Positions 1 through 64,000 of a stretch of DNA of 64,000 bases are shown piece by piece. The position numbers and the translations under genes were made by a program. The DNA comes from Anaeroplasma bactoclasticum. GTDB taxonomy: Bacteria > Bacillota_I > Bacilli_A > ML615J-28 > CAG-313. How positions within the stretch are numbered: position 1 is the stretch's first letter; each line of letters starts with the position of its first letter. The stretch spans positions 65,317-129,316 of the forward strand of contig JAMPAL010000001.1 in the NCBI GenBank assembly GCA_023667245.1, written 5' to 3'. The notes below the pieces were generated by a model, which was given only the letters and a program-made list of their open reading frames with translations, searched no databases and was not told the DNA's origin.

Positions 1-162
1 ACCATTTGGTCCAAGCAATCCAAAAATCTCTCCTTTTTTTAAATCAAATGATAAGTCATTTACTGCAATCTTTTCAGCTTGATTTGTTTTTTCAATCTTT
101 TGCTGCTTTTTCGAAAGACGAAATGTCTTCTTTAAATGCTTTGCTTCTAAAACAATGTCCAC
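1..162 (-). CDS. ABC transporter ATP-binding protein, N-terminal fragment (gene runs off the left edge of the window)
   Basis: Not in the ORF track. Reverse-strand translation from GTG (162-160) gives VDIVLEAKHLKKTFRLSKKQQKIEKTNQAEKIAVNDLSFDLKKGEIFGLLGPNG. This is the typical ABC N-terminus ending in the start of a Walker A loop (GxxGPNGAGKS). A GGAGG Shine-Dalgarno (complement of 169-173) lies 6 nt upstream. Confidence 0.7.
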   Translation of the reverse strand, partial: MDIVLEAKHLKKTFRLSKKQQKIEKTNQAEKIAVNDLSFDLKKGEIFGLLGPNG

Positions 163-371
163 AATATACCTCCTTTATTGTATATATCGGTCTATCTTAC
201 TTTTGTTTAGACTTCAAATTTTTTTTTATTATATCATATTTTTATATCTTCGGTCTATGTTTACACATTATTTTATCTATAATTTCAAATGCATTTTAAC
301 CAATCCTTATGCCTATCTATTTCATTGATTTTTATTCTTAGTAAGTAGAAACTATTTTGAATTTAGACATT

Positions 372-396
372 AAAAAAATACAAGACACTAGTCTTG
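372..396 (-). terminator. Putative rho-independent terminator downstream of ytfJ
   Basis: Hairpin caagac/acta/gtcttg (381-396), followed on the minus strand by a 7-T run (complement of 372-378). It starts 5 nt after the ytfJ stop. The stem is only 6 bp. Confidence 0.45.
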
Positions 397-400
397 CATT

Positions 401-772
401 TTATTCTTTTTTTCCCTTTTGAAACAATTGGAAAAATTGATGTGCCATATCTGGTATTAAATCAATTAAGTTTTCTAAAATATGTGATTTTTCTTCTAAA
501 TGTAATACTTTTACATCTGTTTGAGTAATCACCAAAAAAGCAATTGGAGTAAGATTAACTGTGCCACCTGCTGCCCCTCCAAATGGATCATCATCTTTGG
601 TTTCTTTTTTTTGATTGATACCTCCACTAATAAATCCACATTTTACTTTAGAAATAGGGAATACGGATATCCCATTGAACGTCATCATTTTTCCAATGAC
701 AACATTCACATCTACTAGTGACTTCATTTTCTCGGTTGATAAATTGAGCAAATCACTAAAATTATTGGTCAT
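401..772 (-). CDS. ytfJ: Sporulation protein YtfJ (GerW family)
   Basis: 123 aa. Motifs VDVNVVIGK, PISKVKCGFISGG, PFGGAAGGTVNLTPIAFLVI and VKVLHLEE match my recollection of B. subtilis YtfJ/GerW. There is a 4-nt ATGA-type overlap with the upstream ytfI-like gene, as in the B. subtilis ytfIJ operon. Confidence 0.75.
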   Translation of the reverse strand: MTNNFSDLLNLSTEKMKSLVDVNVVIGKMMTFNGISVFPISKVKCGFISGGINQKKETKDDDPFGGAAGGTVNLTPIAFLVITQTDVKVLHLEEKSHILENLIDLIPDMAHQFFQLFQKGKKE

Positions 773-1344
773 ACTTGTTTCTCCTTTTTTGATAATATTT
801 GCTTTAGTCCTTTTATATTTTTAAGGCTTGCTAGAACAATTTGAAATAAGGTTGCGGACAATTCAATCTCCAATTGTATTCCTATGTTTGTTTCATCAAA
901 CATTACTTGATAGTAATCGTTATCAATATATTGAAAAGTAGACTCAATATATCGTTTTACTGCGGATACCACCATCCAATTGGTAAATCCTAGTGCTGGA
1001 AACAAATTTGGATGAGAATGACTCAATCCTGATATGATGGTTACCTTATTGACTCTTGCGCATTCCAACAATAAATATACATAAAAATTGTCCCGCTTTA
1101 GATTTCTTAAACTTTCGTTTAAATTGGGAATAAAACACAAATCCACAAAAGATATTACATGTTCTTTTGATTTATTATTGGCATTTTGATAAACTCTTAT
1201 ACTGAAAAGCCGTTTTTTTAATAAATATAAATCAATATAAAATGGTTCTTTATTTCTTTTTTGAATTCGCCCTTTCACGGGTATAAGTAGTATACAATTG
1301 ATGAAAAATAAAATAATACACAATATGATTATAGCTTTTAACAT
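769..1344 (-). CDS. ytfI: DUF2953 / YtfI-like membrane protein
   Basis: 191 aa with an N-terminal TM helix (LKAIIILCIILFFINCILLI). Its position immediately upstream of, and overlapping, ytfJ matches the ytfI-ytfJ pair. The family assignment is from memory, not from a search. Confidence 0.5.
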   Translation of the reverse strand: MLKAIIILCIILFFINCILLIPVKGRIQKRNKEPFYIDLYLLKKRLFSIRVYQNANNKSKEHVISFVDLCFIPNLNESLRNLKRDNFYVYLLLECARVNKVTIISGLSHSHPNLFPALGFTNWMVVSAVKRYIESTFQYIDNDYYQVMFDETNIGIQLEIELSATLFQIVLASLKNIKGLKQILSKKEKQV

Positions 1345-1386
1345 ATTTTTATTTTGAACTTAATTTTGTTTTTTTATACATCTCAT

Positions 1387-1415
1387 AGGACATTTTGCCT
1401 ATTTTTTGGTATAAT
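1387..1415 (+). promoter_or_regulatory. Putative sigma-A promoter for the yidD-like gene (extended -10)
   Basis: TGgTATAAT at 1407-1415, and AGGACA (4/6 to TTGACA) at 1387-1392 with 17-nt spacing. An AGGTGA RBS lies at 1423-1428, before the ATG at 1433. Confidence 0.45.
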
Positions 1416-1432
1416 GATTGATAGGTGATATT

Positions 1433-2137
1433 ATGTTTATACTCAATCGTTGGGCTATCCAAATGATTTCCTTTTATCAAAAGCATAAAACAGTTTCCGG
1501 TAGATGTAGACACTATCCAACTTGTTCTCATTATGGTATAGCTTGCTATCAAAAATTTAACTTTATAAAGGCAACTTGTTTAACAGGATTTCGTATTTTG
1601 AGATGCAACCCTTTAAGTGTGAAAGTCTATGACCCTGTTCCTTTAACCAAGAAAGAAAAACAGGAGAAGAAAGAAAGATTAAAAACACTACTTCCGTTAA
1701 AGCAACTTCTTCTATCGATACACCAACAATACCCAATGAGCCAAATAGAAGATGATTTAATCTTATTATTTGAAAATACGTTTTGTAAACCTACACCACT
1801 ACCACCTAACCAGACTTTAGAATCAATTGGTTTTGATACCTTTCGTATATATATCCCTTCTAGCCAACAAGACCCCACTTATACCTTTTCTGATTCATCT
1901 TTTTTGATAGATACATCCCATTTGATAATTTTTTTTGATAAAATAGATATATTGTTGCAAATGGTCAAACAAAAAGAAATAGATTATAGCTTACCTTTTT
2001 CTAAAATAAAAGAAAAGATATATCCTTATCTCAAAGGAAATATCCCCTTTACCCATAGCAAAATCTATCAGCAGCATTATTCAAGCCAGTACATCGTAGT
2101 CAAACAAGATTCAAAAGAATCTAATACGCTAAAATAA
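1433..2137 (+). CDS. yidD: YidD-family membrane protein insertion efficiency factor fused to a ~165-aa C-terminal extension of unknown function
   Basis: From ATG 1433: MFILNRWAIQMISFYQKHKTVSGRCRHYPTCSHYGIACYQKFNFIKATCLTGFRILRCNP. This matches the YidD signature (YQ...CRxxPTCSxY...RIxRCxP). The track start at 1418 is a TTG inside the promoter/RBS region. The remaining ~165 aa has no motif I recognise. Confidence 0.7.
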   Translation: MFILNRWAIQMISFYQKHKTVSGRCRHYPTCSHYGIACYQKFNFIKATCLTGFRILRCNPLSVKVYDPVPLTKKEKQEKKERLKTLLPLKQLLLSIHQQYPMSQIEDDLILLFENTFCKPTPLPPNQTLESIGFDTFRIYIPSSQQDPTYTFSDSSFLIDTSHLIIFFDKIDILLQMVKQKEIDYSLPFSKIKEKIYPYLKGNIPFTHSKIYQQHYSSQYIVVKQDSKESNTLK

Positions 2138-2156
2138 ATAACTATTCCCAAATAAC

Positions 2157-2181
2157 GTGTGGCATAAGGCTACACTTTTTT
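2157..2181 (+). terminator. Rho-independent terminator after the yidD-like gene
   Basis: Stem gtgtggc (2157-2163) / gctacac (2169-2175), containing one G:U pair, with a 5-nt loop and a 6-T run (2176-2181). Confidence 0.55.
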
Positions 2182-2297
2182 CTTGCCTTCACTATCTATT
2201 TGATATATTTATCCCTTTGTTTGCTTATTTTTAAATAGTTGTTACTACTATTACAATTGGATATACCTGATGAAAGAATAATAACATATACGATAAC

Positions 2298-2333
2298 AAA
2301 ATACTCTTGAGCATATATGCTCAAGAGTATTTT
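2298..2333 (-). terminator. Perfect 36-bp palindromic hairpin; terminator after the DUF3795 gene (bidirectional geometry)
   Basis: aaatactcttgagcatatatgctcaagagtattt is self-complementary. On the minus strand it is followed by ttttgtt. It lies 15 nt after the stop at 2348. Confidence 0.65.
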
Positions 2334-2347
2334 CATTACAAATTGAT

Positions 2348-2644
2348 TTATTCATTCTTTTTTAACCGTTCTATTCTATCCTTTATATTTTGTTCAAATT
2401 CTTCATCTGAATATTGAGGATCACGAGTTTGTTTCCAAATATCACAAGGCAGTTTCTCACAAGTTAAACAATCTTTATATCCATTTAAATTGACACAACA
2501 ATGATAAATAGGGCATGCGGCATCATTTGGGCAATGAAAAACCTTGCCACAATGAGCATTACAACCTTTACACATAGATGCCGTATAACAATAGCATTCT
2601 TCACAATTAGAACCACATATACTCACGTTTTTATTCATTCGCAA
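2348..2644 (-). CDS. Cysteine-rich DUF3795-like protein
   Basis: 98 aa with a dense Cys pattern: CGSNCEECYCY..CKGCNAHCGKVFHCP..ACPIYHCC...CLTCEKLPC. This is typical of the DUF3795 family (from memory). Confidence 0.55.
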   Translation of the reverse strand: MRMNKNVSICGSNCEECYCYTASMCKGCNAHCGKVFHCPNDAACPIYHCCVNLNGYKDCLTCEKLPCDIWKQTRDPQYSDEEFEQNIKDRIERLKKNE

Positions 2645-3023
2645 TACGTCTTCTATACAATAGTATAAATTCTTTGATTTCTACTATTTGGTTATCATCA
2701 TAGATATACTTGGTTGATTTTCCTTGGATGATCTTTTCTACTCTTCTTCCTAATATATCATAGCTATAATTGATATGTTCTCCTATTTTTGTTAATTGTG
2801 TTCCTTCAAATGCCAATTTATACACTTGATTATTTTTAGTAATACTTGTTGGATTCAAAGCATAATACCTATCATAGGTTATATGGATAGTATCTTCTCC
2901 TATGATGATATCATCTAATCTAGTCTTATAGGTACTATTATATTGATAGTCTATTTGTATTCTTTTTCCTGTATTGATGCCTTGAGTTAAATCCACTCCA
3001 TAATTACTTTGAATGTATCTCAT
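2631..3023 (-). CDS. Small YD/RHS-repeat protein (130 aa)
   Basis: YD-repeat-like motifs are present: INYSYDILGRRVEKI, TKYIYDDNQIVEI, ITYDRYYALN. It has its own strong RBS (GGGGGGAAG, complement of ~3028-3036) and ATG. Its 3' end overlaps the DUF3795 start by 14 nt. Confidence 0.5.
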   Translation of the reverse strand: MRYIQSNYGVDLTQGINTGKRIQIDYQYNSTYKTRLDDIIIGEDTIHITYDRYYALNPTSITKNNQVYKLAFEGTQLTKIGEHINYSYDILGRRVEKIIQGKSTKYIYDDNQIVEIKEFILLYRRRIANE

Positions 3024-3093
3024 TGCTTCCCCCCTTTTTTCCTTATTTTAACATATTCTTTTGTTTCTTTCAAGGGTTTATTTGATTCTTTGT

Positions 3094-3130
3094 GAAAAAA
3101 GCATCCTAGTTTTTAAACTAAGATGCTTTT
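3094..3130 (-). terminator. Putative terminator after the pseudouridine synthase gene
   Basis: Imperfect hairpin aaaagcatcctagttt / aaactaagatgctttt (one mismatch). On the minus strand it is followed by a T-run (complement of 3094-3100). The right arm abuts the stop codon at 3129-3131. Confidence 0.5.
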
Positions 3131-3824
3131 ATTTTGCAAAGAATTGTTGAATTTCTTCTACCGAAAGTTCTACATAATGCCCAATTGGTAGATTTTTAGG
3201 TAACTTGAATGCTCCAATTTGTACTCTCGTCAGTGCAGTTACTTTTCCACCTAAATAAGAAATGATACGTTTGACCTCATGAAACTTTCCTTCTGTTAAA
3301 GTCATATATACATTTTGACAATCGATTGGTTCTATTTTAGGTGAAAGAAATGTTGTACCATCTGCTAAAATAATCGGTTCACCTTGATAAGGCTTTAATG
3401 TGCCTGTATAAGTTACTTGATATTTTTTCTCAACATGAAAGTTCGGACTAGTGAGTTTATGCGCAAAATCACCATCATTGGTTACAATAATCATCCCTTC
3501 TGTATCGATATCTAATCTGCCAACTGGAAACAAGGTTTGAACAAGCATTGGCGGTAAGTCTTGAAATAAAGATAAAATAGTGGGTTGATAGTTATCTTGG
3601 GTGGCACTGACATACCCTTTGGGTTTATTGAGCAAGAAATAGTGGTTGGCTTGATAATGTAATATCTTATCTTGAAATGTGATTTGATCTTTTGTTTCAT
3701 CCACCATATATCCTGCATCTTTCATCACGATACCATTTACTTTGATTTTTTGTTCCTTCATCCATGCTTTTACTTCTTTTCTACTACCAATATAACAGCT
3801 GGTTACATATTTATCGAGACGCAT
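3129..3824 (-). CDS. rsuA: RsuA-family rRNA pseudouridine synthase (S4 domain + PseudoU_synth_2)
   Basis: 231 aa. N-terminal S4-like MRLDKYV...SRKEVKAWMKEQKIKVNG, then LLNKPKGYVSAT and the catalytic GRLDIDTEGMIIVTNDG. The exact rRNA specificity (RsuA versus RluB/F-like) cannot be told from sequence alone. Confidence 0.88.
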   Translation of the reverse strand: MRLDKYVTSCYIGSRKEVKAWMKEQKIKVNGIVMKDAGYMVDETKDQITFQDKILHYQANHYFLLNKPKGYVSATQDNYQPTILSLFQDLPPMLVQTLFPVGRLDIDTEGMIIVTNDGDFAHKLTSPNFHVEKKYQVTYTGTLKPYQGEPIILADGTTFLSPKIEPIDCQNVYMTLTEGKFHEVKRIISYLGGKVTALTRVQIGAFKLPKNLPIGHYVELSVEEIQQFFAK

Positions 3825-6800
3825 GTTTTTTGAAAGTTACCCCCACTAAGACTATTGTTATCGTGATATATATCCACATCACCACTGTACTATTGCAATT
3901 GCTACATCCTTTAGCTGGAGGAGTTGGTTCTACACTTGGTGTTTCTTGATGAATAGATTGAACTATTTTCTTAAAATCGGTAAAGAAATGTTCCATATCA
4001 TCTACAAAATGATATGCATCTATTTGAGCAAATAGTTTCTCTTTTTCAAGTCCAATTTGATCTAATTCTTCTTGTGGATAGGCAAGATTTTTGATATAGT
4101 TTGTCATCTTATCCTTGATTTCTTGTCGTTTTGGCAAAATCCACTGTTCTACTTCTTGTTGGAAAATAGCATATGCTTGTTGGACTTCTTGAATGATTTG
4201 AGCCTTTTGAATGGCTTCGTCTGTTTTTTGAATCGCTTGATTGATCGCATCTTGGTAAATATAATCGATAGTTACTCCCCATTTATCTAATGCCTTTAAG
4301 ATGTTTTCTTTTTCAAGTGTTAATTTTTGATTATATTGTGTATTGAAGGCATCCACAATACCTTCTACTTCTAATATGGTTTGTGCCCTAGCAATTTGTT
4401 GTTTTGTCTTCACAATGAGTCCTGTAATTTCTGGATCTGTTGGCATTTCTTTTTGGCTAATTTCTGTTATAGCCTCATCGATTGCTTCAGTAATTTCTGT
4501 AATATAAGTTTGAACATTGTTCTTACATTCTTCTTGTAATTTCATTACATCTTGCTTTGTGCCACAAAGTATAATGTTTGCCATCGTTTTATCCGTCATT
4601 TGCCCGATATATTCATTTTGAGCATCAGTATACCATTGTTGTTGCAACTTTGATAGTTCTTCTTTGGCATTGGCTTTAGCTTGTTCTAAATCCTCATGTG
4701 TAGTTTCAATTTGTTGAATAAAATCAGTAGGATATGCCCGAATAGCCTCAATATCCGCCATTTCATCAATGGCTGCAATCGCTGCTTGTTGGGCTTGTAC
4801 AATGATTGTCATTTCTGCTTCATTGTAAGTTAGTTCATCTATGAACTTTTGAATGCTTGTTTTAGCCTGATTTTTGGCATTTTCTAGATTTTCAAAGTAT
4901 TCATTACAAGTTGCAACGACTCTGGTCCAAATATATTCAATATCAGATACAGAAACTGCTTGACGAATTTGTTCTTTGAATGCCTCACCTTGCTTGATGA
5001 GTTCTTGCTTGATAGCGTCTGAAACATCATAACTATTGATGAGTGTACCTATTTTTTGGATATAGGTCGTTTGGGCTTGTTCTAGTTGTTGCTTGAGCTC
5101 ATTGAGTGCACGAATGGCTTCAAACAATTGATCTTGATTGGTCACCAATTGCTGATTAGATGGACTCAGCAATTCATATTGATGTTGAATAGATACTATC
5201 AAATTTTCTTGGTTAAGCGTAATAGGTGTCGTAATTTGATTGATTTGCTCTATGATGTCTTTTACTTCTTGGGGAATAATAGGAGCACCCGTTTCTTGAT
5301 CAATATATGCTTTGGTACCTACTTCTAATTTCGTTACTGGAACAAATGGAGATCCATTGATAAGTCCATCTAAATAACGGGTAATTACAATTGCCTCGCC
5401 TGGTGCAAGTATAATGGAACAATTCGTATCAAAACCAGTTTGTACTTCTTTTATTTTTTCATTAGCAATAATAAAATAGCCATCAGAAGCCCCACTTTTT
5501 GATTCATAGGCATCTGTTAATTTCATTGTAACTGCTTTTTGTGTTTTATTGACATAAACACCTGCGGCCGATATATGAATACAACGCTCAATTTGTGTAG
5601 GATCAGTAATTTCTTGATAATTGGTGCCATTCTCATTTCCTGTAATATAAAGTACATATCGGTCTACGACTACACGATGACCTGACCAACCAATATAACC
5701 ACTCGATCCAGGACTATAATTCCCTTTATCTTCTGCTCCTATTGCACTTGGGTCATTACGATAAAACAATCCTTCTTGATCCATTCTCGTTAAACCCACA
5801 TTGACTTCAAATGATTTGCTAACTGTTTTTCCACTATGTTCTAAGGTAGCAATTAAGCCAATTTTGGTTGTTGCTAAATAATTCTTATATCTAACTCCTG
5901 TTTCTAAATCATATATTTGTTGATCGGAGGCATTTTGGTAAGAGAGTTGGATATAATCTGGTGTAGGTAATATCCGATTAGTTTGAATTTCTTTATCTAA
6001 AAATTGAATATAATCATTTAAAGTAGTCTCTAAATCAGCAAAAGCAGCAAGTTGCGCCTCTGCGTCCACTAATTTTTGATAATTGGTTACACTCGCTTGT
6101 TCTAATGGACTTAATAAATTGTAAACCGTTCGAATATGTTCAATTTGACTTTTGTGTTCAAGCGTAATCGTCTGTGGTATTTGATTGATGAGTGCTATCA
6201 CTTCTTCTACTTCTAAGGCAATGCTAACCAAAGCCCCCTTACTTGTTTCGTTCGCCAAATTGACACTGGCTACATAATAATCATATCCTGGGTCTTGTGC
6301 TAACTCAATTGTAGTTTGTTGCGTATAACAATAGACTTGAGAGATATCTTCTTGATTCAACCGACTCCCCTTTGGTACTTGATAGACCATATATCCTCTA
6401 GTTTGTTCAACAGGATTCCATGAAAGGGTATGATTTGTTTTATCATATACTATTCCAGTTGGATCTACTTCGTCTAATAAAGGCGCATAATAAGGAACGA
6501 CTGCCCCTGGTATTTTTACTTTCCAATAATCATTAGAAATGGTATCTACCGCATGAGCAATTGTAGCATTAGATGTGTTGAGCAATGTACTATATTTATA
6601 AAAACTTGCTCCTTTGAATTCTTTGTATTGTCCTGAAATGAGTAGTTGTAATTGCACTTCATTTACATTTCGTTTCCAGTATTCATTGGTCTCTAATGTC
6701 ATATATATACCAATACCTGTATATAGATTGACCTTTTTATACCGAACTGCCCAACTCCACCATTTGACAAGTTCCGCATAACTTGCGGCATCTTGTTCAA

Positions 6801-7851
6801 TAGGATGATAACACTGTGGCATAATATAGTCAATCCACTCATGATTGATCCAGTTTAGTGTATCTGAATATAAATAATCGCCATAATGTGCAAAACCTGC
6901 TGTATTAGAATACGTTGGACTAATCAAAGTTCCATTAGCATCATAAGTAGGGGATGCAGTATATCCACCATTTTGGTATACATTGGATGGTGAAATTCCA
7001 ATTTGTACACATTTATTGTGATTGACATTATAGGAACGAACTTCTTTTGATAAACTTTCAATAAATAAGTCTACCTGTTTTCTTCTAAAATTGGCTATGG
7101 AAAGATTTTCTGTATTGTATTTGGCACGCGTATTTTCATCATTTGCACCACTAATATAAAAATAATCATCAAAATGAATCGCATCTACATCATAATTTTC
7201 AACAAGTTCCATACATGTATCCACAAGAAAATCGCGAACTTCTGGAATACCTGGGTCAAAAATAATATTATTTCCTACCGTAATCAAATTATCTGGATTA
7301 TTGGCAGGATTTACCGCAGGAAGTGATTCTGCTGAAAAAGATGGGTTTTGTCCATTGGTTGAAATACGATATGGATTTAACCAAGCATGAAATTCAATTC
7401 CCCTGTTGTGACACTCTTCTATCAACCATTCTAATGGGTCGAAAGTGTCAAAATTAACCCCTCTCCACCAACTTGCTAGTGGATTGAGTTCTGATTTATA
7501 CATTGCATTATTGTGCGTACGTACATGATAAATGATGGCATTCATTCCCATTTTTTGCATATTATCTAATACTGTATGCATCATTGACTTATATTGTGAT
7601 TCGCTAGAATAAGCTGCAATGTCTCCCGCAAATACAGTAACCCAAGCTGCCCTTAATTGACTAGTTGGATAGTTATATTCTTCTAATCGGTACACTTTTT
7701 CATTACTATTCCGGTAAGTTAAGTCTGTACCATTTGATGCTTTTACAACAACTAAGTTACTTGCTTCTATGTGTTTCATTTGAAATAAAAGACCTAAGCA
7801 AATAGAAATGGTTGTCATCAATAGAATCATTGTTTTTTTCATATATTTCAT
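3811..7851 (-). CDS. Large secreted glycosyl hydrolase-like 10 (GHL10/DUF187, YngK-like) protein with a long helical C-terminal region and a C-terminal TM anchor
   Basis: 1,346 aa with signal peptide MKKTMILLMTTISICLGLLFQMKHIEA. The GHL10 core reads LRAAWVTVF...MGMNAIIYHVRTHNNAMYKSELNP...FDPLEWLIEECHNRGIEFHAWLNPYR. Two helical motifs of the INQIPxxITL...YxxLSPxxQxxVTN type follow, then roughly 450 aa of Gln/Glu/Ala-rich helical sequence. The terminal segment is VVMWIYITITIVLVGVTFKKHASR. It overlaps rsuA by 14 nt. Confidence 0.8.
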   Translation of the reverse strand: MKYMKKTMILLMTTISICLGLLFQMKHIEASNLVVVKASNGTDLTYRNSNEKVYRLEEYNYPTSQLRAAWVTVFAGDIAAYSSESQYKSMMHTVLDNMQKMGMNAIIYHVRTHNNAMYKSELNPLASWWRGVNFDTFDPLEWLIEECHNRGIEFHAWLNPYRISTNGQNPSFSAESLPAVNPANNPDNLITVGNNIIFDPGIPEVRDFLVDTCMELVENYDVDAIHFDDYFYISGANDENTRAKYNTENLSIANFRRKQVDLFIESLSKEVRSYNVNHNKCVQIGISPSNVYQNGGYTASPTYDANGTLISPTYSNTAGFAHYGDYLYSDTLNWINHEWIDYIMPQCYHPIEQDAASYAELVKWWSWAVRYKKVNLYTGIGIYMTLETNEYWKRNVNEVQLQLLISGQYKEFKGASFYKYSTLLNTSNATIAHAVDTISNDYWKVKIPGAVVPYYAPLLDEVDPTGIVYDKTNHTLSWNPVEQTRGYMVYQVPKGSRLNQEDISQVYCYTQQTTIELAQDPGYDYYVASVNLANETSKGALVSIALEVEEVIALINQIPQTITLEHKSQIEHIRTVYNLLSPLEQASVTNYQKLVDAEAQLAAFADLETTLNDYIQFLDKEIQTNRILPTPDYIQLSYQNASDQQIYDLETGVRYKNYLATTKIGLIATLEHSGKTVSKSFEVNVGLTRMDQEGLFYRNDPSAIGAEDKGNYSPGSSGYIGWSGHRVVVDRYVLYITGNENGTNYQEITDPTQIERCIHISAAGVYVNKTQKAVTMKLTDAYESKSGASDGYFIIANEKIKEVQTGFDTNCSIILAPGEAIVITRYLDGLINGSPFVPVTKLEVGTKAYIDQETGAPIIPQEVKDIIEQINQITTPITLNQENLIVSIQHQYELLSPSNQQLVTNQDQLFEAIRALNELKQQLEQAQTTYIQKIGTLINSYDVSDAIKQELIKQGEAFKEQIRQAVSVSDIEYIWTRVVATCNEYFENLENAKNQAKTSIQKFIDELTYNEAEMTIIVQAQQAAIAAIDEMADIEAIRAYPTDFIQQIETTHEDLEQAKANAKEELSKLQQQWYTDAQNEYIGQMTDKTMANIILCGTKQDVMKLQEECKNNVQTYITEITEAIDEAITEISQKEMPTDPEITGLIVKTKQQIARAQTILEVEGIVDAFNTQYNQKLTLEKENILKALDKWGVTIDYIYQDAINQAIQKTDEAIQKAQIIQEVQQAYAIFQQEVEQWILPKRQEIKDKMTNYIKNLAYPQEELDQIGLEKEKLFAQIDAYHFVDDMEHFFTDFKKIVQSIHQETPSVEPTPPAKGCSNCNSTVVMWIYITITIVLVGVTFKKHASR

Positions 7852-8007
7852 ACTTGTATACCTCTTTTCTTTCTATTTGAATCATTATATCATAAAAACG
7901 ATTTATACCAAAGAGTTTTGCAAGCGTTTTTATAGCAAGTTATGGAAGTTTGTATATATTTACATATTTTTAAAAATGATACATATAATGAGATTGAGGT
8001 ATATATT

Positions 8008-8472
8008 ATGAAATGGTTAAAACGAATTTTATTATTTTTATTTGTCTTGTTTTTATTTATTGTTCCTACGCTTATCTTCAAACCAGATTTGGAATTTTAC
8101 CATAGTTTAAAAGGCCCTAAATTGCCTAGTCTAGTCTTCCCAATTGTTTGGAGTATCATTGATGTTTGTATGAGTATCTTTTTTGTCTATCACTTTGAAA
8201 AAAGAAAAAGTTATGATAAAAAAGATTATGCTCGAGTACTTCTTTTCTATACCCTCACTTACTTATCCTACTTTATGTTTCCTTACTTCTTTTTTGTAAA
8301 ACATAGTTTATTTTTAGGATATGTATTTACACTTCTTAATTTCCTTTTTGCTACTTTAACACTTTTAGAATCTTTATTGTTGAACAAAAAGGCTAGTTTA
8401 TTGGTACTACCTTATGTGTTATGGGGAATTATAGCAACGGTGCTATCTATTATTGTTTATTTGAATAATTGA
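8008..8472 (+). CDS. tspO: TspO/MBR-family membrane protein (divergent)
   Basis: Start refined to ATG 8008 (GAGGT RBS at 7996-8000). It has five hydrophobic helices. LEFYHSLKGPKLPSLVFPIVWSII and LLVLPYVLWGIIATVLSIIVY align with my recollection of Bacillus TSPO (WYDALEKPSWTPP..IWAVL; LLIPYFLWSAFATYLSWTIY). Confidence 0.65.
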   Translation: MKWLKRILLFLFVLFLFIVPTLIFKPDLEFYHSLKGPKLPSLVFPIVWSIIDVCMSIFFVYHFEKRKSYDKKDYARVLLFYTLTYLSYFMFPYFFFVKHSLFLGYVFTLLNFLFATLTLLESLLLNKKASLLVLPYVLWGIIATVLSIIVYLNN

Positions 8473-8482
8473 TTTTGGATAT

Positions 8483-8531
8483 AAAAAAGAAGTAGTCAAC
8501 AATCATTTGGATTGGTTTACTACTTCTTTTT
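8483..8531. terminator. Bidirectional terminator between convergent tspO and the 388-aa gene
   Basis: Outer stem aaagaagtagt (8486-8496) / actacttcttt (8519-8529), with inner pairing caatc/gattg. It is flanked by an A-run on the left and a T-run on the right. Confidence 0.6.
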
Positions 8532-8536
8532 GCTTC

Positions 8537-9703
8537 CTATTTCTCATTTTCAATAAAACAACCATGCACATTATAGTATCCAAGTTCGCGATTACTACCA
8601 TCATATAACCTTGCATAATCATCTACTTTATATTCACTTCTTATGCCTTGTTCATCATATAAATATCCTAGATTGCCACGTATATATCTTTTGTTTCCAA
8701 TGGTATAATAGGTTGTTGTACCTGTTTGTGAAGGATGACTAGCCCAATGGCTAAGCGCGCTAGTGAGATGCATAAAACTCAAATCATTTTGATCAGCATA
8801 TCCATCAGAGTAATACACTTCACGTTCTTCTAGACGTTTTTTCTCTTCTACATAATATGTTTCATATTTATCCCACAATGCATTGTATGCATCTTGATAT
8901 TTTTCTTTGCAATTTGGAGGAAGACAACCATAAAGTTGGTCATATGTCGATATCGTCTGATTGGCTAACCGAAGATCACTCATTTGCATTATATTATCAA
9001 AAATAGCCATTGCATAAAATCTAGTTGCTGTTAGTTTAGATTCATCATCAGTTAAATATTGCATAGCCAGTTGATAGGATTCCATAAATGCTTTTCGTTC
9101 TGAGTCATTTCCCCATATATAATATCCAAATACACAAATCAAATGGGCATGACCATATAAACTTTCCCAAGTCATTCGAGAATAAAAAGGATTATACATC
9201 TCATACTCTTTTAGAATTTCATCTGAATTGGTTTGTCTTAACTTTAGAATTTCTTTTAAATAAGTGACTGATTTTTTCATGCTATCATAGGCCATATCTT
9301 GATTCATATACCCTTCTACATATATATCCAAATAACATTTTGCTCGATACAATTGAAATAATCCATCTTTGATTTGGGGATGGGCCACGCAAAAATGACA
9401 TAAATTATCCCACTCTTCTAATTCCTCTAAAAGCATGGCATACATACCATATGCATACGTATTTCCTAAATCACAAGCTTTTTGAAGTAATTGTTGATAT
9501 TCTTGAATATTTGGCTCTGATGCTTTCACAACTTTGGGTTGAAATAGCAGTAATGCTTTGCAAAAAATTCCTCTTGCATTTTCAGTATCTGCCACAAAAC
9601 AAACTTTACGATAACATTCTTCATATGCTTGATTTTGATAATCCTCTAATGCTTCTTGTAGCAATTTGTGTTGAGGGTTTATTTTTTTGCGAAATAATCC
9701 CAT
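8537..9703 (-). CDS. Hypothetical cytoplasmic protein: helical N-terminal part plus C-terminal YD/WG-like beta-repeat motifs
   Basis: 388 aa with no signal peptide or TM. The N-terminal part is helical-repeat-like (KACDLGNTYAYGMYAMLLEE). The C-terminus has GYLYDEQGIRSEYKVDDYARLYDGSNRELGYYNVHG. It starts 3 nt after the upstream 128-aa gene. Function unknown. Confidence 0.4.
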   Translation of the reverse strand: MGLFRKKINPQHKLLQEALEDYQNQAYEECYRKVCFVADTENARGIFCKALLLFQPKVVKASEPNIQEYQQLLQKACDLGNTYAYGMYAMLLEELEEWDNLCHFCVAHPQIKDGLFQLYRAKCYLDIYVEGYMNQDMAYDSMKKSVTYLKEILKLRQTNSDEILKEYEMYNPFYSRMTWESLYGHAHLICVFGYYIWGNDSERKAFMESYQLAMQYLTDDESKLTATRFYAMAIFDNIMQMSDLRLANQTISTYDQLYGCLPPNCKEKYQDAYNALWDKYETYYVEEKKRLEEREVYYSDGYADQNDLSFMHLTSALSHWASHPSQTGTTTYYTIGNKRYIRGNLGYLYDEQGIRSEYKVDDYARLYDGSNRELGYYNVHGCFIENEK

Positions 9704-9705
9704 AT

Positions 9706-10092
9706 CTATTTTATCTTTTGTACAACTGTTGGATTCAACATATCTTGATGATTATCTTGTTTACTAATTAAAACAATAATAACCTTAAATATATAATAAA
9801 ATTGGGCTGTAGTTAATACTTTTTTAATCAATTTACGTTCCTCTTTTGTTGTATTACCCTTTTTCCATTTAGAACCAAAGGCATTAACTTTTTTGAATTC
9901 TCCTCCACGCATAGCAAGATATCCTGCAACAAGTGCCAAATTCATTGGCGTTTTTGACATTTTTCCTTTAGTACATTTCAATACTTCTTGTGTATCCATT
10001 AATAGTTGATCTTGTTCTAATGCACTGAATGTAGTGTAATCAGTTTTTGATAAATCGATAAATTTATAACTGTTTTTGTCAAATTTTTTCAT
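9706..10092 (-). CDS. Hypothetical small protein with a C-terminal hydrophobic segment
   Basis: 128 aa; GGAG-type RBS (aagaggagaaaaataATG). It has a C-terminal hydrophobic stretch (AQFYYIFKVIIVLI) and no motif I recognise. Confidence 0.35.
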   Translation of the reverse strand: MKKFDKNSYKFIDLSKTDYTTFSALEQDQLLMDTQEVLKCTKGKMSKTPMNLALVAGYLAMRGGEFKKVNAFGSKWKKGNTTKEERKLIKKVLTTAQFYYIFKVIIVLISKQDNHQDMLNPTVVQKIK

Positions 10093-10171
10093 TATTTTTC
10101 TCCTCTTTGATTATTTTTTTCATTATATCATAAAGGGTGCTGATAAAGTGCTAATATTTAGATGGATTTAT

Positions 10172-10213
10172 CAAAAAAAGACTGAATATGAGAAAATACT
10201 CTTTCAGTCTTTT
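10172..10213 (-). terminator. Rho-independent terminator after the OB-fold lipoprotein gene
   Basis: Stem aaagactgaa (10177-10186) / ttcagtcttt (10204-10213). On the minus strand it is followed by a T-run (complement of 10173-10179). It lies 12 nt after the stop at 10225. Confidence 0.6.
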
Positions 10214-10224
10214 ATAAATATAAA

Positions 10225-13050
10225 TTATTCTTCTACAATAGTATAATTTGCTATTACATATGTATACTGAGTCTTATACCAATTGTAAGCTAGCAATGTT
10301 ACACAAATGTTTTTTCCATTTAAAGCTTCTAATGCTTGATAATTTTCTGCATAATAGTTGGCATTGGTATAATTGTACAATTCAATTTCATCACTACCTA
10401 CAGATAGATAAGCTCTTTGATTTGCGCCCTCTATATGTACTGTAGCAACAACATCTTGATACACCACTGCGCCTAATTTTGCATCTTCTCCTGCTAGGCT
10501 AGCAGCAACCAAATTAGCAAATAGGATATCTTTTATAAAGGAATTGTTAGGTACTGCATTTCCCTTAGAAACAACAGTAATCGTTGTGCCTGTAGCAAAT
10601 TGTGGTAAGCCATAATACAAATCCATATTTCCTTTTAAAATGACTTTATCCCCAACCTCAACTGTACCTTGGGTTTTGCAATATAGTGTTCCTGTTTCAT
10701 CGGTTACAAAGAATCCCCAAGAAGCAGCTCCTTTGGATTTCACAACAGCACTTACAATTCCTTCAACCACTACAGTTGATCCATTTCTTTGTGCTTGTTC
10801 TCTAAATGCTGCAACAGTAATACTTTCAGCTTTAACAATTTTGAAAGAAACCTCAATGGTCGTTTGATATGTGCCATATGCAAAATCAAGTGCCAATGTA
10901 ACATCTTCTGTTTGAGTAGGAGAAGCAATCGTAAGCGTAAATACTTGACCTACCTGTGATGCACTAACTTGTTTAGAACTACAGTTATCAAGAGATAGGG
11001 TAGCTCCTTCTGGCACATTGTATGTAATGGTTGCTTCATTGGCATATTCAGAAACAAATAAATGCTCAATGGTAGATTTTTCAAAATAACCTAATAAATG
11101 ATCTGGTGTTGCAACTTCACCTAATACTTGTAACACGCCTGCTTTCCAAACAAACTTCTTGCTTGATACTGCACCAATTCGAAGCGTAACATAAGCTTCA
11201 ACACATTTACCAGCGTATTGTTCTAACCATGCATATTCACCTGGACCATTTTTACCTGAATTTTGTGAATACACAATCATACTTAGTGATGGATCATTGA
11301 GATCATGGATATAGTAATTGACATAAGAACCTGTTGTTCTTTCTACATACATTGTTGTTTTAAAAACCATATTACTGATATTATTGTCAGATGGATTTTG
11401 AACAAGACTAGCAAAATCTTTTTCCTCAATGTATTCAACTGGTAATTCATGTTCTTGCCAGTCATGATACAAAACTTCTGCTTGATTTAAGCGAATAGAT
11501 CCTGTATGGTTATGATCTTCTCTTGGTTGATATAAATCACCAAAACCAGTTACATATACATATTCACCTATTTTTAATTTGGTAATATCTGTTGTTGTAT
11601 CTACTGCAGTGGATACAAATACAGCAATGGAACTGGTCTCATCCATGATTTCAAAGCCAGCTGGAGTTGTCGTTCCTTTTAAATATAAGAAGCCTACAAC
11701 ATATCCTTGAATAGTGACTTGTTGTCCCACTGGTACTTTTCTTGCTTCTTCAATGGATATGGTTTCAATATCAGGTTTGGATATAGCTCCTTCAAAAGAA
11801 ATGATTCTTGTTGCCACCAAATCATTATATTGAAGGGTAATTTCTACTTCCATTTTAGTTAATTCTACACCAAAATCAAGTGATATTTCATATATATCTT
11901 CTTTTTGAGCTAAGGTTACCCCATTGGATACAGATGTATAACTTACCTTTGCTCCTTCTAATTGCTGATCTGTTGTTGCAAGGGTAAATGTACATGGATT
12001 ATCATAAGTCTTACTAAACTGAGTGGCTAGACGATCTAACGCATATTCCATATAAGTTTTATCATCTACATTCACCTCATCTAAAATTTGAATAGGTACA
12101 ATACGCCAGAAATTACCGCTTGCGGAAAGTTTACAATTGTGCACAGCGATTAAACATTCTCTTACACTACCATCGTATTCTTCTAGCCAAGCAAGATCCT
12201 TACCATTTGCAGTTGTATATGCATAATAACTATTGACACCATTTAAGTCATTGAAGTAATAGTTGACAAAACCATTTCCTACAGATTTATGAATGTTTGC
12301 AACTACTTTATATACATTCGATGTAATATTTTCTGATACAGGTATCATACATAAATCAGCAATTGATGTCTCTTGAATAAATGACATTGGCACAGAATGA
12401 ATTTGGTTATCATTCGTGAGTGTGGTAGGGATAATTTGTTTAGCACCTGTATAACCTGCTTTTTCAGCTGAAGTTGTACTATTGGCATCAACATACTTTG
12501 TAAATTCACCTTGAATATGTACAAGGTTACCTACTTTTACTGTTTCTGCATAACTTGAACTGTGTACATAAATGGAATCAGTCTCATCAAATATATAGAA
12601 ACCCACTGGTACATTCTTTTCAGTCCCATAAACAACATAAGCTACAATTCCCTCTACTACAACAGCTTCTCCGGCATTGTATTGCTTTACCTCTTGAATG
12701 GTCGTCTTACTCTTTGCGACAACAGTAACTGAATAGACTTTCTTTTCACTGTAATCATCTTTTGTAAATGTAACAGTAATTTCTATGGTTACATTTTCAG
12801 TTTGTCGATTGACTATACCTTCGTTAGAAATAATATTTTCATCCGAAGACATATAACTGAGTGTTACCTCACCAAGTTTTGTTTTAAATTCGAGATTCGC
12901 TTCTACTTTGGACAAATCAACGTCTTTAAAACATTCAACCATTGCATCTTTGACTGCAGTTTGTGCATTATTTTGAACCACACAAGCAGTCATTCCTAAA
13001 GATGCCCAGACTAAAGCTAGAAAAACAAATACTTTTTTCATCTTTTTCAA
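10225..13050 (-). CDS. Surface lipoprotein with three tandem OB-fold-containing modules
   Basis: 941 aa with a lipobox signal, MKKMKKVFVFLALVWASLGMTAC. An N-terminal small Ig-like segment (LEFKTKLGEVTLSYMSSDENIISNEGIVNRQTENVTIEITVTF) comes first. Three OB-fold-like segments follow, of the kind seen in extracellular nucleases (YhcR/ExeM type): GEAVVVEGIVAYVV..VGFYIFDETDSIYVH..VGNLVHIQG; GQQVTIQGYVVGFLY..AGFEIMDETSSIAVF..IGEYVYVTG; GSTVVVEGIVSAVV..WGFFVTDETGTLYCK..VGDKVILKG. I see no nuclease catalytic domain. Confidence 0.7.
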   Translation of the reverse strand: MKKMKKVFVFLALVWASLGMTACVVQNNAQTAVKDAMVECFKDVDLSKVEANLEFKTKLGEVTLSYMSSDENIISNEGIVNRQTENVTIEITVTFTKDDYSEKKVYSVTVVAKSKTTIQEVKQYNAGEAVVVEGIVAYVVYGTEKNVPVGFYIFDETDSIYVHSSSYAETVKVGNLVHIQGEFTKYVDANSTTSAEKAGYTGAKQIIPTTLTNDNQIHSVPMSFIQETSIADLCMIPVSENITSNVYKVVANIHKSVGNGFVNYYFNDLNGVNSYYAYTTANGKDLAWLEEYDGSVRECLIAVHNCKLSASGNFWRIVPIQILDEVNVDDKTYMEYALDRLATQFSKTYDNPCTFTLATTDQQLEGAKVSYTSVSNGVTLAQKEDIYEISLDFGVELTKMEVEITLQYNDLVATRIISFEGAISKPDIETISIEEARKVPVGQQVTIQGYVVGFLYLKGTTTPAGFEIMDETSSIAVFVSTAVDTTTDITKLKIGEYVYVTGFGDLYQPREDHNHTGSIRLNQAEVLYHDWQEHELPVEYIEEKDFASLVQNPSDNNISNMVFKTTMYVERTTGSYVNYYIHDLNDPSLSMIVYSQNSGKNGPGEYAWLEQYAGKCVEAYVTLRIGAVSSKKFVWKAGVLQVLGEVATPDHLLGYFEKSTIEHLFVSEYANEATITYNVPEGATLSLDNCSSKQVSASQVGQVFTLTIASPTQTEDVTLALDFAYGTYQTTIEVSFKIVKAESITVAAFREQAQRNGSTVVVEGIVSAVVKSKGAASWGFFVTDETGTLYCKTQGTVEVGDKVILKGNMDLYYGLPQFATGTTITVVSKGNAVPNNSFIKDILFANLVAASLAGEDAKLGAVVYQDVVATVHIEGANQRAYLSVGSDEIELYNYTNANYYAENYQALEALNGKNICVTLLAYNWYKTQYTYVIANYTIVEE

Positions 13051-13163
13051 ATTTTCCTTTTCTTCAAATTTTTGGGGGGAGATGTAATCTCAAACATATT
13101 ATATCTTGCTTCTGTTTTTTTTACAAGAAAAGACAATTAGAAAGCGTTGTCAAAAAAGAAGAT

Positions 13164-13206
13164 GAAAAAAAGATAAAGGCTACTCTTGTTTAGAAAGCCT
13201 TTATCT
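13164..13206 (-). terminator. Putative terminator downstream of the aminopeptidase / ABC-F gene string
   Basis: 11-bp perfect stem agataaaggct (13171-13181) / agcctttatct (13196-13206) with a 14-nt loop. On the minus strand it is followed by a T-run (complement of 13165-13170). Confidence 0.45.
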
Positions 13207-13315
13207 TGTGATTGTACTTGATCCTCAAACGTCTTTTAATGGTTTATCAATATCTCTTTTCATAAATTGAATCCTATCGTTTGAGAGATTATTCTATTTC
13301 TTTAGGAAATTTTTA

Positions 13316-14599
13316 TTAAGCTATTTTTTTGAATGTTTTCAAAATAGCCTTGCCTTTTTCTTTTTGAATAGATATTTCATAAAACTGTTGAAACACTTGT
13401 TTCATATATATCACATCCTGTGTTCCAGCAGTTTCATAACAAGAATGCATAGCGAGTTGGGCAAGTCCTATGTCTACACTAGGTATACTAAAATGTGACT
13501 GCGAAATAGCCCCCAAAGTACTTCCACCTCTTATATCACTACGATTGGTATAATCTTGGTAAGGTACTTGAACCATTTGACATATTTTTTTAAAGATAGC
13601 CTCACTATACCCATCTGTAGTATAGCTTAATCCAGCTTGGTGCTTAATCACAATTCCTTTATTCATATATACTGCATTGCTCATATCACTTTTTTCAGGA
13701 TGATTAGGATGTACCGCATGTGCATTATCTGCCGAAACCATAAAAGATTGAGACATCAAGGAATAAAAATCTAATGATAGGGCTTGAGCAATTCTTGTCA
13801 ATACATCTATTAGGAAACTAGAATCAGCACCATTAGAAGATCTACTTCCTACTTCTTCATTGTTAAAAATAGCCGCTACAGCAATACTAGACGGTGTAGC
13901 ATTCACTAAGGCATCTATAGATAAATAGGCACATTCTAAATCATCTAGCCTGCCAGATAATATATATTCTTGATTTGCCCCTCCTAGACATGCTTCTTCC
14001 TTATTATATAAGAATAAATCATGAGATAGAATTTTTTTCCCTTTTGCACACAAAGATAACTTGTCTTCAAATGCAGTGGATGATTCTGAAAAAATTGGCA
14101 ATAAATCTACTTGTGCATTTGGTGAAAATTCATTACTTCTGTTCATATGAATGGCTACACTTGGAATGACCAATGTTTGGTCCAGTGCAACCAATTGTTC
14201 ATGAACCATATCTCCTTCTTCAACAAATATTCTCCCCGCAACGCCAAGAGGTCTATCGAACCATGTATAATGTAACATACCGCCATAGGGCTCTGTATTA
14301 AGACGCGTATAATCGTTACGCATATCTTGAAGTGTCATATTGGGTTTTAATTTGTAACAAGGAGAATCGCTATGGCTAGCTATAATAGAACATGTAGGTG
14401 TATTGACCTCTTTGGGAATTTGAAAAGCAATGATACTCGATCCATTTTTAATAACATAGTATTTTCCACCTAATTCTATTTCCCATTTGTTTTCTTCATA
14501 TAACTGAATAAATCCTGCTTGTTCTAGCTTCATTTGAAGTTGGTAAATGGCATGAAAACAAGTATAAGATTGATTTAAAAATGACATCAGTGCTTTCAT
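13316..14599 (-). CDS. M18-family aminopeptidase (aspartyl aminopeptidase-like)
   Basis: 427 aa. FLNQSYTCFHAI...LEQAGFIQLYEENKWEIELGGKYYVIKNGSSIIAF, SHSDSPCYKLKPN, VGSRSSNGADS and HSCYET are characteristic M18 blocks (from memory). Confidence 0.88.
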   Translation of the reverse strand: MKALMSFLNQSYTCFHAIYQLQMKLEQAGFIQLYEENKWEIELGGKYYVIKNGSSIIAFQIPKEVNTPTCSIIASHSDSPCYKLKPNMTLQDMRNDYTRLNTEPYGGMLHYTWFDRPLGVAGRIFVEEGDMVHEQLVALDQTLVIPSVAIHMNRSNEFSPNAQVDLLPIFSESSTAFEDKLSLCAKGKKILSHDLFLYNKEEACLGGANQEYILSGRLDDLECAYLSIDALVNATPSSIAVAAIFNNEEVGSRSSNGADSSFLIDVLTRIAQALSLDFYSLMSQSFMVSADNAHAVHPNHPEKSDMSNAVYMNKGIVIKHQAGLSYTTDGYSEAIFKKICQMVQVPYQDYTNRSDIRGGSTLGAISQSHFSIPSVDIGLAQLAMHSCYETAGTQDVIYMKQVFQQFYEISIQKEKGKAILKTFKKIA

Positions 14600-15837
14600 T
14601 AGAATACAAAATTCCCTTCTTTAAAAATTTGAATTTGTTTTCCGTCATGAGTAGTACCCATAATCTCCATATCTGCTGAACCAAACATGAAGTCCACATG
14701 TGTCAATGACACATTATATCCTAGTTGAACCAGTTCTTCTTCTGACATCGTTGTACCTCCTACTACATTCATTGAATAGGCATTGCCAAGCGCCAAATGG
14801 CATGAAGCATTTTCATCAAACAAGGTATCATTGAATAAAATATTTAAATTGGATATAGGAGAATCATGCGATATCAATGCAACTTCCCCTAACCTAGAAG
14901 ATCCCTCATCTAGTTCAATTAAACTTTTTAAAGCCTCTTTTCCAACTTTTGCATCATACTCTACAACTTTCCCATCTTTGAAAATAAAATAAAAATCTTG
15001 AATCAATTGCCCTTGATAATTGAGTGGTTTTGTGCTGACTACTTTACCATTTACTTTATCTTTATGTGGCATAGTAAATACCTCTTCGGTAGGAATATTG
15101 GGTACAAAATAAACGCCATTGCCACCCATTTCTCCTCCACCTGCCCAAAGATGATTTTCAACCAATTCAATCATTAAATCCGTACCTAAACTATTTTTGA
15201 AATGCAAACTTTGGAAGCGATAATCATTCATTTTTTGACTATGTTCTTCTAGAGTATGGGTATGTTTTTTCCAATCTTCTACTGGATTGTTCTCCACACT
15301 AATTCTTGATGTATACATAATGGCATCAAATAACTTATCCCATGCTTCAGTTGGTTCTGCATCTGGAAAAACAGTTTTGCACCATGCCTCATTGGGATAG
15401 GCCACAATTGTCCATTGTGATTTACTTGCACTATAGTGATTATGGAAAAAAGCAGTTTTCGGACCAATAGCACGTTCAGCCAACATCAATCTAGACATAT
15501 CCACTCCTTGCATACCGTGAGGATTTCTAGAGTCAATGGCAATACGACAAGCATTTTGATCAACAAAATAATGCATCCTATCTATTTGCCATGTTGGAAT
15601 ATCTTGTAAGGTTTCGTCTGTAGCATAAGTATAATAGTTTCGGTTTAATTCATCATCACTCCAGTCGATATATACCTTTTTTGCACCAGCCTGATAAGCT
15701 TCTTTTTGAATCAACTTTGCAAGTGGGGCTGCCTCTAAGGTAGATGCCACAACGACAATTTGTCCTTTTTGAACATTGGCACCCACTTTTACGGCTAGAC
15801 TCGCTAATTTTTCTAATAAGATTTGTTTTTTATTCAC
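14599..15837 (-). CDS. pepS: M29-family aminopeptidase (PepS/AmpS type)
   Basis: 412 aa. LEKLASLAVKVGANVQKGQIVVVASTLEAAPLAKLIQKEAYQAGAKKVYIDWSDDEL plus the C-terminal HVDFMFG... blocks are typical of M29 thermophilic metalloprotease / aminopeptidase S. Confidence 0.88.
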   Translation of the reverse strand: MNKKQILLEKLASLAVKVGANVQKGQIVVVASTLEAAPLAKLIQKEAYQAGAKKVYIDWSDDELNRNYYTYATDETLQDIPTWQIDRMHYFVDQNACRIAIDSRNPHGMQGVDMSRLMLAERAIGPKTAFFHNHYSASKSQWTIVAYPNEAWCKTVFPDAEPTEAWDKLFDAIMYTSRISVENNPVEDWKKHTHTLEEHSQKMNDYRFQSLHFKNSLGTDLMIELVENHLWAGGGEMGGNGVYFVPNIPTEEVFTMPHKDKVNGKVVSTKPLNYQGQLIQDFYFIFKDGKVVEYDAKVGKEALKSLIELDEGSSRLGEVALISHDSPISNLNILFNDTLFDENASCHLALGNAYSMNVVGGTTMSEEELVQLGYNVSLTHVDFMFGSADMEIMGTTHDGKQIQIFKEGNFVF

Positions 15838-17623
15838 TTTTATATTTCTCCTTTTGATATGCTATTATTTTTTCATGAATGGCTTGTAAATATGTATAGC
15901 GTTGATACAATTGTTCAAGTTTGATTTGAGCTTGTTCAATGGTTTCATTTAAAGCCAATAATTTTTGATAGTCACTTCCACAAAGAAAAGTCTCTTTTTT
16001 GTATTGTTCTAGTCTTTCTTCTTCTTCCATAATCTTTTCTTCAATGGTGTCAAACTCTTTTTTTTCTTGTGATGTAAATCGAGGTATATTTTCTTTTGTT
16101 AGAGATACTTTGGATTTTGTTTCTTTATGCTTTGCTATAGCCTCCGTTACATAATCACTAATCAAACCTGTATACTCTACCAACTTTGTATTTTGATAAA
16201 TAAAACTATGTTGTATCACTTTATCCAAAAAATAACGATCATGTGAAATGACAATTACTGCTCCCTTGAACTTTTCTAAATAATCTTCTAACAGCTCAAT
16301 GGTATATAAATCTAAATCATTGGTTGGCTCATCCAAAAATAGGATATTGGGATTTTGAATCAATACTGTGAGCAATTGTAGTCTTCTTTTTTCTCCACCG
16401 GATAAACAGGATACACTCATATACTGCATTGTTTTGCTGAAAAGAAAATTTTCTAATAATTGACTAGCTGTAAGTGTTCCTTCTAATGTATCTATTTCTT
16501 CTCCAAATTGTTTTAAGTAATCAATAATTTTTATATGACTGCTAGCAATTTGATCTTCTTGTCTAAAGTACCCCACTTTTACTGTATCCCCGATAATAAT
16601 ACTTCCCGTATCTGGCGAAATTTCGCCTAATATGGTCTTAAATAAAGTGGTTTTACCAATACCATTCATTCCTACAATACCTAAACGATCAAAACGTTTG
16701 ACAAGATATGAGAACTGTTGGAATAGTACTTTCCCTTCCATCGACTTCGAAAGATTTACAATTTCGATTGTTTTTTTACCTAGCCTTGTATCTTTACTGG
16801 ATAAACGAATTGTTTGATTTAATTCTTGTATTTGCCTTTGACTTTGTTTGGTCTGTTCTTCTAATGCGTAAAAACGCTCTAACCGTTCCTTAGACTTTGT
16901 CGAACGCGCTTGAGGGTTAAGTGAAGCCCATACAGCCTCTTGTTTTAAAATGGCCTTTAATTTCCGATTTGCAGCCATTTGATGTTCTAATCGTTCTGCT
17001 TTCAATAATAAATAGGCAGAATAATTGGCATCATATATATATACATTTCCTGCTTCTAAATCCATAGTTTTGTGGGTAATTCGTTCTAGAAAATACCGAT
17101 CATGTGTTACTAACAATAGGGCCTTATTCCATTTGATTAAAAATTTTTCCAACCAATTGATCATCCAAATATCTAAATGATTGGTAGGCTCATCTAATAT
17201 CAACAAATCACATGGTTGAACAAGCGTAATCGCAAGCGCCAATCTTCTTTTTTCTCCACCGGATAATTGGCAAACCAATTGATTGTCTTTTTCTAACCCT
17301 AATTTAGAGAGCATTGATTTCATTTCATACTCATTTTCAACATGTGATCTTTTTTTGGCGATGGCTAATACAGTATCCGTTTCTTCAAACACTGGCATCT
17401 GGGAAAGATAGGCTATACGAAGTCCGTTCTTTTTATAAATTGTGCCTGTTAACACATCTTTTTCACCGATAATTGTTTTAAGCAAGGTAGATTTACCAAC
17501 ACCATTGGTGCCAACAAGACCAATTTTATCCGTATCATTAATGGTAAAAGAAACATGATTCAATAGACATTTATCTGTATAACTGACCGAAACATCATGA
17601 AATGTAATGAGCATATGAGTCAC
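15830..17623 (-). CDS. ABC-F family ATPase (two ABC cassettes, no TM domain, C-terminal coiled coil)
   Basis: 597 aa. Walker A GTNGVGKST and GMNGIGKTT; signatures LSGGEKRRL (twice); Walker B LLILDEPTNHLD and ILFLDEPTNDLD. There is a charged inter-domain linker and a C-terminal helical tail, as in Uup/YdiF-like translation factors. Confidence 0.9.
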   Translation of the reverse strand: MTHMLITFHDVSVSYTDKCLLNHVSFTINDTDKIGLVGTNGVGKSTLLKTIIGEKDVLTGTIYKKNGLRIAYLSQMPVFEETDTVLAIAKKRSHVENEYEMKSMLSKLGLEKDNQLVCQLSGGEKRRLALAITLVQPCDLLILDEPTNHLDIWMINWLEKFLIKWNKALLLVTHDRYFLERITHKTMDLEAGNVYIYDANYSAYLLLKAERLEHQMAANRKLKAILKQEAVWASLNPQARSTKSKERLERFYALEEQTKQSQRQIQELNQTIRLSSKDTRLGKKTIEIVNLSKSMEGKVLFQQFSYLVKRFDRLGIVGMNGIGKTTLFKTILGEISPDTGSIIIGDTVKVGYFRQEDQIASSHIKIIDYLKQFGEEIDTLEGTLTASQLLENFLFSKTMQYMSVSCLSGGEKRRLQLLTVLIQNPNILFLDEPTNDLDLYTIELLEDYLEKFKGAVIVISHDRYFLDKVIQHSFIYQNTKLVEYTGLISDYVTEAIAKHKETKSKVSLTKENIPRFTSQEKKEFDTIEEKIMEEEERLEQYKKETFLCGSDYQKLLALNETIEQAQIKLEQLYQRYTYLQAIHEKIIAYQKEKYKSE

Positions 17624-17683
17624 CCTTCCTTTTTCTATTTATCTTATTATACCATATTTTTCCTATTTCCATTCTTTTGTTGC

Positions 17684-17730
17684 AAAGAAAAACACGTAAG
17701 ATGCCTATGCACTCCTACGTGTTCTTTTTT
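17684..17730. terminator. Terminator hairpin immediately after rpmE (bidirectional geometry)
   Basis: Stem aacacgta (17691-17698) / tacgtgtt (17716-17723). T-rich sequence follows on both strands (tctttttt at 17723-17730; complement of aaagaaa at 17684-17690). Confidence 0.55.
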
Positions 17731-17731
17731 A

Positions 17732-17947
17732 CTAATTCTTTTTTTGAGCTTGGGCAGCACGTTTATTGAAACGATCAATTCTACCAGCAGCTTGAACGAA
17801 TTTTTGTTCACCTGTATAAAATGGATGACATTTTGAACAAGTATCCACACGGATTTCGCCTTTTGTAGATCCAGTTTCAAATGTTGAACCACAAGATACA
17901 CAAGTTACAGTTACCTTTTGATACTTTGGATGAATTCCTTCACGCAT
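17732..17947 (-). CDS. rpmE: 50S ribosomal protein L31 (Zn-ribbon type)
   Basis: Start refined to ATG 17947 (GGAAGGAG RBS upstream). [50 protein letters not shown]... carries the CxxC...CxxC of type A L31. Confidence 0.95.
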
Positions 17948-18013
17948 ATTGTTTACACTCCTTCCGCCATGATTTGGTTGTCTATCAATCATAGTAAGTC
18001 ATTAACCTTTCAT

Positions 18014-18042
18014 ATTATATCAAATTTTTAAACAAAAGTCAA
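18014..18042 (-). promoter_or_regulatory. Sigma-A promoter for rpmE
   Basis: On the minus strand: TTGACT (complement of 18037-18042), a 17-nt spacer, then TATAAT (complement of 18014-18019), about 65 nt upstream of the rpmE ATG. Confidence 0.6.
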
Positions 18043-18061
18043 ATGTTTTAAATAGAAGGAT

Positions 18062-18093
18062 GAAAAAATAAGGTAGACCCAAAAGGGTTTACC
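18062..18093 (-). terminator. Rho-independent terminator after the 4,800-aa gene
   Basis: 9-bp stem ggtagaccc (18072-18080) / gggtttacc (18085-18093) with one G:U pair and loop aaaa. On the minus strand it is followed by ttatttttt. It lies 12 nt after the TAA stop at 18105-18107. Confidence 0.65.
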
Positions 18094-18104
18094 TCATTTT
18101 ATTT

Positions 18105-21100
18105 TTAAAGTGCATTGGCTCTTGCAATGATACTTGCAAATTGTTGTACTTTTGCATCAGTCCAATAAGATTCATTATATACATATGTTCCATTCATATA
18201 TAAATCATATTCATCTTGGAACGCCGCATCTAATAATCCAGATGCTTCAAGTTGTTGTTGTACTGTAGTATTTTCTTCAATAATATTGAAAACAATACAC
18301 ATAACAGCCGTTCTTACAGCAACGCATTCATTAATTGTTGCAAAGAATTCTTTCAACTGTGCTTCATCTTGACAAGCATACACATCATTATAATCAAATG
18401 TTGAACCAGATGAAGTTTCAAATGCCATCATTTGATCTAATAAATCCATGATTTGATATGCCTCATCGTTCCAATCTCTATTGTCTGTTGTATCAATACT
18501 TACCTTTGCATTATTAGGAAGATTAAAGAAACCTCTATCATAGAAACGTGTTAACCAAAGTTGTGGTTTAGATATTACAGCATATAAACCATCTTCTTTG
18601 TGTTCTCTTGTTCCAAACATCAAAAGCATAATGGCTTTGGCGTCTTGGAGAGTAATTTCTTTACTTGTACCATACTCTACTTCTTGTAATTTGCTATAGG
18701 CTTCAAATAACTTCTCAAATTCACTAGCCCACTTATCAGGAGTAAATCCTGGGTCAGTGAAATCAACAATATCACGATAATCTTCATTACCAAGCATTGG
18801 TTCTACCTTATCCATATAGAATTGTGGTAAGAATTGTTGTCCAACAAGAGACTTGCTCATTGTGTCAACTACTTTTACAAATTGTGATTGAATCGCTTTG
18901 TCTTCTAATGCACTTGAAGATACGTTATTGATATCCATTAACTTACTTAAAGATACAAGTTCTTTTAAAGCATCCATGAATACAACTTGTTCAACTGCCC
19001 AATCTTGAACCGCATCAAAATCAAATGTATATGCTTTTAATGCATCAACGCGTTTTACAACTGCATTGAGTAATCTTGTTTCTAAGCCTTTTGTATACTC
19101 TAGTGCAAAGAACTCTTCTGCAAGTGTTAGGATTGGATCTAAATTATTATAATCTAATCCACCTTCAAAATAGCCTAGGTCAACTACTGCTTTTAAGATA
19201 TCGGAAATGTGAGCATAGTCACTCATTAATTTTTCATCTGTGTAAGATGTTTGATATAAACGATTAATATATTGATTGAATCGATTGCCAAATAATTTTT
19301 GAGCTAATTTCTCAGCAAATTGTCTTGCTACTAGAGGAAGAATAATTGATTGCTCCATATGTGGAGTAGCGTTAGCTACTGCATCTAAGAATGCATTATT
19401 CTTCATTGTAGATTTGTCATGAATATCAATCGTTGGTAATACACTTTCTACTTCACGAAGAGCACTAGCCAATCCTTGATATTCCATCTCCCAGTTTACA
19501 CCAGAGAAATCAACATCACGAATATCTACACCTACTACATAGCAAGCGTATTGCATCAATTGGTCTAAGTATGGTGCAAAACTTGTACTATGAACTGCTA
19601 TATCAGCAAAATCAATAATACCTTGAGCATTCTTATAATCAATTGTCTTCTTGAATAGTCCAAGAGCATTGGCTTTTTCTACAATGTTAAATACATCTGG
19701 TAAGAATGTATTGACAAATGTCTTACTATCCATATGTTCTAAAATTGTGATTTCAACGATATCCTTTGTGAAGATACGTACAATACCATCTGCAATTGGT
19801 GTTGCAATTTGTTCAAGTACTTTTGATTCAAATGCTTGATTTACTAAAGCAGTCACTTCATTTTGGAATGCTTGATCACCAAATAATTCATATTTGTCTG
19901 TCTTCAATTGATCACCATAACGTTCAACCAAATCAAGAGCTTTCATCATTGCGCGATAAATTGCTTTTAATTCTGCTTTTAGACTACCTTCTGGATATAC
20001 CAAATCCACTTTACCAAGTACATACATATTCTTCTTTAATTTATTGATTGGTGTCATTGTTTTATCTGATAAATCAAATACATTTGTGAACACACCAAAC
20101 AAACGATCTGTATTTTCTGGATGTGTGAAATCAATTCCATCATTACTGAAAGCACCCATATCAAGTAAGGCATCTAATACAACACCAAATTCTTGACAAA
20201 GTGGTTCAATTGAATTTTCATCAATACCTAATCGATGAGCAAGATTTGCATTTTCAAGTTTAGGTAATACATATTTTTCATATCCCCAGCTAGAAATTGC
20301 TTTGAACACATTTGTGTCTAATGCACCATGATATAATGCAACAACTGCGCTCATTAATTCTGTGTTACCTAGATGTTGAAGTTTAACTTTAAGTAATCCT
20401 GTTTTTGCAACAATCATTAAGATCTCTTTTGCATATGCAGAAAGGATCTTACCATCATTCGCTAAATCAACACCTGTTAAATCAAGATCACTCATATCTA
20501 TTTCACCAACAAAGGTGTTAGCAAAATGAACAAGTTCTTGTTTCTTTTGATCTACAAAGTTTAGAGCAAAGACTTCTTCAATGATAGTTTGTGCAGGGAT
20601 TATGCACTCATCTTTGGTCACATTGTCTTTAATACTTCCAGGAACAGCATCCATTTGAGCTATTGCTCTTGTAATACGTGCAACACGTGCCATATCTTCG
20701 TCTAAATCAGCAATTGTGTATTCATCCAAATTACCTAGTTCACCAAGTGATACAGGTAAGCGATGATATACATATCTATTGTATAGAGGTTTAAATAATT
20801 GATTAAAGGCATCAGATAAATCTAATGTTTCCATTACTACTGCTAAACTATCTGTGTCAGCAAGTCTAGCCATAGCTTTCATTTCAGATTGAATATTGGC
20901 TCTATTGAGAGATTTAATATACGCGTATACTTCTTTTACTGTATTCCAACCACATGATTCAAATACTTCAATACCTTCTGTAATTAGTGTACGTAAGTAA
21001 GCAAACTCATTTTCCCAATTTATGCCACTTAAATCAATCTCATTGGTGATTACACCCAATGTTTCTAGTGCTTCTAAAAGAACTTCACTTCTATTAGCTA

Positions 21101-24100
21101 AGCAATGTAATGCTTCAAGATTATCTACTATGCTATTTAAAGCTTCTGTTCTTGTAATCTCTGCTGTTTGAGCATCTAATGTTGATATTATTTTACCCGT
21201 AAATGGAATATCTTTATTCTTCACAGCGTCAATAATACCAAAATCAACAAGAGTTCTAACTAGTGTTGCAGAAAGAAGAGCATCTTCTTTTACTTGAGCA
21301 AAAGTAAGTCCATCAAATGATACTGCAGCAACTACACCACGATATTTTTCAGGAACTTTTGTTTCTACAAACTCTTTTAATTCAGGAAGTAGCAATTGAT
21401 AAGTTGTTGTTTGAACAAGTTTATCATAAGCATCCACAAAATTATATCGATATAGGTTTGTACCACTTAACATATCTTTAGTGATATTGAATCCACTATT
21501 CATAAAGACACGAATATCTTTATATGTAGAGAATGGATTGTATTTGCTTGTTAAATAAGGAACTAAATCTTTGTACATTTGTGCAAATAAACACATATCA
21601 CTAGCAAAGTCAAATTCACTTGAGTGTAATGCTTGAATACTGAATGGTAAAATAGAACGTCTATCTACAAAGTTAATGATTTGATCCATATGATACTTGA
21701 AGTAATTCATATCTGCTAAACTTGACAAAATAGTCTCAACTGCATCTACATTTGCATAATCAATATTTTGATTATTTAAAATAGATACAACATCTAACTG
21801 ATGAAGTGCTTTGACTAATGCTGTAGCAAGAGTTAAATCTTCCATAAATTCTTCATTTGTATACATACTTAAATCACTTGCATGACCTAAAGTTAATGAG
21901 TATTGTTCAATAAATGGTGTAACGATATTATTCATCATCGCTAATCCATTTTCTTGTACAAGTGTCATACGAGATAATGCACTCATTATATTTTCCATCA
22001 TTACCCAATTTGCTTCTTGACTTAAGAAGGCTTTCATACCTGCTTTATTCATCAATTGCTGAATATAGGCTTTTGCGTCTTCTATATTGTTGATATTTTC
22101 TCTAGCAAACAAATCATATAACTCATTCATTACTAGTTTCATATCATCTTTATCTAACTCAAATACAGTTGTTTCAAACTTGAATGCATCTTCTGCAATT
22201 TCAAATCCAGCAATCTTCTTACCATTGATAAAGTCTTTAGCAATTAATGTAAGTACAGCTTCCATATGTCCATTTAACATATCTAGTGCAACCACATCAT
22301 CAAATATACGCATTACCATATCACGCATTTGTTCTGTAAAGTATGCTTTATTTTCAATAGTTGTAGTTAAATCCATTTCTTTCATAGCAAAGACAATATC
22401 TTCTAAATATGGAATATCATGCTCTACAACATCTAAAGTCAAGTGTTCTAAGTCAAGTGCTTCATAATATTGAGGTGCGAACTTTTTCATAAGAGGAAGG
22501 GATACTAATAAAATAGCAGGCCCAGTCTTTTCATAAATCGTCGTATCCATATAAGTTAAGATGAAGTCTAATGTATTTTCATAGAAACTTGCTTGTCCGA
22601 GTAATTGCATGTTGAAGTTTTTATTCTTCACATCAGCATTGCTATTGATTGTCCAATATTTATTTTGTGTAATGTTATAGAAATAACTATACATTTCAAT
22701 TATCTTAGGTGCATCTGCTTTTAAGTTTACACCATCAGCAGTAATATCACTTAAGTCTTGTGAAACTAATCCATCTACAGCTTTGATTACAGCATCAAGT
22801 CTACCATCATTATTGAAGTAATATAAACCAAATAAATGATTTACTACTGTTTCAACTACATCAGCACGATCAAATGGATATGGTGCATCTTCTTTTACAA
22901 TCTTGTATAAATCTAATGTACGAATCGATTCAATTGTTGTGGCAAATGCACTTAAATCGGCTGTAAATTCTTGTGGATGATTGTAAATTTGGTGAATACC
23001 AATTAAATCAAATAATTTATTATCCTCTTTTACATATTTTTCCGAAACAGGGAAAGCAATTGCTTCTACTAATTCGGATTCGCTACATAACTTAGCTAAA
23101 TCAATCATTGCATCTAAATATGTATCTGTTTGTTCGTTTACTTTCCACAATTCTTGGACAAATTCTTTAGTGAATAATGCTTTGATTTGAGAAAGTGTAT
23201 TGGCTTGTTTAGCGTTGAAAACGCGATATGCAATACGAACAACTTCATTTACTTCAGACCAAGTTTGCTTATAGTCAATTGTACTCAAAGCCATTGAAGT
23301 TGTGTTAATACCTAATTTATCAAATAATGCAGTTAATAGATTTTGTTCATTATGACTCATGCAATTTAATGCTTGCATCTTATCGATTGCAGCATTGATA
23401 ACATCTGCTGTAGATACATCAATTGCACCACCAAATAGCATAAACTCAAGCATTCCATAATCCAATAATTCACGACTCATAGATGCAAGAGTATGTACGT
23501 CTGCTACTAACTCTTCTTTTGTTGCATCAATGAATAAATATTCCATTGCAAATCCTTTTTGACCAGTAAACTTAGCCATATGCATTGCGAATGTTGGTAA
23601 TAATACTTGAAGTGTTTTTACCTCAACTGCTTGATCAATACCATTGACAAAGGCGTTTGCTACATTACGATTCAATGTAGCTTCATCTTTATAGTTCTTA
23701 TTCTTGAAGATACCTAAAATATCTTTTACTGTTAAGACATTAGATGCAACATAAGCGGCTTTAAATTCTTCTAATGCTTGAACAAGTTGTGGAACCTCAT
23801 CTTTGAATACAATACCTTCAAATAAACTTGCTTCTACTCTATCACTTGATTTTAATGCTTCTAATGTTTTGTTTGTTGCAAGTGTTGCTATATCTGCCCA
23901 CTTCTTATTCAAAATATGAAGTTCACTCACTGCTTTGACAATTTCTTCATAATCATTGAAATGAAGTGACATTTCTTCAAATTGAATTGCTTTAAGACAT
24001 ACATCAACCAATTCTGCACGAATGATTGGAACAATAGCATTGGATAATTGTTTTAAATCACTTGATAATTCTTCTTTTGTGAATGCATCTTTTAAGAAGG

Positions 24101-27100
24101 TTACATCTATTCCTTTTACTTGATCTAATCCATAATTGAAGAATACAGGAAGCATCACTTCTACTACTTTAGAATCAGCAATTTCTGATACAAATGTAGC
24201 TAAGTCATACCCCATTGACACATCATAGCATTCTGCTTTTGCATATGTCTTGTCATTGAAGAAAGCAACTACATCCGCAATCGTACTTAATCCCTTTTCA
24301 TCCATCATAGCTTTGAAGGCCACAACAGCTTTTTGGAATGTCTCAATTTCAGTTTCAAATACAACTTGATTAAAGTCCTCTAGTGTTACTTTAGCATCTA
24401 ATTTTGCAAGACTATATACTTTATTTACACCTAATACTAATAAATCTTTATAGAATAGATTAGCTACATTCAACTGACCTACTTGATCTAAAATAGCATT
24501 AATGATAGATGCATCTAAATCTTTACCTTCTTGTTTGAAATAATAATCACTAATACCTAATTCATATACAAGTGGTAAAATCGTTGCCATTGTCTTTAAG
24601 TCTTCTACTTGAAGTGCGCCATTATAACGATCATTTTGTAAGAAAGCTAAATCTAAATTCTTGCTTGCAGCATATACTACTGCATAGTCAATTGCACTAG
24701 GAAGAACGATTTCTGCCAATTGAAGATGAGCTACCGCATCTAAAATATTTGCTGCTGCATTTACAGAAGCTTCAGTATAGAAACCATTTGCATTATAATC
24801 TTTACGTTTCATCATTTCTGTTAAGTCTTTTAATGAAGTATATTCAAGACTATCCATTAATAAACCTATACTTCTTACGACTTCAGCCAATTGTTTAAAC
24901 TCAAGTGCATAATCTACTGTTTCTAAATCTTGAGATGTAATATCAATTACAATGTCTTTGATAGCTAAATCTAGTGTTTCAACTACTGTAGATAATAATT
25001 CTACAATATGTTTTTGAATCATATGGAAATCATATAATCCATCCACCATTTCAGCTATTTTTTCAACATTTAAGTTTTGAATATCTTTTGTAGTGATGTA
25101 TTCTAATGCGCCTACTGTTACCGCATCTTTTAAATATGCAACTAATAATTTCGCGTCTTCTACCAATTCTACTTGATTCAAATCTTCTAATACAAATGAA
25201 TATTGAATATGTTTTTCATCTAAATAAGTAATGATATGTGTTGTAGCAGTAGGTAATAAGACTTGTACAGTTTGTACATCTAGTAATACATCTAATGCTT
25301 CTAATAATGGATTTACTACTGCCTCATTTGCATATTTAGCATCTTTATAGTAACCCTCTCTAACAATATCAATTACATTCTTTACAGTAGAAAGATTTGC
25401 AGCAATACAAGTTTGATCCAAGTTTTCTAATGCTTGAACAAGTTGTAAAGCTTCATCTTTGAATACAATACCTTCAAATAAACTTGCTTCTACTCTATCA
25501 CTTGATTTTAATGCTTCTAATGTTTTGTTTGTTGCAAGTGTTGCTATATCCGCCCACTTCTTATTCAAAATATGAAGTTCACTTACTACTGTGATGATTT
25601 CTTCATAATCGTTGAAATGTAACATCGTATCTTCAATCTTTGTACCAAACATAACATCAATCATTTCAGCTCTATCCATTGGTGCTACTGCTAACAATAT
25701 TTGTCTTGCATCTTGTACCAATTCCTCTTTTGTAAATGCGTCTTTTAAGAAGGCTACATCTACTCCTTTTACTTGATCTAATCCATAATTGAACACATCT
25801 GGTAATAAGAAAGCAACTGTTTCTAAATCTAATGTTTCACGTGCTAAATCCACTAATGCATCTAGAGTTGCCCCTTTATAGAATGCTCTATATTGATAAT
25901 CTTTGTTATTGATAATCTTCATTACATCTTTCAAAGATGTATATTCTAAGCTATTCATTAATGGACGAATAGCTAAAATAGCTTCTGCAAGTGACGTAAA
26001 TTCATTTTGATATTGAATAGTTTCAAAATCTGCTAATGTCACATTGAATGAAATAACTACTTTCTTTGTTGCTATTTTGAACAATTCATTCATCAAGTTT
26101 GGTGCATGTTTTTGAATCATATGGAAGTCATATAATCCATCCACCATTTCAGCTATTTTTTCAACATTTAAGTTTTGAATATCTTTTGTAGTGATGTATT
26201 CTAATGCGCCTACTGTTACCGCATCTTTTAAATATGCAACTAATAATTTCGCGTCTTCTACCAATTCTACTTGATTCAAATCTTCTAATATGAATGCAAA
26301 ATCTTTTGTTGCTTCATTTTTAGTCAATTGATCGTGCCCCACATTAGCAACCGTTGGTAATACAACTTGTAAAGTTTGTGTATCAAGTAAGGCATCTAAC
26401 GCATCTAGTAATGGATTTACTACAGCTTCAGTTGCATATTTAACATCTTTATATGCCTTGTATTGCATGATATCAATTACATCTTGTACTTTTACGATTG
26501 ACGCATTTTCAAATGATTGTTGTAATGATTGAATCGCTTGAACAAGACTAGCTACTTCATCTTTAAAGGCAATACCTTCAAATAGATTTGTTTCTACCCG
26601 ATCCTCTACCTTTATTGCCTCTAATACTTGGTTTGTTGCAAACGTTGCAATGTCTGCCCATTTGTAATTTAAAAGATTTAAATTACCTAAAACAGGAACC
26701 ATTTCTGAGTAAATATCCATATGAAGTGGTAATTCTTTTACATCTAATCCAAATACTAATTTGATAAGCTCAGCTTGAATAGCAGGAACAATTAACTTCG
26801 CTACAGTACGAATATCTTCTACCCATTCTTCTTTTGTTAGTGCACCTTTTAAGAAAGATAAATCCACTTTTTTGACTTGAGTTGCTACCAAATCAATCAT
26901 ATCTACAAGTACCAATTGAAGAATTTGAGAATCTACTACTTCTACTAAAATATCAGAAAGAATTTCACCAGTTTCCACATCATAGAATGCTTCTTTCTTA
27001 TATGTATCTCCGCTTATGAATGCTTGAATATCTGTTATAGAACGTAAATCTTGTTTGTCTAATACTCTTTGTGCATTTCTAATGATTTGTGCAAGAAGGG

Positions 27101-30100
27101 TAAATTCTTGTTTTACATCAATTGTCTTCACTTGTGAATCAGTTACAAATAGAGTATCGTTCCACTTATCATTGATTAATTTCAATCCATAGTTGATAGC
27201 ATTAAACAATAATTCGCTTTCATTTGCTTGTACAACATTTAAATCATACATATGCTCAACAATATCAGCAACCTTATTTAAGTCAACCATTTGAATATTC
27301 TTTGTTCTTAAGTATTCTATAGCACCAAATGTGATTGCTTCATCGAGAATATTCGCTAATGTGCCTAGATCTTCAATCAATGCTTCTTTAGAAACTTGAG
27401 CTAAATAATCAATAGAGAACGGAACTTGACCTGAACGATTAGCTAAATTAATCAAATATTTAAAGCCTTTTTCAATGATGTTACCTAGCAATTGTGATTC
27501 TTGTAAGGTTCTTAGTGCATCTGTAGCAATATAACCTACTTCATCAGTCAATACGGTTGGATAAGTATACCACTTATCTTTAAAGAAGTTTACTGCAGCA
27601 TACATCGTTTGAACATTTGCTGTTTCAAAGAAATCGTATCCTAATGCAAGGAGTTCTTTGATAACTTCTTTTTCACTTGCCCAGTTAATATTTCTAAAAT
27701 CAAAATCAGCTTTGCTTAGTTCAAATACTTGATCTTGTGCATAGAGCTCAATCAATTTATCATAAACTGCTTCTGCTAAACGACCATTTGCACATTGTAC
27801 TAAATTTAATTCATATAAATCATCAACAACTGAAAGAACTACAGATTCATTAGGTAAAGGCATTTCGCCTTTTTCTCTATCAAGATAGTAATCTACAATA
27901 GATAAATCTTCTACTAATTTGTGAGCAATTGTCACTAAACTATGGAAATCATCTACCAATTGTTCATTTGTAAGTTCATAGATATAATCCAATTGAATAC
28001 CTTTTTCACCAAGGAATTTTACACCATATTTGATACCTAGTGGAATAATTGCATCAATCACTTCTACATCTGCAATTTTATCAATGATATTCAATATACT
28101 TGTGGCATTGGCATCTGTTACATATGTGTCATATTCATGATTACCTTTAAGAATACCTTGAATAATTTCGATTGCGGCATTTACATCAGCAACTTGATTT
28201 TCTTTAAATAAAGCAACAATATCTGTAATGATATTCTTGTATACCGCTTTTTGTCCTTGCCAATCTACATTAGAGAAGTCTTCATTGATGGCACCAAGTT
28301 CAATCTTCAGTAATGATGCAATATAATTTACACCCCAAGATAATGTTGCTTCTTCATGACCACGGAATAACTCCATATCATGTAATGCATCAATAATATT
28401 GCAAAGGGCATCACTCAATTGATCATTGATAGCGATATTGCCTTCTTTGGTCAAGAATGTTTGTGCATCCACAGAAACAAGTTGATCTAATACATATACC
28501 AAGCAACGTAAATCATGTGCAAGCGTTTGTCCACTTGCATTGGTTACATCTAGTTCTTCTACAATGCTCTTGAAATCTTCTGGAATGATATTTTTAGCTT
28601 CTACATAAGTATCATAAATAGTAGGAAGTAAAACTTCAATTAATTTAGAACCACTTACATTTGTGTCCTCATAAGTACCAAATAATACTTTTACACCATT
28701 GACTAAAGCTTGTGCATTTTCATTTTCTGCCCAGAAATTTAAATCAAGAATCAATTGATTTTGCTCATTAAATAGGGTGAATGATTCATCTTGTAATACA
28801 TTACTAATTTCATCAATGAAAGATAATAGAATATCTTTTTCACCTGTATAATCTAACTCAATTAATTGGTTGTATACATCTCCATCTTTTTCAATGTCTA
28901 AAAGACCAGAAACTTTTAACAATACACGAATGATTCTACCTTCAAAACCTTGGATGATTTTAGAATCAAAGATACCCGAAACAATGGTCTTCATTGCATC
29001 TACTTGTTCTAATGCAAGAGCATGTAATCCATCATCTTTGATGTCCAATACATTTAAATCAACAGCGGCTTTTACAACATCAACCAATTTGATCACTTCA
29101 TTGACCAATTCTTCCGAAGAAATATGATCTAAAATATCTTTAATCAAAGCGCTATCATCTATTGTTTCTAATTTTTCAATTTGTGGTACCAAATATTTAT
29201 CTAAAACATTTGGTAATACAGTTAATACCAATTGAGATTCAACAATGTTTTCAAGTGCTTCTACTACATAATCTAAGAATGTATCATTTTCTAACAATTG
29301 TTCTATATTCTCAGTCAAACTAGAAAGATTATAAATATCAAATCCTTCTACATCAATCAATTTTGCATACGTATCAATCAAACTTAAAATAACAATAGTT
29401 TCATTGTTCCAATCTACATTTTGGAAAGCATCTTCTTCTAAAACTTCAATCCAACCAAATTGTCTCATAGAAGCAAGAACAAGCTTATTCTTTAATTGAT
29501 TGTCACCAAGAATATGTAATCCTAATGCTTTTTCTACAATCAATTTTAAATTAGCAATAGCTTGATCACTTGTAAGATCTAAGTTTTGATATACAAAAGG
29601 ATTTAAATTGTCTAATACTTTGATTTCATTGGCAGCCTTAGCAATATCCAAAATATCTTTTAAATCTTCTTTCCATTCTTCACTTGACATACCATTTACA
29701 TCTACAATGTCACCAAACTCATTTGCTTTTTGATCAATAAATTCATCTAAGAACTTTTGCATTGTAGGTGTACCTGCAAGTTTATACAATTGCAAATCAA
29801 CCAATTGACTAGCGAATGTATTCGCAGATTCAAATTTATCTGTATTTTCTAAAATATCTTGAACAATATCTACCCAATTTTTAGTTTGGAATTCTTCAAC
29901 AGATTCAAAACCAAAAGTAAGGAATGTTTCATATAGACTCACTAATTGGCCTAATTCTTTATCCCATACTACTTGACTGAAATCGACATTGTCTAAAGCA
30001 TGTTTAGTCATATCTTGAACTTTTTCTATCGAAACTCCAACCGTTACAGCAATATTGATAATTTCATTCATCCTTTGAGATGAAAATAATTTGTTGACCA

Positions 30101-32501
30101 CACTACGTAAAATAGTGGCATCTAAGTGTAAATAATCTGCTGTTACTCTGTTCGGAAATTCTTCAAAGTTAGCCAAATTAGCAGCTTCTCTAACTGCACT
30201 TACAATCTTTTTCAAATCATCAGTAGTGAGTGTCTCTTTTAATTTTTCTACGGCTTCTAATTGTTTTGCATCTTCTAATAATTTTCGAATTTGCTCTTGA
30301 TGAAGTGCGTAGTCAATTCCTACTGGAACCACAACTAAATCTGCAATTTGAAGAGATAGAATGTGATGTACCATGACCAATAAATCATCCAATTGATTTG
30401 AATCATTTAAAATATCATGTAAAATGCTATTATAATTTTCTTTTACATTTTCAATCGTCTTCAAGTCAAACTTTTGTACTTCTTCATAAATGTTAACAAT
30501 AGAATGGAATTCTTGTTTCCAATTGACTTCTGTAAAATTGATTTGATCTAATGCATCGCCCACAATTTCTTTCACTTGAGCTTGATTGAGTCCTACTGCA
30601 AGTCCAATTTTAACTACATCATATAAACTTGAAGTTTTTGTTTCTTCATCTAATGTTGAAAAAATTTGATCTACAACCGCATGTAAAATGGCTACATCTA
30701 AATTCAAATAATCAACTTGGATTGTCGGATAATTCGAAAAATCAATTAATGGTAATGCTGTTTTTACACCAGCCACAACTGCTTTTAAATCTTCAATCGT
30801 CATTGTAAAACGAAGATCACTAAATGCACCAAGCTGACCAGCATCTTCTAAAAGTTTTTTGAATCCTTCAAGATTAGAAGCATATTCAATTCCAGAAGGT
30901 ACAGCAATTTGTTTGAGTAATTCTACTTCTAATGCTTGATTAATGATTTCAAACAATGCCTCTGTTTTACCCACATTGTTTAGAATATCTTTAATAAGTG
31001 CATTGGTATCTAACCCTTCAAATGATGTAACACCAAATGTTTGGAAAGTAGCATACATATCCACAAGGATATTCAATTCCTTTTTCCAATCTATGTCTTC
31101 AATACCACTTACAAATTGATAACCGATCCATTCTACAACCTTTTCATGAGATAACCCTGTATTGATTGCAATTGGAAGTATTTTTTGAATCAATTCTGTT
31201 TTTGCAAGTACATTCACAACATTTCTAACTTGCTCTGCATTCATTGTCAAATAGTTGAATTGATCAAGTGGGAAAATACCTAATTGGTATGCTTCTACAA
31301 TAGCATCTAAAATGGCATCTAAATCTTTACCCCAGTTGATATAACGCAGACTTAAATAGTCTGAGTCTTGATATGCATTTTCTAGTGCTTTTTGAATAGC
31401 AGGTATTTCATATCCGTATTCAATCGCTACAGGCATACCCTCAACCAATAACTTTGATTTTTTCAATGCATTTAAGGCATTTTTCAATTCTTCAATTGAC
31501 CATTTTTCGGGATTGGATTTGCCATTTAATGCATTTGCAGCTTTGATAAAAGTGATTAATTCTTCACTTACACTAATATTTTGGTTTTTTGTTTCAATTC
31601 TTAGCAAATCATCAAACAAACTTTCACTAAATGATTTACCAAAGAAATAACTAGATGCATTTGCAAATTTACCTAGACCACTTTCGTCATAGGCTTTTGC
31701 AAAATCAAATATCATTTCAATTGGATCATCTGTTGAGGTTGTTTGTTGTTCTTTCCCATTTACCAAATCGGAAATCATCCCTTTGGTTTCAGGAGTAGCT
31801 GTGTTAAGAACTGTACAAATCCCAGAAAGTGGCACACAAACCAAAATAACTACAAAGACACCTTTCAATGACCCCGCAAGAGCCCCCCACCAGCGTTTTT
31901 TTCCAGCAGGTTTCTTGACCAATTCATTTGCTTCTTTCGTTACTACAGCTTCTTCGACACTTTCTTCGCCAGTAGAAATGACAACTTGTTCTTTTTCTGA
32001 AACAGTTGTTTTTTCACTAGCTGCTTGTTCTATAGGTTTTTTCTTCTTAGCTGCACGAATAATCAATTCAATCATATGTGTAATCAAACGAATGATTGGA
32101 GAAATGATTAATACAACTAATGTGCCAGCAAGTAATCCGACTGCACGGAAGATGGCGCCGACAACACTATAGAAAAGCGTGTACGTTTCCTTTCCTTCAA
32201 CTAGTAAACCCTCTCCATTTGGAATAACTGATCTAGCATACACTAAAATAGCATCCCAAATTGTAGAGATAGAATCATCTTGAATACCTAGCATTTCAGC
32301 AACTTGTTGGCCTGCCTTTACATTGAGTAAAGTGGCTTGATCACCGAATACTAGCCAAGATAAAACTAGTAAAACTATGAAAACGGCTACGCACCTTAGT
32401 TCTCTTTTTAGTCCACCTAAAAAGCCCCAAAGCGCGAAAAGTAATACTATTGCTAGCAATCCCAAACCAGCAAATAGTAAGATTTGATTAAAATCCATCA
32501 T
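18105..32501 (-). CDS. Giant (about 4,800 aa) membrane-anchored acidic helical-repeat protein with a CvpA-like N-terminal TM domain; function unknown
   Basis: Uninterrupted 14.4-kb ORF. The track start at 32507 is a GTG lying inside the AGAGGTG RBS, so ATG 32501 (or 32498) is more likely. The N-terminus has 4-5 hydrophobic helices (DFNQILLFAGLGLLAIVLLFALWGFLGGLKRELRCVAVFIVLLVLSWLVF; ...VGLLAGTLVVLIISPIIRLI; WWGALAGSLKGVFVVILVCVPLSGICTVL) with a Lys-rich loop. The remaining ~4,550 aa are Leu/Ile/Asp/Glu/Lys/Val-rich and helical-looking, with a recurrent [VI][DN]W-x2-E motif about every 180-190 aa and no catalytic or anchoring motif I recognise. It has its own promoter and terminator. Confidence 0.9.
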   Translation of the reverse strand: MMDFNQILLFAGLGLLAIVLLFALWGFLGGLKRELRCVAVFIVLLVLSWLVFGDQATLLNVKAGQQVAEMLGIQDDSISTIWDAILVYARSVIPNGEGLLVEGKETYTLFYSVVGAIFRAVGLLAGTLVVLIISPIIRLITHMIELIIRAAKKKKPIEQAASEKTTVSEKEQVVISTGEESVEEAVVTKEANELVKKPAGKKRWWGALAGSLKGVFVVILVCVPLSGICTVLNTATPETKGMISDLVNGKEQQTTSTDDPIEMIFDFAKAYDESGLGKFANASSYFFGKSFSESLFDDLLRIETKNQNISVSEELITFIKAANALNGKSNPEKWSIEELKNALNALKKSKLLVEGMPVAIEYGYEIPAIQKALENAYQDSDYLSLRYINWGKDLDAILDAIVEAYQLGIFPLDQFNYLTMNAEQVRNVVNVLAKTELIQKILPIAINTGLSHEKVVEWIGYQFVSGIEDIDWKKELNILVDMYATFQTFGVTSFEGLDTNALIKDILNNVGKTEALFEIINQALEVELLKQIAVPSGIEYASNLEGFKKLLEDAGQLGAFSDLRFTMTIEDLKAVVAGVKTALPLIDFSNYPTIQVDYLNLDVAILHAVVDQIFSTLDEETKTSSLYDVVKIGLAVGLNQAQVKEIVGDALDQINFTEVNWKQEFHSIVNIYEEVQKFDLKTIENVKENYNSILHDILNDSNQLDDLLVMVHHILSLQIADLVVVPVGIDYALHQEQIRKLLEDAKQLEAVEKLKETLTTDDLKKIVSAVREAANLANFEEFPNRVTADYLHLDATILRSVVNKLFSSQRMNEIINIAVTVGVSIEKVQDMTKHALDNVDFSQVVWDKELGQLVSLYETFLTFGFESVEEFQTKNWVDIVQDILENTDKFESANTFASQLVDLQLYKLAGTPTMQKFLDEFIDQKANEFGDIVDVNGMSSEEWKEDLKDILDIAKAANEIKVLDNLNPFVYQNLDLTSDQAIANLKLIVEKALGLHILGDNQLKNKLVLASMRQFGWIEVLEEDAFQNVDWNNETIVILSLIDTYAKLIDVEGFDIYNLSSLTENIEQLLENDTFLDYVVEALENIVESQLVLTVLPNVLDKYLVPQIEKLETIDDSALIKDILDHISSEELVNEVIKLVDVVKAAVDLNVLDIKDDGLHALALEQVDAMKTIVSGIFDSKIIQGFEGRIIRVLLKVSGLLDIEKDGDVYNQLIELDYTGEKDILLSFIDEISNVLQDESFTLFNEQNQLILDLNFWAENENAQALVNGVKVLFGTYEDTNVSGSKLIEVLLPTIYDTYVEAKNIIPEDFKSIVEELDVTNASGQTLAHDLRCLVYVLDQLVSVDAQTFLTKEGNIAINDQLSDALCNIIDALHDMELFRGHEEATLSWGVNYIASLLKIELGAINEDFSNVDWQGQKAVYKNIITDIVALFKENQVADVNAAIEIIQGILKGNHEYDTYVTDANATSILNIIDKIADVEVIDAIIPLGIKYGVKFLGEKGIQLDYIYELTNEQLVDDFHSLVTIAHKLVEDLSIVDYYLDREKGEMPLPNESVVLSVVDDLYELNLVQCANGRLAEAVYDKLIELYAQDQVFELSKADFDFRNINWASEKEVIKELLALGYDFFETANVQTMYAAVNFFKDKWYTYPTVLTDEVGYIATDALRTLQESQLLGNIIEKGFKYLINLANRSGQVPFSIDYLAQVSKEALIEDLGTLANILDEAITFGAIEYLRTKNIQMVDLNKVADIVEHMYDLNVVQANESELLFNAINYGLKLINDKWNDTLFVTDSQVKTIDVKQEFTLLAQIIRNAQRVLDKQDLRSITDIQAFISGDTYKKEAFYDVETGEILSDILVEVVDSQILQLVLVDMIDLVATQVKKVDLSFLKGALTKEEWVEDIRTVAKLIVPAIQAELIKLVFGLDVKELPLHMDIYSEMVPVLGNLNLLNYKWADIATFATNQVLEAIKVEDRVETNLFEGIAFKDEVASLVQAIQSLQQSFENASIVKVQDVIDIMQYKAYKDVKYATEAVVNPLLDALDALLDTQTLQVVLPTVANVGHDQLTKNEATKDFAFILEDLNQVELVEDAKLLVAYLKDAVTVGALEYITTKDIQNLNVEKIAEMVDGLYDFHMIQKHAPNLMNELFKIATKKVVISFNVTLADFETIQYQNEFTSLAEAILAIRPLMNSLEYTSLKDVMKIINNKDYQYRAFYKGATLDALVDLARETLDLETVAFLLPDVFNYGLDQVKGVDVAFLKDAFTKEELVQDARQILLAVAPMDRAEMIDVMFGTKIEDTMLHFNDYEEIITVVSELHILNKKWADIATLATNKTLEALKSSDRVEASLFEGIVFKDEALQLVQALENLDQTCIAANLSTVKNVIDIVREGYYKDAKYANEAVVNPLLEALDVLLDVQTVQVLLPTATTHIITYLDEKHIQYSFVLEDLNQVELVEDAKLLVAYLKDAVTVGALEYITTKDIQNLNVEKIAEMVDGLYDFHMIQKHIVELLSTVVETLDLAIKDIVIDITSQDLETVDYALEFKQLAEVVRSIGLLMDSLEYTSLKDLTEMMKRKDYNANGFYTEASVNAAANILDAVAHLQLAEIVLPSAIDYAVVYAASKNLDLAFLQNDRYNGALQVEDLKTMATILPLVYELGISDYYFKQEGKDLDASIINAILDQVGQLNVANLFYKDLLVLGVNKVYSLAKLDAKVTLEDFNQVVFETEIETFQKAVVAFKAMMDEKGLSTIADVVAFFNDKTYAKAECYDVSMGYDLATFVSEIADSKVVEVMLPVFFNYGLDQVKGIDVTFLKDAFTKEELSSDLKQLSNAIVPIIRAELVDVCLKAIQFEEMSLHFNDYEEIVKAVSELHILNKKWADIATLATNKTLEALKSSDRVEASLFEGIVFKDEVPQLVQALEEFKAAYVASNVLTVKDILGIFKNKNYKDEATLNRNVANAFVNGIDQAVEVKTLQVLLPTFAMHMAKFTGQKGFAMEYLFIDATKEELVADVHTLASMSRELLDYGMLEFMLFGGAIDVSTADVINAAIDKMQALNCMSHNEQNLLTALFDKLGINTTSMALSTIDYKQTWSEVNEVVRIAYRVFNAKQANTLSQIKALFTKEFVQELWKVNEQTDTYLDAMIDLAKLCSESELVEAIAFPVSEKYVKEDNKLFDLIGIHQIYNHPQEFTADLSAFATTIESIRTLDLYKIVKEDAPYPFDRADVVETVVNHLFGLYYFNNDGRLDAVIKAVDGLVSQDLSDITADGVNLKADAPKIIEMYSYFYNITQNKYWTINSNADVKNKNFNMQLLGQASFYENTLDFILTYMDTTIYEKTGPAILLVSLPLMKKFAPQYYEALDLEHLTLDVVEHDIPYLEDIVFAMKEMDLTTTIENKAYFTEQMRDMVMRIFDDVVALDMLNGHMEAVLTLIAKDFINGKKIAGFEIAEDAFKFETTVFELDKDDMKLVMNELYDLFARENINNIEDAKAYIQQLMNKAGMKAFLSQEANWVMMENIMSALSRMTLVQENGLAMMNNIVTPFIEQYSLTLGHASDLSMYTNEEFMEDLTLATALVKALHQLDVVSILNNQNIDYANVDAVETILSSLADMNYFKYHMDQIINFVDRRSILPFSIQALHSSEFDFASDMCLFAQMYKDLVPYLTSKYNPFSTYKDIRVFMNSGFNITKDMLSGTNLYRYNFVDAYDKLVQTTTYQLLLPELKEFVETKVPEKYRGVVAAVSFDGLTFAQVKEDALLSATLVRTLVDFGIIDAVKNKDIPFTGKIISTLDAQTAEITRTEALNSIVDNLEALHCLANRSEVLLEALETLGVITNEIDLSGINWENEFAYLRTLITEGIEVFESCGWNTVKEVYAYIKSLNRANIQSEMKAMARLADTDSLAVVMETLDLSDAFNQLFKPLYNRYVYHRLPVSLGELGNLDEYTIADLDEDMARVARITRAIAQMDAVPGSIKDNVTKDECIIPAQTIIEEVFALNFVDQKKQELVHFANTFVGEIDMSDLDLTGVDLANDGKILSAYAKEILMIVAKTGLLKVKLQHLGNTELMSAVVALYHGALDTNVFKAISSWGYEKYVLPKLENANLAHRLGIDENSIEPLCQEFGVVLDALLDMGAFSNDGIDFTHPENTDRLFGVFTNVFDLSDKTMTPINKLKKNMYVLGKVDLVYPEGSLKAELKAIYRAMMKALDLVERYGDQLKTDKYELFGDQAFQNEVTALVNQAFESKVLEQIATPIADGIVRIFTKDIVEITILEHMDSKTFVNTFLPDVFNIVEKANALGLFKKTIDYKNAQGIIDFADIAVHSTSFAPYLDQLMQYACYVVGVDIRDVDFSGVNWEMEYQGLASALREVESVLPTIDIHDKSTMKNNAFLDAVANATPHMEQSIILPLVARQFAEKLAQKLFGNRFNQYINRLYQTSYTDEKLMSDYAHISDILKAVVDLGYFEGGLDYNNLDPILTLAEEFFALEYTKGLETRLLNAVVKRVDALKAYTFDFDAVQDWAVEQVVFMDALKELVSLSKLMDINNVSSSALEDKAIQSQFVKVVDTMSKSLVGQQFLPQFYMDKVEPMLGNEDYRDIVDFTDPGFTPDKWASEFEKLFEAYSKLQEVEYGTSKEITLQDAKAIMLLMFGTREHKEDGLYAVISKPQLWLTRFYDRGFFNLPNNAKVSIDTTDNRDWNDEAYQIMDLLDQMMAFETSSGSTFDYNDVYACQDEAQLKEFFATINECVAVRTAVMCIVFNIIEENTTVQQQLEASGLLDAAFQDEYDLYMNGTYVYNESYWTDAKVQQFASIIARANAL
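23797..23927 (-). repeat. Intragenic direct repeat R2, copy a (inside the giant gene)
   Basis: 131 nt, identical to 25453-25583 except for one position (t/c). The offset is 1,656 nt (552 codons, in frame). It encodes ...LHILNKKWADIATLATNKTLEALKSSDRVEASLFEGIVFKDE. Confidence 0.9.
25008..25192 (-). repeat. Intragenic direct repeat R1, copy a (inside the giant gene)
   Basis: 185 nt, identical to 26106-26290 except for one position (a/g). The offset is 1,098 nt (366 codons, in frame). It encodes LEDLNQVELVEDAKLLVAYLKDAVTVGALEYITTKDIQNLNVEKIAEMVDGLYDFHMIQKH. Confidence 0.9.
25453..25583 (-). repeat. Intragenic direct repeat R2, copy b
   Basis: See copy a (23797-23927). A third, diverged copy lies near 26560-26690 (LNLLNYKWADIATFATNQVLEAIKVEDRVETNLFEGIAFKDE). 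Confidence 0.9.
26106..26290 (-). repeat. Intragenic direct repeat R1, copy b
   Basis: See copy a (25008-25192). Confidence 0.9.
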
Positions 32502-32534
32502 TTTCACCTCTTTTTTTCATGACTTTACTCATTT

Positions 32535-32563
32535 ATTCTACCAAATTTTTATTTTTTTTGCAA
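32535..32563 (-). promoter_or_regulatory. Putative sigma-A promoter (extended -10) for the giant gene
   Basis: On the minus strand: TTGCAA (32558-32563), a 17-nt spacer, then TGgTAGAAT (-10 is the complement of 32535-32540). It lies about 30 nt upstream of the start codon and the AGAGGTG RBS. Confidence 0.5.
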
Positions 32564-32696
32564 GTGTTTTTAACTAATTAGAATGTTTTTACATTTTTTT
32601 CGTTTTTACCTTTATATTTTATTTCCTTTTATGGTGAAATATTCCAATTTGTTACAAGAGCATATGCTAGGAATTTTTTGTTTAAATTTTAACCTA

Positions 32697-32732
32697 TCAA
32701 AAAAGAATTCAAATCGATGGATTTGAATTCTT
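32697..32732 (-). terminator. Strong rho-independent terminator between the ~1,000-aa gene and the giant gene
   Basis: 13-bp perfect stem aagaattcaaatc (32703-32715) / gatttgaattctt (32720-32732) with a 4-nt loop. On the minus strand it is followed by a T-run (complement of 32699-32704). It begins 10 nt after the stop at 32742. Confidence 0.7.
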
Positions 32733-32741
32733 ACTTGTTTT

Positions 32742-35738
32742 TTATAATATCTCTAAATATGTTAAAACCGCAGCAATCACAGCGCTTTCTTCTACTTGAG
32801 TAGCTAGTTCTGGATAATCTTGAATGTTAAATTCTGCTTGTTGACTAATTGCTTCTTGATATGTAGTCAATGCACTAGTTAAGGTGGTTGCTTCTTTAGT
32901 CCAATCTACATTTTCATCTATTTCTAGGCCTTCATTTCCAACCACTTGTGATAACATATCATAGGTTAAATCTGTACTATTTTCGATTTGATCAAGTGTA
33001 GAAAAAGCCGTAGACAATCGTTGTATTGTTTCATCGGTAATATGATTTTTATCAGTATCTTGAATAGCTTGCGCAATATCAATCATATGTCCCATCGTTT
33101 GTGCATACATCTGTAGCGATTCTGGACGTGTAAAATCGTATTTAGGTTGATGTGTGATATCATCTATTGGTAAAATGTTCATTCCCTTTTCACCTAAAGC
33201 ATCATTTAAAAGTTGTCCTATTACTTTTGAAGCAAGAATAGATGTACTTGATTGCATCATGATTTGTTCAACTGCACTTCCTTGGATGCTATCAGTTTGT
33301 ACTTGGCCAGTTAGCGTATCTTTTAAGAATATATGTTTGCTATTTTTTAACACTTCTACAAGTACACCTAATTCTTGACTCATTGTATGTTGCATGATGA
33401 TTTCTTTTTCTTGTTCCGTAAGCGTCATTGTAAATTCAGTTTGTTGTAATACAATATCCAAAAGTGTAAACGTATAGGGTTGCATGATATGAGAAACATA
33501 CATATCATCAAAGAATCCACCCACTTTTTCAGCTATATCTAAAGCATTATCTAGTGTAGATATATCCTTTTCTAGGAAAGAAAGATCTGTACTTAAATCA
33601 ATAATATCTAATAACACTTGTTTTAACCGAGGTTGTTCTTCATCCCAATTGGTTGGCGTGCTTGGTGCGGTATAACTTATATATTGATTCATCCCACTCA
33701 TATCTAAAAATATTTGTACCAACTGCTGTTCATTCTTTTGCAACAATTGTAAACTGAGTAAACAATCTAGTAATTGTTCTACTTGTAATTTGGTCTTTTC
33801 ATCTGTTAAATCAAGTTGATAAGTTTGATTGGTGTCAAAATGATCTTTCAATCGAATCTCTTGTGCTATTCGATATGCATTAAAGAAAGCTTCCACATCG
33901 CTTGAAAAATCTTGTTGAAGATAGTCTACTTGAATCAAATTGACAATGGACTCAAATTCGGAATCGCGTGTTGCTTTTTGTAACATCACAATGACTGCTG
34001 GTAAATAATACGTTTTGGCAAGAGTAGAGCGATTTAAATCTTCAATTATCGTTTGAATAATGCCTGCCGTGTGTTCATTTTCTAACAATTTGGATAAATC
34101 GTTTTGATCAAAAGGGCAAGTTAAAACCAGTTCATATGCATCTATACAAATATCAAATAAGACCTCTGTTTCTTTTGACCAATCTACTTCTTCTTTTATG
34201 AACGCCTCTATATCAATTCCATACTCACTCACATCAAAACTTTTTTCAATTTGATGTGCCATCTTTTCTAAGATTAATGGGTAATTATCCTTTAACAAAT
34301 AAACGCACAAAATATGACGTTTAGCTTCTTGCAATTGTTTTTTTAACTCACTTGTAAATGTATATGTTCCTTCTACTTTCCGAATATAATCCAATACTTT
34401 GGTTTCTTTTAGCAATTGATATGCACTGACCACTTCTTTTACATCGCTTGCCAGATGCGTTTGAATATATATCTCATTGATCCAATCTGTCACAAATGCA
34501 TATTCAGTTTCTTTGAAATAATCTTGTAAATAAAAATAAGATACTTTTGTAAAGCACTCCTCAAACAATTCAACCTCCATTGCCTTTGTTAAAGCATCGC
34601 TAAAATCGGTTGCAAATGTATCACTTTCTAATAATTGTTCAGTTTGAAAATCATCTAAATTGATATGTTGAAGTAACTGATAAACTGATTTTAAAAAAGG
34701 TTCTGTTTCTGAAAAGTTTTGGTTAATATCTAATTTGGATAACCGATCAAAGTCTAGATTCCATTTTTGAATATCTAATTTTTCTTGTTCGGTTTGTAAA
34801 TAGCCAATGATATATGGATAAAATGCTTCAATAACTTTACTATCTCCTAAATAAGTACAAAGTAAATGGATATCTTCTTCTGTAAGCAAATCTAATTTTT
34901 CGTTATTTGAAATATCTTGTGATGCACCTTCTGCAATATCTAAAACCCGTGGTAATATAGGGGAAAGCGAATCTATTTCTTTAACAAAATTAATGGTTAC
35001 ACCATTGGTTTTGATTTGAAATACATTACCTAAACGTTTGGCCGCTAAACCAAAGGAGCCATTTTCTTTTTTACCTAATGTCTTCGTTGTCTTCAATATA
35101 AAAGATGAAGACACCATTTCATTTAAATTCTCTGATTGTTCCACATAACTTTCGTCTTGTTTTGCTGCTTCTTCTAATGCTTTTTGTGTTACTTCTACAG
35201 CACCATATAGTGGTAAAACAAAGATGTAAAACATAAACACAAATCCAATCAAAGCTATTCCTAAACCAAGTAGTCGGTCTAGCAATAACCGATGTTTTTT
35301 CTTTCTTATCCCAGGAAGTACTAAAAAGAAAATAAATCGCAATAATGGTGCTCCAATCAATAACCATACAATAGCAAAAGAAAGGCAAATGATAAATCGT
35401 CCTACTGAAATAGCCATATCTTCAATCAAAATATCCATTTTTGCTTCCTTTAATTTATTCATATCACCTTCAAAACACTGATTGGCAACACTTTCTTCAA
35501 TCCATGTATAAAGAGAAGTTTCTTCTTCTGTAAAAACATGATTTTCTATATAGATGACTTTTTTCGCTGCTCTTCCTGCAAAGATAAAACAAAGTATAAG
35601 GGGAACAATTTTAATTGCTACAATAATTCCTGTTCGAATTGTCCCTTTCGTAAAGCCTTTTAATAGTGCTATCAAACCGATGAAAAGCACAAAAATATCA
35701 ATTCCTAAAACAATCATTTTGAATGTCTCATTACCCAT
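32742..35738 (-). CDS. ~1,000-aa paralogue of the giant protein: CvpA-like N-terminal TM domain plus acidic helical-repeat region; function unknown
   Basis: The first ATG (35747) directly abuts AAGGAGG, so the ATG at 35738 (MGNETF...) has better spacing. TM block: GIDIFVLFIGLIALLKGFTKGTIRTGIIVAIKIVPLILCFIFA; ...FIICLSFAIVWLLIGAPLLRFIFFLVLPGIRKKKHR; LGLGIALIGFVFMFYIFVLPLY. An acidic helical region follows, carrying the same motif as the giant protein (VDWSKETEVLFD, TNWDEEQPRLKQ, VDWTKEATTLTS). Confidence 0.85.
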   Translation of the reverse strand: MGNETFKMIVLGIDIFVLFIGLIALLKGFTKGTIRTGIIVAIKIVPLILCFIFAGRAAKKVIYIENHVFTEEETSLYTWIEESVANQCFEGDMNKLKEAKMDILIEDMAISVGRFIICLSFAIVWLLIGAPLLRFIFFLVLPGIRKKKHRLLLDRLLGLGIALIGFVFMFYIFVLPLYGAVEVTQKALEEAAKQDESYVEQSENLNEMVSSSFILKTTKTLGKKENGSFGLAAKRLGNVFQIKTNGVTINFVKEIDSLSPILPRVLDIAEGASQDISNNEKLDLLTEEDIHLLCTYLGDSKVIEAFYPYIIGYLQTEQEKLDIQKWNLDFDRLSKLDINQNFSETEPFLKSVYQLLQHINLDDFQTEQLLESDTFATDFSDALTKAMEVELFEECFTKVSYFYLQDYFKETEYAFVTDWINEIYIQTHLASDVKEVVSAYQLLKETKVLDYIRKVEGTYTFTSELKKQLQEAKRHILCVYLLKDNYPLILEKMAHQIEKSFDVSEYGIDIEAFIKEEVDWSKETEVLFDICIDAYELVLTCPFDQNDLSKLLENEHTAGIIQTIIEDLNRSTLAKTYYLPAVIVMLQKATRDSEFESIVNLIQVDYLQQDFSSDVEAFFNAYRIAQEIRLKDHFDTNQTYQLDLTDEKTKLQVEQLLDCLLSLQLLQKNEQQLVQIFLDMSGMNQYISYTAPSTPTNWDEEQPRLKQVLLDIIDLSTDLSFLEKDISTLDNALDIAEKVGGFFDDMYVSHIMQPYTFTLLDIVLQQTEFTMTLTEQEKEIIMQHTMSQELGVLVEVLKNSKHIFLKDTLTGQVQTDSIQGSAVEQIMMQSSTSILASKVIGQLLNDALGEKGMNILPIDDITHQPKYDFTRPESLQMYAQTMGHMIDIAQAIQDTDKNHITDETIQRLSTAFSTLDQIENSTDLTYDMLSQVVGNEGLEIDENVDWTKEATTLTSALTTYQEAISQQAEFNIQDYPELATQVEESAVIAAVLTYLEIL

Positions 35739-35814
35739 CTTTGACATCCTCCTTATTTCTTACATTCTGCTATATTATACTACAAATCTATGCTTTATTC
35801 AAGTGTTTCTGCCA

Positions 35815-37080
35815 TTATCTTTCATTTTCTAAAATTTGGATAAAGACACCCATTGATTTTAATTTAGGTACAATTTGTTCATATCCTCTCAATATAATTT
35901 GAGCATTTTCAATGACTGTAGTATGTGTTGCTATTGCTCCTAATACAATACACGCAAAGCCACATCGTAAATCATATGCTTGTATGGTTGTTCCAGTTAA
36001 TGTAGAAGGAAAAATATGCAGTTCATTATCTTCCATTGTAATTAACCCTCCCATCTTTTTCATTGCTTCTACTTGTGAGAACCGATTTGGATAGACTAAA
36101 TCCTTTATAATAGAAGGTGAAGTAGCCGTCAAACAGACTACAGATAAAATTTGTTGTAAATCTGTTGGAAAATATGGATATATATCTACTATCGTTGTTG
36201 TACCTATCAGTGGAGTATCATTGATAACCTCAATTTGATTATCTCCAATATGTATATGCAATCCCATACGTTGTAATGTATTAATGACTTCTTCTAAATA
36301 CTGAATATCTACATTTTGCAAGGTGAGGTGAGCATGTGGAATGGCACTAGCCAAAAGTAAATAACTCCCTGCCTCAATACGGTCACTCATAATAGTAAAA
36401 TTTGCCCCTTTTAATCCTCTTACTCCCTCAATTCGGATAGTATCTTGTACAATCTCAATCTGTGCTCCCATTTGCTTTAACAATGCAATGACTTCTAATA
36501 CCTCAGGCTCAGTGGAAGCATTATATATACTGACTTTACCTAATCGTTTGACACTTGCCAATAAAATATTAATAGTTGTGCCAACTGACTTTTGTGGCAG
36601 ATATATATTCACGTTCTTTTTTTTCTCAGACTTTGGACTTTGAAAAATCAATTTACTAGACACTTCATCAATTTGATAACCTAATTTTTCAAAAGCATCA
36701 ATGTGATAATCGATAGGACGCCTTGAGAAATTACACCCTCCAGGATATACCGTTTCAAAAGAAACGTTGCAACCAACCAATGCACCCATAATATAATATG
36801 AAGCTCGAATTTGTCGAATCAAATCCATAGATAAATCTAATTTTATCTGTTTTTTGGTCAATATGATTTTTTGTTCATCGGGAACATATTGTATTTCTAC
36901 ACCTATGGATTGCAAAATCTCTTTCATACATAAGGTATCTGTAATATTTGGAAAATGATAAAGACAAATGGGCTCATTTGTAAGAAGTGAACATGCCATA
37001 AGAGGTAAACTTGCATTCTTAGCTCCACTAATGGATATGGTACCTTTTAACTGCTCTACGTGATGAATTTTTAATTTCAT
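35815..37080 (-). CDS. murA: UDP-N-acetylglucosamine 1-carboxyvinyltransferase
   Basis: 421 aa. LKGTISISGAKNASLPLMACSLL, PGGCNFSRRPIDYH (active-site Cys loop) and the overall EPSP-synthase-fold pattern match MurA. Whether it is the MurAA or MurAB type is not resolved. Confidence 0.9.
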   Translation of the reverse strand: MKLKIHHVEQLKGTISISGAKNASLPLMACSLLTNEPICLYHFPNITDTLCMKEILQSIGVEIQYVPDEQKIILTKKQIKLDLSMDLIRQIRASYYIMGALVGCNVSFETVYPGGCNFSRRPIDYHIDAFEKLGYQIDEVSSKLIFQSPKSEKKKNVNIYLPQKSVGTTINILLASVKRLGKVSIYNASTEPEVLEVIALLKQMGAQIEIVQDTIRIEGVRGLKGANFTIMSDRIEAGSYLLLASAIPHAHLTLQNVDIQYLEEVINTLQRMGLHIHIGDNQIEVINDTPLIGTTTIVDIYPYFPTDLQQILSVVCLTATSPSIIKDLVYPNRFSQVEAMKKMGGLITMEDNELHIFPSTLTGTTIQAYDLRCGFACIVLGAIATHTTVIENAQIILRGYEQIVPKLKSMGVFIQILENER

Positions 37081-37157
37081 TTTTATATCACCTTATACCA
37101 TTTTATGTGGAAAAGTGATTTCTAGTATTTGAATTTTAAAATTGCATTTATTTTTAT

Positions 37158-37186
37158 TTGAAAAAAAATAAAAAGTATGGTATCAT
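37158..37186 (+). promoter_or_regulatory. Putative sigma-A promoter for aspA
   Basis: TTGAAA (37158-37163), a 17-nt spacer, then TGgTATCAT (-10 at 37181-37186). It is followed by an AGGAG RBS (37211-37215) and the ATG at 37222. Confidence 0.45.
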
Positions 37187-37221
37187 ATATAAGAATGAAA
37201 AAAATTCTAGAGGAGAAAAAA

Positions 37222-38649
37222 ATGAGATACCGTATAGAACGAGACTCTTTAGGCGAAAGACAAGTACCGGCGGAAGCATATTATGGTATTGAAACCTTAA
37301 GAGGAAAAGAAAATTTTGAAATAACAAAAAGAGGCATTTGTAGACAATTGATCAAAGCACTCGCTATTGTGAAAAAATCTGCCGCAAAAGCCAATATAGA
37401 TGCTGGAAACATTGATGAAAAAGTGGGTAAAGCTATTATGCTTGCTTGCGATGAAATTCTCAATGGTAGACTCCATGGCCAATTTGTAACAGATCTTATT
37501 CAAGGTGGTGCGGGTACTAGTATCAATATGAACGCCAATGAGGTCATTGCCAATCGTGCGAATGAGTTAATGGGCGGAAAAAAAGGTGTTTATGATTTTG
37601 TTCACCCCAATGATCATGTTAATTTTGGTCAATCTACAAACGATGTCATTCAAACAGCAGGTAAAATTGCGATTGTAAAACAACTCAAAAAATTGCAAGT
37701 TGAATTAAAAAAATTATATAATTCTTATTTAGACAAGGCAAAAGAGTTTGAAAATATCATTAAAATGGGTAGAACGCATTTACAAGAAGCGCTTCCTATT
37801 CGTCTAGGACAAGAATTTGAAGCCTATGCTAGTGCGCTCTCTCGAGATATGAAACGAATTGATACCACCATTGATGCTTTGTTAGAAGTCAATATGGGAG
37901 CCACTGCAATTGGTACAGGATTAAATGCCAATGAAAAGTACATTAAGAAAGTTATTCTACACTTATCTAAATTTTCAGGTGAACCCGTTAAGCAAGCGAA
38001 GAATTTAATTGATGCTACTAGAAATTTAGACGTGTTAGGACAAACGAGTTCTGTTCTTAAACTACTTGCTACGAACTTATCTAAAACAGCTAGCGATTTA
38101 CGTTTAATGGCTAGCACTGGAATGAATGGGTATAGTGAAATTTTATTACCAAACGTTCAACCTGGATCATCTATTATGCCTGGTAAATATAATCCAGTTA
38201 TTCCTGAAATGGTCAATCAAGTTTGTTTTTATGTGATGGGACTAGACGTAACCATTACCAAAGCAATTGAAGCAGGTCAATTGGAACTCAACGTATTTGA
38301 ACCGATTATCCTAATGTCATTATTTGAACAAATCACAACACTTCGTAGAGCAGCTAGAACATTTAATAATCTAGCGATTACAGATATGAAAGCAAGTCAT
38401 CATGTGACACATTTTCAAACTGAAAATAGTATCTTCTTTATTACTGCACTATCCCCTCATATTGGACACGATATGGCTTGCACTATCATCAATGAAGCTT
38501 TAAGTTCAGGGAAAACGATTAAAGAAATCGTTATGGACAAAAATCTCCTTTCTGAAGATGTGATTGATGCGATTTTAGATGTTAAAAATATGACTACTCC
38601 TGGTATTGTTGGTGAAGATTTACTGAAGAAAAAATCAGAGAAAGCCTAA
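37222..38649 (+). CDS. aspA: Aspartate ammonia-lyase
   Basis: Start refined to ATG 37222. MRYRIERDSLGERQVPAEAYYGIETLRGKENF, GGAGTSINMNANEVIANRA, GQSTNDV and the signature GSSIMPGKYNPVIPE are present. The NPVIPE variant is the aspartase type rather than the FumC type. Confidence 0.85.
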   Translation: MRYRIERDSLGERQVPAEAYYGIETLRGKENFEITKRGICRQLIKALAIVKKSAAKANIDAGNIDEKVGKAIMLACDEILNGRLHGQFVTDLIQGGAGTSINMNANEVIANRANELMGGKKGVYDFVHPNDHVNFGQSTNDVIQTAGKIAIVKQLKKLQVELKKLYNSYLDKAKEFENIIKMGRTHLQEALPIRLGQEFEAYASALSRDMKRIDTTIDALLEVNMGATAIGTGLNANEKYIKKVILHLSKFSGEPVKQAKNLIDATRNLDVLGQTSSVLKLLATNLSKTASDLRLMASTGMNGYSEILLPNVQPGSSIMPGKYNPVIPEMVNQVCFYVMGLDVTITKAIEAGQLELNVFEPIILMSLFEQITTLRRAARTFNNLAITDMKASHHVTHFQTENSIFFITALSPHIGHDMACTIINEALSSGKTIKEIVMDKNLLSEDVIDAILDVKNMTTPGIVGEDLLKKKSEKA

Positions 38650-38679
38650 AAAATAAGCTATAGTATAGCTTATTTTTTA
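38650..38679. terminator. Bidirectional terminator between convergent aspA and degV
   Basis: Stem ataagctat (38653-38661) / atagcttat (38665-38673) with a 3-nt loop, flanked by an A-run and a T-run. Confidence 0.65.
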
Positions 38680-38692
38680 TTTGGGTATGTTG

Positions 38693-39526
38693 TTATGATT
38701 TGGCAATATAGGCTACTCCATAACCCCCAGGACCGATATGACAGCCAATCACTGGTGCAATATGGTCAACTTGGATGATATGCTTTTGAAAACTTGTATC
38801 AGTTAACAATCCATATAGTGTATCATAATTGGCCTTATCTTTACTATATAGCCCATAAATGGGATAATTTTCATCTGGAAGATGATTCATCATATAGTTT
38901 ACAATATATTGCATAGCCTGTTTTTTTCCTCTTCTTTTAGAAAAAACAACTACTTTTCCATCTAATATACCAATAATGGGCTTCAATCCAATAATAGTAC
39001 CTATTACAGATGAGGTTTTACTTAATCTCCCGCCTCGGTGCAAATATTCTAATGTGTCAATCCCTGCAATGATTCGGATTCTTTCACGAAGACTCCTTAT
39101 TTTTTGTAAAATGATATCCAATGATTCATCCTGATAGCGTAATGCTTCTTCAATTAAAAAACGAAGTCCACTTACAGTAGTAAGTCCATCTACTACTTTG
39201 ACATTTGCATGGTCTTCAAAGAGGGCTTGCATTGCTGCATACGAGCCTGATATTTCTTTCGATAAAGGGAAAATCAGAATAGTATAGCCTTCATCTTCGT
39301 ATTTTTTGACTTGTTCTTCTAATTGATATAAATTAGGTAGGGATGTTTTTGGAAAAATATGACTCGTAACTAATTTTTCATAGAAGACTTCGCTTGTTAT
39401 ATCTACTCCATCTAAATATTCTTCCTCATTAAAACTAAATCGTAGTGGAAATACCTCTATCCCCATTGTTGTTGCTTCTTCTTTTGTAATACCAGAAGAA
39501 GAATCGACCATTATTTTTAATTTCAT
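38693..39526 (-). CDS. degV: DegV-family fatty-acid-binding protein
   Basis: Start refined to ATG 39526 (AAGGAGAAT RBS). MKLKIMVDSSSGITKEEA...EEYLDGVDITSEVFYEKL... is typical DegV. Confidence 0.85.
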   Translation of the reverse strand: MKLKIMVDSSSGITKEEATTMGIEVFPLRFSFNEEEYLDGVDITSEVFYEKLVTSHIFPKTSLPNLYQLEEQVKKYEDEGYTILIFPLSKEISGSYAAMQALFEDHANVKVVDGLTTVSGLRFLIEEALRYQDESLDIILQKIRSLRERIRIIAGIDTLEYLHRGGRLSKTSSVIGTIIGLKPIIGILDGKVVVFSKRRGKKQAMQYIVNYMMNHLPDENYPIYGLYSKDKANYDTLYGLLTDTSFQKHIIQVDHIAPVIGCHIGPGGYGVAYIAKS

Positions 39527-39554
39527 GATTATTCTCCTTGATTGTTGATTATAG

Positions 39555-39591
39555 ATATGATACAATTTGTATCATATGGTATTATACCATA
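39555..39591. promoter_or_regulatory. Two adjacent perfect palindromes in the degV-tetR divergent region (candidate TetR operators)
   Basis: 39555-39577, atatgatacaa-t-ttgtatcatat, is a 23-bp perfect palindrome. 39575-39591, tatggtat-t-ataccata, is a 17-bp perfect palindrome. Both lie between the divergently transcribed degV (start 39526) and tetR (start 39625). Confidence 0.5.
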
Positions 39592-39624
39592 GAATATGTG
39601 ATACAAACAAGCGGGGTTTTGTCT

Positions 39625-40134
39625 ATGGATAAAAGAAAAGAATTAAATCAAATCGTAAAAGAGGCTATTGCACAAAGCATTTTTTTGTTAATGGATGAAA
39701 AACCATTTTCAGAAATCACCATTACAGAGATTATTCAAAAAGCGGGTGTAGCGAGAGCTTCCTTTTATCGGAATTTTTCTTATAAAGAAGAAGCTATTGC
39801 CTATTACTTAATAGAAAAGATGAAACAATTTAAATTACAAAATAAACAAAGTGGTATTAAAATATATCATTATGAGGCCATTTTAAATACAATGCAATTT
39901 GTGATTAACTATAAAAATGAACTAAAAAGTTTGTTTGCTGCTGGATTATCCCAAATATTGTTAGAAGCAATCAACGCCTATTTATTTGAGGTCTATCCAG
40001 TTGAATCGAATCATGAGGCAGAAAAATATATTCTTTACTCTTATGGTGGATCATTATTTAATATCATATATCACTGGGTTTCTTCTGGCTTGCATGAATC
40101 TCCTGAAGAAATTGCTCATTTTATTTGTACATAA
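39625..40134 (+). CDS. TetR/AcrR-family transcriptional regulator
   Basis: Start refined to ATG 39625. The N-terminal HTH FSEITITEIIQKAGVARASFYRNFSYKEE is the TetR_N signature. Confidence 0.85.
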   Translation: MDKRKELNQIVKEAIAQSIFLLMDEKPFSEITITEIIQKAGVARASFYRNFSYKEEAIAYYLIEKMKQFKLQNKQSGIKIYHYEAILNTMQFVINYKNELKSLFAAGLSQILLEAINAYLFEVYPVESNHEAEKYILYSYGGSLFNIIYHWVSSGLHESPEEIAHFICT

Positions 40135-40166
40135 TTTTTTTAATATATATTCCTTATATAATAAAT

Positions 40167-40203
40167 AAAAAAGTTACATCCCCCCTAGGCTGTAACTTTT
40201 TGT
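40167..40203. terminator. Bidirectional terminator between convergent tetR and the S8 protease gene
   Basis: Stem aagttaca (40171-40178) / tgtaactt (40191-40198) with a 12-nt loop. An A-run lies on its left and a T-run on its right. Confidence 0.6.
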
Positions 40204-40326
40204 TTAGACTGTTTTTTTATTTCATATCAAAGATATGAATCGTTTGGTCCCCTTTTATAAACTGGTGTTTCTTTGCTAAAATATGATTACAATGTTTATT
40301 CTTTGCTTATAGTTGCTCTCCCGTTT

Positions 40327-42045
40327 CTAAAAAACTGCATAAGCAAGCGCTAATAAATCGCCCTCTTCACTTATTCTATCTGAAAAAATAGTTACTCGTA
40401 TAACATATGTAGTGGTTTCTTCCACAAGATATGAAAATAATTCCACATTAGAGTCTGAGCATTGTGAAGAAAGAATAATCTGACCATCAGGTAAAAATAA
40501 CCTTAAATCATAATCCCCCGTAACTGTTTCATTCTTTTTTCCTGTTGCTTTGGCCAACCAAGCAAGTGATGCTCGAAGTGTTTGGCCCTTTTCTAAATCA
40601 ATACGATGTTCTACTACAGTTACATCATTACTATTTACTGGATTTACAGTACAACATGCCATATAAGCATTATACACATTATCAAGTGCATTCCCCAAAT
40701 GCAATTTACCTGCTCCATAACTTGGTGCCAAAGGCTTAAATGTTTCTGGAACGCCATAATCCCCCAATTGTTGAGCGTTCGCACATAATATAGCAGTTAC
40801 TAGTTGAGGGTAACATTTCAAATACGGGCGTTTTTCCATTAGAAGAGCAATAGAACCACTCGTAATAGCGCAGGAAAAACTTGTACCTTCATAGTTTTTG
40901 TTGAAACCATCCACATAAACCGTTGTTCCTCTTGCTAGTAGTGTAGGCTTTTCTGGTGCCCCACTCTTGTATTGATAATTGGAAAAATAAGCATAGTCAG
41001 TACTTTCTTCATTATGAGCTCCAACACTAATTACATTGTATCCTAAAGCAAGTGTACTGATGTTGCCTCCTTCATTTCCCACCGCCGCAACAATGGTAAC
41101 TCGATAAGTATATACAATATAATCCATGTATGCTGATAGTGCACCATAATATCCATCAGGTTCTGAATCTGCACAAGATAAATTAATGATATCTGCACCT
41201 TTACTTAGTAACCAGTCTATTTCATTACTAGGACTACCATATAAATGTGAAGTTAAAATGGTAGCATTTGGCGCCATCCCTCCATGGCCAGCTATAATAG
41301 CCGCCACTACGGTTGTGTGTTCACTAATGGAATTGGCATGCAAAAATTGTTTGTGTGTAACCACATTTGTTCCTACTAAAGAAGCATGATCTTTATCCGC
41401 AATACCCACTTCTAATACCCCCACTTTTATACCATCGCCAGTCAATTCTCTGCTTTCAAATAATTCCCCTGCTCCCATACTATAAAAAGCATTGCATACT
41501 TTTTCTTCTAGGTTGACTTCATTGGTGTGTCTTACATATGCTGTTTTGACAAAGGCTGTGTTAGACAATTTAGATAGTAATTTTTGTTTGCATTGTTCAA
41601 ATGCTTCTACTTCAAATATATATTCAATATAAGGCATATAATGAGATATATATTTATCCACATATCCTTCAATTTCTAACAGTCCATCTAAAACCTTATT
41701 TTCTTCTAAGTGGTATTGTCTTATAGCTTCTCTTGCATATCCACGAATCTCATTGACCTCTCTATTCGTCATATCTTCTGTGACTTCAATTGGATTGATG
41801 GATGATTCAATATTTTGCAATACGTTTTTGTTATGTTGGTCGTAATCTAACTCGATTTCTAAAATGATGACATCATCTGTAGATCCTTCTTCTGTAGTAT
41901 TATCACTGTTTAAACTTTCTAATGTTTTTGCTTCGTACCTTAGGTTATCTAGAAAAATCACCTTTTGATCATCTATACCATAAGTAATTAAAAAAGATCC
42001 AAAAATAATGACAATAGCTACCCCCATTAATGCTATTTTTTTCAT
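40327..42045 (-). CDS. Membrane-anchored/secreted S8 (subtilisin-like) serine peptidase; Glu sits at the canonical catalytic Asp position
   Basis: 572 aa with N-terminal TM/signal KKIALMGVAIVIIFGSFLITYG. Subtilase blocks: GDGIKVGVLEVGIADKDH (Asp block, but with E212 where subtilisin has D32), SEHTTVVAAIIAG (His), VAAVGNEGGN (oxyanion Asn), GTSFSCAITSGSIALL (Ser). Confidence 0.8.
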   Translation of the reverse strand: MKKIALMGVAIVIIFGSFLITYGIDDQKVIFLDNLRYEAKTLESLNSDNTTEEGSTDDVIILEIELDYDQHNKNVLQNIESSINPIEVTEDMTNREVNEIRGYAREAIRQYHLEENKVLDGLLEIEGYVDKYISHYMPYIEYIFEVEAFEQCKQKLLSKLSNTAFVKTAYVRHTNEVNLEEKVCNAFYSMGAGELFESRELTGDGIKVGVLEVGIADKDHASLVGTNVVTHKQFLHANSISEHTTVVAAIIAGHGGMAPNATILTSHLYGSPSNEIDWLLSKGADIINLSCADSEPDGYYGALSAYMDYIVYTYRVTIVAAVGNEGGNISTLALGYNVISVGAHNEESTDYAYFSNYQYKSGAPEKPTLLARGTTVYVDGFNKNYEGTSFSCAITSGSIALLMEKRPYLKCYPQLVTAILCANAQQLGDYGVPETFKPLAPSYGAGKLHLGNALDNVYNAYMACCTVNPVNSNDVTVVEHRIDLEKGQTLRASLAWLAKATGKKNETVTGDYDLRLFLPDGQIILSSQCSDSNVELFSYLVEETTTYVIRVTIFSDRISEEGDLLALAYAVF

Positions 42046-42187
42046 TTTATTGCTACTTTTCCTCCCTTATTATTACCCTTGTGTTTGATATTTTTGCAAA
42101 CACCATCTATATATACGACAAACTAGTCAAAATCGCCCCAAATTCTTTACAATTTGTCAAACTTTTTTTCATATTTTCAAATTTCAA

Positions 42188-42213
42188 CAAAAAAAGGGAT
42201 AAAATTATCCCTT
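42188..42213 (-). terminator. Terminator between the sigma/anti-sigma pair and the S8 protease gene
   Basis: Stem aagggata (42194-42201) / tatccctt (42206-42213) with a 4-nt loop. On the minus strand it is followed by a long T-run. It directly abuts the stop at 42214. Confidence 0.6.
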
Positions 42214-42813
42214 TTAATTCGCTATAGTATATTCTTTTGATATACCATTTGTACTAATAATAAAGTGAAGTGCTTTTCCTTCTTCTATAGATAACTTCGT
42301 CAAGTAACCACAAGATGTCTCATTGATATGGATGAATTGAGAATCTATTGAAATAGTAATAGGCTTATTCCTTTCTTGCTTGAAATGAACAACATAAAAA
42401 TAATCTGAAATTTGCTTTTTCATATCAACACCTTTATATATATACATTGATGCATTATCATTGATACGTATGCTACATTGATAATCCTTACTCACATATT
42501 GATTGATAGACAGCATATAATCATGATATTCACTTTTTAATATTTCTGTTCCCAACTTTTCCTTACTCGTATTGTCCCATCCCCAATGTATACATGCCAA
42601 ACCAATTACCCCAAATAAAAGAACAATAGACATAAGTGCTGATAATTTAAAAGACAATTTATAATGTTTCAATGCCTTGTTATTTTTCTCGAATTGATCT
42701 TCTATATTTACTTTGAAATATTCTGTTTTTTCCATCACATCTGAGGCCCTTAACTTGGGTTGATATGTTTTTTCAAAGTCTTCCTTTAACATTGTTTTAA
42801 TTCTTTTTTTCAT
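42214..42813 (-). CDS. Single-pass membrane protein, candidate anti-sigma factor
   Basis: 199 aa. It overlaps the ECF sigma gene by 4 nt. It has a ~55-aa cytoplasmic N-terminus, one TM helix (LSALMSIVLLFGVIGLACIHWGW) and an extracytoplasmic C-terminal domain. The call rests on context and topology only. Confidence 0.45.
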   Translation of the reverse strand: MKKRIKTMLKEDFEKTYQPKLRASDVMEKTEYFKVNIEDQFEKNNKALKHYKLSFKLSALMSIVLLFGVIGLACIHWGWDNTSKEKLGTEILKSEYHDYMLSINQYVSKDYQCSIRINDNASMYIYKGVDMKKQISDYFYVVHFKQERNKPITISIDSQFIHINETSCGYLTKLSIEEGKALHFIISTNGISKEYTIAN

Positions 42814-43340
42814 TTTTCTGTTCCCCCCTTAATGAATTTCTTTACTTTTCCATGAGAATTATAGTAAATGTGCTTTACTTTACTCATTGTCATATGGCTT
42901 TCTTCTGCAATATCTGAAAATTTCATTCTTAATCCATCTTTCATATATAAAATACGATATGCTTCTTCCCCAATATACCGTTCTACCTCTGATAACATTA
43001 TGAGATTATCTTGATTGCTCATGCAATGTGCGCTTTCTACATGTTGATTATTTATAGATAGGACATTACGTCTTGATTCTTTTACCTTCACTATGTCTTT
43101 TAAATGGTTATTAGCAATGGTAAACATCCAAGTTTCAAAACTTGCCTTTTTTTCATCATATGTATGAATATGATCTAGTATTTTAATAAATATTTCTTGC
43201 ACAGCGTCTTCTGCATCTTCTACGTTGTGTGTATATTTTAAAGAATAGTAGAATAATATTTTGTTATACTTTTCAAATAATTGTTCGAAAGCAGCTTCAT
43301 CTTTTTCAATGATTCCTTTTATAATTTTTTTATTCATCAT
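42810..43340 (-). CDS. ECF-type RNA polymerase sigma-70 family factor
   Basis: 176 aa. Region 2: EDAEDAVQEIFIKILDHIHTYDEKKASFETWMFTIANNHLKD. Region 4 HTH: MKFSDIAEESHMTMSKVKHIYYNSHGKVKKF. Confidence 0.85.
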   Translation of the reverse strand: MMNKKIIKGIIEKDEAAFEQLFEKYNKILFYYSLKYTHNVEDAEDAVQEIFIKILDHIHTYDEKKASFETWMFTIANNHLKDIVKVKESRRNVLSINNQHVESAHCMSNQDNLIMLSEVERYIGEEAYRILYMKDGLRMKFSDIAEESHMTMSKVKHIYYNSHGKVKKFIKGGTEK

Positions 43341-43437
43341 ACCTATTACATTTCCCTGCCCTATCCTATAGCCAATATTTCCTCCACTTTTCTATTATTT
43401 TTATTTATTATATATTTGATGCATATTCTTTGAATGT

Positions 43438-43467
43438 AAAAAACATGCCCGGAACTGACCAGGCATC
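43438..43467 (-). terminator. Putative terminator after tRNA-Gly
   Basis: On the minus strand: gatgcctgg-tcagtt-ccgggcatg (stem with one mismatch), followed by tttttt (complement of 43438-43443). Confidence 0.55.
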
Positions 43468-43477
43468 ATATCTCTTT

Positions 43478-43552
43478 TGGAGCAGGTAACCGGAATCGAA
43501 CCGGCATCTTCGCCATGGCAAGGCGGTATAATAGCCGTTATACTATACCTGC
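43478..43552 (-). tRNA. tRNA-Gly (anticodon GCC), CCA encoded
   Basis: Reverse complement: GCAGGTATAGTATAACGGCTATTATACCGCCTTGCCATGGCGAAGATGCCGGTTCGATTCCGGTTACCTGCTCCA. It has a 7-bp acceptor stem, a T-arm GCCGG/TTCGATT/CCGGT, an anticodon loop CTTGCCA, discriminator U and a 3' CCA. Confidence 0.9.
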
Positions 43553-43609
43553 AATTGATTGCATTAATATTATAGCAAAATTTGCCTATTAATGCAACTC
43601 ATTTGATTA

Positions 43610-44359
43610 TTATTCTTCGTCTGATTCAACTGGGTCTAAACCAACAACATTGTGATATACATCTTGCACATCGTCATCTTCTTCAAGCAAATCAAGAAGA
43701 CGTTGCAATTGTTCTTTTTCTTTATCTGTTGCAAGTTCTACTGGATTGAGTGGAAGCCAAGCGACAGTATCTTCTAAAAATTCTTTTCCTTCTGGAAGTA
43801 CTTCTCTTAAAGCCTCTCTAATTTTACCATATTCTGTACTAGGGGCAGTAATTGTTACGACGTCTTCGTCAGAAGAGATATCCTCTACATCACAATCTGC
43901 TAAAAGTAATGTTTCTAGAACTTCTTCTTCACCCATAAAGTCTAAAGAAAAAATGGCTGTATTTTTAAACATATGTGTTACACTACCACTTCCCGCAATC
44001 TTACCGCCACAACGTTGCAATGCAACTTTTACTGCTGTTTGAGTCCGATTATGGTTATCTGTTAAACATTCAATGACAAACATTGAATTTCCAGGTCCAA
44101 AGCCTTCTAATGTCATTGGATCATAAGACTCTTGATTGGCACCTTTGGCCTTATCAATTGCTCTTTTGATAACATCCGCAGTCACTTGTTCTCTTTTTGC
44201 TTTTTCGATTTCCTTCTTTAAGTTTTGGTTTAAGTCTGGATCAGGCACACCGGACTTCGCAGCCATATATATGATGCGGCTCCATTTGTTATTTAATTTT
44301 GATTTTGCTGCGGCAGTTTTAGCCATTGATGCAGCACGAACTTCATGTGCTCTACCCAT
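43610..44359 (-). CDS. yebC: YebC/PmpR-family DNA-binding transcriptional regulator
   Basis: 249 aa. MGRAHEVRAASMAKTAAAKSKLNNKWSRIIYMAAKSG.PDP..N..L...IEKAK and the following blocks are the highly conserved YebC/YeeN pattern. Confidence 0.9.
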   Translation of the reverse strand: MGRAHEVRAASMAKTAAAKSKLNNKWSRIIYMAAKSGVPDPDLNQNLKKEIEKAKREQVTADVIKRAIDKAKGANQESYDPMTLEGFGPGNSMFVIECLTDNHNRTQTAVKVALQRCGGKIAGSGSVTHMFKNTAIFSLDFMGEEEVLETLLLADCDVEDISSDEDVVTITAPSTEYGKIREALREVLPEGKEFLEDTVAWLPLNPVELATDKEKEQLQRLLDLLEEDDDVQDVYHNVVGLDPVESDEE

Positions 44360-44390
44360 AAATAATCTCCTTTACTGATTGATTCGACTT

Positions 44391-44399
44391 ATTATACCA
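44391..44399 (-). promoter_or_regulatory. Extended -10 element (TGgTATAAT) upstream of yebC
   Basis: The minus strand reads TGGTATAAT (complement of 44391-44399), about 30 nt upstream of the AAAGGAG RBS and ATG of yebC. The -35 is weak (TTTCAA). Confidence 0.4.
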
Positions 44400-44470
44400 C
44401 TATTGGTAAAAATTTGAAAGTAATTTGAAAATTTTTATATACTTTATTATCCCCTAGATTCATCAACTTC

Positions 44471-45652
44471 TTATTGAAAGGTGATAACAAGTCCATTATT
44501 TTCAATATAAGTTTCAATGGTTTTGATGCGTGATCTATTTTCTTCTGATACTTCAGTTAATTTTAAAATATTGTGTTTAGAACAGCGCACCTCAATATTT
44601 TTTCGGTTCAAACGATAATCTACAATGGCACGGAGTCCTTTATAAAGCCCTTTATACATTGCAGTTAGTAAATCTTGTGGTGTATTGGCATAAGATCCAC
44701 CACTATTGCTATAATCACTATTCTCAATACTATATTTCCATGCAAAAGTATCACTATCCTTAATTGCTATAGGCTGAATGGATAAAACTACTGTTGCATT
44801 TGTTCCCATAGAAAGATCCATTTTGGTATCTACTAACTTAGACAAAACGCGTTTTAATTTGCGATATTCACCAATCGACATATCATTAATATGTTCAACT
44901 AAATTGTTATTCGGATTCGCCACATCTAACACCATATAATTTTTCTTTACTTGATTATCGGGATTCACACCTAGTTTTTGATAAATATCCTTTGATACTT
45001 CTATTTTTTTTCCTTTCATCAATTCGTCTAAAGCCTTGATAAAAGCATGGAGATAGTCCTCATATCGATTGTCTTTAAAATACGTATTGAGTGCATAATA
45101 TAAAATAATTTCTATAATATATCCTGAGATATGAATATTTTGTTCTTCTTTATAATACTGAATAATTTTTACTGCATTTCTAAAATAAGTATAATCTCGG
45201 TTGGCTAGTTCAGTAAACTGAATTTGTAGTTCATCTATAGCAGCAAGATATGCTTCCTGAGTATAACGGATGAGAAGATGAATTACGTAATTTCGCCATC
45301 TGATGGTTATACTATTTCTAGAAATATTTCTCGTGATATCGCTTAATTTTTGCACTTCTTTTGCATAAATAAAAGCATTGACGATTTCATTACATATAGC
45401 CTCATTTTCTAACACAAAGGCAGTTTCACCTGTTGGTTCTACAATCACCATGATGTCTAGTTCTTCAGCATCATTTAGTAAAGTACCTTTGGCCCAAGAT
45501 CCAGCTTTTTGAATTGCCTGAATATGGGTATGTGGCGTCACATTTTTCTCAATGATGTTACTGATTTGCAATAATTTTTCATTGAGGGCATCTCTTTCAT
45601 CAGATAAAATTTCTACATCTGTAACTAATCTTCTAAATTCTTTTTCGGTCAT
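44471..45652 (-). CDS. OAS/cGAS-DncV-like (CD-NTase-fold) nucleotidyltransferase with a ~110-aa C-terminal extension
   Basis: 393 aa. Pol-beta NTase motif: AGSWAKGTLLNDAEELDIMVIV (GS-x11-ExD). OAS/CD-NTase-type helical lobe motifs: AVKIIQYYKEEQNIHISGYIIEIILYYAL (cf. lKxWr...lkSyhLElL) and YMVLDVANPNNNLVEHI (cf. iLDPAnPtnNv). Its ATGA start overlaps the stop of the upstream PHP gene. Confidence 0.6.
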   Translation of the reverse strand: MTEKEFRRLVTDVEILSDERDALNEKLLQISNIIEKNVTPHTHIQAIQKAGSWAKGTLLNDAEELDIMVIVEPTGETAFVLENEAICNEIVNAFIYAKEVQKLSDITRNISRNSITIRWRNYVIHLLIRYTQEAYLAAIDELQIQFTELANRDYTYFRNAVKIIQYYKEEQNIHISGYIIEIILYYALNTYFKDNRYEDYLHAFIKALDELMKGKKIEVSKDIYQKLGVNPDNQVKKNYMVLDVANPNNNLVEHINDMSIGEYRKLKRVLSKLVDTKMDLSMGTNATVVLSIQPIAIKDSDTFAWKYSIENSDYSNSGGSYANTPQDLLTAMYKGLYKGLRAIVDYRLNRKNIEVRCSKHNILKLTEVSEENRSRIKTIETYIENNGLVITFQ

Positions 45653-46461
45653 ACATCCTCCTGATTGATGGGATATTGGTATTCTTTGCGTTGTATATAA
45701 TACACTAGATAATCAAAACCACAAGATTGTATCATGCGCATATAATGTTGGAAAGAAGACTCATATCGCTCTACACTATGTGCATCACTCGATAAGGTTA
45801 AACGTTTCCCTCCTACTTGTTGATATAATTGCAATAAGTAGCGTGTGTGTTGATCATCATGAATGGCCTCTTGTACCTTTGTGTTGATTTCCAATGCTTT
45901 GTTATGCGTAATGAGGTTTCGATAAACCTGTTTGATTTGTTCTTCGTATGTGGATATTTTGATTGTTGAATCCATTAAATAGGCTGTTCTAAAAGCATAA
46001 TCAATATGGGATAACACATTGTAGTTGGTAAAAGAACCTGTTGCTTCTATCATTTCATCAAAATAGGCTGTTAATAATTGATGTATACCATATTGTTTGA
46101 AATACTTGGGCCAATAAAAGTCCGCATAATCATTCTCATGTATACTCAAATTCACTACATCATAAGATTCACTATTGATTTGCGTATGGATTTGATCTAA
46201 ATAGCTTTTTCGATACCCAACCTCAATTCCAAGTAAAAAGGAAATTTGGGGATACTTTAATCGCAATTGTTGATGTTCTTGCTTTAAACGAGCATAATCC
46301 ACTGTCCAGTCCACTTGTCCTTCAACCATATCTAAATCAAAGTGTTCAGTCGTTACAAAATAAGAACACCCCAATTGAATGGCTTTTTGAACATAGGCTT
46401 CTAACTTTTCAGTCGAATCCATAGAATACATTGAATGTACGTGTTGGTCATGTAATTTCAT
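45649..46461 (-). CDS. PHP-domain phosphoesterase, HisJ/HisK histidinol-phosphatase family
   Basis: 270 aa. MKLHDQHVHSMYSMDS (HxH), FVTTEHFD, SIHEND, LSHIDY and LSSDAHS form the typical PHP metal-ligand series. No other his genes are in the window, so a role in histidine synthesis is not established. Confidence 0.8.
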   Translation of the reverse strand: MKLHDQHVHSMYSMDSTEKLEAYVQKAIQLGCSYFVTTEHFDLDMVEGQVDWTVDYARLKQEHQQLRLKYPQISFLLGIEVGYRKSYLDQIHTQINSESYDVVNLSIHENDYADFYWPKYFKQYGIHQLLTAYFDEMIEATGSFTNYNVLSHIDYAFRTAYLMDSTIKISTYEEQIKQVYRNLITHNKALEINTKVQEAIHDDQHTRYLLQLYQQVGGKRLTLSSDAHSVERYESSFQHYMRMIQSCGFDYLVYYIQRKEYQYPINQEDV

Positions 46462-46483
46462 ATATATCGCCTCGAATCAGTTC

Positions 46484-46492
46484 ATTATACCA
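46484..46492 (-). promoter_or_regulatory. Extended -10 element (TGgTATAAT) upstream of the PHP-NTase operon
   Basis: The minus strand reads TGGTATAAT (complement of 46484-46492), 22 nt upstream of the ATG 46461, with a GAGG RBS in between. No good -35 lies at 17 nt (a TTGACT sits 22 nt away). Confidence 0.4.
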
Positions 46493-46609
46493 TATTTTGT
46501 AAAAAAAGTAAAGTCAAACTGCGTATCTAGTGATATATCGTCTTATTGATTTTTTTAATCTCTATTTATTTTGACTATAATAGCCACTTTCAATCTGAGT
46601 TATCCCCTT

Positions 46610-47056
46610 CTACTTGATACACTCTTCTAAGATAAATCCTTTTACTTTATGAATGATTACACCATAATCATCTATGACTTCCATAATTTTATCTTTCAGT
46701 CCTGTGGCTAGTTCTTTATTTTCTTCTAAAAATTTAAGTGCACTAATCAATCCCATATTTGTTGATTTGATGGCATTAATACAAATTGTAAATGCATCAT
46801 GGAACACCTTCATCTTTTCTTTATAAACTCCCATAATACCTGCTGCGGTGAGGCTACTTGTAGGCTCTTCATTAAATTCTTGAATTAATGAACGAATGCC
46901 TTCTTCATGTTTTTTAAACATTTCCATAATTTCAACAATCAAGCGACTGAGTTTTTCTTCTTTTAATCTTTGTGCCTCATCATAATAAATACGATAAATA
47001 CTATTTCCCATATGTACATAAGATAAAAATTTATTTAATTCATTTGTTTTTTCCAT
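46610..47056 (-). CDS. Four-helix-bundle protein, DUF2383/PA2169-like (tentative)
   Basis: Start refined to ATG 47056 (AGGAGGA RBS 7 nt upstream). The protein is helical, and LNKFLSYVHMGNSIYRIYYDEAQ...EEPTSSLTAAGIMGVYKEKMKVF resembles the DUF2383 pattern (from memory). Confidence 0.4.
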   Translation of the reverse strand: MEKTNELNKFLSYVHMGNSIYRIYYDEAQRLKEEKLSRLIVEIMEMFKKHEEGIRSLIQEFNEEPTSSLTAAGIMGVYKEKMKVFHDAFTICINAIKSTNMGLISALKFLEENKELATGLKDKIMEVIDDYGVIIHKVKGFILEECIK

Positions 47057-47170
47057 AAAACAATCCTCCTTTTTTATAGTATTTACCATAAATGGGAAAA
47101 GTATAATTTTATTTTTTGCTTATAATATAGGAAATAATCAATTAAATTAAAATTGATTTTTTCATAATAA

Positions 47171-47200
47171 AGAAAAATTACCCTTCATAAAAAGGGTAAT
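47171..47200 (-). terminator. Rho-independent terminator closing the long minus-strand carbohydrate locus
   Basis: Stem attaccctt (47177-47185) / aagggtaat (47192-47200) with a 6-nt loop. On the minus strand it is followed by tttttcttt. It lies 4 nt after the stop at 47204. Confidence 0.65.
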
Positions 47201-47203
47201 TTA

Positions 47204-48544
47204 TTATTTATATTTGAGTATTTGACGATTATTTTTAAGTATCGTAGCTACATCATGATAGGAAATTTGGCGTATATCTTTATTCTGTTGAATAGACAAT
47301 GCACCAAGCACACCAGCTGCCTCACCCAGTGCCATACAAACAGGACTTACCCGAAGAGATGCTGCTGCTTCATGAGTCGCACCAATCATTCTTCCTGTTA
47401 CAATTAAATTATTCAATCCTTTTGGTAATAGACATCGTAAAGGAATCTCAAAAGCCAAATGATTGATTGTTGTATCATCATCTACTTCTAATGCATCTCC
47501 TACTGGAGAATGAATATCCATAGGAAACGCGCTTACACATATGGCATCATTAAATTGACGATGTTCTAATACATCTTCTTTGGTCATCATATAATCACAT
47601 ATCATATGTCTAGTTTCTCTGACACCAATTTGATAAGGAGTTTGAACAATGTAACTATGCTCAAAGCCGGGAATATAGTGTTTTAAAAATTGAAAAGTTT
47701 CTTCTATTTGTTTTCTTCCTTCTATTTCCGCCTTTGTTAATGCTTGCGCGTCCAAAGCGGAATGCTTCAATACTCTAGTCATATTGATTGTAACTTCATT
47801 GGTACGCACATTTTCAAAAAGTAAGACCCGATCACGCTGAATAGAGAAATCATGATTCTCTTTCGCCTGCTTTACTTCTTTGAAAAATCCACTAATACCT
47901 ATGTATTGAAAATCATATTTGTCATTCAAAACAAAATTGTCAGGATGCTCTTGCATTGCTTTTCTGAGTTGATTCAAATCTACATTCCCAACCACAAAAG
48001 GCATCGTCATTGGTTGACACAATTGATCCGTATCACGTCCAATATGATACTTTGCTCCTGCACTTGTTGCAAGATCACCATCACCTGTTGCATCAATAAA
48101 TACCTTGGCATATTGGTTTGAAACACCGCTTTTATTCGCAATTGTTACAGCTTGAATTGTTCCATCTTCTACTACAGTATGAATTATCTTTGTATGTAAT
48201 AGTAAATCAATATTCTGCTCAACAATCATATCAAAATAAAGTTTTTTCAATGCTTCCGTATCAATCGGTGTTACTGTACTACAAAATCCGAGGGGATCTT
48301 CAATATGGCCTAATGTACCCTTCGTTTGCTTCAATCGTTCAATGATTTCAGAAGCAATTCCACCTATAATAGGTTTACCTTGATTGTGATAAGTCATCAG
48401 TGGTCCAACTAAACTTAGTGTATTGGTTCCACCAAGTATTGCTGTATCTTCGATAAGCAACACTTTGGCCCCACTTCGTTTCGCGGCAATAGCTGCACAT
48501 ATGCCAGCAGGTCCAGCTCCACCTACTATTACATCATAAATCAT
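47204..48544 (-). CDS. FAD-dependent oxidoreductase (FAD_oxidored / PF12831-like)
   Basis: Start refined to ATG 48544 (GGAGG 9 nt upstream). The dinucleotide-binding motif is MIYDVIVGGAGPAGICAAIAAKRSGAKVLLIE..ILGGT. The C-terminal GRMIGATHEAAASLRV...GEAAG is typical of this family, which I recall is common in glycan-utilisation loci. Confidence 0.8.
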   Translation of the reverse strand: MIYDVIVGGAGPAGICAAIAAKRSGAKVLLIEDTAILGGTNTLSLVGPLMTYHNQGKPIIGGIASEIIERLKQTKGTLGHIEDPLGFCSTVTPIDTEALKKLYFDMIVEQNIDLLLHTKIIHTVVEDGTIQAVTIANKSGVSNQYAKVFIDATGDGDLATSAGAKYHIGRDTDQLCQPMTMPFVVGNVDLNQLRKAMQEHPDNFVLNDKYDFQYIGISGFFKEVKQAKENHDFSIQRDRVLLFENVRTNEVTINMTRVLKHSALDAQALTKAEIEGRKQIEETFQFLKHYIPGFEHSYIVQTPYQIGVRETRHMICDYMMTKEDVLEHRQFNDAICVSAFPMDIHSPVGDALEVDDDTTINHLAFEIPLRCLLPKGLNNLIVTGRMIGATHEAAASLRVSPVCMALGEAAGVLGALSIQQNKDIRQISYHDVATILKNNRQILKYK

Positions 48545-50003
48545 TTGACTCTTCCTCCACCTTGATTTCAATCTCAAACATTCTACCCCAAGGCAAAGTC
48601 ATTTGATAAGGTGTATGGTCAATCCAATCATCATATTGATGTATCCATTTGGCTACTTCTGCTAATGCCAAATCAACATCGGATTCTAAATTGTAAATAG
48701 AACAACCTTTTTGGATTAATGTTTCAGATGCCTTTCTTCTAGCTATATATTGATATATACAATCATCCATAATACGCTCTTTCAAAAAAGCCGTATTGGT
48801 TGTTGATTCTGGATGAACCAAATAAGCCATTGCGTTACAAAGCGCAGTACCTAGTGAATTAGATGAAGTATTCCAAGCGGAATATCCTAGTAATTTTCGA
48901 TATTCTACATCTTGAAGCAACTCTATACTACCTCCATTAGGAAAAAGTAAGTCTACCAATAAAACTGGTTTTTGTTGAATATAGTTATTGAGTTGTTGAA
49001 TATATTGAGAATATGCTTCATCTTTTCGAATAGGTACTTCAATGTATTCTTTTAATTCTAATGGATGATTTTCTTCTTCCGCAAAAATAGCCAGTATAAA
49101 CGATGCATCTTCTACTTGATCAACCAATTGAATACCTATTGTCTCTAACATTTTATATAAGTTTTCTGAAAAGGGTCGATCTTCAAATAAATGGCACTTC
49201 TCCAAAATAGCACTAGATGGCATATGCAAATAAGCCTTAGGTGTCATTTGATATTCTTCTTTGATGATTCTAGCTAACAATACAGCTGCACCTTCATCTG
49301 TTCCATTATAAAATTCTACCACATCAACCAATTGGTCCTTTTCCATTTGAGCTTGAATTTCTACTTGATCAATAGCTTGAATGCCATAAGGACTCGCATC
49401 TTCTTGTAATAATATCATTTTATCTATAATCTTATCTTTTGCTAATGATAAAAAGAATTTGTTTAAAATGAGTTTGGTCTTTCTTGCTTTTAAATAGGTA
49501 TTTAAAATATGCGGTGGAATACTTTCTTCTATCATCTTTAGTTTTGCAATATCCTCTGGTTTTTGAAAGAAATAACAAGCCCCTTTTAAACGAGCAAATT
49601 CATTCATCACATTATAATAACGATGACTTTCTTCATCAAATGCGGTAATGGCTGTACGCATAATAGTATCAAATACATATATTTTTAAATGAGTGTACTG
49701 TTGTTTGATTTGCCTAATTACATCCAATTGTGTCAACACTTTTTCTAAATCAATCTGAGCTTTACGAGCTTGAATAAGACCGCCAAAACATAAGCCATCT
49801 GTAGAAAGAATCAAATAATCCATTTGATGCACATTTTCTTCTAACCATGGAATCATATAATCGATGTTTGCCCCCTGATATAAATTACCACAGGCTTCTC
49901 TAGGATACATTAGCAATTGGAAATTTGCAATTTTAGCTAGACTTTCTATCCATATCGTATTACATGGTCTACTATCTAATGGGATTAATCCTACACGTAT
50001 CAT
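48534..50003 (-). CDS. DUF4127-like protein (function unknown)
   Basis: 489 aa with no signal peptide or TM. The N-terminal MIRVGLIPLDSRPCN resembles my recollection of DUF4127. Both ends overlap neighbouring genes (translational coupling). Confidence 0.45.
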   Translation of the reverse strand: MIRVGLIPLDSRPCNTIWIESLAKIANFQLLMYPREACGNLYQGANIDYMIPWLEENVHQMDYLILSTDGLCFGGLIQARKAQIDLEKVLTQLDVIRQIKQQYTHLKIYVFDTIMRTAITAFDEESHRYYNVMNEFARLKGACYFFQKPEDIAKLKMIEESIPPHILNTYLKARKTKLILNKFFLSLAKDKIIDKMILLQEDASPYGIQAIDQVEIQAQMEKDQLVDVVEFYNGTDEGAAVLLARIIKEEYQMTPKAYLHMPSSAILEKCHLFEDRPFSENLYKMLETIGIQLVDQVEDASFILAIFAEEENHPLELKEYIEVPIRKDEAYSQYIQQLNNYIQQKPVLLVDLLFPNGGSIELLQDVEYRKLLGYSAWNTSSNSLGTALCNAMAYLVHPESTTNTAFLKERIMDDCIYQYIARRKASETLIQKGCSIYNLESDVDLALAEVAKWIHQYDDWIDHTPYQMTLPWGRMFEIEIKVEEESNDL

Positions 50004-50701
50004 AAACGATCTATTGCTTCACGGAACGATTTCAAAGTTGAAAAAATAGAATCCTTTTCTTTGCCCATTGAAATAGCTCCAACCATTACAGCTTTTACAC
50101 CACATGCCGCAAGTGCCTTCACATCCTCTGGCAAAACAACATGTTGGGTCGGAATAATTGCTGGTATCTTGGAACGAGATGCTAAATACTTATATCGAAC
50201 TAAATCTCTTGCATTTAATCTTTCCCCGTATGTTTCTGGTAAACAGATTGAAAGTTCCAAAATATCGGCAAAATCGCCCTGACTTACTGCCTCAATTTCT
50301 TCTAAAGTATATGTGCTATTGACAGCAAAGAAATTGGTGATATCTTTTCTAGTAATTAAAGATGCAGGTGTATGATGACCATATAATGAAACAAAATCAA
50401 ATCCCATTTTCACCACTTCATCTAATTGTTTTTCTGCAACAAATGCATCTTCTCCAACCACAATACCTACTGGAACAGGAGAATCTTTGAGTATTTTTTC
50501 AAATACACTCTTATTGTCTTCTAATGAACCAAATGTGTTGTTACTTGCACGATGCCATACATTGATATGTACCTTAATCGCATCTGCTCCTGCTTCCCAT
50601 GCTGCTTTTGCAAAATCATAATTATTTGCAGGAATGCTCGCAATTAAACACATTTTGTTTTGATTTAATTTATCTAATAATCGATTCATTTTTCTTTTCA
50701 T
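50000..50701 (-). CDS. Putative (beta/alpha)8 TIM-barrel enzyme, NanE-like phosphate-binding type (tentative)
   Basis: 233 aa. It has an alternating beta/alpha pattern: AGADAIKVH, VPVGIVVG, GFDFVSLYGHH, IPAIIPTQ, GVKAVMVGAISMG. The start is uncertain (ATG at 50701, 50689 or 50653). Confidence 0.35.
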   Translation of the reverse strand: MKRKMNRLLDKLNQNKMCLIASIPANNYDFAKAAWEAGADAIKVHINVWHRASNNTFGSLEDNKSVFEKILKDSPVPVGIVVGEDAFVAEKQLDEVVKMGFDFVSLYGHHTPASLITRKDITNFFAVNSTYTLEEIEAVSQGDFADILELSICLPETYGERLNARDLVRYKYLASRSKIPAIIPTQHVVLPEDVKALAACGVKAVMVGAISMGKEKDSIFSTLKSFREAIDRL

Positions 50702-51791
50702 CTTCCTTCTTCATTATTTTCTTAAACTCTTTTTCTAAATGATTAGCCATTTTTTTAAATCCTAAATCATTGGGATGAATACTATCAACAGTATACTCAT
50801 GGTAATCATCTCCTAATAATTTCGAACCATTAATATAATAAATATGATGGTCCTTTTTGCTTAATCTTTGTACCAATTGTTGTTGAAATAATCGGATTTG
50901 CTCTCGTTTTTTGCCCAATGTATCCGGATTTAAATCATCAAATAAATATTTAATTCTAGAAATTACAACAATTGGTTTATCAGGATGATGCATTCTTATC
51001 ATTCGAATCATATTTTCTAAGGTTTCCTCTAGTCGCCCATTTGTCCCACCATTGGCTTCATAATCTAGCACAAACATAGATGCATTTTCAATAGAGGCCA
51101 TCATTTCTGCAACAACAGCCTCACCAAAAGCATTCCCAGAAAACCCAAAATTGATGATTTCTGCTTTCATTGCTCGAGATAAAAGATTTGTATAGCATAA
51201 GCCAGGACGGCTAGCACATCCACCTTGTGTAATAGATGTGCCGTAATACACAATCTTATAATGATTAGAAAAATTCTCAAGGGGCTTATGTATATAAGCA
51301 CCTTTATCAATAGCGATTTCTATATGTTCTACACCCCCATACAATGGGAAATGAATCACAACCAAACGCTCTTCTTGTTTTAAGTCTTTGAATAATGTAT
51401 ATTCATATTCTTGCATACCTACCGCAAATCGACTAGAATCATAAAACATTAATGAATCATAATCTTTCCCCACATAGCAATCAAATCCACCTTGCGCAAC
51501 AAATGTCATGCCAGAAATACCAGCCATATGATGTACTTTTGCATGAATTACTAAACAAGTAGAATTGGTGATAAAATGGAGTTGTCCACCCGCAGTATGT
51601 TTACTTAAAGCAACTACTTTGGGTGATACTTTACCAATTTCTTCCTCCCATTTTTTCGAAAGCCTTTGATACAAATGTTCTTCTTGTATCCAATTCAAAC
51701 CATAAAATTGCACATCATCTGTTAAGGGGTCTATCCATTTGGTTCCTGCTATTGGGGTCAATGGTATGTCAAAATTTTTGTCTAAATTCAT
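50670..51791 (-). CDS. SGNH/GDSL-family hydrolase (putative carbohydrate esterase) with an N-terminal beta-rich domain
   Basis: 373 aa. Block I VYYGTSITQGG (nucleophile Ser), block II FGFSGNA, block V DSIHPND (Asp-x-x-His). Confidence 0.7.
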   Translation of the reverse strand: MNLDKNFDIPLTPIAGTKWIDPLTDDVQFYGLNWIQEEHLYQRLSKKWEEEIGKVSPKVVALSKHTAGGQLHFITNSTCLVIHAKVHHMAGISGMTFVAQGGFDCYVGKDYDSLMFYDSSRFAVGMQEYEYTLFKDLKQEERLVVIHFPLYGGVEHIEIAIDKGAYIHKPLENFSNHYKIVYYGTSITQGGCASRPGLCYTNLLSRAMKAEIINFGFSGNAFGEAVVAEMMASIENASMFVLDYEANGGTNGRLEETLENMIRMIRMHHPDKPIVVISRIKYLFDDLNPDTLGKKREQIRLFQQQLVQRLSKKDHHIYYINGSKLLGDDYHEYTVDSIHPNDLGFKKMANHLEKEFKKIMKKEDEKKNESIIR

Positions 51792-51800
51792 ATTTCTCCT

Positions 51801-52529
51801 CTATTTTTTAGAGAAGTTGTGTTTAAATCTAAAATGGGTTCCTAAAAAATACTGTCTATTGTACATGAATGCACAACCATTTTCTAGGTAGCTAACTGAA
51901 CTCATATATAAAGCTGATTCATTTTCAGTGCAATGTAGGATTTCTGCAACCCTCGGTGCAAGAGATCTAGCTTCAATAGCACATTCACAATTACGAATAA
52001 CAAACCCTAATTCAGTTTGTATATAGGTATGAATGGAATGTAAAAATATTTCAGGTGTTAAATCTGGATACAATTTTACTGGTAAATAAATTCTTTCATA
52101 CACAAGTGGTGTATTGTTTAATTTTCTAACACGTTCCACATAGTATACTTTTTCTACAGGTAATAACTGAAGTTTTTTGATAATGATTTCATCAGGTTGT
52201 TCTACCGAAAAATTAATCACTGTATTGACTAATTCACCATCTCCACCTATCATTTCTCTAGAAAAGCTAAAGAAAGGTACCTTTGAATTTTGATCCATTT
52301 CTGTCTTATTAAACACAACAAATGTACCTTTTCCTTTATGACGATAGATATAGCCATCTACTAATAAATTATCTACTGCGTGCCGAACGGTCATTCTGGC
52401 TACGCCATATTTTGCACATAATTCAATTTCACTAGGAATCATCTCGCCTTGTTTTAATTTACCGCTTAAAATATCTTTTCTTAAATCTCTTTCAATAACC
52501 TTATATATAGGTTCTTTTACTTCTACCAT
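51801..52529 (-). CDS. GntR-family transcriptional regulator (HutC subfamily, UTRA effector domain)
   Basis: 242 aa. The winged HTH is PIYKVIERDLRKDILSGKLKQGEMIPSEIELCAKYGVARMTVRHAVDNLLVDGYIYRHKGKGTFV, followed by a UTRA-sized C-terminal domain. Confidence 0.9.
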   Translation of the reverse strand: MVEVKEPIYKVIERDLRKDILSGKLKQGEMIPSEIELCAKYGVARMTVRHAVDNLLVDGYIYRHKGKGTFVVFNKTEMDQNSKVPFFSFSREMIGGDGELVNTVINFSVEQPDEIIIKKLQLLPVEKVYYVERVRKLNNTPLVYERIYLPVKLYPDLTPEIFLHSIHTYIQTELGFVIRNCECAIEARSLAPRVAEILHCTENESALYMSSVSYLENGCAFMYNRQYFLGTHFRFKHNFSKK

Positions 52530-52538
52530 TTTTCCCTC

Positions 52539-54044
52539 CTATTGATTATTATTAGGACTTAACGTTACAACTTCTCCTCCTAAATTTGTATTGACGCCTT
52601 CATAGGAAATTTGATGTGCATTAGCAAAGCTACTAGGAGCATTGCAAGCTGCATATCGTTCGGATACCATTGGTACTTTATAAACCGTTCCATTGATATT
52701 ACGATATAAGTAAACTTCATGCCAAACACAATTTACGCTTGCTGCGTTGGTTTTTTGCGTCGGTTTACCCTCATTTGCTACTTGATCTAGTGCGCATACA
52801 CGTTTAAATTCTGCTTTGTATACCCCCATACCTTTTGATGGAAATTCTGGAGATAAGAAGACTTTAGAATAGTCTAGTCCTAATTGATAACTTGCACGTT
52901 TTTGTACATATGTTTCGATTGTTGTTTCTTCTAATAATTCAATTCTTAATTGCAAATAATTTTCCCTTGGAGCAAATACACTCATTCGAATCGTATCACC
53001 AGGATAATAATAATAACAAGTATCTTGCCAAGCAGCATTTGCAAAATGGTTACCAGAATCAATCCATCTCCAAAATGGACGATAGGCTACTGATTTTGAC
53101 CAATCTACAACTCCTGTTGTTCCATTAGCCCCTACTGTCCAAGATACGCCCACATCTGATTCAGAAACACTATTTCCACCTAAATAAACAGATGGGTTAT
53201 CCATATACCGGAATGCACTTGCATCGTATGGACTAACGCCTGTTCTTTTTTCATCTGGAATAAATTCAGGTAGTGTAACGACAACCTCAATACCTGACCA
53301 ATAATCACGACTAGATACACATTTACGATATACTGCCCCCGCAAATTCACTGAGTCTACCAGGCTTAATCTCACCTTCTATTGTACCGGTAAAGACATTG
53401 GCTTTGTGCCATAAAGCAGCCGGTGAAAAATTAGAGTCTTGTGGAACTGTAATCTCAAATTTTTTTTCATAGTTATGCATGTTTAAACTTAAGTGTGCGG
53501 TAAGTGTCACTACTGTTTCTTGTTGAGGTAATACGACTTTACCTGTTGAATCAATAATTTCTGGATGACTGGATAGCCAAACGATGCTAACGGTTTGGTT
53601 ATCTGCATTTTTACTAGATGGAAGTTGAATGGATGTATCTAGTGTTTGTGGCAAAATCAAACTGTTTGCTACTTTTTCTAAGGTTTGCATACTTGTATCT
53701 CCTAATACCGTAATAATAAATGTTTGCTTTAACGTTTTGCCATCAAGAGTGGCAGTACCGATTAAAATAACGGTTTGTGAAACCTCTTTTCTATGAATTA
53801 CCCCTTGATTGGTCATCACACTTTCATTGCTGGACTCCCAAACCACTTGGATAGTTTTAGATTCATATGTATAGGTATCTGTTAAATTGAGATGTTGATC
53901 CAATTCAGCAGGTATATGTAAAGAGGTAAAGAATTGCTCTAATATGCTTGTTTTACTAGAAGTACAACTACCTAGCAATAATAGCACAAAAAGGCAAATA
54001 TTGCAAAAAATTAGTCTAGATAATTTAGTCATAGTAGTCCTCAT
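52539..54044 (-). CDS. Secreted lipoprotein: two small Ig-like domains plus a ~300-aa C-terminal domain of unknown function
   Basis: 501 aa with lipobox LLLLGSC. Two repeats of the pattern LP..LD....L......TI.VVWxSS......G.V.R.....V.L.A...L seen in many Firmicute surface proteins. The C-terminal Trp/Tyr-rich domain carries no motif I can name. Confidence 0.55.
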   Translation of the reverse strand: MRTTMTKLSRLIFCNICLFVLLLLGSCTSSKTSILEQFFTSLHIPAELDQHLNLTDTYTYESKTIQVVWESSNESVMTNQGVIHRKEVSQTVILIGTATLDGKTLKQTFIITVLGDTSMQTLEKVANSLILPQTLDTSIQLPSSKNADNQTVSIVWLSSHPEIIDSTGKVVLPQQETVVTLTAHLSLNMHNYEKKFEITVPQDSNFSPAALWHKANVFTGTIEGEIKPGRLSEFAGAVYRKCVSSRDYWSGIEVVVTLPEFIPDEKRTGVSPYDASAFRYMDNPSVYLGGNSVSESDVGVSWTVGANGTTGVVDWSKSVAYRPFWRWIDSGNHFANAAWQDTCYYYYPGDTIRMSVFAPRENYLQLRIELLEETTIETYVQKRASYQLGLDYSKVFLSPEFPSKGMGVYKAEFKRVCALDQVANEGKPTQKTNAASVNCVWHEVYLYRNINGTVYKVPMVSERYAACNAPSSFANAHQISYEGVNTNLGGEVVTLSPNNNQ

Positions 54045-55551
54045 CTAAATTATATTTGATTTTAAACGATGCCTCAATCAATGACGAGAGGTTAGTCATC
54101 CTTGCTCTAATATCATCAATTTCTCCTTTTATAGCACTTTGGATGGTTAGCATATAAGAACCTTCTGTTTGTGCTTTTGCCTCATCTAGACTATAAAAAT
54201 AATCTGGATAACCTTTGGTAATAATCGAACGATGACATTCGATAGATGATAAACTACCATAATAAGAAATGATTCTTTGATCAATATATTCATCTATATA
54301 ATCATCAATAGAACATTCTTTTGTTGTTTCATCTATTTCTGGGAAAACTTGCATTTCCGACCAAATTTTAAAGATAATTTCATCATATAAAGTTGAGTTT
54401 TCATATCCTGGTTTGATATTTTCCTTCGAATAGGAAGAAGAAATCACAAATTGTGTTTTACCATAAACATCATTGATGTAATAGTCTGATAAATTGGTTT
54501 TATCTTTTACATTCGGTCCTACAGGATACGGAACAAAACCAATTTCAAAGTCTTTATCTAACCATTTATTCGATTGATAAATCCAATAAGATTGACCATT
54601 ATGGAAAGCAACCTTTCCTTTTACCATTTCGGTTGAAGTAGCATTCGCTAAATCACAAGAGTCAATATCCCAGCGAATCGTTGAATTGAGTGTATTTAAA
54701 TAAGATAGTGTATCAATAGCTGCTTGAGAAGTAAGTTGACACTTTAAATCACCATCAATGACATGTACACCATTTGCACCTAACATTTGATATGCCCAGT
54801 TATAAGCCGTTCCGCCCATTACATAATAATCATTAGGTAATACTTGGTCTAATTTGGTACAAATTTCTGTATATTTATCCCATGTCCATTCTCCATTTAA
54901 CCATAATCTGCTAGGTAGATCACCATTTCCTTCGCCTAAATAGTCTTCTAGTAAATCAATATTATAAAAAATTCCTTCATCAGCAGTAGGATAAATGTCT
55001 TGATAGGAATAGATTTCACCAAGAGCAGTTCCATATGCTTTTGCTTCTTTCCAGTATCCTTTTACACCATAAGCTTCAATCAGTGAAGTGAGTGGGGTAA
55101 TCGAATTGGCTACAGCTAACGTACCAATAGAATAAGATGGTACTTCATAAATATGTGCTTTAGGTGTCCCTGCTGCACTATTTTGAATGATATATCTTTC
55201 TCTCGCTCCACCCCAAGATGCATCAGAAGGATAAGGTACATATTCTACTTTAATATTGTACTTCTTTTCAACTGCTTCAATTGCTTTTACTTTTTCTTCT
55301 TTAAATAGTTTGGTGTAATTGGCATTACGCGGATCAGATGTAGATACAACATCTACCATAATGGTGAATTTAGCACCCATAAAGTCGTATTCCACTTCAT
55401 CTTGATTGCCACCATTGCCACCCGTATTTCCCCCATTTCCACCTGTGTTACCACCATTATTTGGAGTAGGTTTCTTTTTACATCCTACCATACTTAAAAC
55501 AAGTATGAAACATAACAGTAGTGTACAAATTTTCAATTGTTTGTTTTTCAT
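54025..55551 (-). CDS. ABC transporter extracellular solute-binding lipoprotein (carbohydrate type)
   Basis: 508 aa with lipobox LVLSMVGC and a Gly/Asn-rich linker NNGGNTGGNGGNTGGNGGNQ. Its size and its position directly upstream of two sugar-type permeases support the call. Confidence 0.75.
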   Translation of the reverse strand: MKNKQLKICTLLLCFILVLSMVGCKKKPTPNNGGNTGGNGGNTGGNGGNQDEVEYDFMGAKFTIMVDVVSTSDPRNANYTKLFKEEKVKAIEAVEKKYNIKVEYVPYPSDASWGGARERYIIQNSAAGTPKAHIYEVPSYSIGTLAVANSITPLTSLIEAYGVKGYWKEAKAYGTALGEIYSYQDIYPTADEGIFYNIDLLEDYLGEGNGDLPSRLWLNGEWTWDKYTEICTKLDQVLPNDYYVMGGTAYNWAYQMLGANGVHVIDGDLKCQLTSQAAIDTLSYLNTLNSTIRWDIDSCDLANATSTEMVKGKVAFHNGQSYWIYQSNKWLDKDFEIGFVPYPVGPNVKDKTNLSDYYINDVYGKTQFVISSSYSKENIKPGYENSTLYDEIIFKIWSEMQVFPEIDETTKECSIDDYIDEYIDQRIISYYGSLSSIECHRSIITKGYPDYFYSLDEAKAQTEGSYMLTIQSAIKGEIDDIRARMTNLSSLIEASFKIKYNLDEDYYD

Positions 55552-55571
55552 AATTAAATCCTTTCTTTTTC

Positions 55572-56579
55572 TTATCCAACAATACCAGATCTCTCAATTC
55601 CTTCCACAAAGAATTTTTGAAGAAAGAAATACATAATGAGTACGGGCAACATCACAAGTATGCCTGCCGTATTCAAAATCATCGATACAAATAATGGGTT
55701 ACTGGTTACATCTTGCCCCATTAATTGCCAAATGTTTGCCTGGAGGAGTGCTTGTTGTAGCGACCCGCCAGAAGCCATCGTTTGTAGTTGTGTAGCTAAT
55801 GTATACACATCTGTGGCGCCATTAATAAAGAATAAATTGGTATAATAGTAATCATTCCATTGCCATACAAAAGCAAGTAATAGTACCGTCAAAATAGTGC
55901 TTCTTACGCATGGAAACATGACTTTTACAAATACTTGGAATACATTGCATCCATCCATATAAGCGGCTTCTTCTAACTCTTTAGGCAGTCCTTTAAAAGC
56001 TTGCCTAAACAAATAAATAAAGATACCTGATTTAATCCCCATACCTAAACCTGCCATTAAGAATAAGACATATTTTTTCCCAATGAGCCCTGTTTTGGCA
56101 AAATTAATATACATCGGTAAAGACACCATTGTTTGTGGCACAATAATTGTAAATAAGCTCAAGAAAAATAAAACCTTTTTTCCCTTAAAATCCAATCTAG
56201 CAAAAGCATATCCTGCGCAAGCAGTAGAAATCATTTGCAATAGGGATACAGTTAAAGAATTGAAAAATGTTGTTCCTAATGCTTTCCAATAATTGAGGGC
56301 TGTGATGGCAATTTTAAAATTCTGAATTGAAAATTGCTCTGGAATCCACATGACTTTAGGATTATTGACATCAGTTGGTAAACGAAAGGCTACAGCCAGT
56401 TGTAAAAATAATGGGTATAAAATAATAAATGAAATACCTATCATAAATACATATTTGATGATATCAAAGATAATTTTGAGACATTTTGATCCTACAACCT
56501 TCCTTTTTTGGGGCGTTGCTAACGATTCTTTGATCCGTTTACTGGCATTTTCGAAAGGCTTTTTGACTATTTTATTCAT
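55572..56579 (-). CDS. Carbohydrate ABC transporter permease (MalG-like)
   Basis: 335 aa with six hydrophobic helices and the EAA loop LEEAAYMDGCNVFQVFVKVMFP. Confidence 0.85.
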   Translation of the reverse strand: MNKIVKKPFENASKRIKESLATPQKRKVVGSKCLKIIFDIIKYVFMIGISFIILYPLFLQLAVAFRLPTDVNNPKVMWIPEQFSIQNFKIAITALNYWKALGTTFFNSLTVSLLQMISTACAGYAFARLDFKGKKVLFFLSLFTIIVPQTMVSLPMYINFAKTGLIGKKYVLFLMAGLGMGIKSGIFIYLFRQAFKGLPKELEEAAYMDGCNVFQVFVKVMFPCVRSTILTVLLLAFVWQWNDYYYTNLFFINGATDVYTLATQLQTMASGGSLQQALLQANIWQLMGQDVTSNPLFVSMILNTAGILVMLPVLIMYFFLQKFFVEGIERSGIVG

Positions 56580-57747
56580 GATTATTCACCGCCTTTTTTA
56601 AGAATAGATACAGTAATCCCATAATCAATAAGTTCACTCCAAAATAAACAATAGCAATCGTAGAAGACATACCATAAGATATTTTAGCTCCTGATGAATC
56701 AGTTGTCATCATTCGAATCAATTCGCTAGATGCAAAACTATCTACAATAGAATAAATCAATACTGGAAGAAACATTCTAGAAGCCATTGGCACAGTAATT
56801 TTACAAAAACAATCATATGCGGTGGCACCTTCAATTTTAGCCGCCTCATACAAGTGTTTTGGAATAGATTGGAGTGCTGCTATAAAAATCAAAATTTGGA
56901 TACCAGATTTTGTTACAATGGTAAAGATACGATCAACTGCTTGAATCAAGAATTGAATCAAACCCTCACCAATGCCCATATCTAGTAAGAATGTTTGAAT
57001 GCCTGATGACATTTGGGAAAAACCACTCATCGTTGAATCCATTGTTGTACCAAATGAACCACTTAGAGCTAAACTAATTACTGTTGTGTTATAAATAACA
57101 GGTATAAAGAAAACCATTTTAAAGAATTGATGACCTTTGAATTTGGTATTTAACACTACAGCAACCAGTAAACTAAATATAAAAATAACAGGAACATTGA
57201 TAAGCATTTCTAAAATCGAGTTCGTTAATACTTCTAAAAAGGTTTTTGTACCAAGCATTTGTGTTTTAAATAGATTGATATAATTTTCCATACCGACCCA
57301 TTTAATGGTTAATCCTCCAGCAACACTTGTAACTTCATTAAAACTCCAATAAATTGTCATACATAGTGGAATGGCAAAGAATAGCGCAAACCCAATTAGC
57401 CATGGTAAAACTAAAACATATCCACCTACTGCTGATTGTCGTTTAAAACTCATCGTATTAAACTTGTGAAGCATCGATTGAAAAAAGTTAAGTTGGATAT
57501 AAGTTCCATTCTCTATTCGCAATTGATTGATTTGGTTCTTTTGAATTTGGGTTTTTATTTTTAACTCTGCATGTTCTAATCGATTGAGTTTTTTGACATT
57601 GGGTCTCTTTTTTGCATTTTCTTTTTGAATTGTTTCGACATATTGTTTTCTCACTGTTTCTAGTTTTGTCAAAAGGGTAGCCTGATGTTGATTCAATTTT
57701 TCTTGTAATCGTGTTTGTTCTTCTTGTGTCAAGTGCTTTTGTTTCAT
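56572..57747 (-). CDS. Sugar ABC transporter permease (MalF-like) with a ~100-aa N-terminal coiled-coil extension
   Basis: 391 aa with the EAA loop LYEAAKIEGATAYDCFCKITVPM. The N-terminal Gln/Lys/Glu-rich helical segment precedes the first TM (GGYVLVLPWLIGFALFF). Confidence 0.85.
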   Translation of the reverse strand: MKQKHLTQEEQTRLQEKLNQHQATLLTKLETVRKQYVETIQKENAKKRPNVKKLNRLEHAELKIKTQIQKNQINQLRIENGTYIQLNFFQSMLHKFNTMSFKRQSAVGGYVLVLPWLIGFALFFAIPLCMTIYWSFNEVTSVAGGLTIKWVGMENYINLFKTQMLGTKTFLEVLTNSILEMLINVPVIFIFSLLVAVVLNTKFKGHQFFKMVFFIPVIYNTTVISLALSGSFGTTMDSTMSGFSQMSSGIQTFLLDMGIGEGLIQFLIQAVDRIFTIVTKSGIQILIFIAALQSIPKHLYEAAKIEGATAYDCFCKITVPMASRMFLPVLIYSIVDSFASSELIRMMTTDSSGAKISYGMSSTIAIVYFGVNLLIMGLLYLFLKKAVNNHE

Positions 57748-57748
57748 C

Positions 57749-60394
57749 TTATGCCCCCTTTCTTACTACTTGATATTGACCAGATGGCACAATAATTCCT
57801 TGATAGTCAAAATCTGTGTTGCTATAATTGAGTACGATTTGTGTGCCATTGCTATACGTTGTTTTGACAATATTCGCATCTGGATTCAAATATTCATGTC
57901 CAACTAATCTTGCTTGGTAGATATCCAAACGATTTAGTTCTTGATAAACATCCAGCGTGCGTTGGTACCAGTTTTGATAATATGTTGCATACAAATAGTT
58001 ATATTCTGTATCTACTAAATCAATGGTTGTCTCATATGTCCATGTCATAGCTATATTAGATAAAGTTTCAATCGCCTTCATTTTGTGATAATCAAAAGAG
58101 TAGGCATCATCTACATTAAAAGATGTACTAGAATAATCGATATACCCACTAACAACAAGCTGATAGAAAGGAACATCATACAATACAATTGCATAATCTG
58201 TTGCATGAGTTGGCACATCTAAAGCTACATGCGTATACGGTAGTGCATAGTCGTTTGGTGTAGTTAAGAGCATTTGATATTCATTTTGATATCTATCCAT
58301 TACTTCATTAAAGTACGCTTTTGTTTGTGTTTTAAAAATCATATCCTTCGATTGATAACTGCCATACATCAGTTGTCCAATATCAGAAAAAGCGATTTGT
58401 TTCATTTTCAATTTTTCTAAAAAAGAATCTATTTTTTCAAATGATGATGCATATGTTGTTGGCTTTAAAACATATTGTGGTGTTGTGGTTTGATCTTGTA
58501 AATACATTGATTCTTTGTTTTGATAATGGACAACGGTTTGACCATATTGATTGGCAATCAGTTTTTGATTTTGAACATATTTGTCCGTATAAAGCGTGGC
58601 TAGTTGAAACATTGGATAAAAAGAAATTTGCTCTTTTCTTAATGTCTCTTGTAAATTCAGCAATTGCTTCTTAGAGGCAATCGATGAATTGATCTTGAGC
58701 CGTCCATTGTAAGTAGAATGAATACCTTGATTCATAAATCCTTGATAAATGAGGTGTATATCTTGAATGCCATCTTGCTTCAACTGTTCGGCAATCATTT
58801 GTACTTCCTGAGCAGTTGTTAAACTTTCAACGGTATGATACGTTATTCCTAAACGATTACGTGTTGCTAAATATCCTCCAATGAGTGTTAAATCTAATGT
58901 AACTGATGAAGTTTGATCTTGTTTGGTCAATAATCCTTCTTGAATAAGGTAGGATTGATATGCCTTTGCCATTCCCACATATGTCGTATCGTCTTCTAGT
59001 GGCCAAATGTGTAAGACAATAGAAGTATTCATCATTTCATTGGTCCAAGTTTGGATATCACCTAAACCTGATAAAGATTCAAATCGATATGTATCCGTTT
59101 CTCTTAAATAACAGCGGTAATACGTTTGATTATAACCACTCTCATTTCCTGATTGATTCATTTGTGCTACAATGGAGCAGCATTCACTTCCTTGTTCAAT
59201 GATGTGAATCAATCCTTTACTGGATTCATTTCGATCAATTTTCATCCCATACACACCAAAAGAAATTTTGGTTTTTTCTGGTTTCATCGTGTTCGTCATC
59301 TTAGCCAAATCATCCCCATAAATCCGTTGTTCATAACTAGATGCATAAGAACGATTATTATTAAAATCCAAAATAGCGCCACTGCCATCAGGAATCAAAC
59401 TATAACCAGATTCTTCTATTGTGGCGCAAGCAAAATAAGGTAAGATATCAATATAAATAAGTGGATACTTTTCATAATCTACGATCGATTCACGAATGAG
59501 TTCAACTTGTAATCCTTTTTCTTCTAGCGTATACCGAATGGCAACCTCAAAAGTAGGATATGTTTTTTCAACCACTACCCCATGTTCTGCATGGTCAAAG
59601 GCTAAATCTTCTTTTGTATAACCACATACGTTATAGAAAAGTTCATATAAACCCGTAATAGATAACTCATTTAATGCGGAAGGATTACTCAAGGCATAAT
59701 ATCCATGTTCAGTATTCAATTTATAATTTTTAAGATAAGATAGATACATTCGATACGTTGTATATTGAGGATCATTAGATGCCTTTAATTCATCTACATA
59801 AGCTTGACTCTTAGATTGTATCAACTGTTCGAAGCGTTCTTGTGAAATCACTTGTGGAAAATCTGTATAATCCGTTTTGATTTTTCCACCTAGATAGTAC
59901 AAGACTTCAATGCTATTTTCTGTTTTTCGAATAGCATAACGATGCATTTTTTCATAATTAATGGCATAATTATAATTTCCATATTTTGTAGGTGAGCCAA
60001 GGCTACCTGAATAATACAAAGTAAGTGTGTCTGCTTTATTTAAACTCTCTGGTTTAGATTCATAAACTTGCTGATTGATTTTATCCTTTAATATAAAATG
60101 TGTAGTTGTATAATCGATGATGAATTCATACTGATCATTTTCTAATACATCTTGACTCATTTCTAAATCATCATAAGCGATAAAGCCTGTTTTGTCATAG
60201 GGGGTATGCGTTGGAAAGGCCTTTTTCCCTGTAACAACGATGATAATAATTGTACCTAATAACAACAATATAAATAACAAAATACCGAGTTTAACAAAAG
60301 GGAATTTGAAACTTTCTTTTTTGTTTTTGATATATTGCTTGATTTTAATCCACCATTTTTTATAAAAGGGAAGGGTAAAATAATTTTCTTGCAT
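57749..60394 (-). CDS. Large N-terminally anchored protein, DUF5696-like (function unknown)
   Basis: 881 aa with N-terminal TM LGILLFILLLLGTIIIIVV. Its size, anchoring and context (between ABC permeases and a YIP1 protein) match my recollection of DUF5696 loci in Firmicutes. This is not verified by a search. Confidence 0.45.
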   Translation of the reverse strand: MQENYFTLPFYKKWWIKIKQYIKNKKESFKFPFVKLGILLFILLLLGTIIIIVVTGKKAFPTHTPYDKTGFIAYDDLEMSQDVLENDQYEFIIDYTTTHFILKDKINQQVYESKPESLNKADTLTLYYSGSLGSPTKYGNYNYAINYEKMHRYAIRKTENSIEVLYYLGGKIKTDYTDFPQVISQERFEQLIQSKSQAYVDELKASNDPQYTTYRMYLSYLKNYKLNTEHGYYALSNPSALNELSITGLYELFYNVCGYTKEDLAFDHAEHGVVVEKTYPTFEVAIRYTLEEKGLQVELIRESIVDYEKYPLIYIDILPYFACATIEESGYSLIPDGSGAILDFNNNRSYASSYEQRIYGDDLAKMTNTMKPEKTKISFGVYGMKIDRNESSKGLIHIIEQGSECCSIVAQMNQSGNESGYNQTYYRCYLRETDTYRFESLSGLGDIQTWTNEMMNTSIVLHIWPLEDDTTYVGMAKAYQSYLIQEGLLTKQDQTSSVTLDLTLIGGYLATRNRLGITYHTVESLTTAQEVQMIAEQLKQDGIQDIHLIYQGFMNQGIHSTYNGRLKINSSIASKKQLLNLQETLRKEQISFYPMFQLATLYTDKYVQNQKLIANQYGQTVVHYQNKESMYLQDQTTTPQYVLKPTTYASSFEKIDSFLEKLKMKQIAFSDIGQLMYGSYQSKDMIFKTQTKAYFNEVMDRYQNEYQMLLTTPNDYALPYTHVALDVPTHATDYAIVLYDVPFYQLVVSGYIDYSSTSFNVDDAYSFDYHKMKAIETLSNIAMTWTYETTIDLVDTEYNYLYATYYQNWYQRTLDVYQELNRLDIYQARLVGHEYLNPDANIVKTTYSNGTQIVLNYSNTDFDYQGIIVPSGQYQVVRKGA

Positions 60395-60403
60395 ATGTCC
60401 CTC

Positions 60404-61087
60404 CTAAAAGTAGCGCATTCTAATTTCACTATAGATGGCATATACCCACCCTAGTATTTTTTCTACAAACGAAAAGAATAGTAAAATCGCAAAAATAATA
60501 ATCGCTATCACCAAAATGGTAAAAATAATATTCACAATGTTCATTCCAAAACCATTTTCATGAATACCCATAATTCCAAAAAACATCATCCATATGGTTA
60601 AACCAGTTCCTGCACTCATCAAAACGGTATAATACATTGTTTCATCTGCACCAATAAAATTACTCACAATGGTTGCTAAGATAGATAACCATACATAAGG
60701 AAAAAAAGAATAATTGATGACTCTAAAAATGTCTGGCATTTTACCTTTGCCGTCAAACAATGAACCTACACACCAATTGGCAACTGTACCTACTAAAACA
60801 GGTAAAAGAATGGTCAGTATGGTTTTGAATAGATGAAAATGTTTGATATCTGCACCACCTACAATAAATCCTTTTGCGGTAGTATGAATAATCACTGCCA
60901 GTAACATCATCACCAAATAAAATAGGCTCACCCAATTTTTAGCAATTTTTTCATGTTTAAATTCTTCCCAGCCCCGAATCGGATGGACAATCAAATAAAG
61001 GGGAACTTGAAATGTTTCACGAAAGAATGCCGATAAAAATAATTTGACGCGCTGTAATTTTGAATGTTCTTGTTTCATATCTTCCAT
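60404..61087 (-). CDS. YIP1-family multi-pass membrane protein
   Basis: 227 aa. A cytoplasmic N-terminus is followed by five hydrophobic helices. IVHPIRGWEEFKHEK near the first TM is Yip1-domain-like. Confidence 0.55.
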   Translation of the reverse strand: MEDMKQEHSKLQRVKLFLSAFFRETFQVPLYLIVHPIRGWEEFKHEKIAKNWVSLFYLVMMLLAVIIHTTAKGFIVGGADIKHFHLFKTILTILLPVLVGTVANWCVGSLFDGKGKMPDIFRVINYSFFPYVWLSILATIVSNFIGADETMYYTVLMSAGTGLTIWMMFFGIMGIHENGFGMNIVNIIFTILVIAIIIFAILLFFSFVEKILGWVYAIYSEIRMRYF

Positions 61088-61088
61088 T

Positions 61089-62552
61089 TTACATATCTCC
61101 TTCCTGATTGGTGTTTTTCATAAAGCTGCGAATCAATAATCCAATACATCCTACTAATGCAAGGCCCAATATATATGGAGCTACTTTGCTTAGTTTTTCA
61201 TATCGATACTGTTTATACGCTTGAGAATAGTTGTAGACATCGTTGCCAATTTTCAAATTAACCAATGCTTCTTTATAATTGCCTTGTCTAAATTGTGCTT
61301 TTCCAATTCCAGCATATGCCATTAAATAATTGCTATTGAGCGATAAAACATCTTGCCATATTACTGCTGCTGCTTCATATTGATTTTCTTTATACAAATG
61401 TGTTGCTTCATTGACCAATTGACCAAAAGTAGTATATTCAAATACAATTAAATTTTGATTTTTAGAATCTACTGCTAAGACTTTATCTTGAAAATAACAA
61501 AGGGCTTCTGGTAATTGAAATAATTTACTTTGATTAGAAGAAATACCATCAATCGCTGTAGCAAGGCCTCCTGCTTCATACAATAGATTTCCTTCAAAAT
61601 CATAGGCAAAAATACGACCTCTGGTTTTATCTAAAGCAATATAGGTACCATCTTGATTGACATCAATATCTACAAAGGTAGAAGAATCTGTAGGCACATG
61701 ACTTGTTGTTGCTTGAGTAATATCCCCATCATTAGCAATATAACCATTTCTGTTTAGAACATCTTGAGCTTTGTAATTCAATCGTTTAATGAAATGATTT
61801 CCTACAATGGGAGAAGAAACGGTATATACATATTCATCTTGATCGATACATAGATTTAAAAGAGAAGCACCAAAGTTATATCCTTGAGATTTTCGTTGTT
61901 CTTCAGATGTAAATAAAAGCCAAAATGCTTGCCATAGTGAAACAGTTGCTGCATTCACACCATAGAAACGACTAAATGTACCATCAGCATTAAAATCTAA
62001 AATTCCTTCATTGATTCCTTCTGCAACAACATACATTCTCCCTGTTCTACTTACCGCAATTTTTTTAGGTCTAAATGCATAATTTTCGAATACTGCATCT
62101 GTTGGTGTCAATACTTCTTGAACAAGGTGATAGGTTTTATCAAAAATAGCTATTCTGTTATTCCCATAATCACACACATATATATATTGTTCTGTAATGT
62201 ATAATCCTTGAGGATTAGAAAGTGTGGTTTCTTCTGTTGGAAAACGTGTTACATAATTGAACTTTTCATCTAGTACAACAATGGTATTGTTGCTACCATC
62301 ACATAAATAAATGAATTGTTCATCATCTGCAACATCATATAGCTTACCAAATTGATAATGATTTGAAACTAAATTTCCAGATACATCTGTTAAATTAGAA
62401 GAATCAATCGATGCACGTGCTACTAGACTTTCAGCACATGCAATTTCTTCTTGATCAGGTGTATAAATATAGGCTGCATCTATTTGAATTCCTTTTGTAA
62501 ACAAAAATCCTGTAAGTATACATATCCATACAATAACTAAAATTTTTTTCAT
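61089..62552 (-). CDS. Secreted NHL-repeat beta-propeller protein with C-terminal TPR-like helices and a TM anchor
   Basis: 487 aa with a signal peptide. NHL-like repeats: IYLCDGSNNTIVVLD, LSNPQGLYITEQYIYVCDYGNNRIAIFD, MYVVAEGINEGILDF, IFAYDFEGNLLYE. TPR-like: YEAAAVIWQDVLSLNSNYLMAYAGIGKAQFRQGNYKEA. C-terminal TM: APYILGLALVGCIGLLI. Confidence 0.55.
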   Translation of the reverse strand: MKKILVIVWICILTGFLFTKGIQIDAAYIYTPDQEEIACAESLVARASIDSSNLTDVSGNLVSNHYQFGKLYDVADDEQFIYLCDGSNNTIVVLDEKFNYVTRFPTEETTLSNPQGLYITEQYIYVCDYGNNRIAIFDKTYHLVQEVLTPTDAVFENYAFRPKKIAVSRTGRMYVVAEGINEGILDFNADGTFSRFYGVNAATVSLWQAFWLLFTSEEQRKSQGYNFGASLLNLCIDQDEYVYTVSSPIVGNHFIKRLNYKAQDVLNRNGYIANDGDITQATTSHVPTDSSTFVDIDVNQDGTYIALDKTRGRIFAYDFEGNLLYEAGGLATAIDGISSNQSKLFQLPEALCYFQDKVLAVDSKNQNLIVFEYTTFGQLVNEATHLYKENQYEAAAVIWQDVLSLNSNYLMAYAGIGKAQFRQGNYKEALVNLKIGNDVYNYSQAYKQYRYEKLSKVAPYILGLALVGCIGLLIRSFMKNTNQEGDM

Positions 62553-62560
62553 ATGTTCAC

Positions 62561-63532
62561 CTACTTAATACCAGACGATGCCATTGTTTCAAGCATTTTG
62601 GATTGATTGATAATAAACACTGTAATAGGAATGATAAGCATGATGACAGTTACCGCCGCCGCAGTACCTGTTCTTGCAATACCACCGCTCACAATTTGAC
62701 TCAGTGCATAACTAAATGGTTTTAAATTTTCTGTAAAAATATAATTCCCTCCATCTGTTCCCCACAATTGTTGAAATAACAAAATGATGAGTGTAAGCCA
62801 TGCTGGTTTGACTGTTGGCATTACTATTTTCCAAAAAATAGTAAATTCATTTGCACCATCTATTTTGGCTGCTTCTAATAAATCATTAGGAATATTGGTC
62901 ATAAATTGTCGCATTAAAAATAATCCAAGTGTATATCCCCAAGAAGGTATAATAATAGCCCACTGCGTATCTAATAAATGTAATCGACTAATAATCATAT
63001 AAATGGGAATAGAGGTTACTGCTGTAGAAAACATCAGTGAATACACGATCAATTGATTCAGCACTTTTTTTCCAACAAATTTGTGTTTTGCTAAGGGATA
63101 TGCACAAAGTGAAGCTAAAATGACATGTCCAACTGTACCAGCGAATGTAATCCAAATCGTGTTTACAAAATATCTTGAAATAGGAATCTGACTATTGCTC
63201 ATTAAATTAAATAAATCGACAAAATTACTAATCGTAAAGTGTCTTGGAAATAACTTGGGTGGAAAAATAAATAATTCATCCAATGGCTTAAAAGCATTGC
63301 AAATGGCAAAAACAAGTGGATATGCACTAAATAAAGCAAAGGCAAATAAAATCACAAATAGCACAATATCGCCAAATCGAGACCGACTCAATCGTACCTT
63401 TCGATATTTTTTATGTTTTCCGTTTTTCTTCATTTCCAAGTGTTGTTTTTTCAAATCATTCACTTGTTCTTCTAAGGCGGACGAGTGAGAAAGTTGACTG
63501 AAATCTAATTCTTGATTATCGGTTTTTTTCAT
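62561..63532 (-). CDS. Carbohydrate ABC transporter permease (MalG-like), second set
   Basis: 323 aa with the EAA loop LLEAAKIDGANEFTIFWKIVMP and a ~55-aa charged N-terminal extension. Confidence 0.85.
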   Translation of the reverse strand: MKKTDNQELDFSQLSHSSALEEQVNDLKKQHLEMKKNGKHKKYRKVRLSRSRFGDIVLFVILFAFALFSAYPLVFAICNAFKPLDELFIFPPKLFPRHFTISNFVDLFNLMSNSQIPISRYFVNTIWITFAGTVGHVILASLCAYPLAKHKFVGKKVLNQLIVYSLMFSTAVTSIPIYMIISRLHLLDTQWAIIIPSWGYTLGLFLMRQFMTNIPNDLLEAAKIDGANEFTIFWKIVMPTVKPAWLTLIILLFQQLWGTDGGNYIFTENLKPFSYALSQIVSGGIARTGTAAAVTVIMLIIPITVFIINQSKMLETMASSGIK

Positions 63533-63533
63533 T

Positions 63534-64000
63534 TTAAGATCCCACCTTTCTAATTAATTTTTGAATAATTAAATTACTTGCCATCATCAATAAAAATAAT
63601 ATGACCGCAATTGCACTAGCATATCCCATTTCTAGACGTGTGGAATTGGTAGAACCAAAATCAAGAATATGAGTCACTAGGGTATGAGCTGCATATTCGG
63701 TTGACGGCATACCGAATAAACTTACAGAAACCATACCTATACCTAGTGAATTGGTAATTTGCATAACAGCACCAAATAATAATTGAGACTTCATTTGTGG
63801 CAAGGTAATATACCATAGTTCTTGCCAACGATTTTTGATACCATCAATGGCAGCTGCTTCATACAATGTTCTATCTACTGTTTGTAAACCTGCCCTAAAT
63901 GATAGAAAACTAACCCCTAAACTCAACCATAACTGAACCAAAATCAAAATGCCTAATGCATAAGATGGTGTGCTTAACCAATATATCGGTTCATGAATGA
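63534..64000 (-). CDS. Sugar ABC transporter permease (MalF-like), C-terminal part; gene continues beyond the right edge of the window
   Basis: The track start at 63947 is an internal TTG. The frame stays open to 64000 (IHEPIYWLSTPSYALGILILVQLW...). The EAA loop is LYEAAAIDGIKNRWQELWYITLPQM. Confidence 0.8.
   Translation of the reverse strand, partial: IHEPIYWLSTPSYALGILILVQLWLSLGVSFLSFRAGLQTVDRTLYEAAAIDGIKNRWQELWYITLPQMKSQLLFGAVMQITNSLGIGMVSVSLFGMPSTEYAAHTLVTHILDFGSTNSTRLEMGYASAIAVILFLLMMASNLIIQKLIRKVGS

Follow-up and report, generated by a model that had tools for sequence, protein, structure and literature searches.

A predicted giant membrane-anchored rod protein and its short paralogue, encoded next to murA in uncultured gut Bacilli

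The window analysed here, 64,000 nucleotides of DNA from Anaeroplasma bactoclasticum, contains two adjacent genes on the minus strand, one of them giant, and raises the question of what kind of proteins they encode, how these are held by the cell and what they may do there.

Gene structure and conservation

Both open reading frames are present as initially annotated: the giant one (G) at 18105-32507, 4,800 codons from GTG, and its partner (S) at 32742-35747, encoding 1,001 aa where about 1,000 had been given. The coordinates of the giant open reading frame stand, but its start codon is likelier to be another: the ribosome-binding site AAGAGGTG precedes ATG 32501 and GTG 32507 falls within it, so G probably starts at ATG 32501 (MMDFNQ...), which gives a gene at 18105-32501 and a product of 4,798 aa. 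This protein exactly matches NCBI MCM1513440.1, annotated "hypothetical protein". A promoter-like site for G, recognized by consensus match only, is located at 32535-32563 on the minus strand (TTGCAA, 17 nt, TAGAAT, with a TG extension), and a terminator-like hairpin of 13 pairs followed by a T run (32703-32732, minus strand) lies immediately 3' of the S stop codon. At least five assemblies contain copies of G of 4,797-4,798 aa, three contain a short form of 4,244-4,245 aa with three repeat units fewer, and there are approximately 29 diverged full-length giants. S has six close clusters (78-94% identity) and full-length orthologues in the same position at 18 loci. Both genes are under purifying selection, with dN/dS of approximately 0.11 for G against the relative L002 (0.08-0.15 along the first ~3,480 aa compared) and 0.109 for S. 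Asp and Glu make up 15.6%, versus 8.3% Lys and Arg in G and 8.1% in S, and G has a net charge of -350; the Cys content of G is 0.42%, and most other open reading frames of the window have about 1% or higher. A scan of both proteins for LPXTG, lipobox, Walker A and HExxH motifs was empty, in agreement with the initial annotation, which had seen no LPXTG, lipobox, catalytic or nucleotide-binding motif.

Relationship of the two proteins

The pairwise BLASTP match of G and S is weak (E = 0.001). A repeat profile built from G units alone scores S at 34.7 bits, versus a maximum of 4.6 in 200 shuffles; a library-wide search with the repeat profile recovers S-type proteins with E values of 4e-19 to 1e-3; the N-terminal modules of the G type and the S type match each other in hhalign at 99.6% (E = 1.9e-23). 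The motif [VI][DN]W..E, already noticed as recurrent in both proteins, is found six times in G and twice in S, far above the shuffle means of 0.08 and 0.02, and every occurrence opens a repeat unit. By these sequence comparisons G and S are paralogues that share one architecture, as had been proposed. In S, the N-terminal CvpA-like four-helix module (aa 1-190; 35178-35747, minus strand) is followed by a tail of approximately 810 aa with two to four diverged unit copies, of which two (aa 340-460 and 519-678; 33714-34730) are detected by the G-only profile with domain E values of 1.3e-9 and 5.2e-8, and a C-terminal partial unit with VDW..E at its start (aa 945-980; 32808-32915) is detected by HMM and motif scan.

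A diverged CvpA-like membrane module

Hydropathy and translation agree with the earlier description of a hydrophobic-helix block, a Lys-rich loop and a last transmembrane helix: each N-terminus has four hydrophobic blocks, and the loops AAKKKKP (G) and IRKKKHR (S) are present. In G the module extends to aa 240 in the numbering from GTG (31788-32501, minus strand), and G26, G30 and P224 are near-invariant in the module alignment (A2). The third hydrophobic block spans about 40 aa; two helices there would flip the orientation and contradict the Lys and Arg pattern described below.

The S-type profile matches an alignment of genuine CvpA in hhalign at 94.6% (E = 7e-8) over 126 columns with collinear TM1-TM4, and the combined profile does so at 95.1% (E = 3e-8), while reversed controls gave at most 1% and block-shuffled controls only local one-block matches. 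The giant-type module alone has only a local match to CvpA (14.7%), so that the link from G to CvpA is transitive, through the S type. With Pfam PF02674 (Colicin_V), S scores 15.5 bits versus a cut-off of 29.3 (E = 0.018; residues 16-192 on profile positions 1-127 of 144), G has no match, and none of the members tested reached the cut-off (best E, 1.7e-4); Colicin_V is the sole recurrent Pfam family among the relatives (11 of 26). The CvpA-like anchor proposed in the initial annotation thus stands as a remote homology shown by profile comparison, but not as membership in PF02674, and the evidence supports describing the module of G as a diverged CvpA-like domain with a long cytoplasmic loop 3 flanked by Lys and Arg.

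As in CvpA (PF02674; 162 aa in E. coli), G and S have four membrane helices in identical order, a G-x-x-x-G-x-(K/R)-(K/R) turn after helix 1, an R-x-x-G...G sequence before helix 4, and a predicted N-out/C-out arrangement with a C-terminal segment of variable length outside; the Asp that starts helix 1 is retained in the S type, and the profile-profile match of 94.6-95.1% covers approximately 127 columns. They differ from CvpA in the enlargement of loop 2, and in G also of loop 3, and in the length of the C-terminal segment, which measures ~40 aa in CvpA but 810 aa in S and ~4,560 aa in G. CvpA is predicted to cross the membrane four times and to end in a periplasmic segment of variable length; it has been associated with the sigma-E envelope stress response, partner binding or stimulus sensing has been proposed for its periplasmic C-terminus, and the same authors speculate that it is an MscS-like channel (bioRxiv 10.1101/2020.09.25.314492). 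Because the function of CvpA is itself unknown, the homology carries no mechanism over to G and S.

Topology of the repeat region

Among 38 relatives, loops 1 and 3 have Lys plus Arg densities of 0.24 and 0.19, against 0.05-0.06 in the N-terminus, loop 2 and the 30 aa after TM4, where the density of Asp plus Glu is 0.22. This pattern agrees with the published predicted topology of CvpA, and on both grounds the repeat region is read as outside the cell. The extracytoplasmic placement put forward initially (N-out/C-out) is therefore supported, although not proven, by charge statistics and by the predicted periplasmic C-terminus of CvpA.

Repeat array and predicted fold

Self-comparison of G gives offsets that are multiples of ~185 aa and an HMM finds approximately 24 tandem units of this length, which confirms the modules of ~190 aa seen earlier. 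The segment after the membrane module (aa 241-469, FDFAKAYDESGLGKF...IETK...; 31101-31787, minus strand) includes a first degenerate unit (aa 304-442 by HMM), is among the most conserved stretches of 22 giants, and yielded no Pfam match. The core array (aa 470-3996; 20520-31100, minus strand), delimited by self-BLAST offsets, HMM, alignment A1 and AF2 modelling, consists of 19 clear all-helical units of ~185 aa; identity of the units of G to the reference unit is 9-27%, except for one at 65% (A1). The C-terminal region (aa 3997-4800; 18108-20519, minus strand), also without a Pfam match, contains about four to five degenerate units (HMM units at aa 4201-4295, 4334-4483, 4516-4628 and up to ~4766) and is the least conserved part of the 22 giants, the first 500 aa being the most conserved. 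The number of units varies from 16 to 33 across the giants, and a conserved base combined with a variable distal part and unit number, including the form that is three units shorter, matches what would be expected of a spacer or brush.

The AF2 models of one unit (pLDDT 86.9, pTM 0.78) and of two units (pLDDT 87.0, pTM 0.80, junction pLDDT 81-90), built from shallow alignments of 19 and 9 paralogous units, are confident and all-helical, and their pTM, pLDDT and secondary structure suggest that the array may be a continuous, fairly stiff rod. The predicted folds of one and two units are unmatched in the PDB and BFVD fold libraries, and the units match no characterised family in Pfam, NCBIfam or PDB sequences and share no recurrent Pfam family, which confirms, for these libraries, the initial annotation's failure to assign the repeats to any characterised family.

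Distribution and genomic context

When 1.84 billion proteins were searched exhaustively with HMMER, only 103 relatives were recovered, a narrow distribution, and the gene order aspA | murA -> S -> G is conserved in 23 uncultured gut Bacilli/Mollicutes-like genomes with the frames of the locus open to the end. The suggested linkage to murA is real: this order is kept in 18 of the 20 related loci that have upstream sequence for both genes, and persists where MurA identity drops to ~38%. In the window, murA (35815-37080, minus strand; NCBIfam NF006873, 367.9 bits; catalytic Cys motif YPGGCNFSRRPID), a conserved neighbour and not part of the proteins, is 67 nt upstream of S; a search for a terminator between them found none, and S is probably co-transcribed with murA. 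Insertions between S and G, where present, encode a surface protein of either the BspA-type LRR or the Big_2 kind. The related orders RFN20 and ML615J-28 lack sortases (PMC10868615). Part of the synteny may reflect inheritance rather than function, the loci belonging to one clade of reduced genomes.

Comparison with other giant surface proteins

Staphylococcal Ebh/Embp, a giant, mostly helical, rod-like Gram-positive surface protein of repeated FIVAR-GA helical modules held by a membrane segment, resembles G and S. Ebh has a YSIRK signal peptide, three-helix modules of ~126 aa that belong to Pfam families, and a membrane anchor at its C-terminus; G and S showed none of these features. A further resemblance is to Gli349 and Gli521 of Mycoplasma mobile, giant surface proteins with membrane-helix anchors encoded by adjacent genes in a cell of Mollicutes type that has no sortase anchoring; these are parts of a motility machine with further components, and neither a sequence or fold relation to G and S nor a sign of motility was detected here.

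Giant1-3 of Apilactobacillus kunkeei are a precedent for stiff helical-repeat surface giants: as with G and S, there are tandem giant genes, there for extracellular proteins of 3,000-8,000 aa in one of the Bacilli with a small genome, and long arrays of imperfect repeats, predicted in Giant1-3 to form stiff, elongated helical rods of ~0.2 um (PMC12863079). The architecture of Giant1-3 comprises a Sec signal peptide, a beta-solenoid binding head at the N-terminus and SH3b-like wall-binding domains (DUF5776) at the C-terminus, and the proteins are rich in Asn and Ala (PMC12863079), whereas G and S have neither that signal peptide, nor a head, nor a wall-binding domain, are acidic, and are anchored with reversed polarity by a polytopic N-terminal membrane module. 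No sequence relation to Giant1-3 is detectable, and the exhaustive repeat-profile search returned this family only.

Predicted function and alternatives

With a probability of roughly 0.55, G and S are membrane-anchored, acidic, rod-like surface fibres, for which we infer a coat or attachment role. In both, the short tail of a CvpA-type four-helix module (N-out/C-out) would have grown into an acidic helical array. The module would insert in the cell membrane, the C-terminal part would be exported, presumably via Sec/YidC, and the exported part is predicted to fold into an uninterrupted and fairly stiff rod of helical repeats that is tethered by its N-terminal end, perhaps ~0.1-0.2 um long by analogy with other helical-repeat giants. 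This reading is supported by the surface proteins inserted between S and G, by the low Cys content, by the charge of -350 and by the purifying selection along the compared part of G, whereas the empty search of both proteins for an adhesive, wall-binding or enzymatic domain weighs against a coat or adhesin. Purifying selection without fast distal diversification differs from the behaviour of many exposed antigens and speaks against a surface fibre.

A more specialized role as an adhesin or attachment organelle, the rod binding host mucus, dietary particles or bacteria as do Ebh, SRRP and the Mycoplasma adhesion and gliding giants, would suit gut-associated hosts with small genomes, a locus that takes BspA-type LRR and Big_2 insertions, and a distal region that varies along with repeat copy number. 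It is nevertheless unlikely, because the searches revealed no binding head, whether lectin, Ig-like, beta-solenoid or another, no conserved domain forms the distal end, and the strongly acidic surface argues against binding to anionic mucins or teichoic acids.

Distinctly unlikely is an envelope sensor or tethered channel, in which the module keeps CvpA activity and the array is not a passive coat but an extracellular tether or spring reporting strain of wall or matrix, or contact, to the module. Although the membrane module and adjoining segment are the best conserved parts, the locus is closely linked to murA, the two-unit model suggests a stiff continuous array, purifying selection extends along the ~3,480 aa of rod compared, and the stress link and proposed sensing C-terminus of CvpA point the same way, the channel role is its authors' speculation about a protein of unknown function, the module of G is more diverged from CvpA than that of S, 16 to 33 units would be odd for a calibrated spring, and the distal end yielded no partner or anchoring domain.

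That the repeats form a cytoskeleton-like or organising scaffold tethered to the inner membrane face is very improbable: the Lys and Arg pattern of the 38 relatives agrees with N-out/C-out and runs counter to the reverse orientation, the homologous family has a predicted outside C-terminus, and the segment after TM4 is strongly acidic and Cys content low, all of which oppose a case built on the absence of a cleavable signal peptide, the demands of exporting ~4,560 aa past a fourth membrane helix, the frequency of acidic helical repeats in cytoplasmic scaffolds too, and some ambiguity of helix count from the long third hydrophobic block. An assembly artefact, pseudogene or chance reading frame in repetitive DNA, as a 191-nt repeat at 98% identity within the gene and the shorter variant might hint, can be dismissed given the recurrence of both lengths across assemblies, the diverged full-length giants, the open frames in 23 species, dN/dS of 0.11 and the low identity of all units but one; both open reading frames are intact.

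The family to which G and S belong is real, small and undescribed, and comprises polytopic membrane proteins conserved in about two dozen uncultured species. On the surface-fibre reading, gut Bacilli/Mollicutes-like bacteria with small genomes would carry large numbers of these negatively charged rods as a brush or coat, or as an attachment fibre, and the short paralogue S may supply a basal or partner component, its probable co-transcription with murA belonging to envelope biogenesis.

Gene pair and expression signals

Two adjacent open reading frames on one strand, as reported in the initial annotation, are present on the minus strand of the window: a shorter gene (S, 32742-35747) encoding 1,001 aa and, downstream of it, a giant gene (G) listed at 18105-32507 with 4,800 codons from a GTG. 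The GTG at 32507 falls inside the ribosome-binding site AAGAGGTG, and the start of G is more likely the ATG at 32501, from which a product of 4,798 aa is predicted that starts MMDFNQ, as do its relatives, and exactly matches NCBI MCM1513440.1 ('MAG: hypothetical protein [Anaeroplasma bactoclasticum]'). All of the database copies that were looked up have either no name or the name 'hypothetical protein'. S begins 67 nt after the end of murA with no terminator found between them, and is followed by a terminator-like hairpin of 13 pairs (32703-32732); the promoter-like site of G (TTGCAA, 17 nt, TAGAAT) is a consensus match only. An Rfam search found no regulatory RNA close to the two genes.

Repeat array and predicted fold

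The product of G is an array of imperfect repeats, in agreement with the modules of ~190 aa proposed initially. Chunked self-comparison of G gave offsets of 184-193, 367-372, 551-553, 736-742 and 919-930 aa, which indicate a period of ~185 aa (self-BLAST of the whole protein returned the identity match alone), and iterated HMMs placed 24 units from aa 304 to ~4628 with a weaker signal to ~4766, the clear units numbering 19 between aa 470 and 3996. The starts of units are marked by the motif [VI][DN]W..E, also reported initially, which occurs six times in G (0.08 in shuffled sequences) and twice in S (0.02 in shuffled sequences). Acidic residues (D+E) amount to 15.6% as against 8.3% (G) and 8.1% (S) for K+R, and the net charge of G is -350. 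Conservation along G is highest in the first 500 aa and at aa 1100-1400, and lowest at the distal end. At the DNA level the units have diverged, and Tandem Repeats Finder reported nothing within either gene, so that the repeats are visible at the protein level only; the only near-identical stretch is a direct repeat of 191 nt (25008-25198 and 26106-26296, 98% identity) whose copies lie two units apart.

The frame of 14.4 kb appears to be intact, since the form of 4,797-4,798 aa recurs in five assemblies. A form of 4,244-4,245 aa, three units shorter, is found in three independent assemblies (relatives P0007, P0140 and P0141 from the protein search); the two length forms suggest real variation in copy number, reproducible collapse of short-read assemblies being less likely. 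Among the other giants, P0011-P0013, P0015, P0017, P0018 and P0022 continue at the C-terminus for a further ~300-400 conserved residues (...GLRQLLQLMN.SK.FD...), which are missing from G of the window, and P0010, P0016, P0019, P0020 and P0023 end in shorter modules of the form ...V(V/I)ADWE.EL; neither type of C-terminus has a match in Pfam.

An AlphaFold2 model of one unit, based on an alignment of the 19 paralogous units, has ten helices (pLDDT 86.9, pTM 0.78), and a model of two consecutive units (aa 1976-2343) has pLDDT 87.0 and pTM 0.80, with values of 81-90 at the junction and no disordered linker. From the pLDDT and pTM values the repeats are read as one unbroken helical array, which would be elongated, and not as separate beads joined by flexible linkers. 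The absence of a recognisable repeat family, noted at the outset, was borne out in Pfam, NCBIfam, PDB sequences and Foldseek searches of PDB and BFVD. Foldseek returned nothing at E < 1 from PDB for either model or from BFVD for one unit, and the best E was 1-2 with TM-scores of at most 0.26; the tape-measure and tail-protein matches among these were rejected. The repeat profile matched nothing among PDB sequences; Pfam gave no recurring family over the 19 single units and no match in the C-terminal 800 aa of G or in the segment after the fourth membrane helix (TM4). Matches to CRIC_ras_sig, Myb and TAFII28 in Pfam/NCBIfam searches of the full proteins, the C-terminal 800 aa, the post-TM4 segment and the 19 units were dismissed as noise, being at chance level and none of them recurring. 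No known repeat or head family (FIVAR, GA, DUF1542, beta-solenoid or Ig-like) was found in the Pfam, PDB and BFVD searches. The unit, a confidently modelled all-helical domain of ~185 aa with neither a Pfam family nor a fold match in PDB or BFVD, is a candidate new domain family.

Membrane module and its relationship to CvpA

Both proteins begin with four hydrophobic blocks, at approximately aa 3-35, 35-63, 110-151 and 206-238 of G and aa 7-34, 35-62, 110-148 and 153-187 of S, the last being preceded by K-rich sequence in each case. The N-terminus is helix 1 of this four-helix module, and no cleavable Sec or YSIRK signal peptide was recognised. As the initial annotation had it for LPXTG, SLH, CWB and lipobox, motif searches found no LPXTG, lipobox, Walker A or HExxH in G or S, and Pfam/NCBIfam searches found no wall element (LPXTG, SH3b/DUF5776, LysM, SLH or CWB) anywhere in either protein.

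The proposal that the module is a CvpA-like anchor holds as collinear homology over four helices and fails as family membership by Pfam. The Colicin_V profile (PF02674) aligns to S over positions 1-127 of 144 with 15.5 bits (E 0.018), short of the gathering threshold of 29.3 bits, and does not match G; it is the only recurrent family in the N-termini of relatives (11 of 26 at E <= 0.1, best 1.7e-4). Against an alignment of eight genuine CvpA sequences (that of E. coli, confirmed at 98.8% identity, with seven diverse genes of Proteobacteria from plasmid or chromid matches), hhalign scored the combined family profile at 95.1% (E 3e-8) over 128 collinear columns spanning all of helices 1-4, the S-type profile alone at 94.6%, and the G-type profile alone at 14.7% with a local match only. 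The reversed CvpA alignment scored 0.8-1.7% with the three query profiles, and a block-shuffled one gave single-block local matches only with the combined family; the single E. coli sequence scored 51.7%, over helix 1 only. Word-indexed homologue searches with S and with the N-terminal profile found only close relatives or fragments without Pfam labels, and no bridge to CvpA. Taken together, the hhalign and Pfam results indicate that the module is a remote homologue of CvpA by profile comparison, outside Pfam-level membership, of which G carries the more derived copy.

In CvpA an Asp is conserved where helix 1 begins, as are the glycines of a GXXXG motif (bioRxiv 10.1101/2020.09.25.314492). 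In the present family G26 and G30 are kept in at least 90% of sequences and an R..G motif before helix 4 is conserved. The helix-1 Asp is kept in S-type proteins (GIDIF and similar); in G-type proteins the residue aligned with it is Gly, and there is instead an invariant Asp at residue 3.

Paralogy of S and G

When S and G are compared directly by BLASTP, the match is marginal (E 0.001). A repeat profile made from G alone matches S with 34.7 bits (maximum over 200 shuffles, 4.6) at aa 340-460, 519-678 and 945-980; the G-type and S-type modules align with hhalign at 99.6% (E 1.9e-23, 197 columns); and a conserved segment directly after helix 4 is common to both (...G.GKF...FFG.S.S..LFD...IETK in G, FG..AK..G...IKTE in S). 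These three lines of evidence uphold the earlier claim of paralogy and indicate, at the level of sequence, that S and G are true paralogues of one architecture.

Predicted topology

Four hydrophobic blocks are found in 38 of 42 relatives, and in these 38, with four clear helices, the density of K+R is 0.064 in the N-terminus, 0.237 in loop 1, 0.053 in loop 2, 0.192 in loop 3 and 0.061 in the 30 aa after helix 4, where that of D+E is 0.219. This is the pattern expected of a protein with both termini outside, and agrees with the topology predicted for CvpA (bioRxiv 10.1101/2020.09.25.314492). The Cys content of G is also low (0.42%, most other ORFs of the window being near 1% or above). By these three criteria the repeat region is most likely extracytoplasmic, with a small ambiguity due to the 40-aa third hydrophobic block, and the initial placing of the repeats outside the cell by the positive-inside rule stands as a prediction.

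Distribution and gene neighbourhood

When all 1.84 billion representative proteins were searched by HMMER with the repeat profile, 103 of them reached E <= 1e-3: ~29 full-length giants (3,857-6,731 aa, 16-33 units), S-type proteins of ~800-1,200 aa, and fragments. The four-block N-terminus and the acidic composition are common to every full-length member. In a scan that took a single genome for each GTDB species, 23 genomes were found, all of them uncultured MAGs, whose isolate names point to gut samples (human, rabbit, goat, deer) and whose labels are Bacilli, Mollicutes, Acholeplasmatales, 'Staphylococcus sp. CAG:324', Staphylococcaceae, Erysipelotrichaceae and, implausibly, one Prevotella. 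The NCBI labels are inconsistent: the MAGs with nearly identical loci (the window, L001 and L002) go by the names Anaeroplasma bactoclasticum, Staphylococcus sp. and Prevotella sp., and more distant relatives bear the labels Mollicutes, Acholeplasmatales, Staphylococcaceae or Erysipelotrichaceae. The source lineage is probably one of the uncultured small-genome orders of Bacilli.

The linkage to murA that the initial annotation raised was found in 18 of the 20 related loci that have upstream sequence for both genes, in the order aspA (divergent), murA, S-type, giant, which persists down to ~38% identity of MurA and 34% identity of the giant N-terminus. The catalytic Cys motif of MurA is retained. 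The S-type partners are full-length orthologues of S with 20-35% identity, and diverge faster than the giant N-termini. S is missing from two loci, one (L010, 8545-9813) in which murA is split into two ORFs by a frameshift or as a pseudogene and one (L008, 8527-10004) in which murA is intact; hence the giant can exist without an adjacent partner. In two loci an extra gene for a surface protein lies between S-type and giant, namely a BspA-type LRR protein of 1,131 aa (LRR_5, Big_4, Flg_new; L023, 5685-9080) and a Big_2 protein of 421 aa (L007, 8448-9713).

Several other genes of the window may be recorded. A cluster at 40327-43340, conserved in L001-L003 upstream of the TetR/DegV/aspA/murA block, encodes an ECF-type sigma factor (176 aa), a 199-aa ORF that has no family match and may be an anti-sigma factor, and an S8 subtilase carrying a PPC domain. 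At 44471-46461, a 393-aa ORF with weak SMODS/DZF_N nucleotidyltransferase matches (E ~3e-4) shares 4 nt with a 270-aa ORF; a PHP domain is present in the L001 counterpart of the latter, and the two ORFs may be a second-messenger or defence gene pair. Downstream of G, two further large proteins, probably exported, are encoded at 3811-7851 and 10225-13050, one GHL10 glycosyl-hydrolase-like (1,346 aa) and the other (941 aa) with an atrophied Ig domain and a weak ExeM/NucH nuclease match.

Selection

Compared with L002, the closest other assembly, G has a dN/dS of 0.110 (0.08-0.15 in bins of 500 aa) over its first ~3,480 aa, where the L002 locus ends; the values for S and murA are 0.109 and 0.141. 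Purifying selection acts on the part of G that was compared. The dS of G (0.205; window 18105-32501 versus L002 10001-20450) is about half that of flanking genes (0.40-0.62) and falls to 0.03 in aa 3001-3500, suggesting that strains have recently undergone recombination or gene conversion inside G.

Proposed function

G and S are classed as giant membrane-anchored repeat proteins, probably of the surface, whose anchor represents a newly recognised branch of the CvpA superfamily. The family is real and unusual and carries no annotation, its function being inferred; since analogues can be recognised for each of its two halves, it does not count as a wholly new category. The closest known families are CvpA and the giant surface repeat proteins of Gram-positives. 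CvpA, which is associated with colicin V production, deoxycholate resistance or the envelope stress response, is small (about 160-200 aa) with a short C-terminal tail, compared with 1,001 aa for S and 4,798 aa for G, and is a remote homologue of their anchor only. The giant surface repeat proteins (Ebh, SRRP and the Apilactobacillus kunkeei Giants) resemble G in having a long imperfect tandem array (~24 units of ~185 aa in G) that would be elongated; their extracellular location is for G a prediction from topology. Their signal peptide, wall-anchoring element and known repeat or head families were not found in G. They are analogous rather than homologous, differing in anchor, head and repeats and having the polarity reversed. 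The domain, structure and literature libraries searched yielded neither a CvpA module with a tail of several thousand residues nor the repeat unit of G. A polymorphic toxin, a phage tape-measure protein or prophage, and a defence system were rejected, no toxin or phage domain being found, as was a horizontally acquired island, the GC content of the G/S region (0.30-0.33) being the same as that of the remaining window.

If exported, the array would form a stiff, negatively charged rod tethered at its N-terminus. Assuming that it packs like the helical-repeat giants of A. kunkeei, of which ~5,250 aa are estimated to span 0.2 um (PMC12863079), the rod would be ~0.1-0.2 um long, and many copies of G could make a brush or coat, or an attachment fibre. 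Anchoring in the membrane rather than the wall would fit lineages related to Mollicutes: at least the orders RFN20 and ML615J-28 have no sortases, and some have reduced walls (PMC10868615). A spacer or coat is favoured over a tip adhesin because the base is conserved, the number of units varies and no conserved distal head exists.

Among the rival explanations, a tethered sensor or channel draws on the homology of the module to CvpA, and enters into a bolder proposal, to which a probability of only about one in seven is given: that the pair is a new envelope device, in which a CvpA-type module, which may be a channel or transduce stress, bears a ~100-nm helical rod whose fold has no match in the libraries searched. 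Rod and short paralogue would together serve as a mechanical tether or sensor, or would make up a load-bearing scaffold outside the cell, partly replacing a conventional wall or S-layer in wall-reduced gut Bacilli. A specific adhesin is disfavoured by the same lack of a distal head that argues for a spacer or coat. A cytoplasmic scaffold, which would place the array inside the cell, could draw on the ambiguity of the third hydrophobic block and runs against the K+R pattern.

Bacteria of different phyla have conserved CvpA, and several pathogens require it to colonise the gut. The length of its C-terminus, which seems necessary for function, differs from one species to another (bioRxiv 10.1101/2020.09.25.314492). 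In the present family the tail, predicted to face outward, has expanded ~100-fold and is kept under purifying selection, an indication that it is a functional element; the family offers a natural system for its study. If the envelope-device proposal were true, it would provide the first functional handle on the widespread CvpA, with the variable outward C-terminus as the working end. Because a single gene of 14.4 kb is kept under purifying selection in these uncultured small-genome gut lineages, G is likely to be central to how they build or use their surface.

Follow-up and report, generated by a model that had tools for sequence, protein, structure and literature searches.

The CD-NTases of CBASS (SMODS PF18144; E. 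coli CdnC 6u7b, PaCdnD 6p8u, CdnB 7ljo and CdnE 6e0k) are the closest described bacterial relatives of the nucleotidyltransferase-like (NTase-like) protein considered here, with which they have in common the Pol-beta core and the helical lobe as well as the GS loop, the second Asp, the LE(L/I)L helix and the DPxNPxxN loop. We know of no CBASS layout in which a PHP metallophosphoesterase is encoded upstream of a CD-NTase. The same fold is found in the eukaryotic OAS-family pseudo-nucleotidyltransferases (OASL 4xq7; the DZF domains of NF45/NF90, 4at7), which are among the top structural matches to our protein. OASL, NF45/NF90 and MiD51 are catalytically degenerate nucleotidyltransferases which act by binding and not by synthesis. 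Unlike OASL and NF45/NF90, the protein studied here is bacterial, carries other accessory domains and does not belong to their family, the Pfam model DZF_N giving a weak match below its cut-off (E 2.7e-4, 21.4 bits; cut-off 27.1); the likeness is one of kind, namely a decayed active site, and not of descent from them.

A PHP phosphoesterase and a Pol-beta-type NTase module are also combined in bacterial PolX and in Pol III alpha/DnaE (PMC2665239, PMC5636811). There the domains are fused, the enzymes are active polymerases and the PHP domain serves as an exonuclease, whereas in the present case the two are encoded by separate genes, one for a HisJ-type PHP protein and the other for a degenerate NTase of the cyclase type.

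The gene pair and its junction

The window, i.e. the whole stretch of 64,000 nucleotides of Anaeroplasma bactoclasticum DNA that was analysed, contains the two genes on its minus strand together with the following features.

46484..46512 (-), promoter-like element (TTTACT, 17 nt, TG-n-TATAAT) upstream of the PHP gene, assigned by position only
45649..46461 (-), PHP gene, predicted HisJ-family PHP trinuclear-metal phosphoesterase of 270 aa (PF02811, TIGR01856, PDB 4gc3 match)
45649..45652 (-), ATGA stop/start overlap of 4 nt between the PHP and NTase-like genes, read from the sequence
44471-45652 (-), NTase-like open reading frame of 393 aa, confirmed
44828..45652 (-), NTase-like residues 1-275, Pol-beta NTase core and OAS1_C-like helical lobe with a degenerate catalytic site (AF2, Foldseek, hhalign, column statistics)
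44474..44797 (-), NTase-like residues 286-393, domain of RNase H-like fold without a conserved DEDD tetrad (domain model, Foldseek, column composition)
44391..44418 (-), promoter-like element (TTCAAA, 16 nt, TG-n-TATAAT) in the spacer between the NTase-like gene and yebC, by sequence match
43610..44359 (-), yebC, TACO1/YebC-family translation factor, downstream neighbour (Pfam PF01709 and PF20772)
43478..43552 (-), tRNA-Gly(GCC) with encoded CCA and its own promoter-like element, end of the conserved block
43445..43466 (-), intrinsic-terminator-like hairpin with T-run, closing the block

Both open reading frames of the preliminary description, 44471-45652(-) with 393 aa and 45649-46461(-) with 270 aa, are present, and the PHP stop codon overlaps the NTase-like start by 4 nt as it had stated (GAT GTA TGA / ATG ACC). 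The extended -10 element that it assigned to the pair was likewise recovered as TGGTATAAT at 46492-46484(-), preceded at a spacing of 17 nt by a TTTACT -35 box. The region is AT-rich (32.6% GC) and its promoter-like matches, 22 found against 23.1 expected from shuffles, are not enriched, so that the element of the PHP gene is assigned by position only. No terminator-like site was found between the NTase-like stop codon and yebC, and no riboswitch or leader in an Rfam scan.

The literal ATGA overlap (spacer of -4 nt) is confined to the source species and its nearest relative (loci L010 and L011). In 20 other loci the two genes are 8-13 nt apart and the PHP stop codon lies within the Shine-Dalgarno sequence of the NTase-like gene, which brings the tight junction to 22 of the 28 loci, including members with 26-36% identity; in one clade the spacer extends to 114-147 nt. 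The PHP and NTase-like genes are a genuine co-expressed pair, and the coupling proposed earlier is supported by the promoter layout and by the junction across loci.

The two proteins may instead be unrelated neighbours: the PHP protein would then be an ordinary small-molecule phosphatase with a histidinol-phosphate-like substrate, the NTase-like protein would act independently, and the shared promoter would come from compact genomes and inherited gene order. We regard this as rather unlikely, with weight that is far from negligible. The long spacer of the one clade speaks for it, as does the fact that many other genes of the window also overlap or abut; the junction with the stop codon inside the Shine-Dalgarno sequence, kept in 22/28 loci down to 26-36% NTase identity, speaks against it.

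The PHP phosphoesterase

The PHP protein is, by sequence, an intact HisJ-type trinuclear-metal phosphomonoesterase. It matches Pfam PF02811 (83 bits, E 3e-23), passes the HisJ family model TIGR01856 (102 bits, cut-off 90.2) and aligns end to end with the L. lactis histidinol-phosphate phosphatase of PDB 4gc3 (E 2.6e-26), so the HisJ-type assignment made at the outset is borne out. H7, H9, E39/H40, E80, H108, H152, D226 and H228 align with the ligands of 4gc3 and provide the full trinuclear-metal set. D17, Y117, Y157 and R160 also align, and E115 and R197 are replaced by D and K; the roles of substrate residues in this comparison are in part what we take them to be. An NCBI protein with 88% identity is named 'histidinol-phosphatase HisJ family protein'.

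Unlike genuine HisJ, however, the protein stays below all equivalog cut-offs (NF005996 33.3/133, PRK05588 133.6/321, PRK07329 180/303), its host is Mollicutes-like, and no his genes lie near any of its copies in the roughly 15 neighbourhoods that were read gene by gene, which argues against the reading as an ordinary phosphatase. To our knowledge, Mollicutes-type genomes generally lack histidine biosynthesis, and this also weighs against that reading. In its favour, PHP orthologues with 44-50% identity are found apart from the NTase-like gene, are interleaved with the linked ones in the tree and lie in four unrelated contexts. The orthologous family is a putative autonomous phosphatase that works alone in sister lineages.

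The pairing is loosened from both sides. The PHP gene occurs without the NTase-like gene in loci L034-L037, and the NTase-like gene without PHP in L030, L031/32, L067/68 and L070. Since each gene is thus found without the other in related lineages, an obligate partnership is weakened. As to the questions raised earlier about the partner, the pair is a core operon of the lineage and stands beside yebC in most core-clade loci, and PHP is not always present.

The NTase-like protein

The preliminary description assigned an OAS/CD-NTase-like fold to the 393-aa protein from three peptide motifs, which we located at residues 51-69, 163-189 and 241-255, and structure and profile comparison bear the assignment out. 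The AF2 model (pLDDT 89.4) matches CdnC by Foldseek at E 3.5e-11 with a target-normalised TM of 0.65, and further matches are OAS1, OASL, NF45/NF90, Cid1 and class-I CCA-adding enzymes. By hhalign the family is related to an intact CBASS-type cyclase-like outgroup with 99.5% probability (E 7e-23). AF2, Foldseek and hhalign agree on a cGAS/DncV-like Pol-beta NTase core followed by a helical C-lobe. A closer relative was not found in the Foldseek viral library, a PDB search with the single sequence gave no matches, and a PDB profile search gave marginal N-terminal matches only.

The protein stays below the cut-offs of all curated Pfam and NCBIfam models: SMODS scores 21.4 bits (cut-off 26.5), and CBASS_cyclase_a and CBASS_cyclase_b score 47.7 and 28.1 bits (cut-off 200 each). 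The best PADLOC cyclase model matches the window protein at E 3.3e-10, compared with 1e-18 to 1e-27 for the outgroup cyclases P0168-P0190, and the homologues P0117 and P0124 match no PADLOC cyclase model at all. Weak 'cyclase' matches that HMM-based defence finders return here should not be read as CBASS.

The catalytic site differs from that of CBASS enzymes. The outgroup cyclases P0168-P0190 keep the GS / E-x-D / D residues. The window protein keeps G51, S52, E64 and D66; its third carboxylate is replaced by H125, and the triphosphate Lys by Q165. Among 101 full-length homologues the third carboxylate is acidic in none, in both alignment registers: position 125 is N74/H11/K10/S4/Y1/G1, position 124 is hydrophobic, and across residues 112-130 no column exceeds an acidic share of 38%. 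All members of the core clade have Asn, His or Lys in place of the third carboxylate. The first carboxylate, at position 64, is acidic in 56% of these homologues. In more divergent members of the family GS and D66 are lost as well, and deep relatives without the whole catalytic site still keep the family's other conserved features. The GS ... [DE]x[DE] ... [DE] triad is not conserved in the family.

Outside the triad, 48 columns of alignment A1 are invariant, and at the N-terminus the protein level is conserved and synonymous sites vary; the family is, as these patterns indicate, under purifying selection. A kept fold, a decayed catalytic motif and purifying selection are together what is expected of a pseudoenzyme. 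Because the carboxylates are replaced or optional, and GS and D66 are gone in the deep branches, the NTase-like protein is probably a non-catalytic pseudoenzyme derived from a CD-NTase. Residual or non-canonical catalysis by the window protein could still be conceived, since it keeps GS, E64 and D66, and a metal might in principle be ligated by the Asn or His that stands in place of the third carboxylate.

Another difference from CBASS CD-NTases is an additional C-terminal domain. The last 108 residues (about 286-393; domain model with pLDDT 89.3 and pTM 0.82) form a beta-beta-beta-alpha-beta-alpha-beta arrangement, the best PDB matches of which are RNase H1 and the RNase H of reverse transcriptases. 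The likeness to type-1 RNase H is marginal by Foldseek (E 5.5e-4 to 7e-3, TM 0.5-0.63), and viral RNase H matches in the Foldseek viral library corroborate the fold. W305, G318, G319, K334, K338, E371, N372 and R375 are invariant in this domain. The DEDD tetrad of type-1 RNase H is not conserved: the composition is N21/D6/H4/S2 at the beta-1 position and N18/D15 at position 361, and where the tetrad would be expected the window protein carries S291, Q326 and N361. Catalytic RNase H activity was rejected on these grounds.

The family comprises 43 clusters at E<1e-30 among 1.84 billion representatives and is lineage-restricted, unnamed and specific to Anaeroplasma-like gut bacteria. For 110 homologue clusters no source gave a name beyond one 'hypothetical protein', and literature searches found no relevant paper on SMODS combined with a PHP domain and nothing relevant on inactive CD-NTases. 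With clusters unnamed, models below cut-off and no SMODS-PHP paper, the family and the pairing are undescribed, in agreement with the earlier remark that the module is uncharacterised.

The conserved block and the role of the pair

The pair belongs to a conserved block, (BipA)-PHP-NTase-like-YebC-tRNA-Gly, which is kept down to about 26-40% identity in Anaeroplasma-like, uncultured gut Bacilli/Mollicutes. Wherever the flank of a core-clade locus is long enough, both genes are present. The neighbouring yebC, noted earlier, was confirmed at 43610-44359(-) (PF01709 and PF20772), and it adjoins the pair in all such loci except L012/L042; tRNA-Gly follows yebC in 16 of 20 loci. The position of the NTase-like gene is fixed across 26-98% identity, the identities of the NTase-like, PHP and YebC proteins co-vary (r 0.98 and 0.86, with r = 0.98 for NTase against PHP), and a variable island begins only past tRNA-Gly. 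The block is, so far as gene order and divergence can tell, vertically inherited and housekeeping, and the patchy, island-borne distribution of defence genes is not seen. Synteny within a single lineage can be mere descent.

The preliminary description proposed a second-messenger or defence module. In its strongest form, the NTase would be a non-canonical, active synthase of a nucleotide or oligonucleotide signal which the PHP protein makes, trims or degrades. Fold and homology to CD-NTases and OAS, the GS, E64 and D66 of the window protein and the tight operon coupling agree with this, and the PHP family has cyclic-phosphate and nucleotide phosphoesterases among its members. However, the third carboxylate is absent in 101/101 homologues and the first is optional, so that two of three catalytic carboxylates are not conserved; deeper relatives have lost the entire site and kept other family features; scores lie far under the CBASS model cut-offs; and PHP is unlinked elsewhere. 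The gene belongs to the syntenic core and not to an island, and neither an effector nor a sensor gene accompanies it: the neighbours in core loci are PHP, YebC, BipA and tRNA-Gly, and no operon was seen with a Cap effector (phospholipase, nuclease, TM, TIR/SAVED) and optional Cap2/Cap3/HORMA/TRIP13. PADLOC, run on 10 neighbouring genes of the window, matched only a generic subtilase. We consider an active signal synthase very improbable. Because the catalytic residues are lost and the housekeeping block is conserved, the protein is probably a non-catalytic relative, and the pair probably does not serve signalling or defence in the manner of CBASS.

It had been said that a core operon of the lineage with an established metabolic role would speak against signalling; the core conservation is found, the established metabolic role is not. 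The fallback offered at the time, a housekeeping role next to yebC, fits the conserved core block more closely than the signalling reading does.

YebC acts in translation and binds the ribosome (PMC12234827, PMC11990639), and the flanking genes raise the alternative of a translation- or tRNA-linked factor: the NTase-like protein would bind structured RNA (rRNA or tRNA) like OAS, NF90 and class-I CCA enzymes and act with BipA, YebC and tRNA-Gly, and PHP would possibly process a phosphorylated RNA end. Throughout the family the pair is bordered by BipA, YebC and tRNA-Gly(GCC), YebC is still next door in loci that have lost PHP (L031, L032, L070), the intact-triad sister P0136 lies 20 nt upstream of the tRNA methyltransferase TrmO, and both the structural matches to class-I CCA-adding enzymes and RNA-binding DZF proteins and the RNase H-like C-terminal fold point the same way. 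Against this, proteins of the degenerate clade have neutral to acidic pI values (5.1-7.6), in contrast to typical RNA binders and to the basic intact-triad sister clade (pI 8.8-9.5), which leaves strong nucleic-acid binding by charge unsupported; yebC and the tRNA have promoter-like elements of their own; L030, L067 and L068 are without BipA, YebC and tRNA-Gly neighbours; and adjacency in a single lineage may reflect inherited order only. We judge such a factor improbable. Hardly more probable is a core housekeeping pseudoenzyme derived from a CBASS cyclase that serves as a nucleotide- or RNA-sensing subunit, with PHP as its partner, alongside the BipA/YebC/tRNA-Gly translation apparatus; if true, this domesticated sensing subunit would be a bacterial counterpart of OASL or NF90.

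The explanation that we favour overall, with moderate confidence, is a co-expressed pair in a housekeeping block, made up of a decayed CD-NTase pseudoenzyme and an intact PHP protein, and not CBASS-like. The family would have descended from CBASS-type CD-NTase cyclases, acquired the RNase H-like domain at the C-terminus and lost the two-metal catalytic machinery. Because the core clade keeps the GS-x-x-K-x-T loop, D66, the N125-type substitution, K165 and the D243...N250 loop, its protein may still bind a nucleotide-like ligand without polymerising it. Surfaces for partner binding would lie on the invariant N-terminal helix (MTEKEFRKLVTDLE), on the helical lobe and on the RNase H-like domain. 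As the PHP protein is tightly co-translated with it, the NTase-like protein may partner the phosphatase by binding or regulating it, a role for which we see the chances as about evenly balanced.

If the pseudoenzyme reading is right, an immune-type NTase fold has been repurposed in bacteria as a non-catalytic, vertically inherited protein, in parallel to animal OASL, NF45/NF90 and MiD51, and a previously unnamed protein family is defined; the significance is modest, the lineage being uncultured and the function inferred.

Two further candidates near these genes were set aside. Small open reading frames after the intact-triad sister genes, considered as TM effectors, are soluble or low-complexity, and a 159-aa DUF2383-like upstream gene, considered as part of the module, is conserved in close relatives only.

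Gene layout and synteny of the block

The preliminary description proposed a two-gene pair joined by an ATGA junction, and both open reading frames are confirmed on the minus strand (270 aa and 393 aa), the PHP stop codon overlapping the start of the nucleotidyltransferase (NTase)-like gene; the extended -10 ascribed to the pair and all three quoted peptide motifs of the 393-aa protein were also found. The features are the following:

46610-47089, minus strand: ferritin-like/DUF2383-like gene, 159 aa, sub-threshold Pfam matches
46492-46484, minus strand: TG-extended -10 (TGGTATAAT) with -35-like TTTACT, 22 nt upstream of the PHP start
45649-46461, minus strand: PHP gene, 270 aa
44471-45652, minus strand: NTase-like gene, 393 aa
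43610-44359, minus strand: yebC, downstream of the NTase-like gene after a 111-nt spacer
43478-43552, minus strand: tRNA-Gly(GCC), CCA encoded, 57 nt after yebC, closing the block with the terminator
43466-43445, minus strand: terminator, end of the block

Promoter-like matches numbered 22 against 23.1 expected from shuffles of this 32.6% GC DNA, that is, without enrichment. A separate extended -10 lies inside the NTase-yebC spacer, where no terminator was found, and the tRNA gene has a promoter-like element of its own (TTGCAT/TGcTATAAT). The 159-aa gene, flanked by the PHP promoter and, on its upstream side, by a terminator (47202-47175), occurs there only in close relatives (L010-L013, L019).

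The NTase-like family is a small one: among 1.84 billion representatives searched it comprised 43 clusters at E<1e-30, rising to 67 at E<1e-10. Its members occur only in 'Bacilli/Mollicutes' MAGs of uncultured gut bacteria or anaerobes, and a PHP 88% identical to that of the window is labelled Anaeroplasma bactoclasticum at NCBI. One locus with PHP, NTase-like and YebC proteins 98-99% identical to the window (L010, JAMPDF010000003.1) carries the record title 'MAG: Prevotella sp.'. This label probably reflects a mistake in binning or naming, since every other relative is an Anaeroplasma or Bacilli MAG and GC is 32.6% in the window.

The order PHP, NTase-like gene, YebC is kept in every core-clade locus with enough flank, with L012 and L042 the only exceptions for YebC; in most loci BipA is found upstream, either immediately adjacent or 2-3 kb away, and yebC is followed by tRNA-Gly(GCC) in 16 of 20. 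Identity to the window co-varies between NTase and PHP (r = 0.98) and between NTase and YebC (r = 0.86). Beyond tRNA-Gly the gene content is highly variable (KilA-N, RelB/Fic, methyltransferases, DpnII, DUF3800), a pattern that points to a tRNA-linked integration hotspot; the pair is located on the conserved side. The association with PHP and yebC noted in the preliminary description holds for the core clade, but not for two loci of a more distant, higher-GC lineage (L067 and L068), in which no PHP, YebC or BipA occurs within 5 kb and an SNase-like gene immediately precedes the NTase-like gene. Because an SNase gene lies upstream in the core loci too, an old backbone with insertions is suggested. 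In L067 (4950-7384) and L068 (3974-6408) a conserved 396-aa gene of unknown family begins 3 nt after the NTase-like gene, followed by a membrane protein fused to Maf and then TrkA.

Fold and catalytic site of the NTase-like protein

Sequence models matched the 393-aa protein below their cut-offs (Pfam SMODS 21.4 bits against 26.5, DZF_N 21.4 against 27.1, NCBIfam CBASS_cyclase_a 47.7 against 200), the best PADLOC cyclase model reached E 3.3e-10, and a PDB sequence search gave no match. A confident AF2 model built from 33 homologues (pLDDT 89.4) was placed by Foldseek in the OAS / CD-NTase / Cid1 / class-I CCA superfamily, with CdnC (6u7b, E 3.5e-11), OASL, OAS1, the NF90/NF45 DZF, Cid1, CdnB and CdnE as top matches, among them both active synthases and known pseudoenzymes. 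Profile-profile comparison of the family with its nearest outgroup, proteins of about 276-396 aa whose matches to PADLOC cyclase models have E-values of 1e-18 to 1e-27, gave 99.5% probability (E 7e-23, residues 9-261). The OAS/CD-NTase-like fold claimed earlier agrees with both results, and because of them a cyclase-type NTase fold and descent are supported for the modelled protein.

Residues ~286-393, modelled alone (pLDDT 89.3, pTM 0.82), adopt a predicted beta-beta-beta-alpha-beta-alpha-beta topology, whose best PDB matches are type-1 and RT RNase H, at marginal values (E 5.5e-4 to 7e-3, TM 0.5-0.63); a viral structure library searched with the full-length model independently matched RNase H domains of phages and retroviruses. 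The domain lacks a conserved DEDD tetrad (the window protein has S291, Q326 and N361 at the expected positions), and its invariant residues are W305, G318, G319, K334, K338, E371, N372 and R375. Neither the family nor its architecture of a degenerate cyclase fold with an RNase H-like domain is named in Pfam, NCBIfam or PADLOC; across 110 homologue clusters the only name from any source was one 'hypothetical protein', and two NTase clusters examined member by member carried none.

Catalytic columns across 101 full-length homologues of 39-94% identity
G51, GS loop: G in 100
S52, GS loop: S77 / A24
K55, GS-x-x-K: K85 / R15
E64, first carboxylate: acidic 56%; else S, N, T, K, I, L
D66, second carboxylate: D in 100
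I124, third carboxylate, hhalign register: hydrophobic
H125, third carboxylate, MAFFT register: N74 / H11 / K10 / S4 / Y1 / G1
Q165, triphosphate Lys: K91 / Q5 / R5

The outgroup cyclases retain GS, E-x-D and, in the adjacent strand, the third Asp (FDVL / VDII). Across residues 112-130 of the 101 homologues no column exceeded 38% acidic, and divergent members (26-34% identity) have lost GS and D66 too (e.g. "SLSLKWG...ELSFTL" in L032, "NFSIGI" in L030), while retaining the hallmark N-terminus MTEK[DE]FRK[LI][VI]xDxE, whose conservation is at the protein level, since synonymous sites vary freely. The alignment of family members has 48 invariant columns. Two-metal catalysis in Pol-beta-fold NTases requires all three carboxylates, and the pattern is therefore probably that of a pseudoenzyme under purifying selection. 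In the core clade, nucleotide binding may be retained (Asn predominating at the third position, the GS-K-T loop, D66 and the D243...N250 loop).

The second-messenger or defence module proposed earlier is not supported by these results: the catalytic site is decayed, the pair belongs to a vertically inherited conserved block, and PADLOC on ten window neighbours matched no defence model beyond a generic subtilase. The pair is not a CBASS-like module, and an active non-canonical synthase whose signal is processed by PHP is improbable. We lean towards a housekeeping operon of an active HisJ-type phosphatase and a protein descended from CD-NTases, probably non-catalytic, that carries an RNase H-like domain and may bind a partner, a nucleotide-like ligand or both. 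Such a vertically inherited pseudo-CD-NTase in bacteria would be mildly surprising, and the family is a useful caution for defence-system annotation; the host is uncultured and the significance modest.

The PHP partner and its junction

The HisJ-type partner claimed earlier is borne out, as PHP passed PF02811 and the HisJ family-level model, and no equivalog model. It aligns over its full length with L. lactis histidinol-phosphate phosphatase 4gc3 (E 2.6e-26), conserving all metal ligands as well as D17, Y117, Y157 and R160, with E115 replaced by D and R197 by K. Because of this alignment and its metal ligands, PHP is predicted to be an intact phosphomonoesterase-type enzyme. Orthologues without the NTase-like gene (44-50% identity) are found after VanZ, PPIase or RecR, or alone, and are intermixed with the linked copies in an NJ tree, so PHP is autonomous. 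In the neighbourhoods inspected, none of the copies had his genes nearby.

That the two genes are unrelated neighbours is possible but not likely. The junction is tight in 22 of 28 loci. For the window's species and the relative nearest to it the spacing is -4 nt, and elsewhere it is 8-13 nt with the stop codon within TAGGAGG or TAAGGAGG (including members at 26-36% identity); one clade has 114-147 nt. Since the junction is so often tight, co-expression is judged real and long-standing, and a physical or regulatory partnership is plausible.

Divergent members and other genes of the window

Five peripheral members of 418-435 aa (P0127, P0135, P0136, P0141, P0144) have the full architecture with a complete triad, and this sister clade would show the ancestral state. 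Three of its genes are located as follows:

L038, 5322-6578: intact-triad sister gene
L039, 600-1886: intact-triad sister gene
L040, 5953-7260: intact-triad sister gene

Their contexts vary, the neighbours being TrmO and asparagine synthase, a downstream 89-aa ORF, or small ORFs plus a resolvase, with no PHP, YebC or evident effector nearby, and one copy lies 20 nt upstream of TrmO. The downstream small ORFs were considered as membrane proteins and rejected as such. The sister-clade proteins may be active enzymes. A translation- or tRNA-linked RNA-binding role for the NTase-like protein draws on the BipA, YebC, tRNA-Gly and TrmO neighbourhoods, but is unlikely given its acidic pI and the independent promoters; the degenerate clade is neutral to acidic (pI 5.1-7.6), against a basic 8.8-9.5 in the sister clade, as in most outgroup cyclases. 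Short forms of ~280 aa (P0124-P0126, P0137, P0139; L031-L033, L069, L070) have neither the RNase H-like domain nor most of the active-site residues, but retain MTEKDFRKL at the N-terminus and still lie upstream of yebC.

Elsewhere in the window, a 4800-aa ORF (18105-32507, minus strand) encodes a very large protein of unassigned type with an N-terminal transmembrane segment, without Pfam match at E<=1e-5 or internal repeats by self-BLAST. On the variable side past the tRNA, 40327-43340 (minus strand) holds a cluster encoding an ECF-like factor (sigma-70 region-2), a protein of 199 aa that overlaps it and has no Pfam match, and an S8 subtilase of 572 aa, the source of the generic PADLOC 'subtilase' match. 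Upstream, the overlapping genes at 47204-51791 (minus strand) encode an FAD-dependent oxidoreductase (PF12831), DUF4127, a 233-aa protein without Pfam match and a GxDLY/SGNH esterase, and look like a carbohydrate or cell-envelope-related operon.
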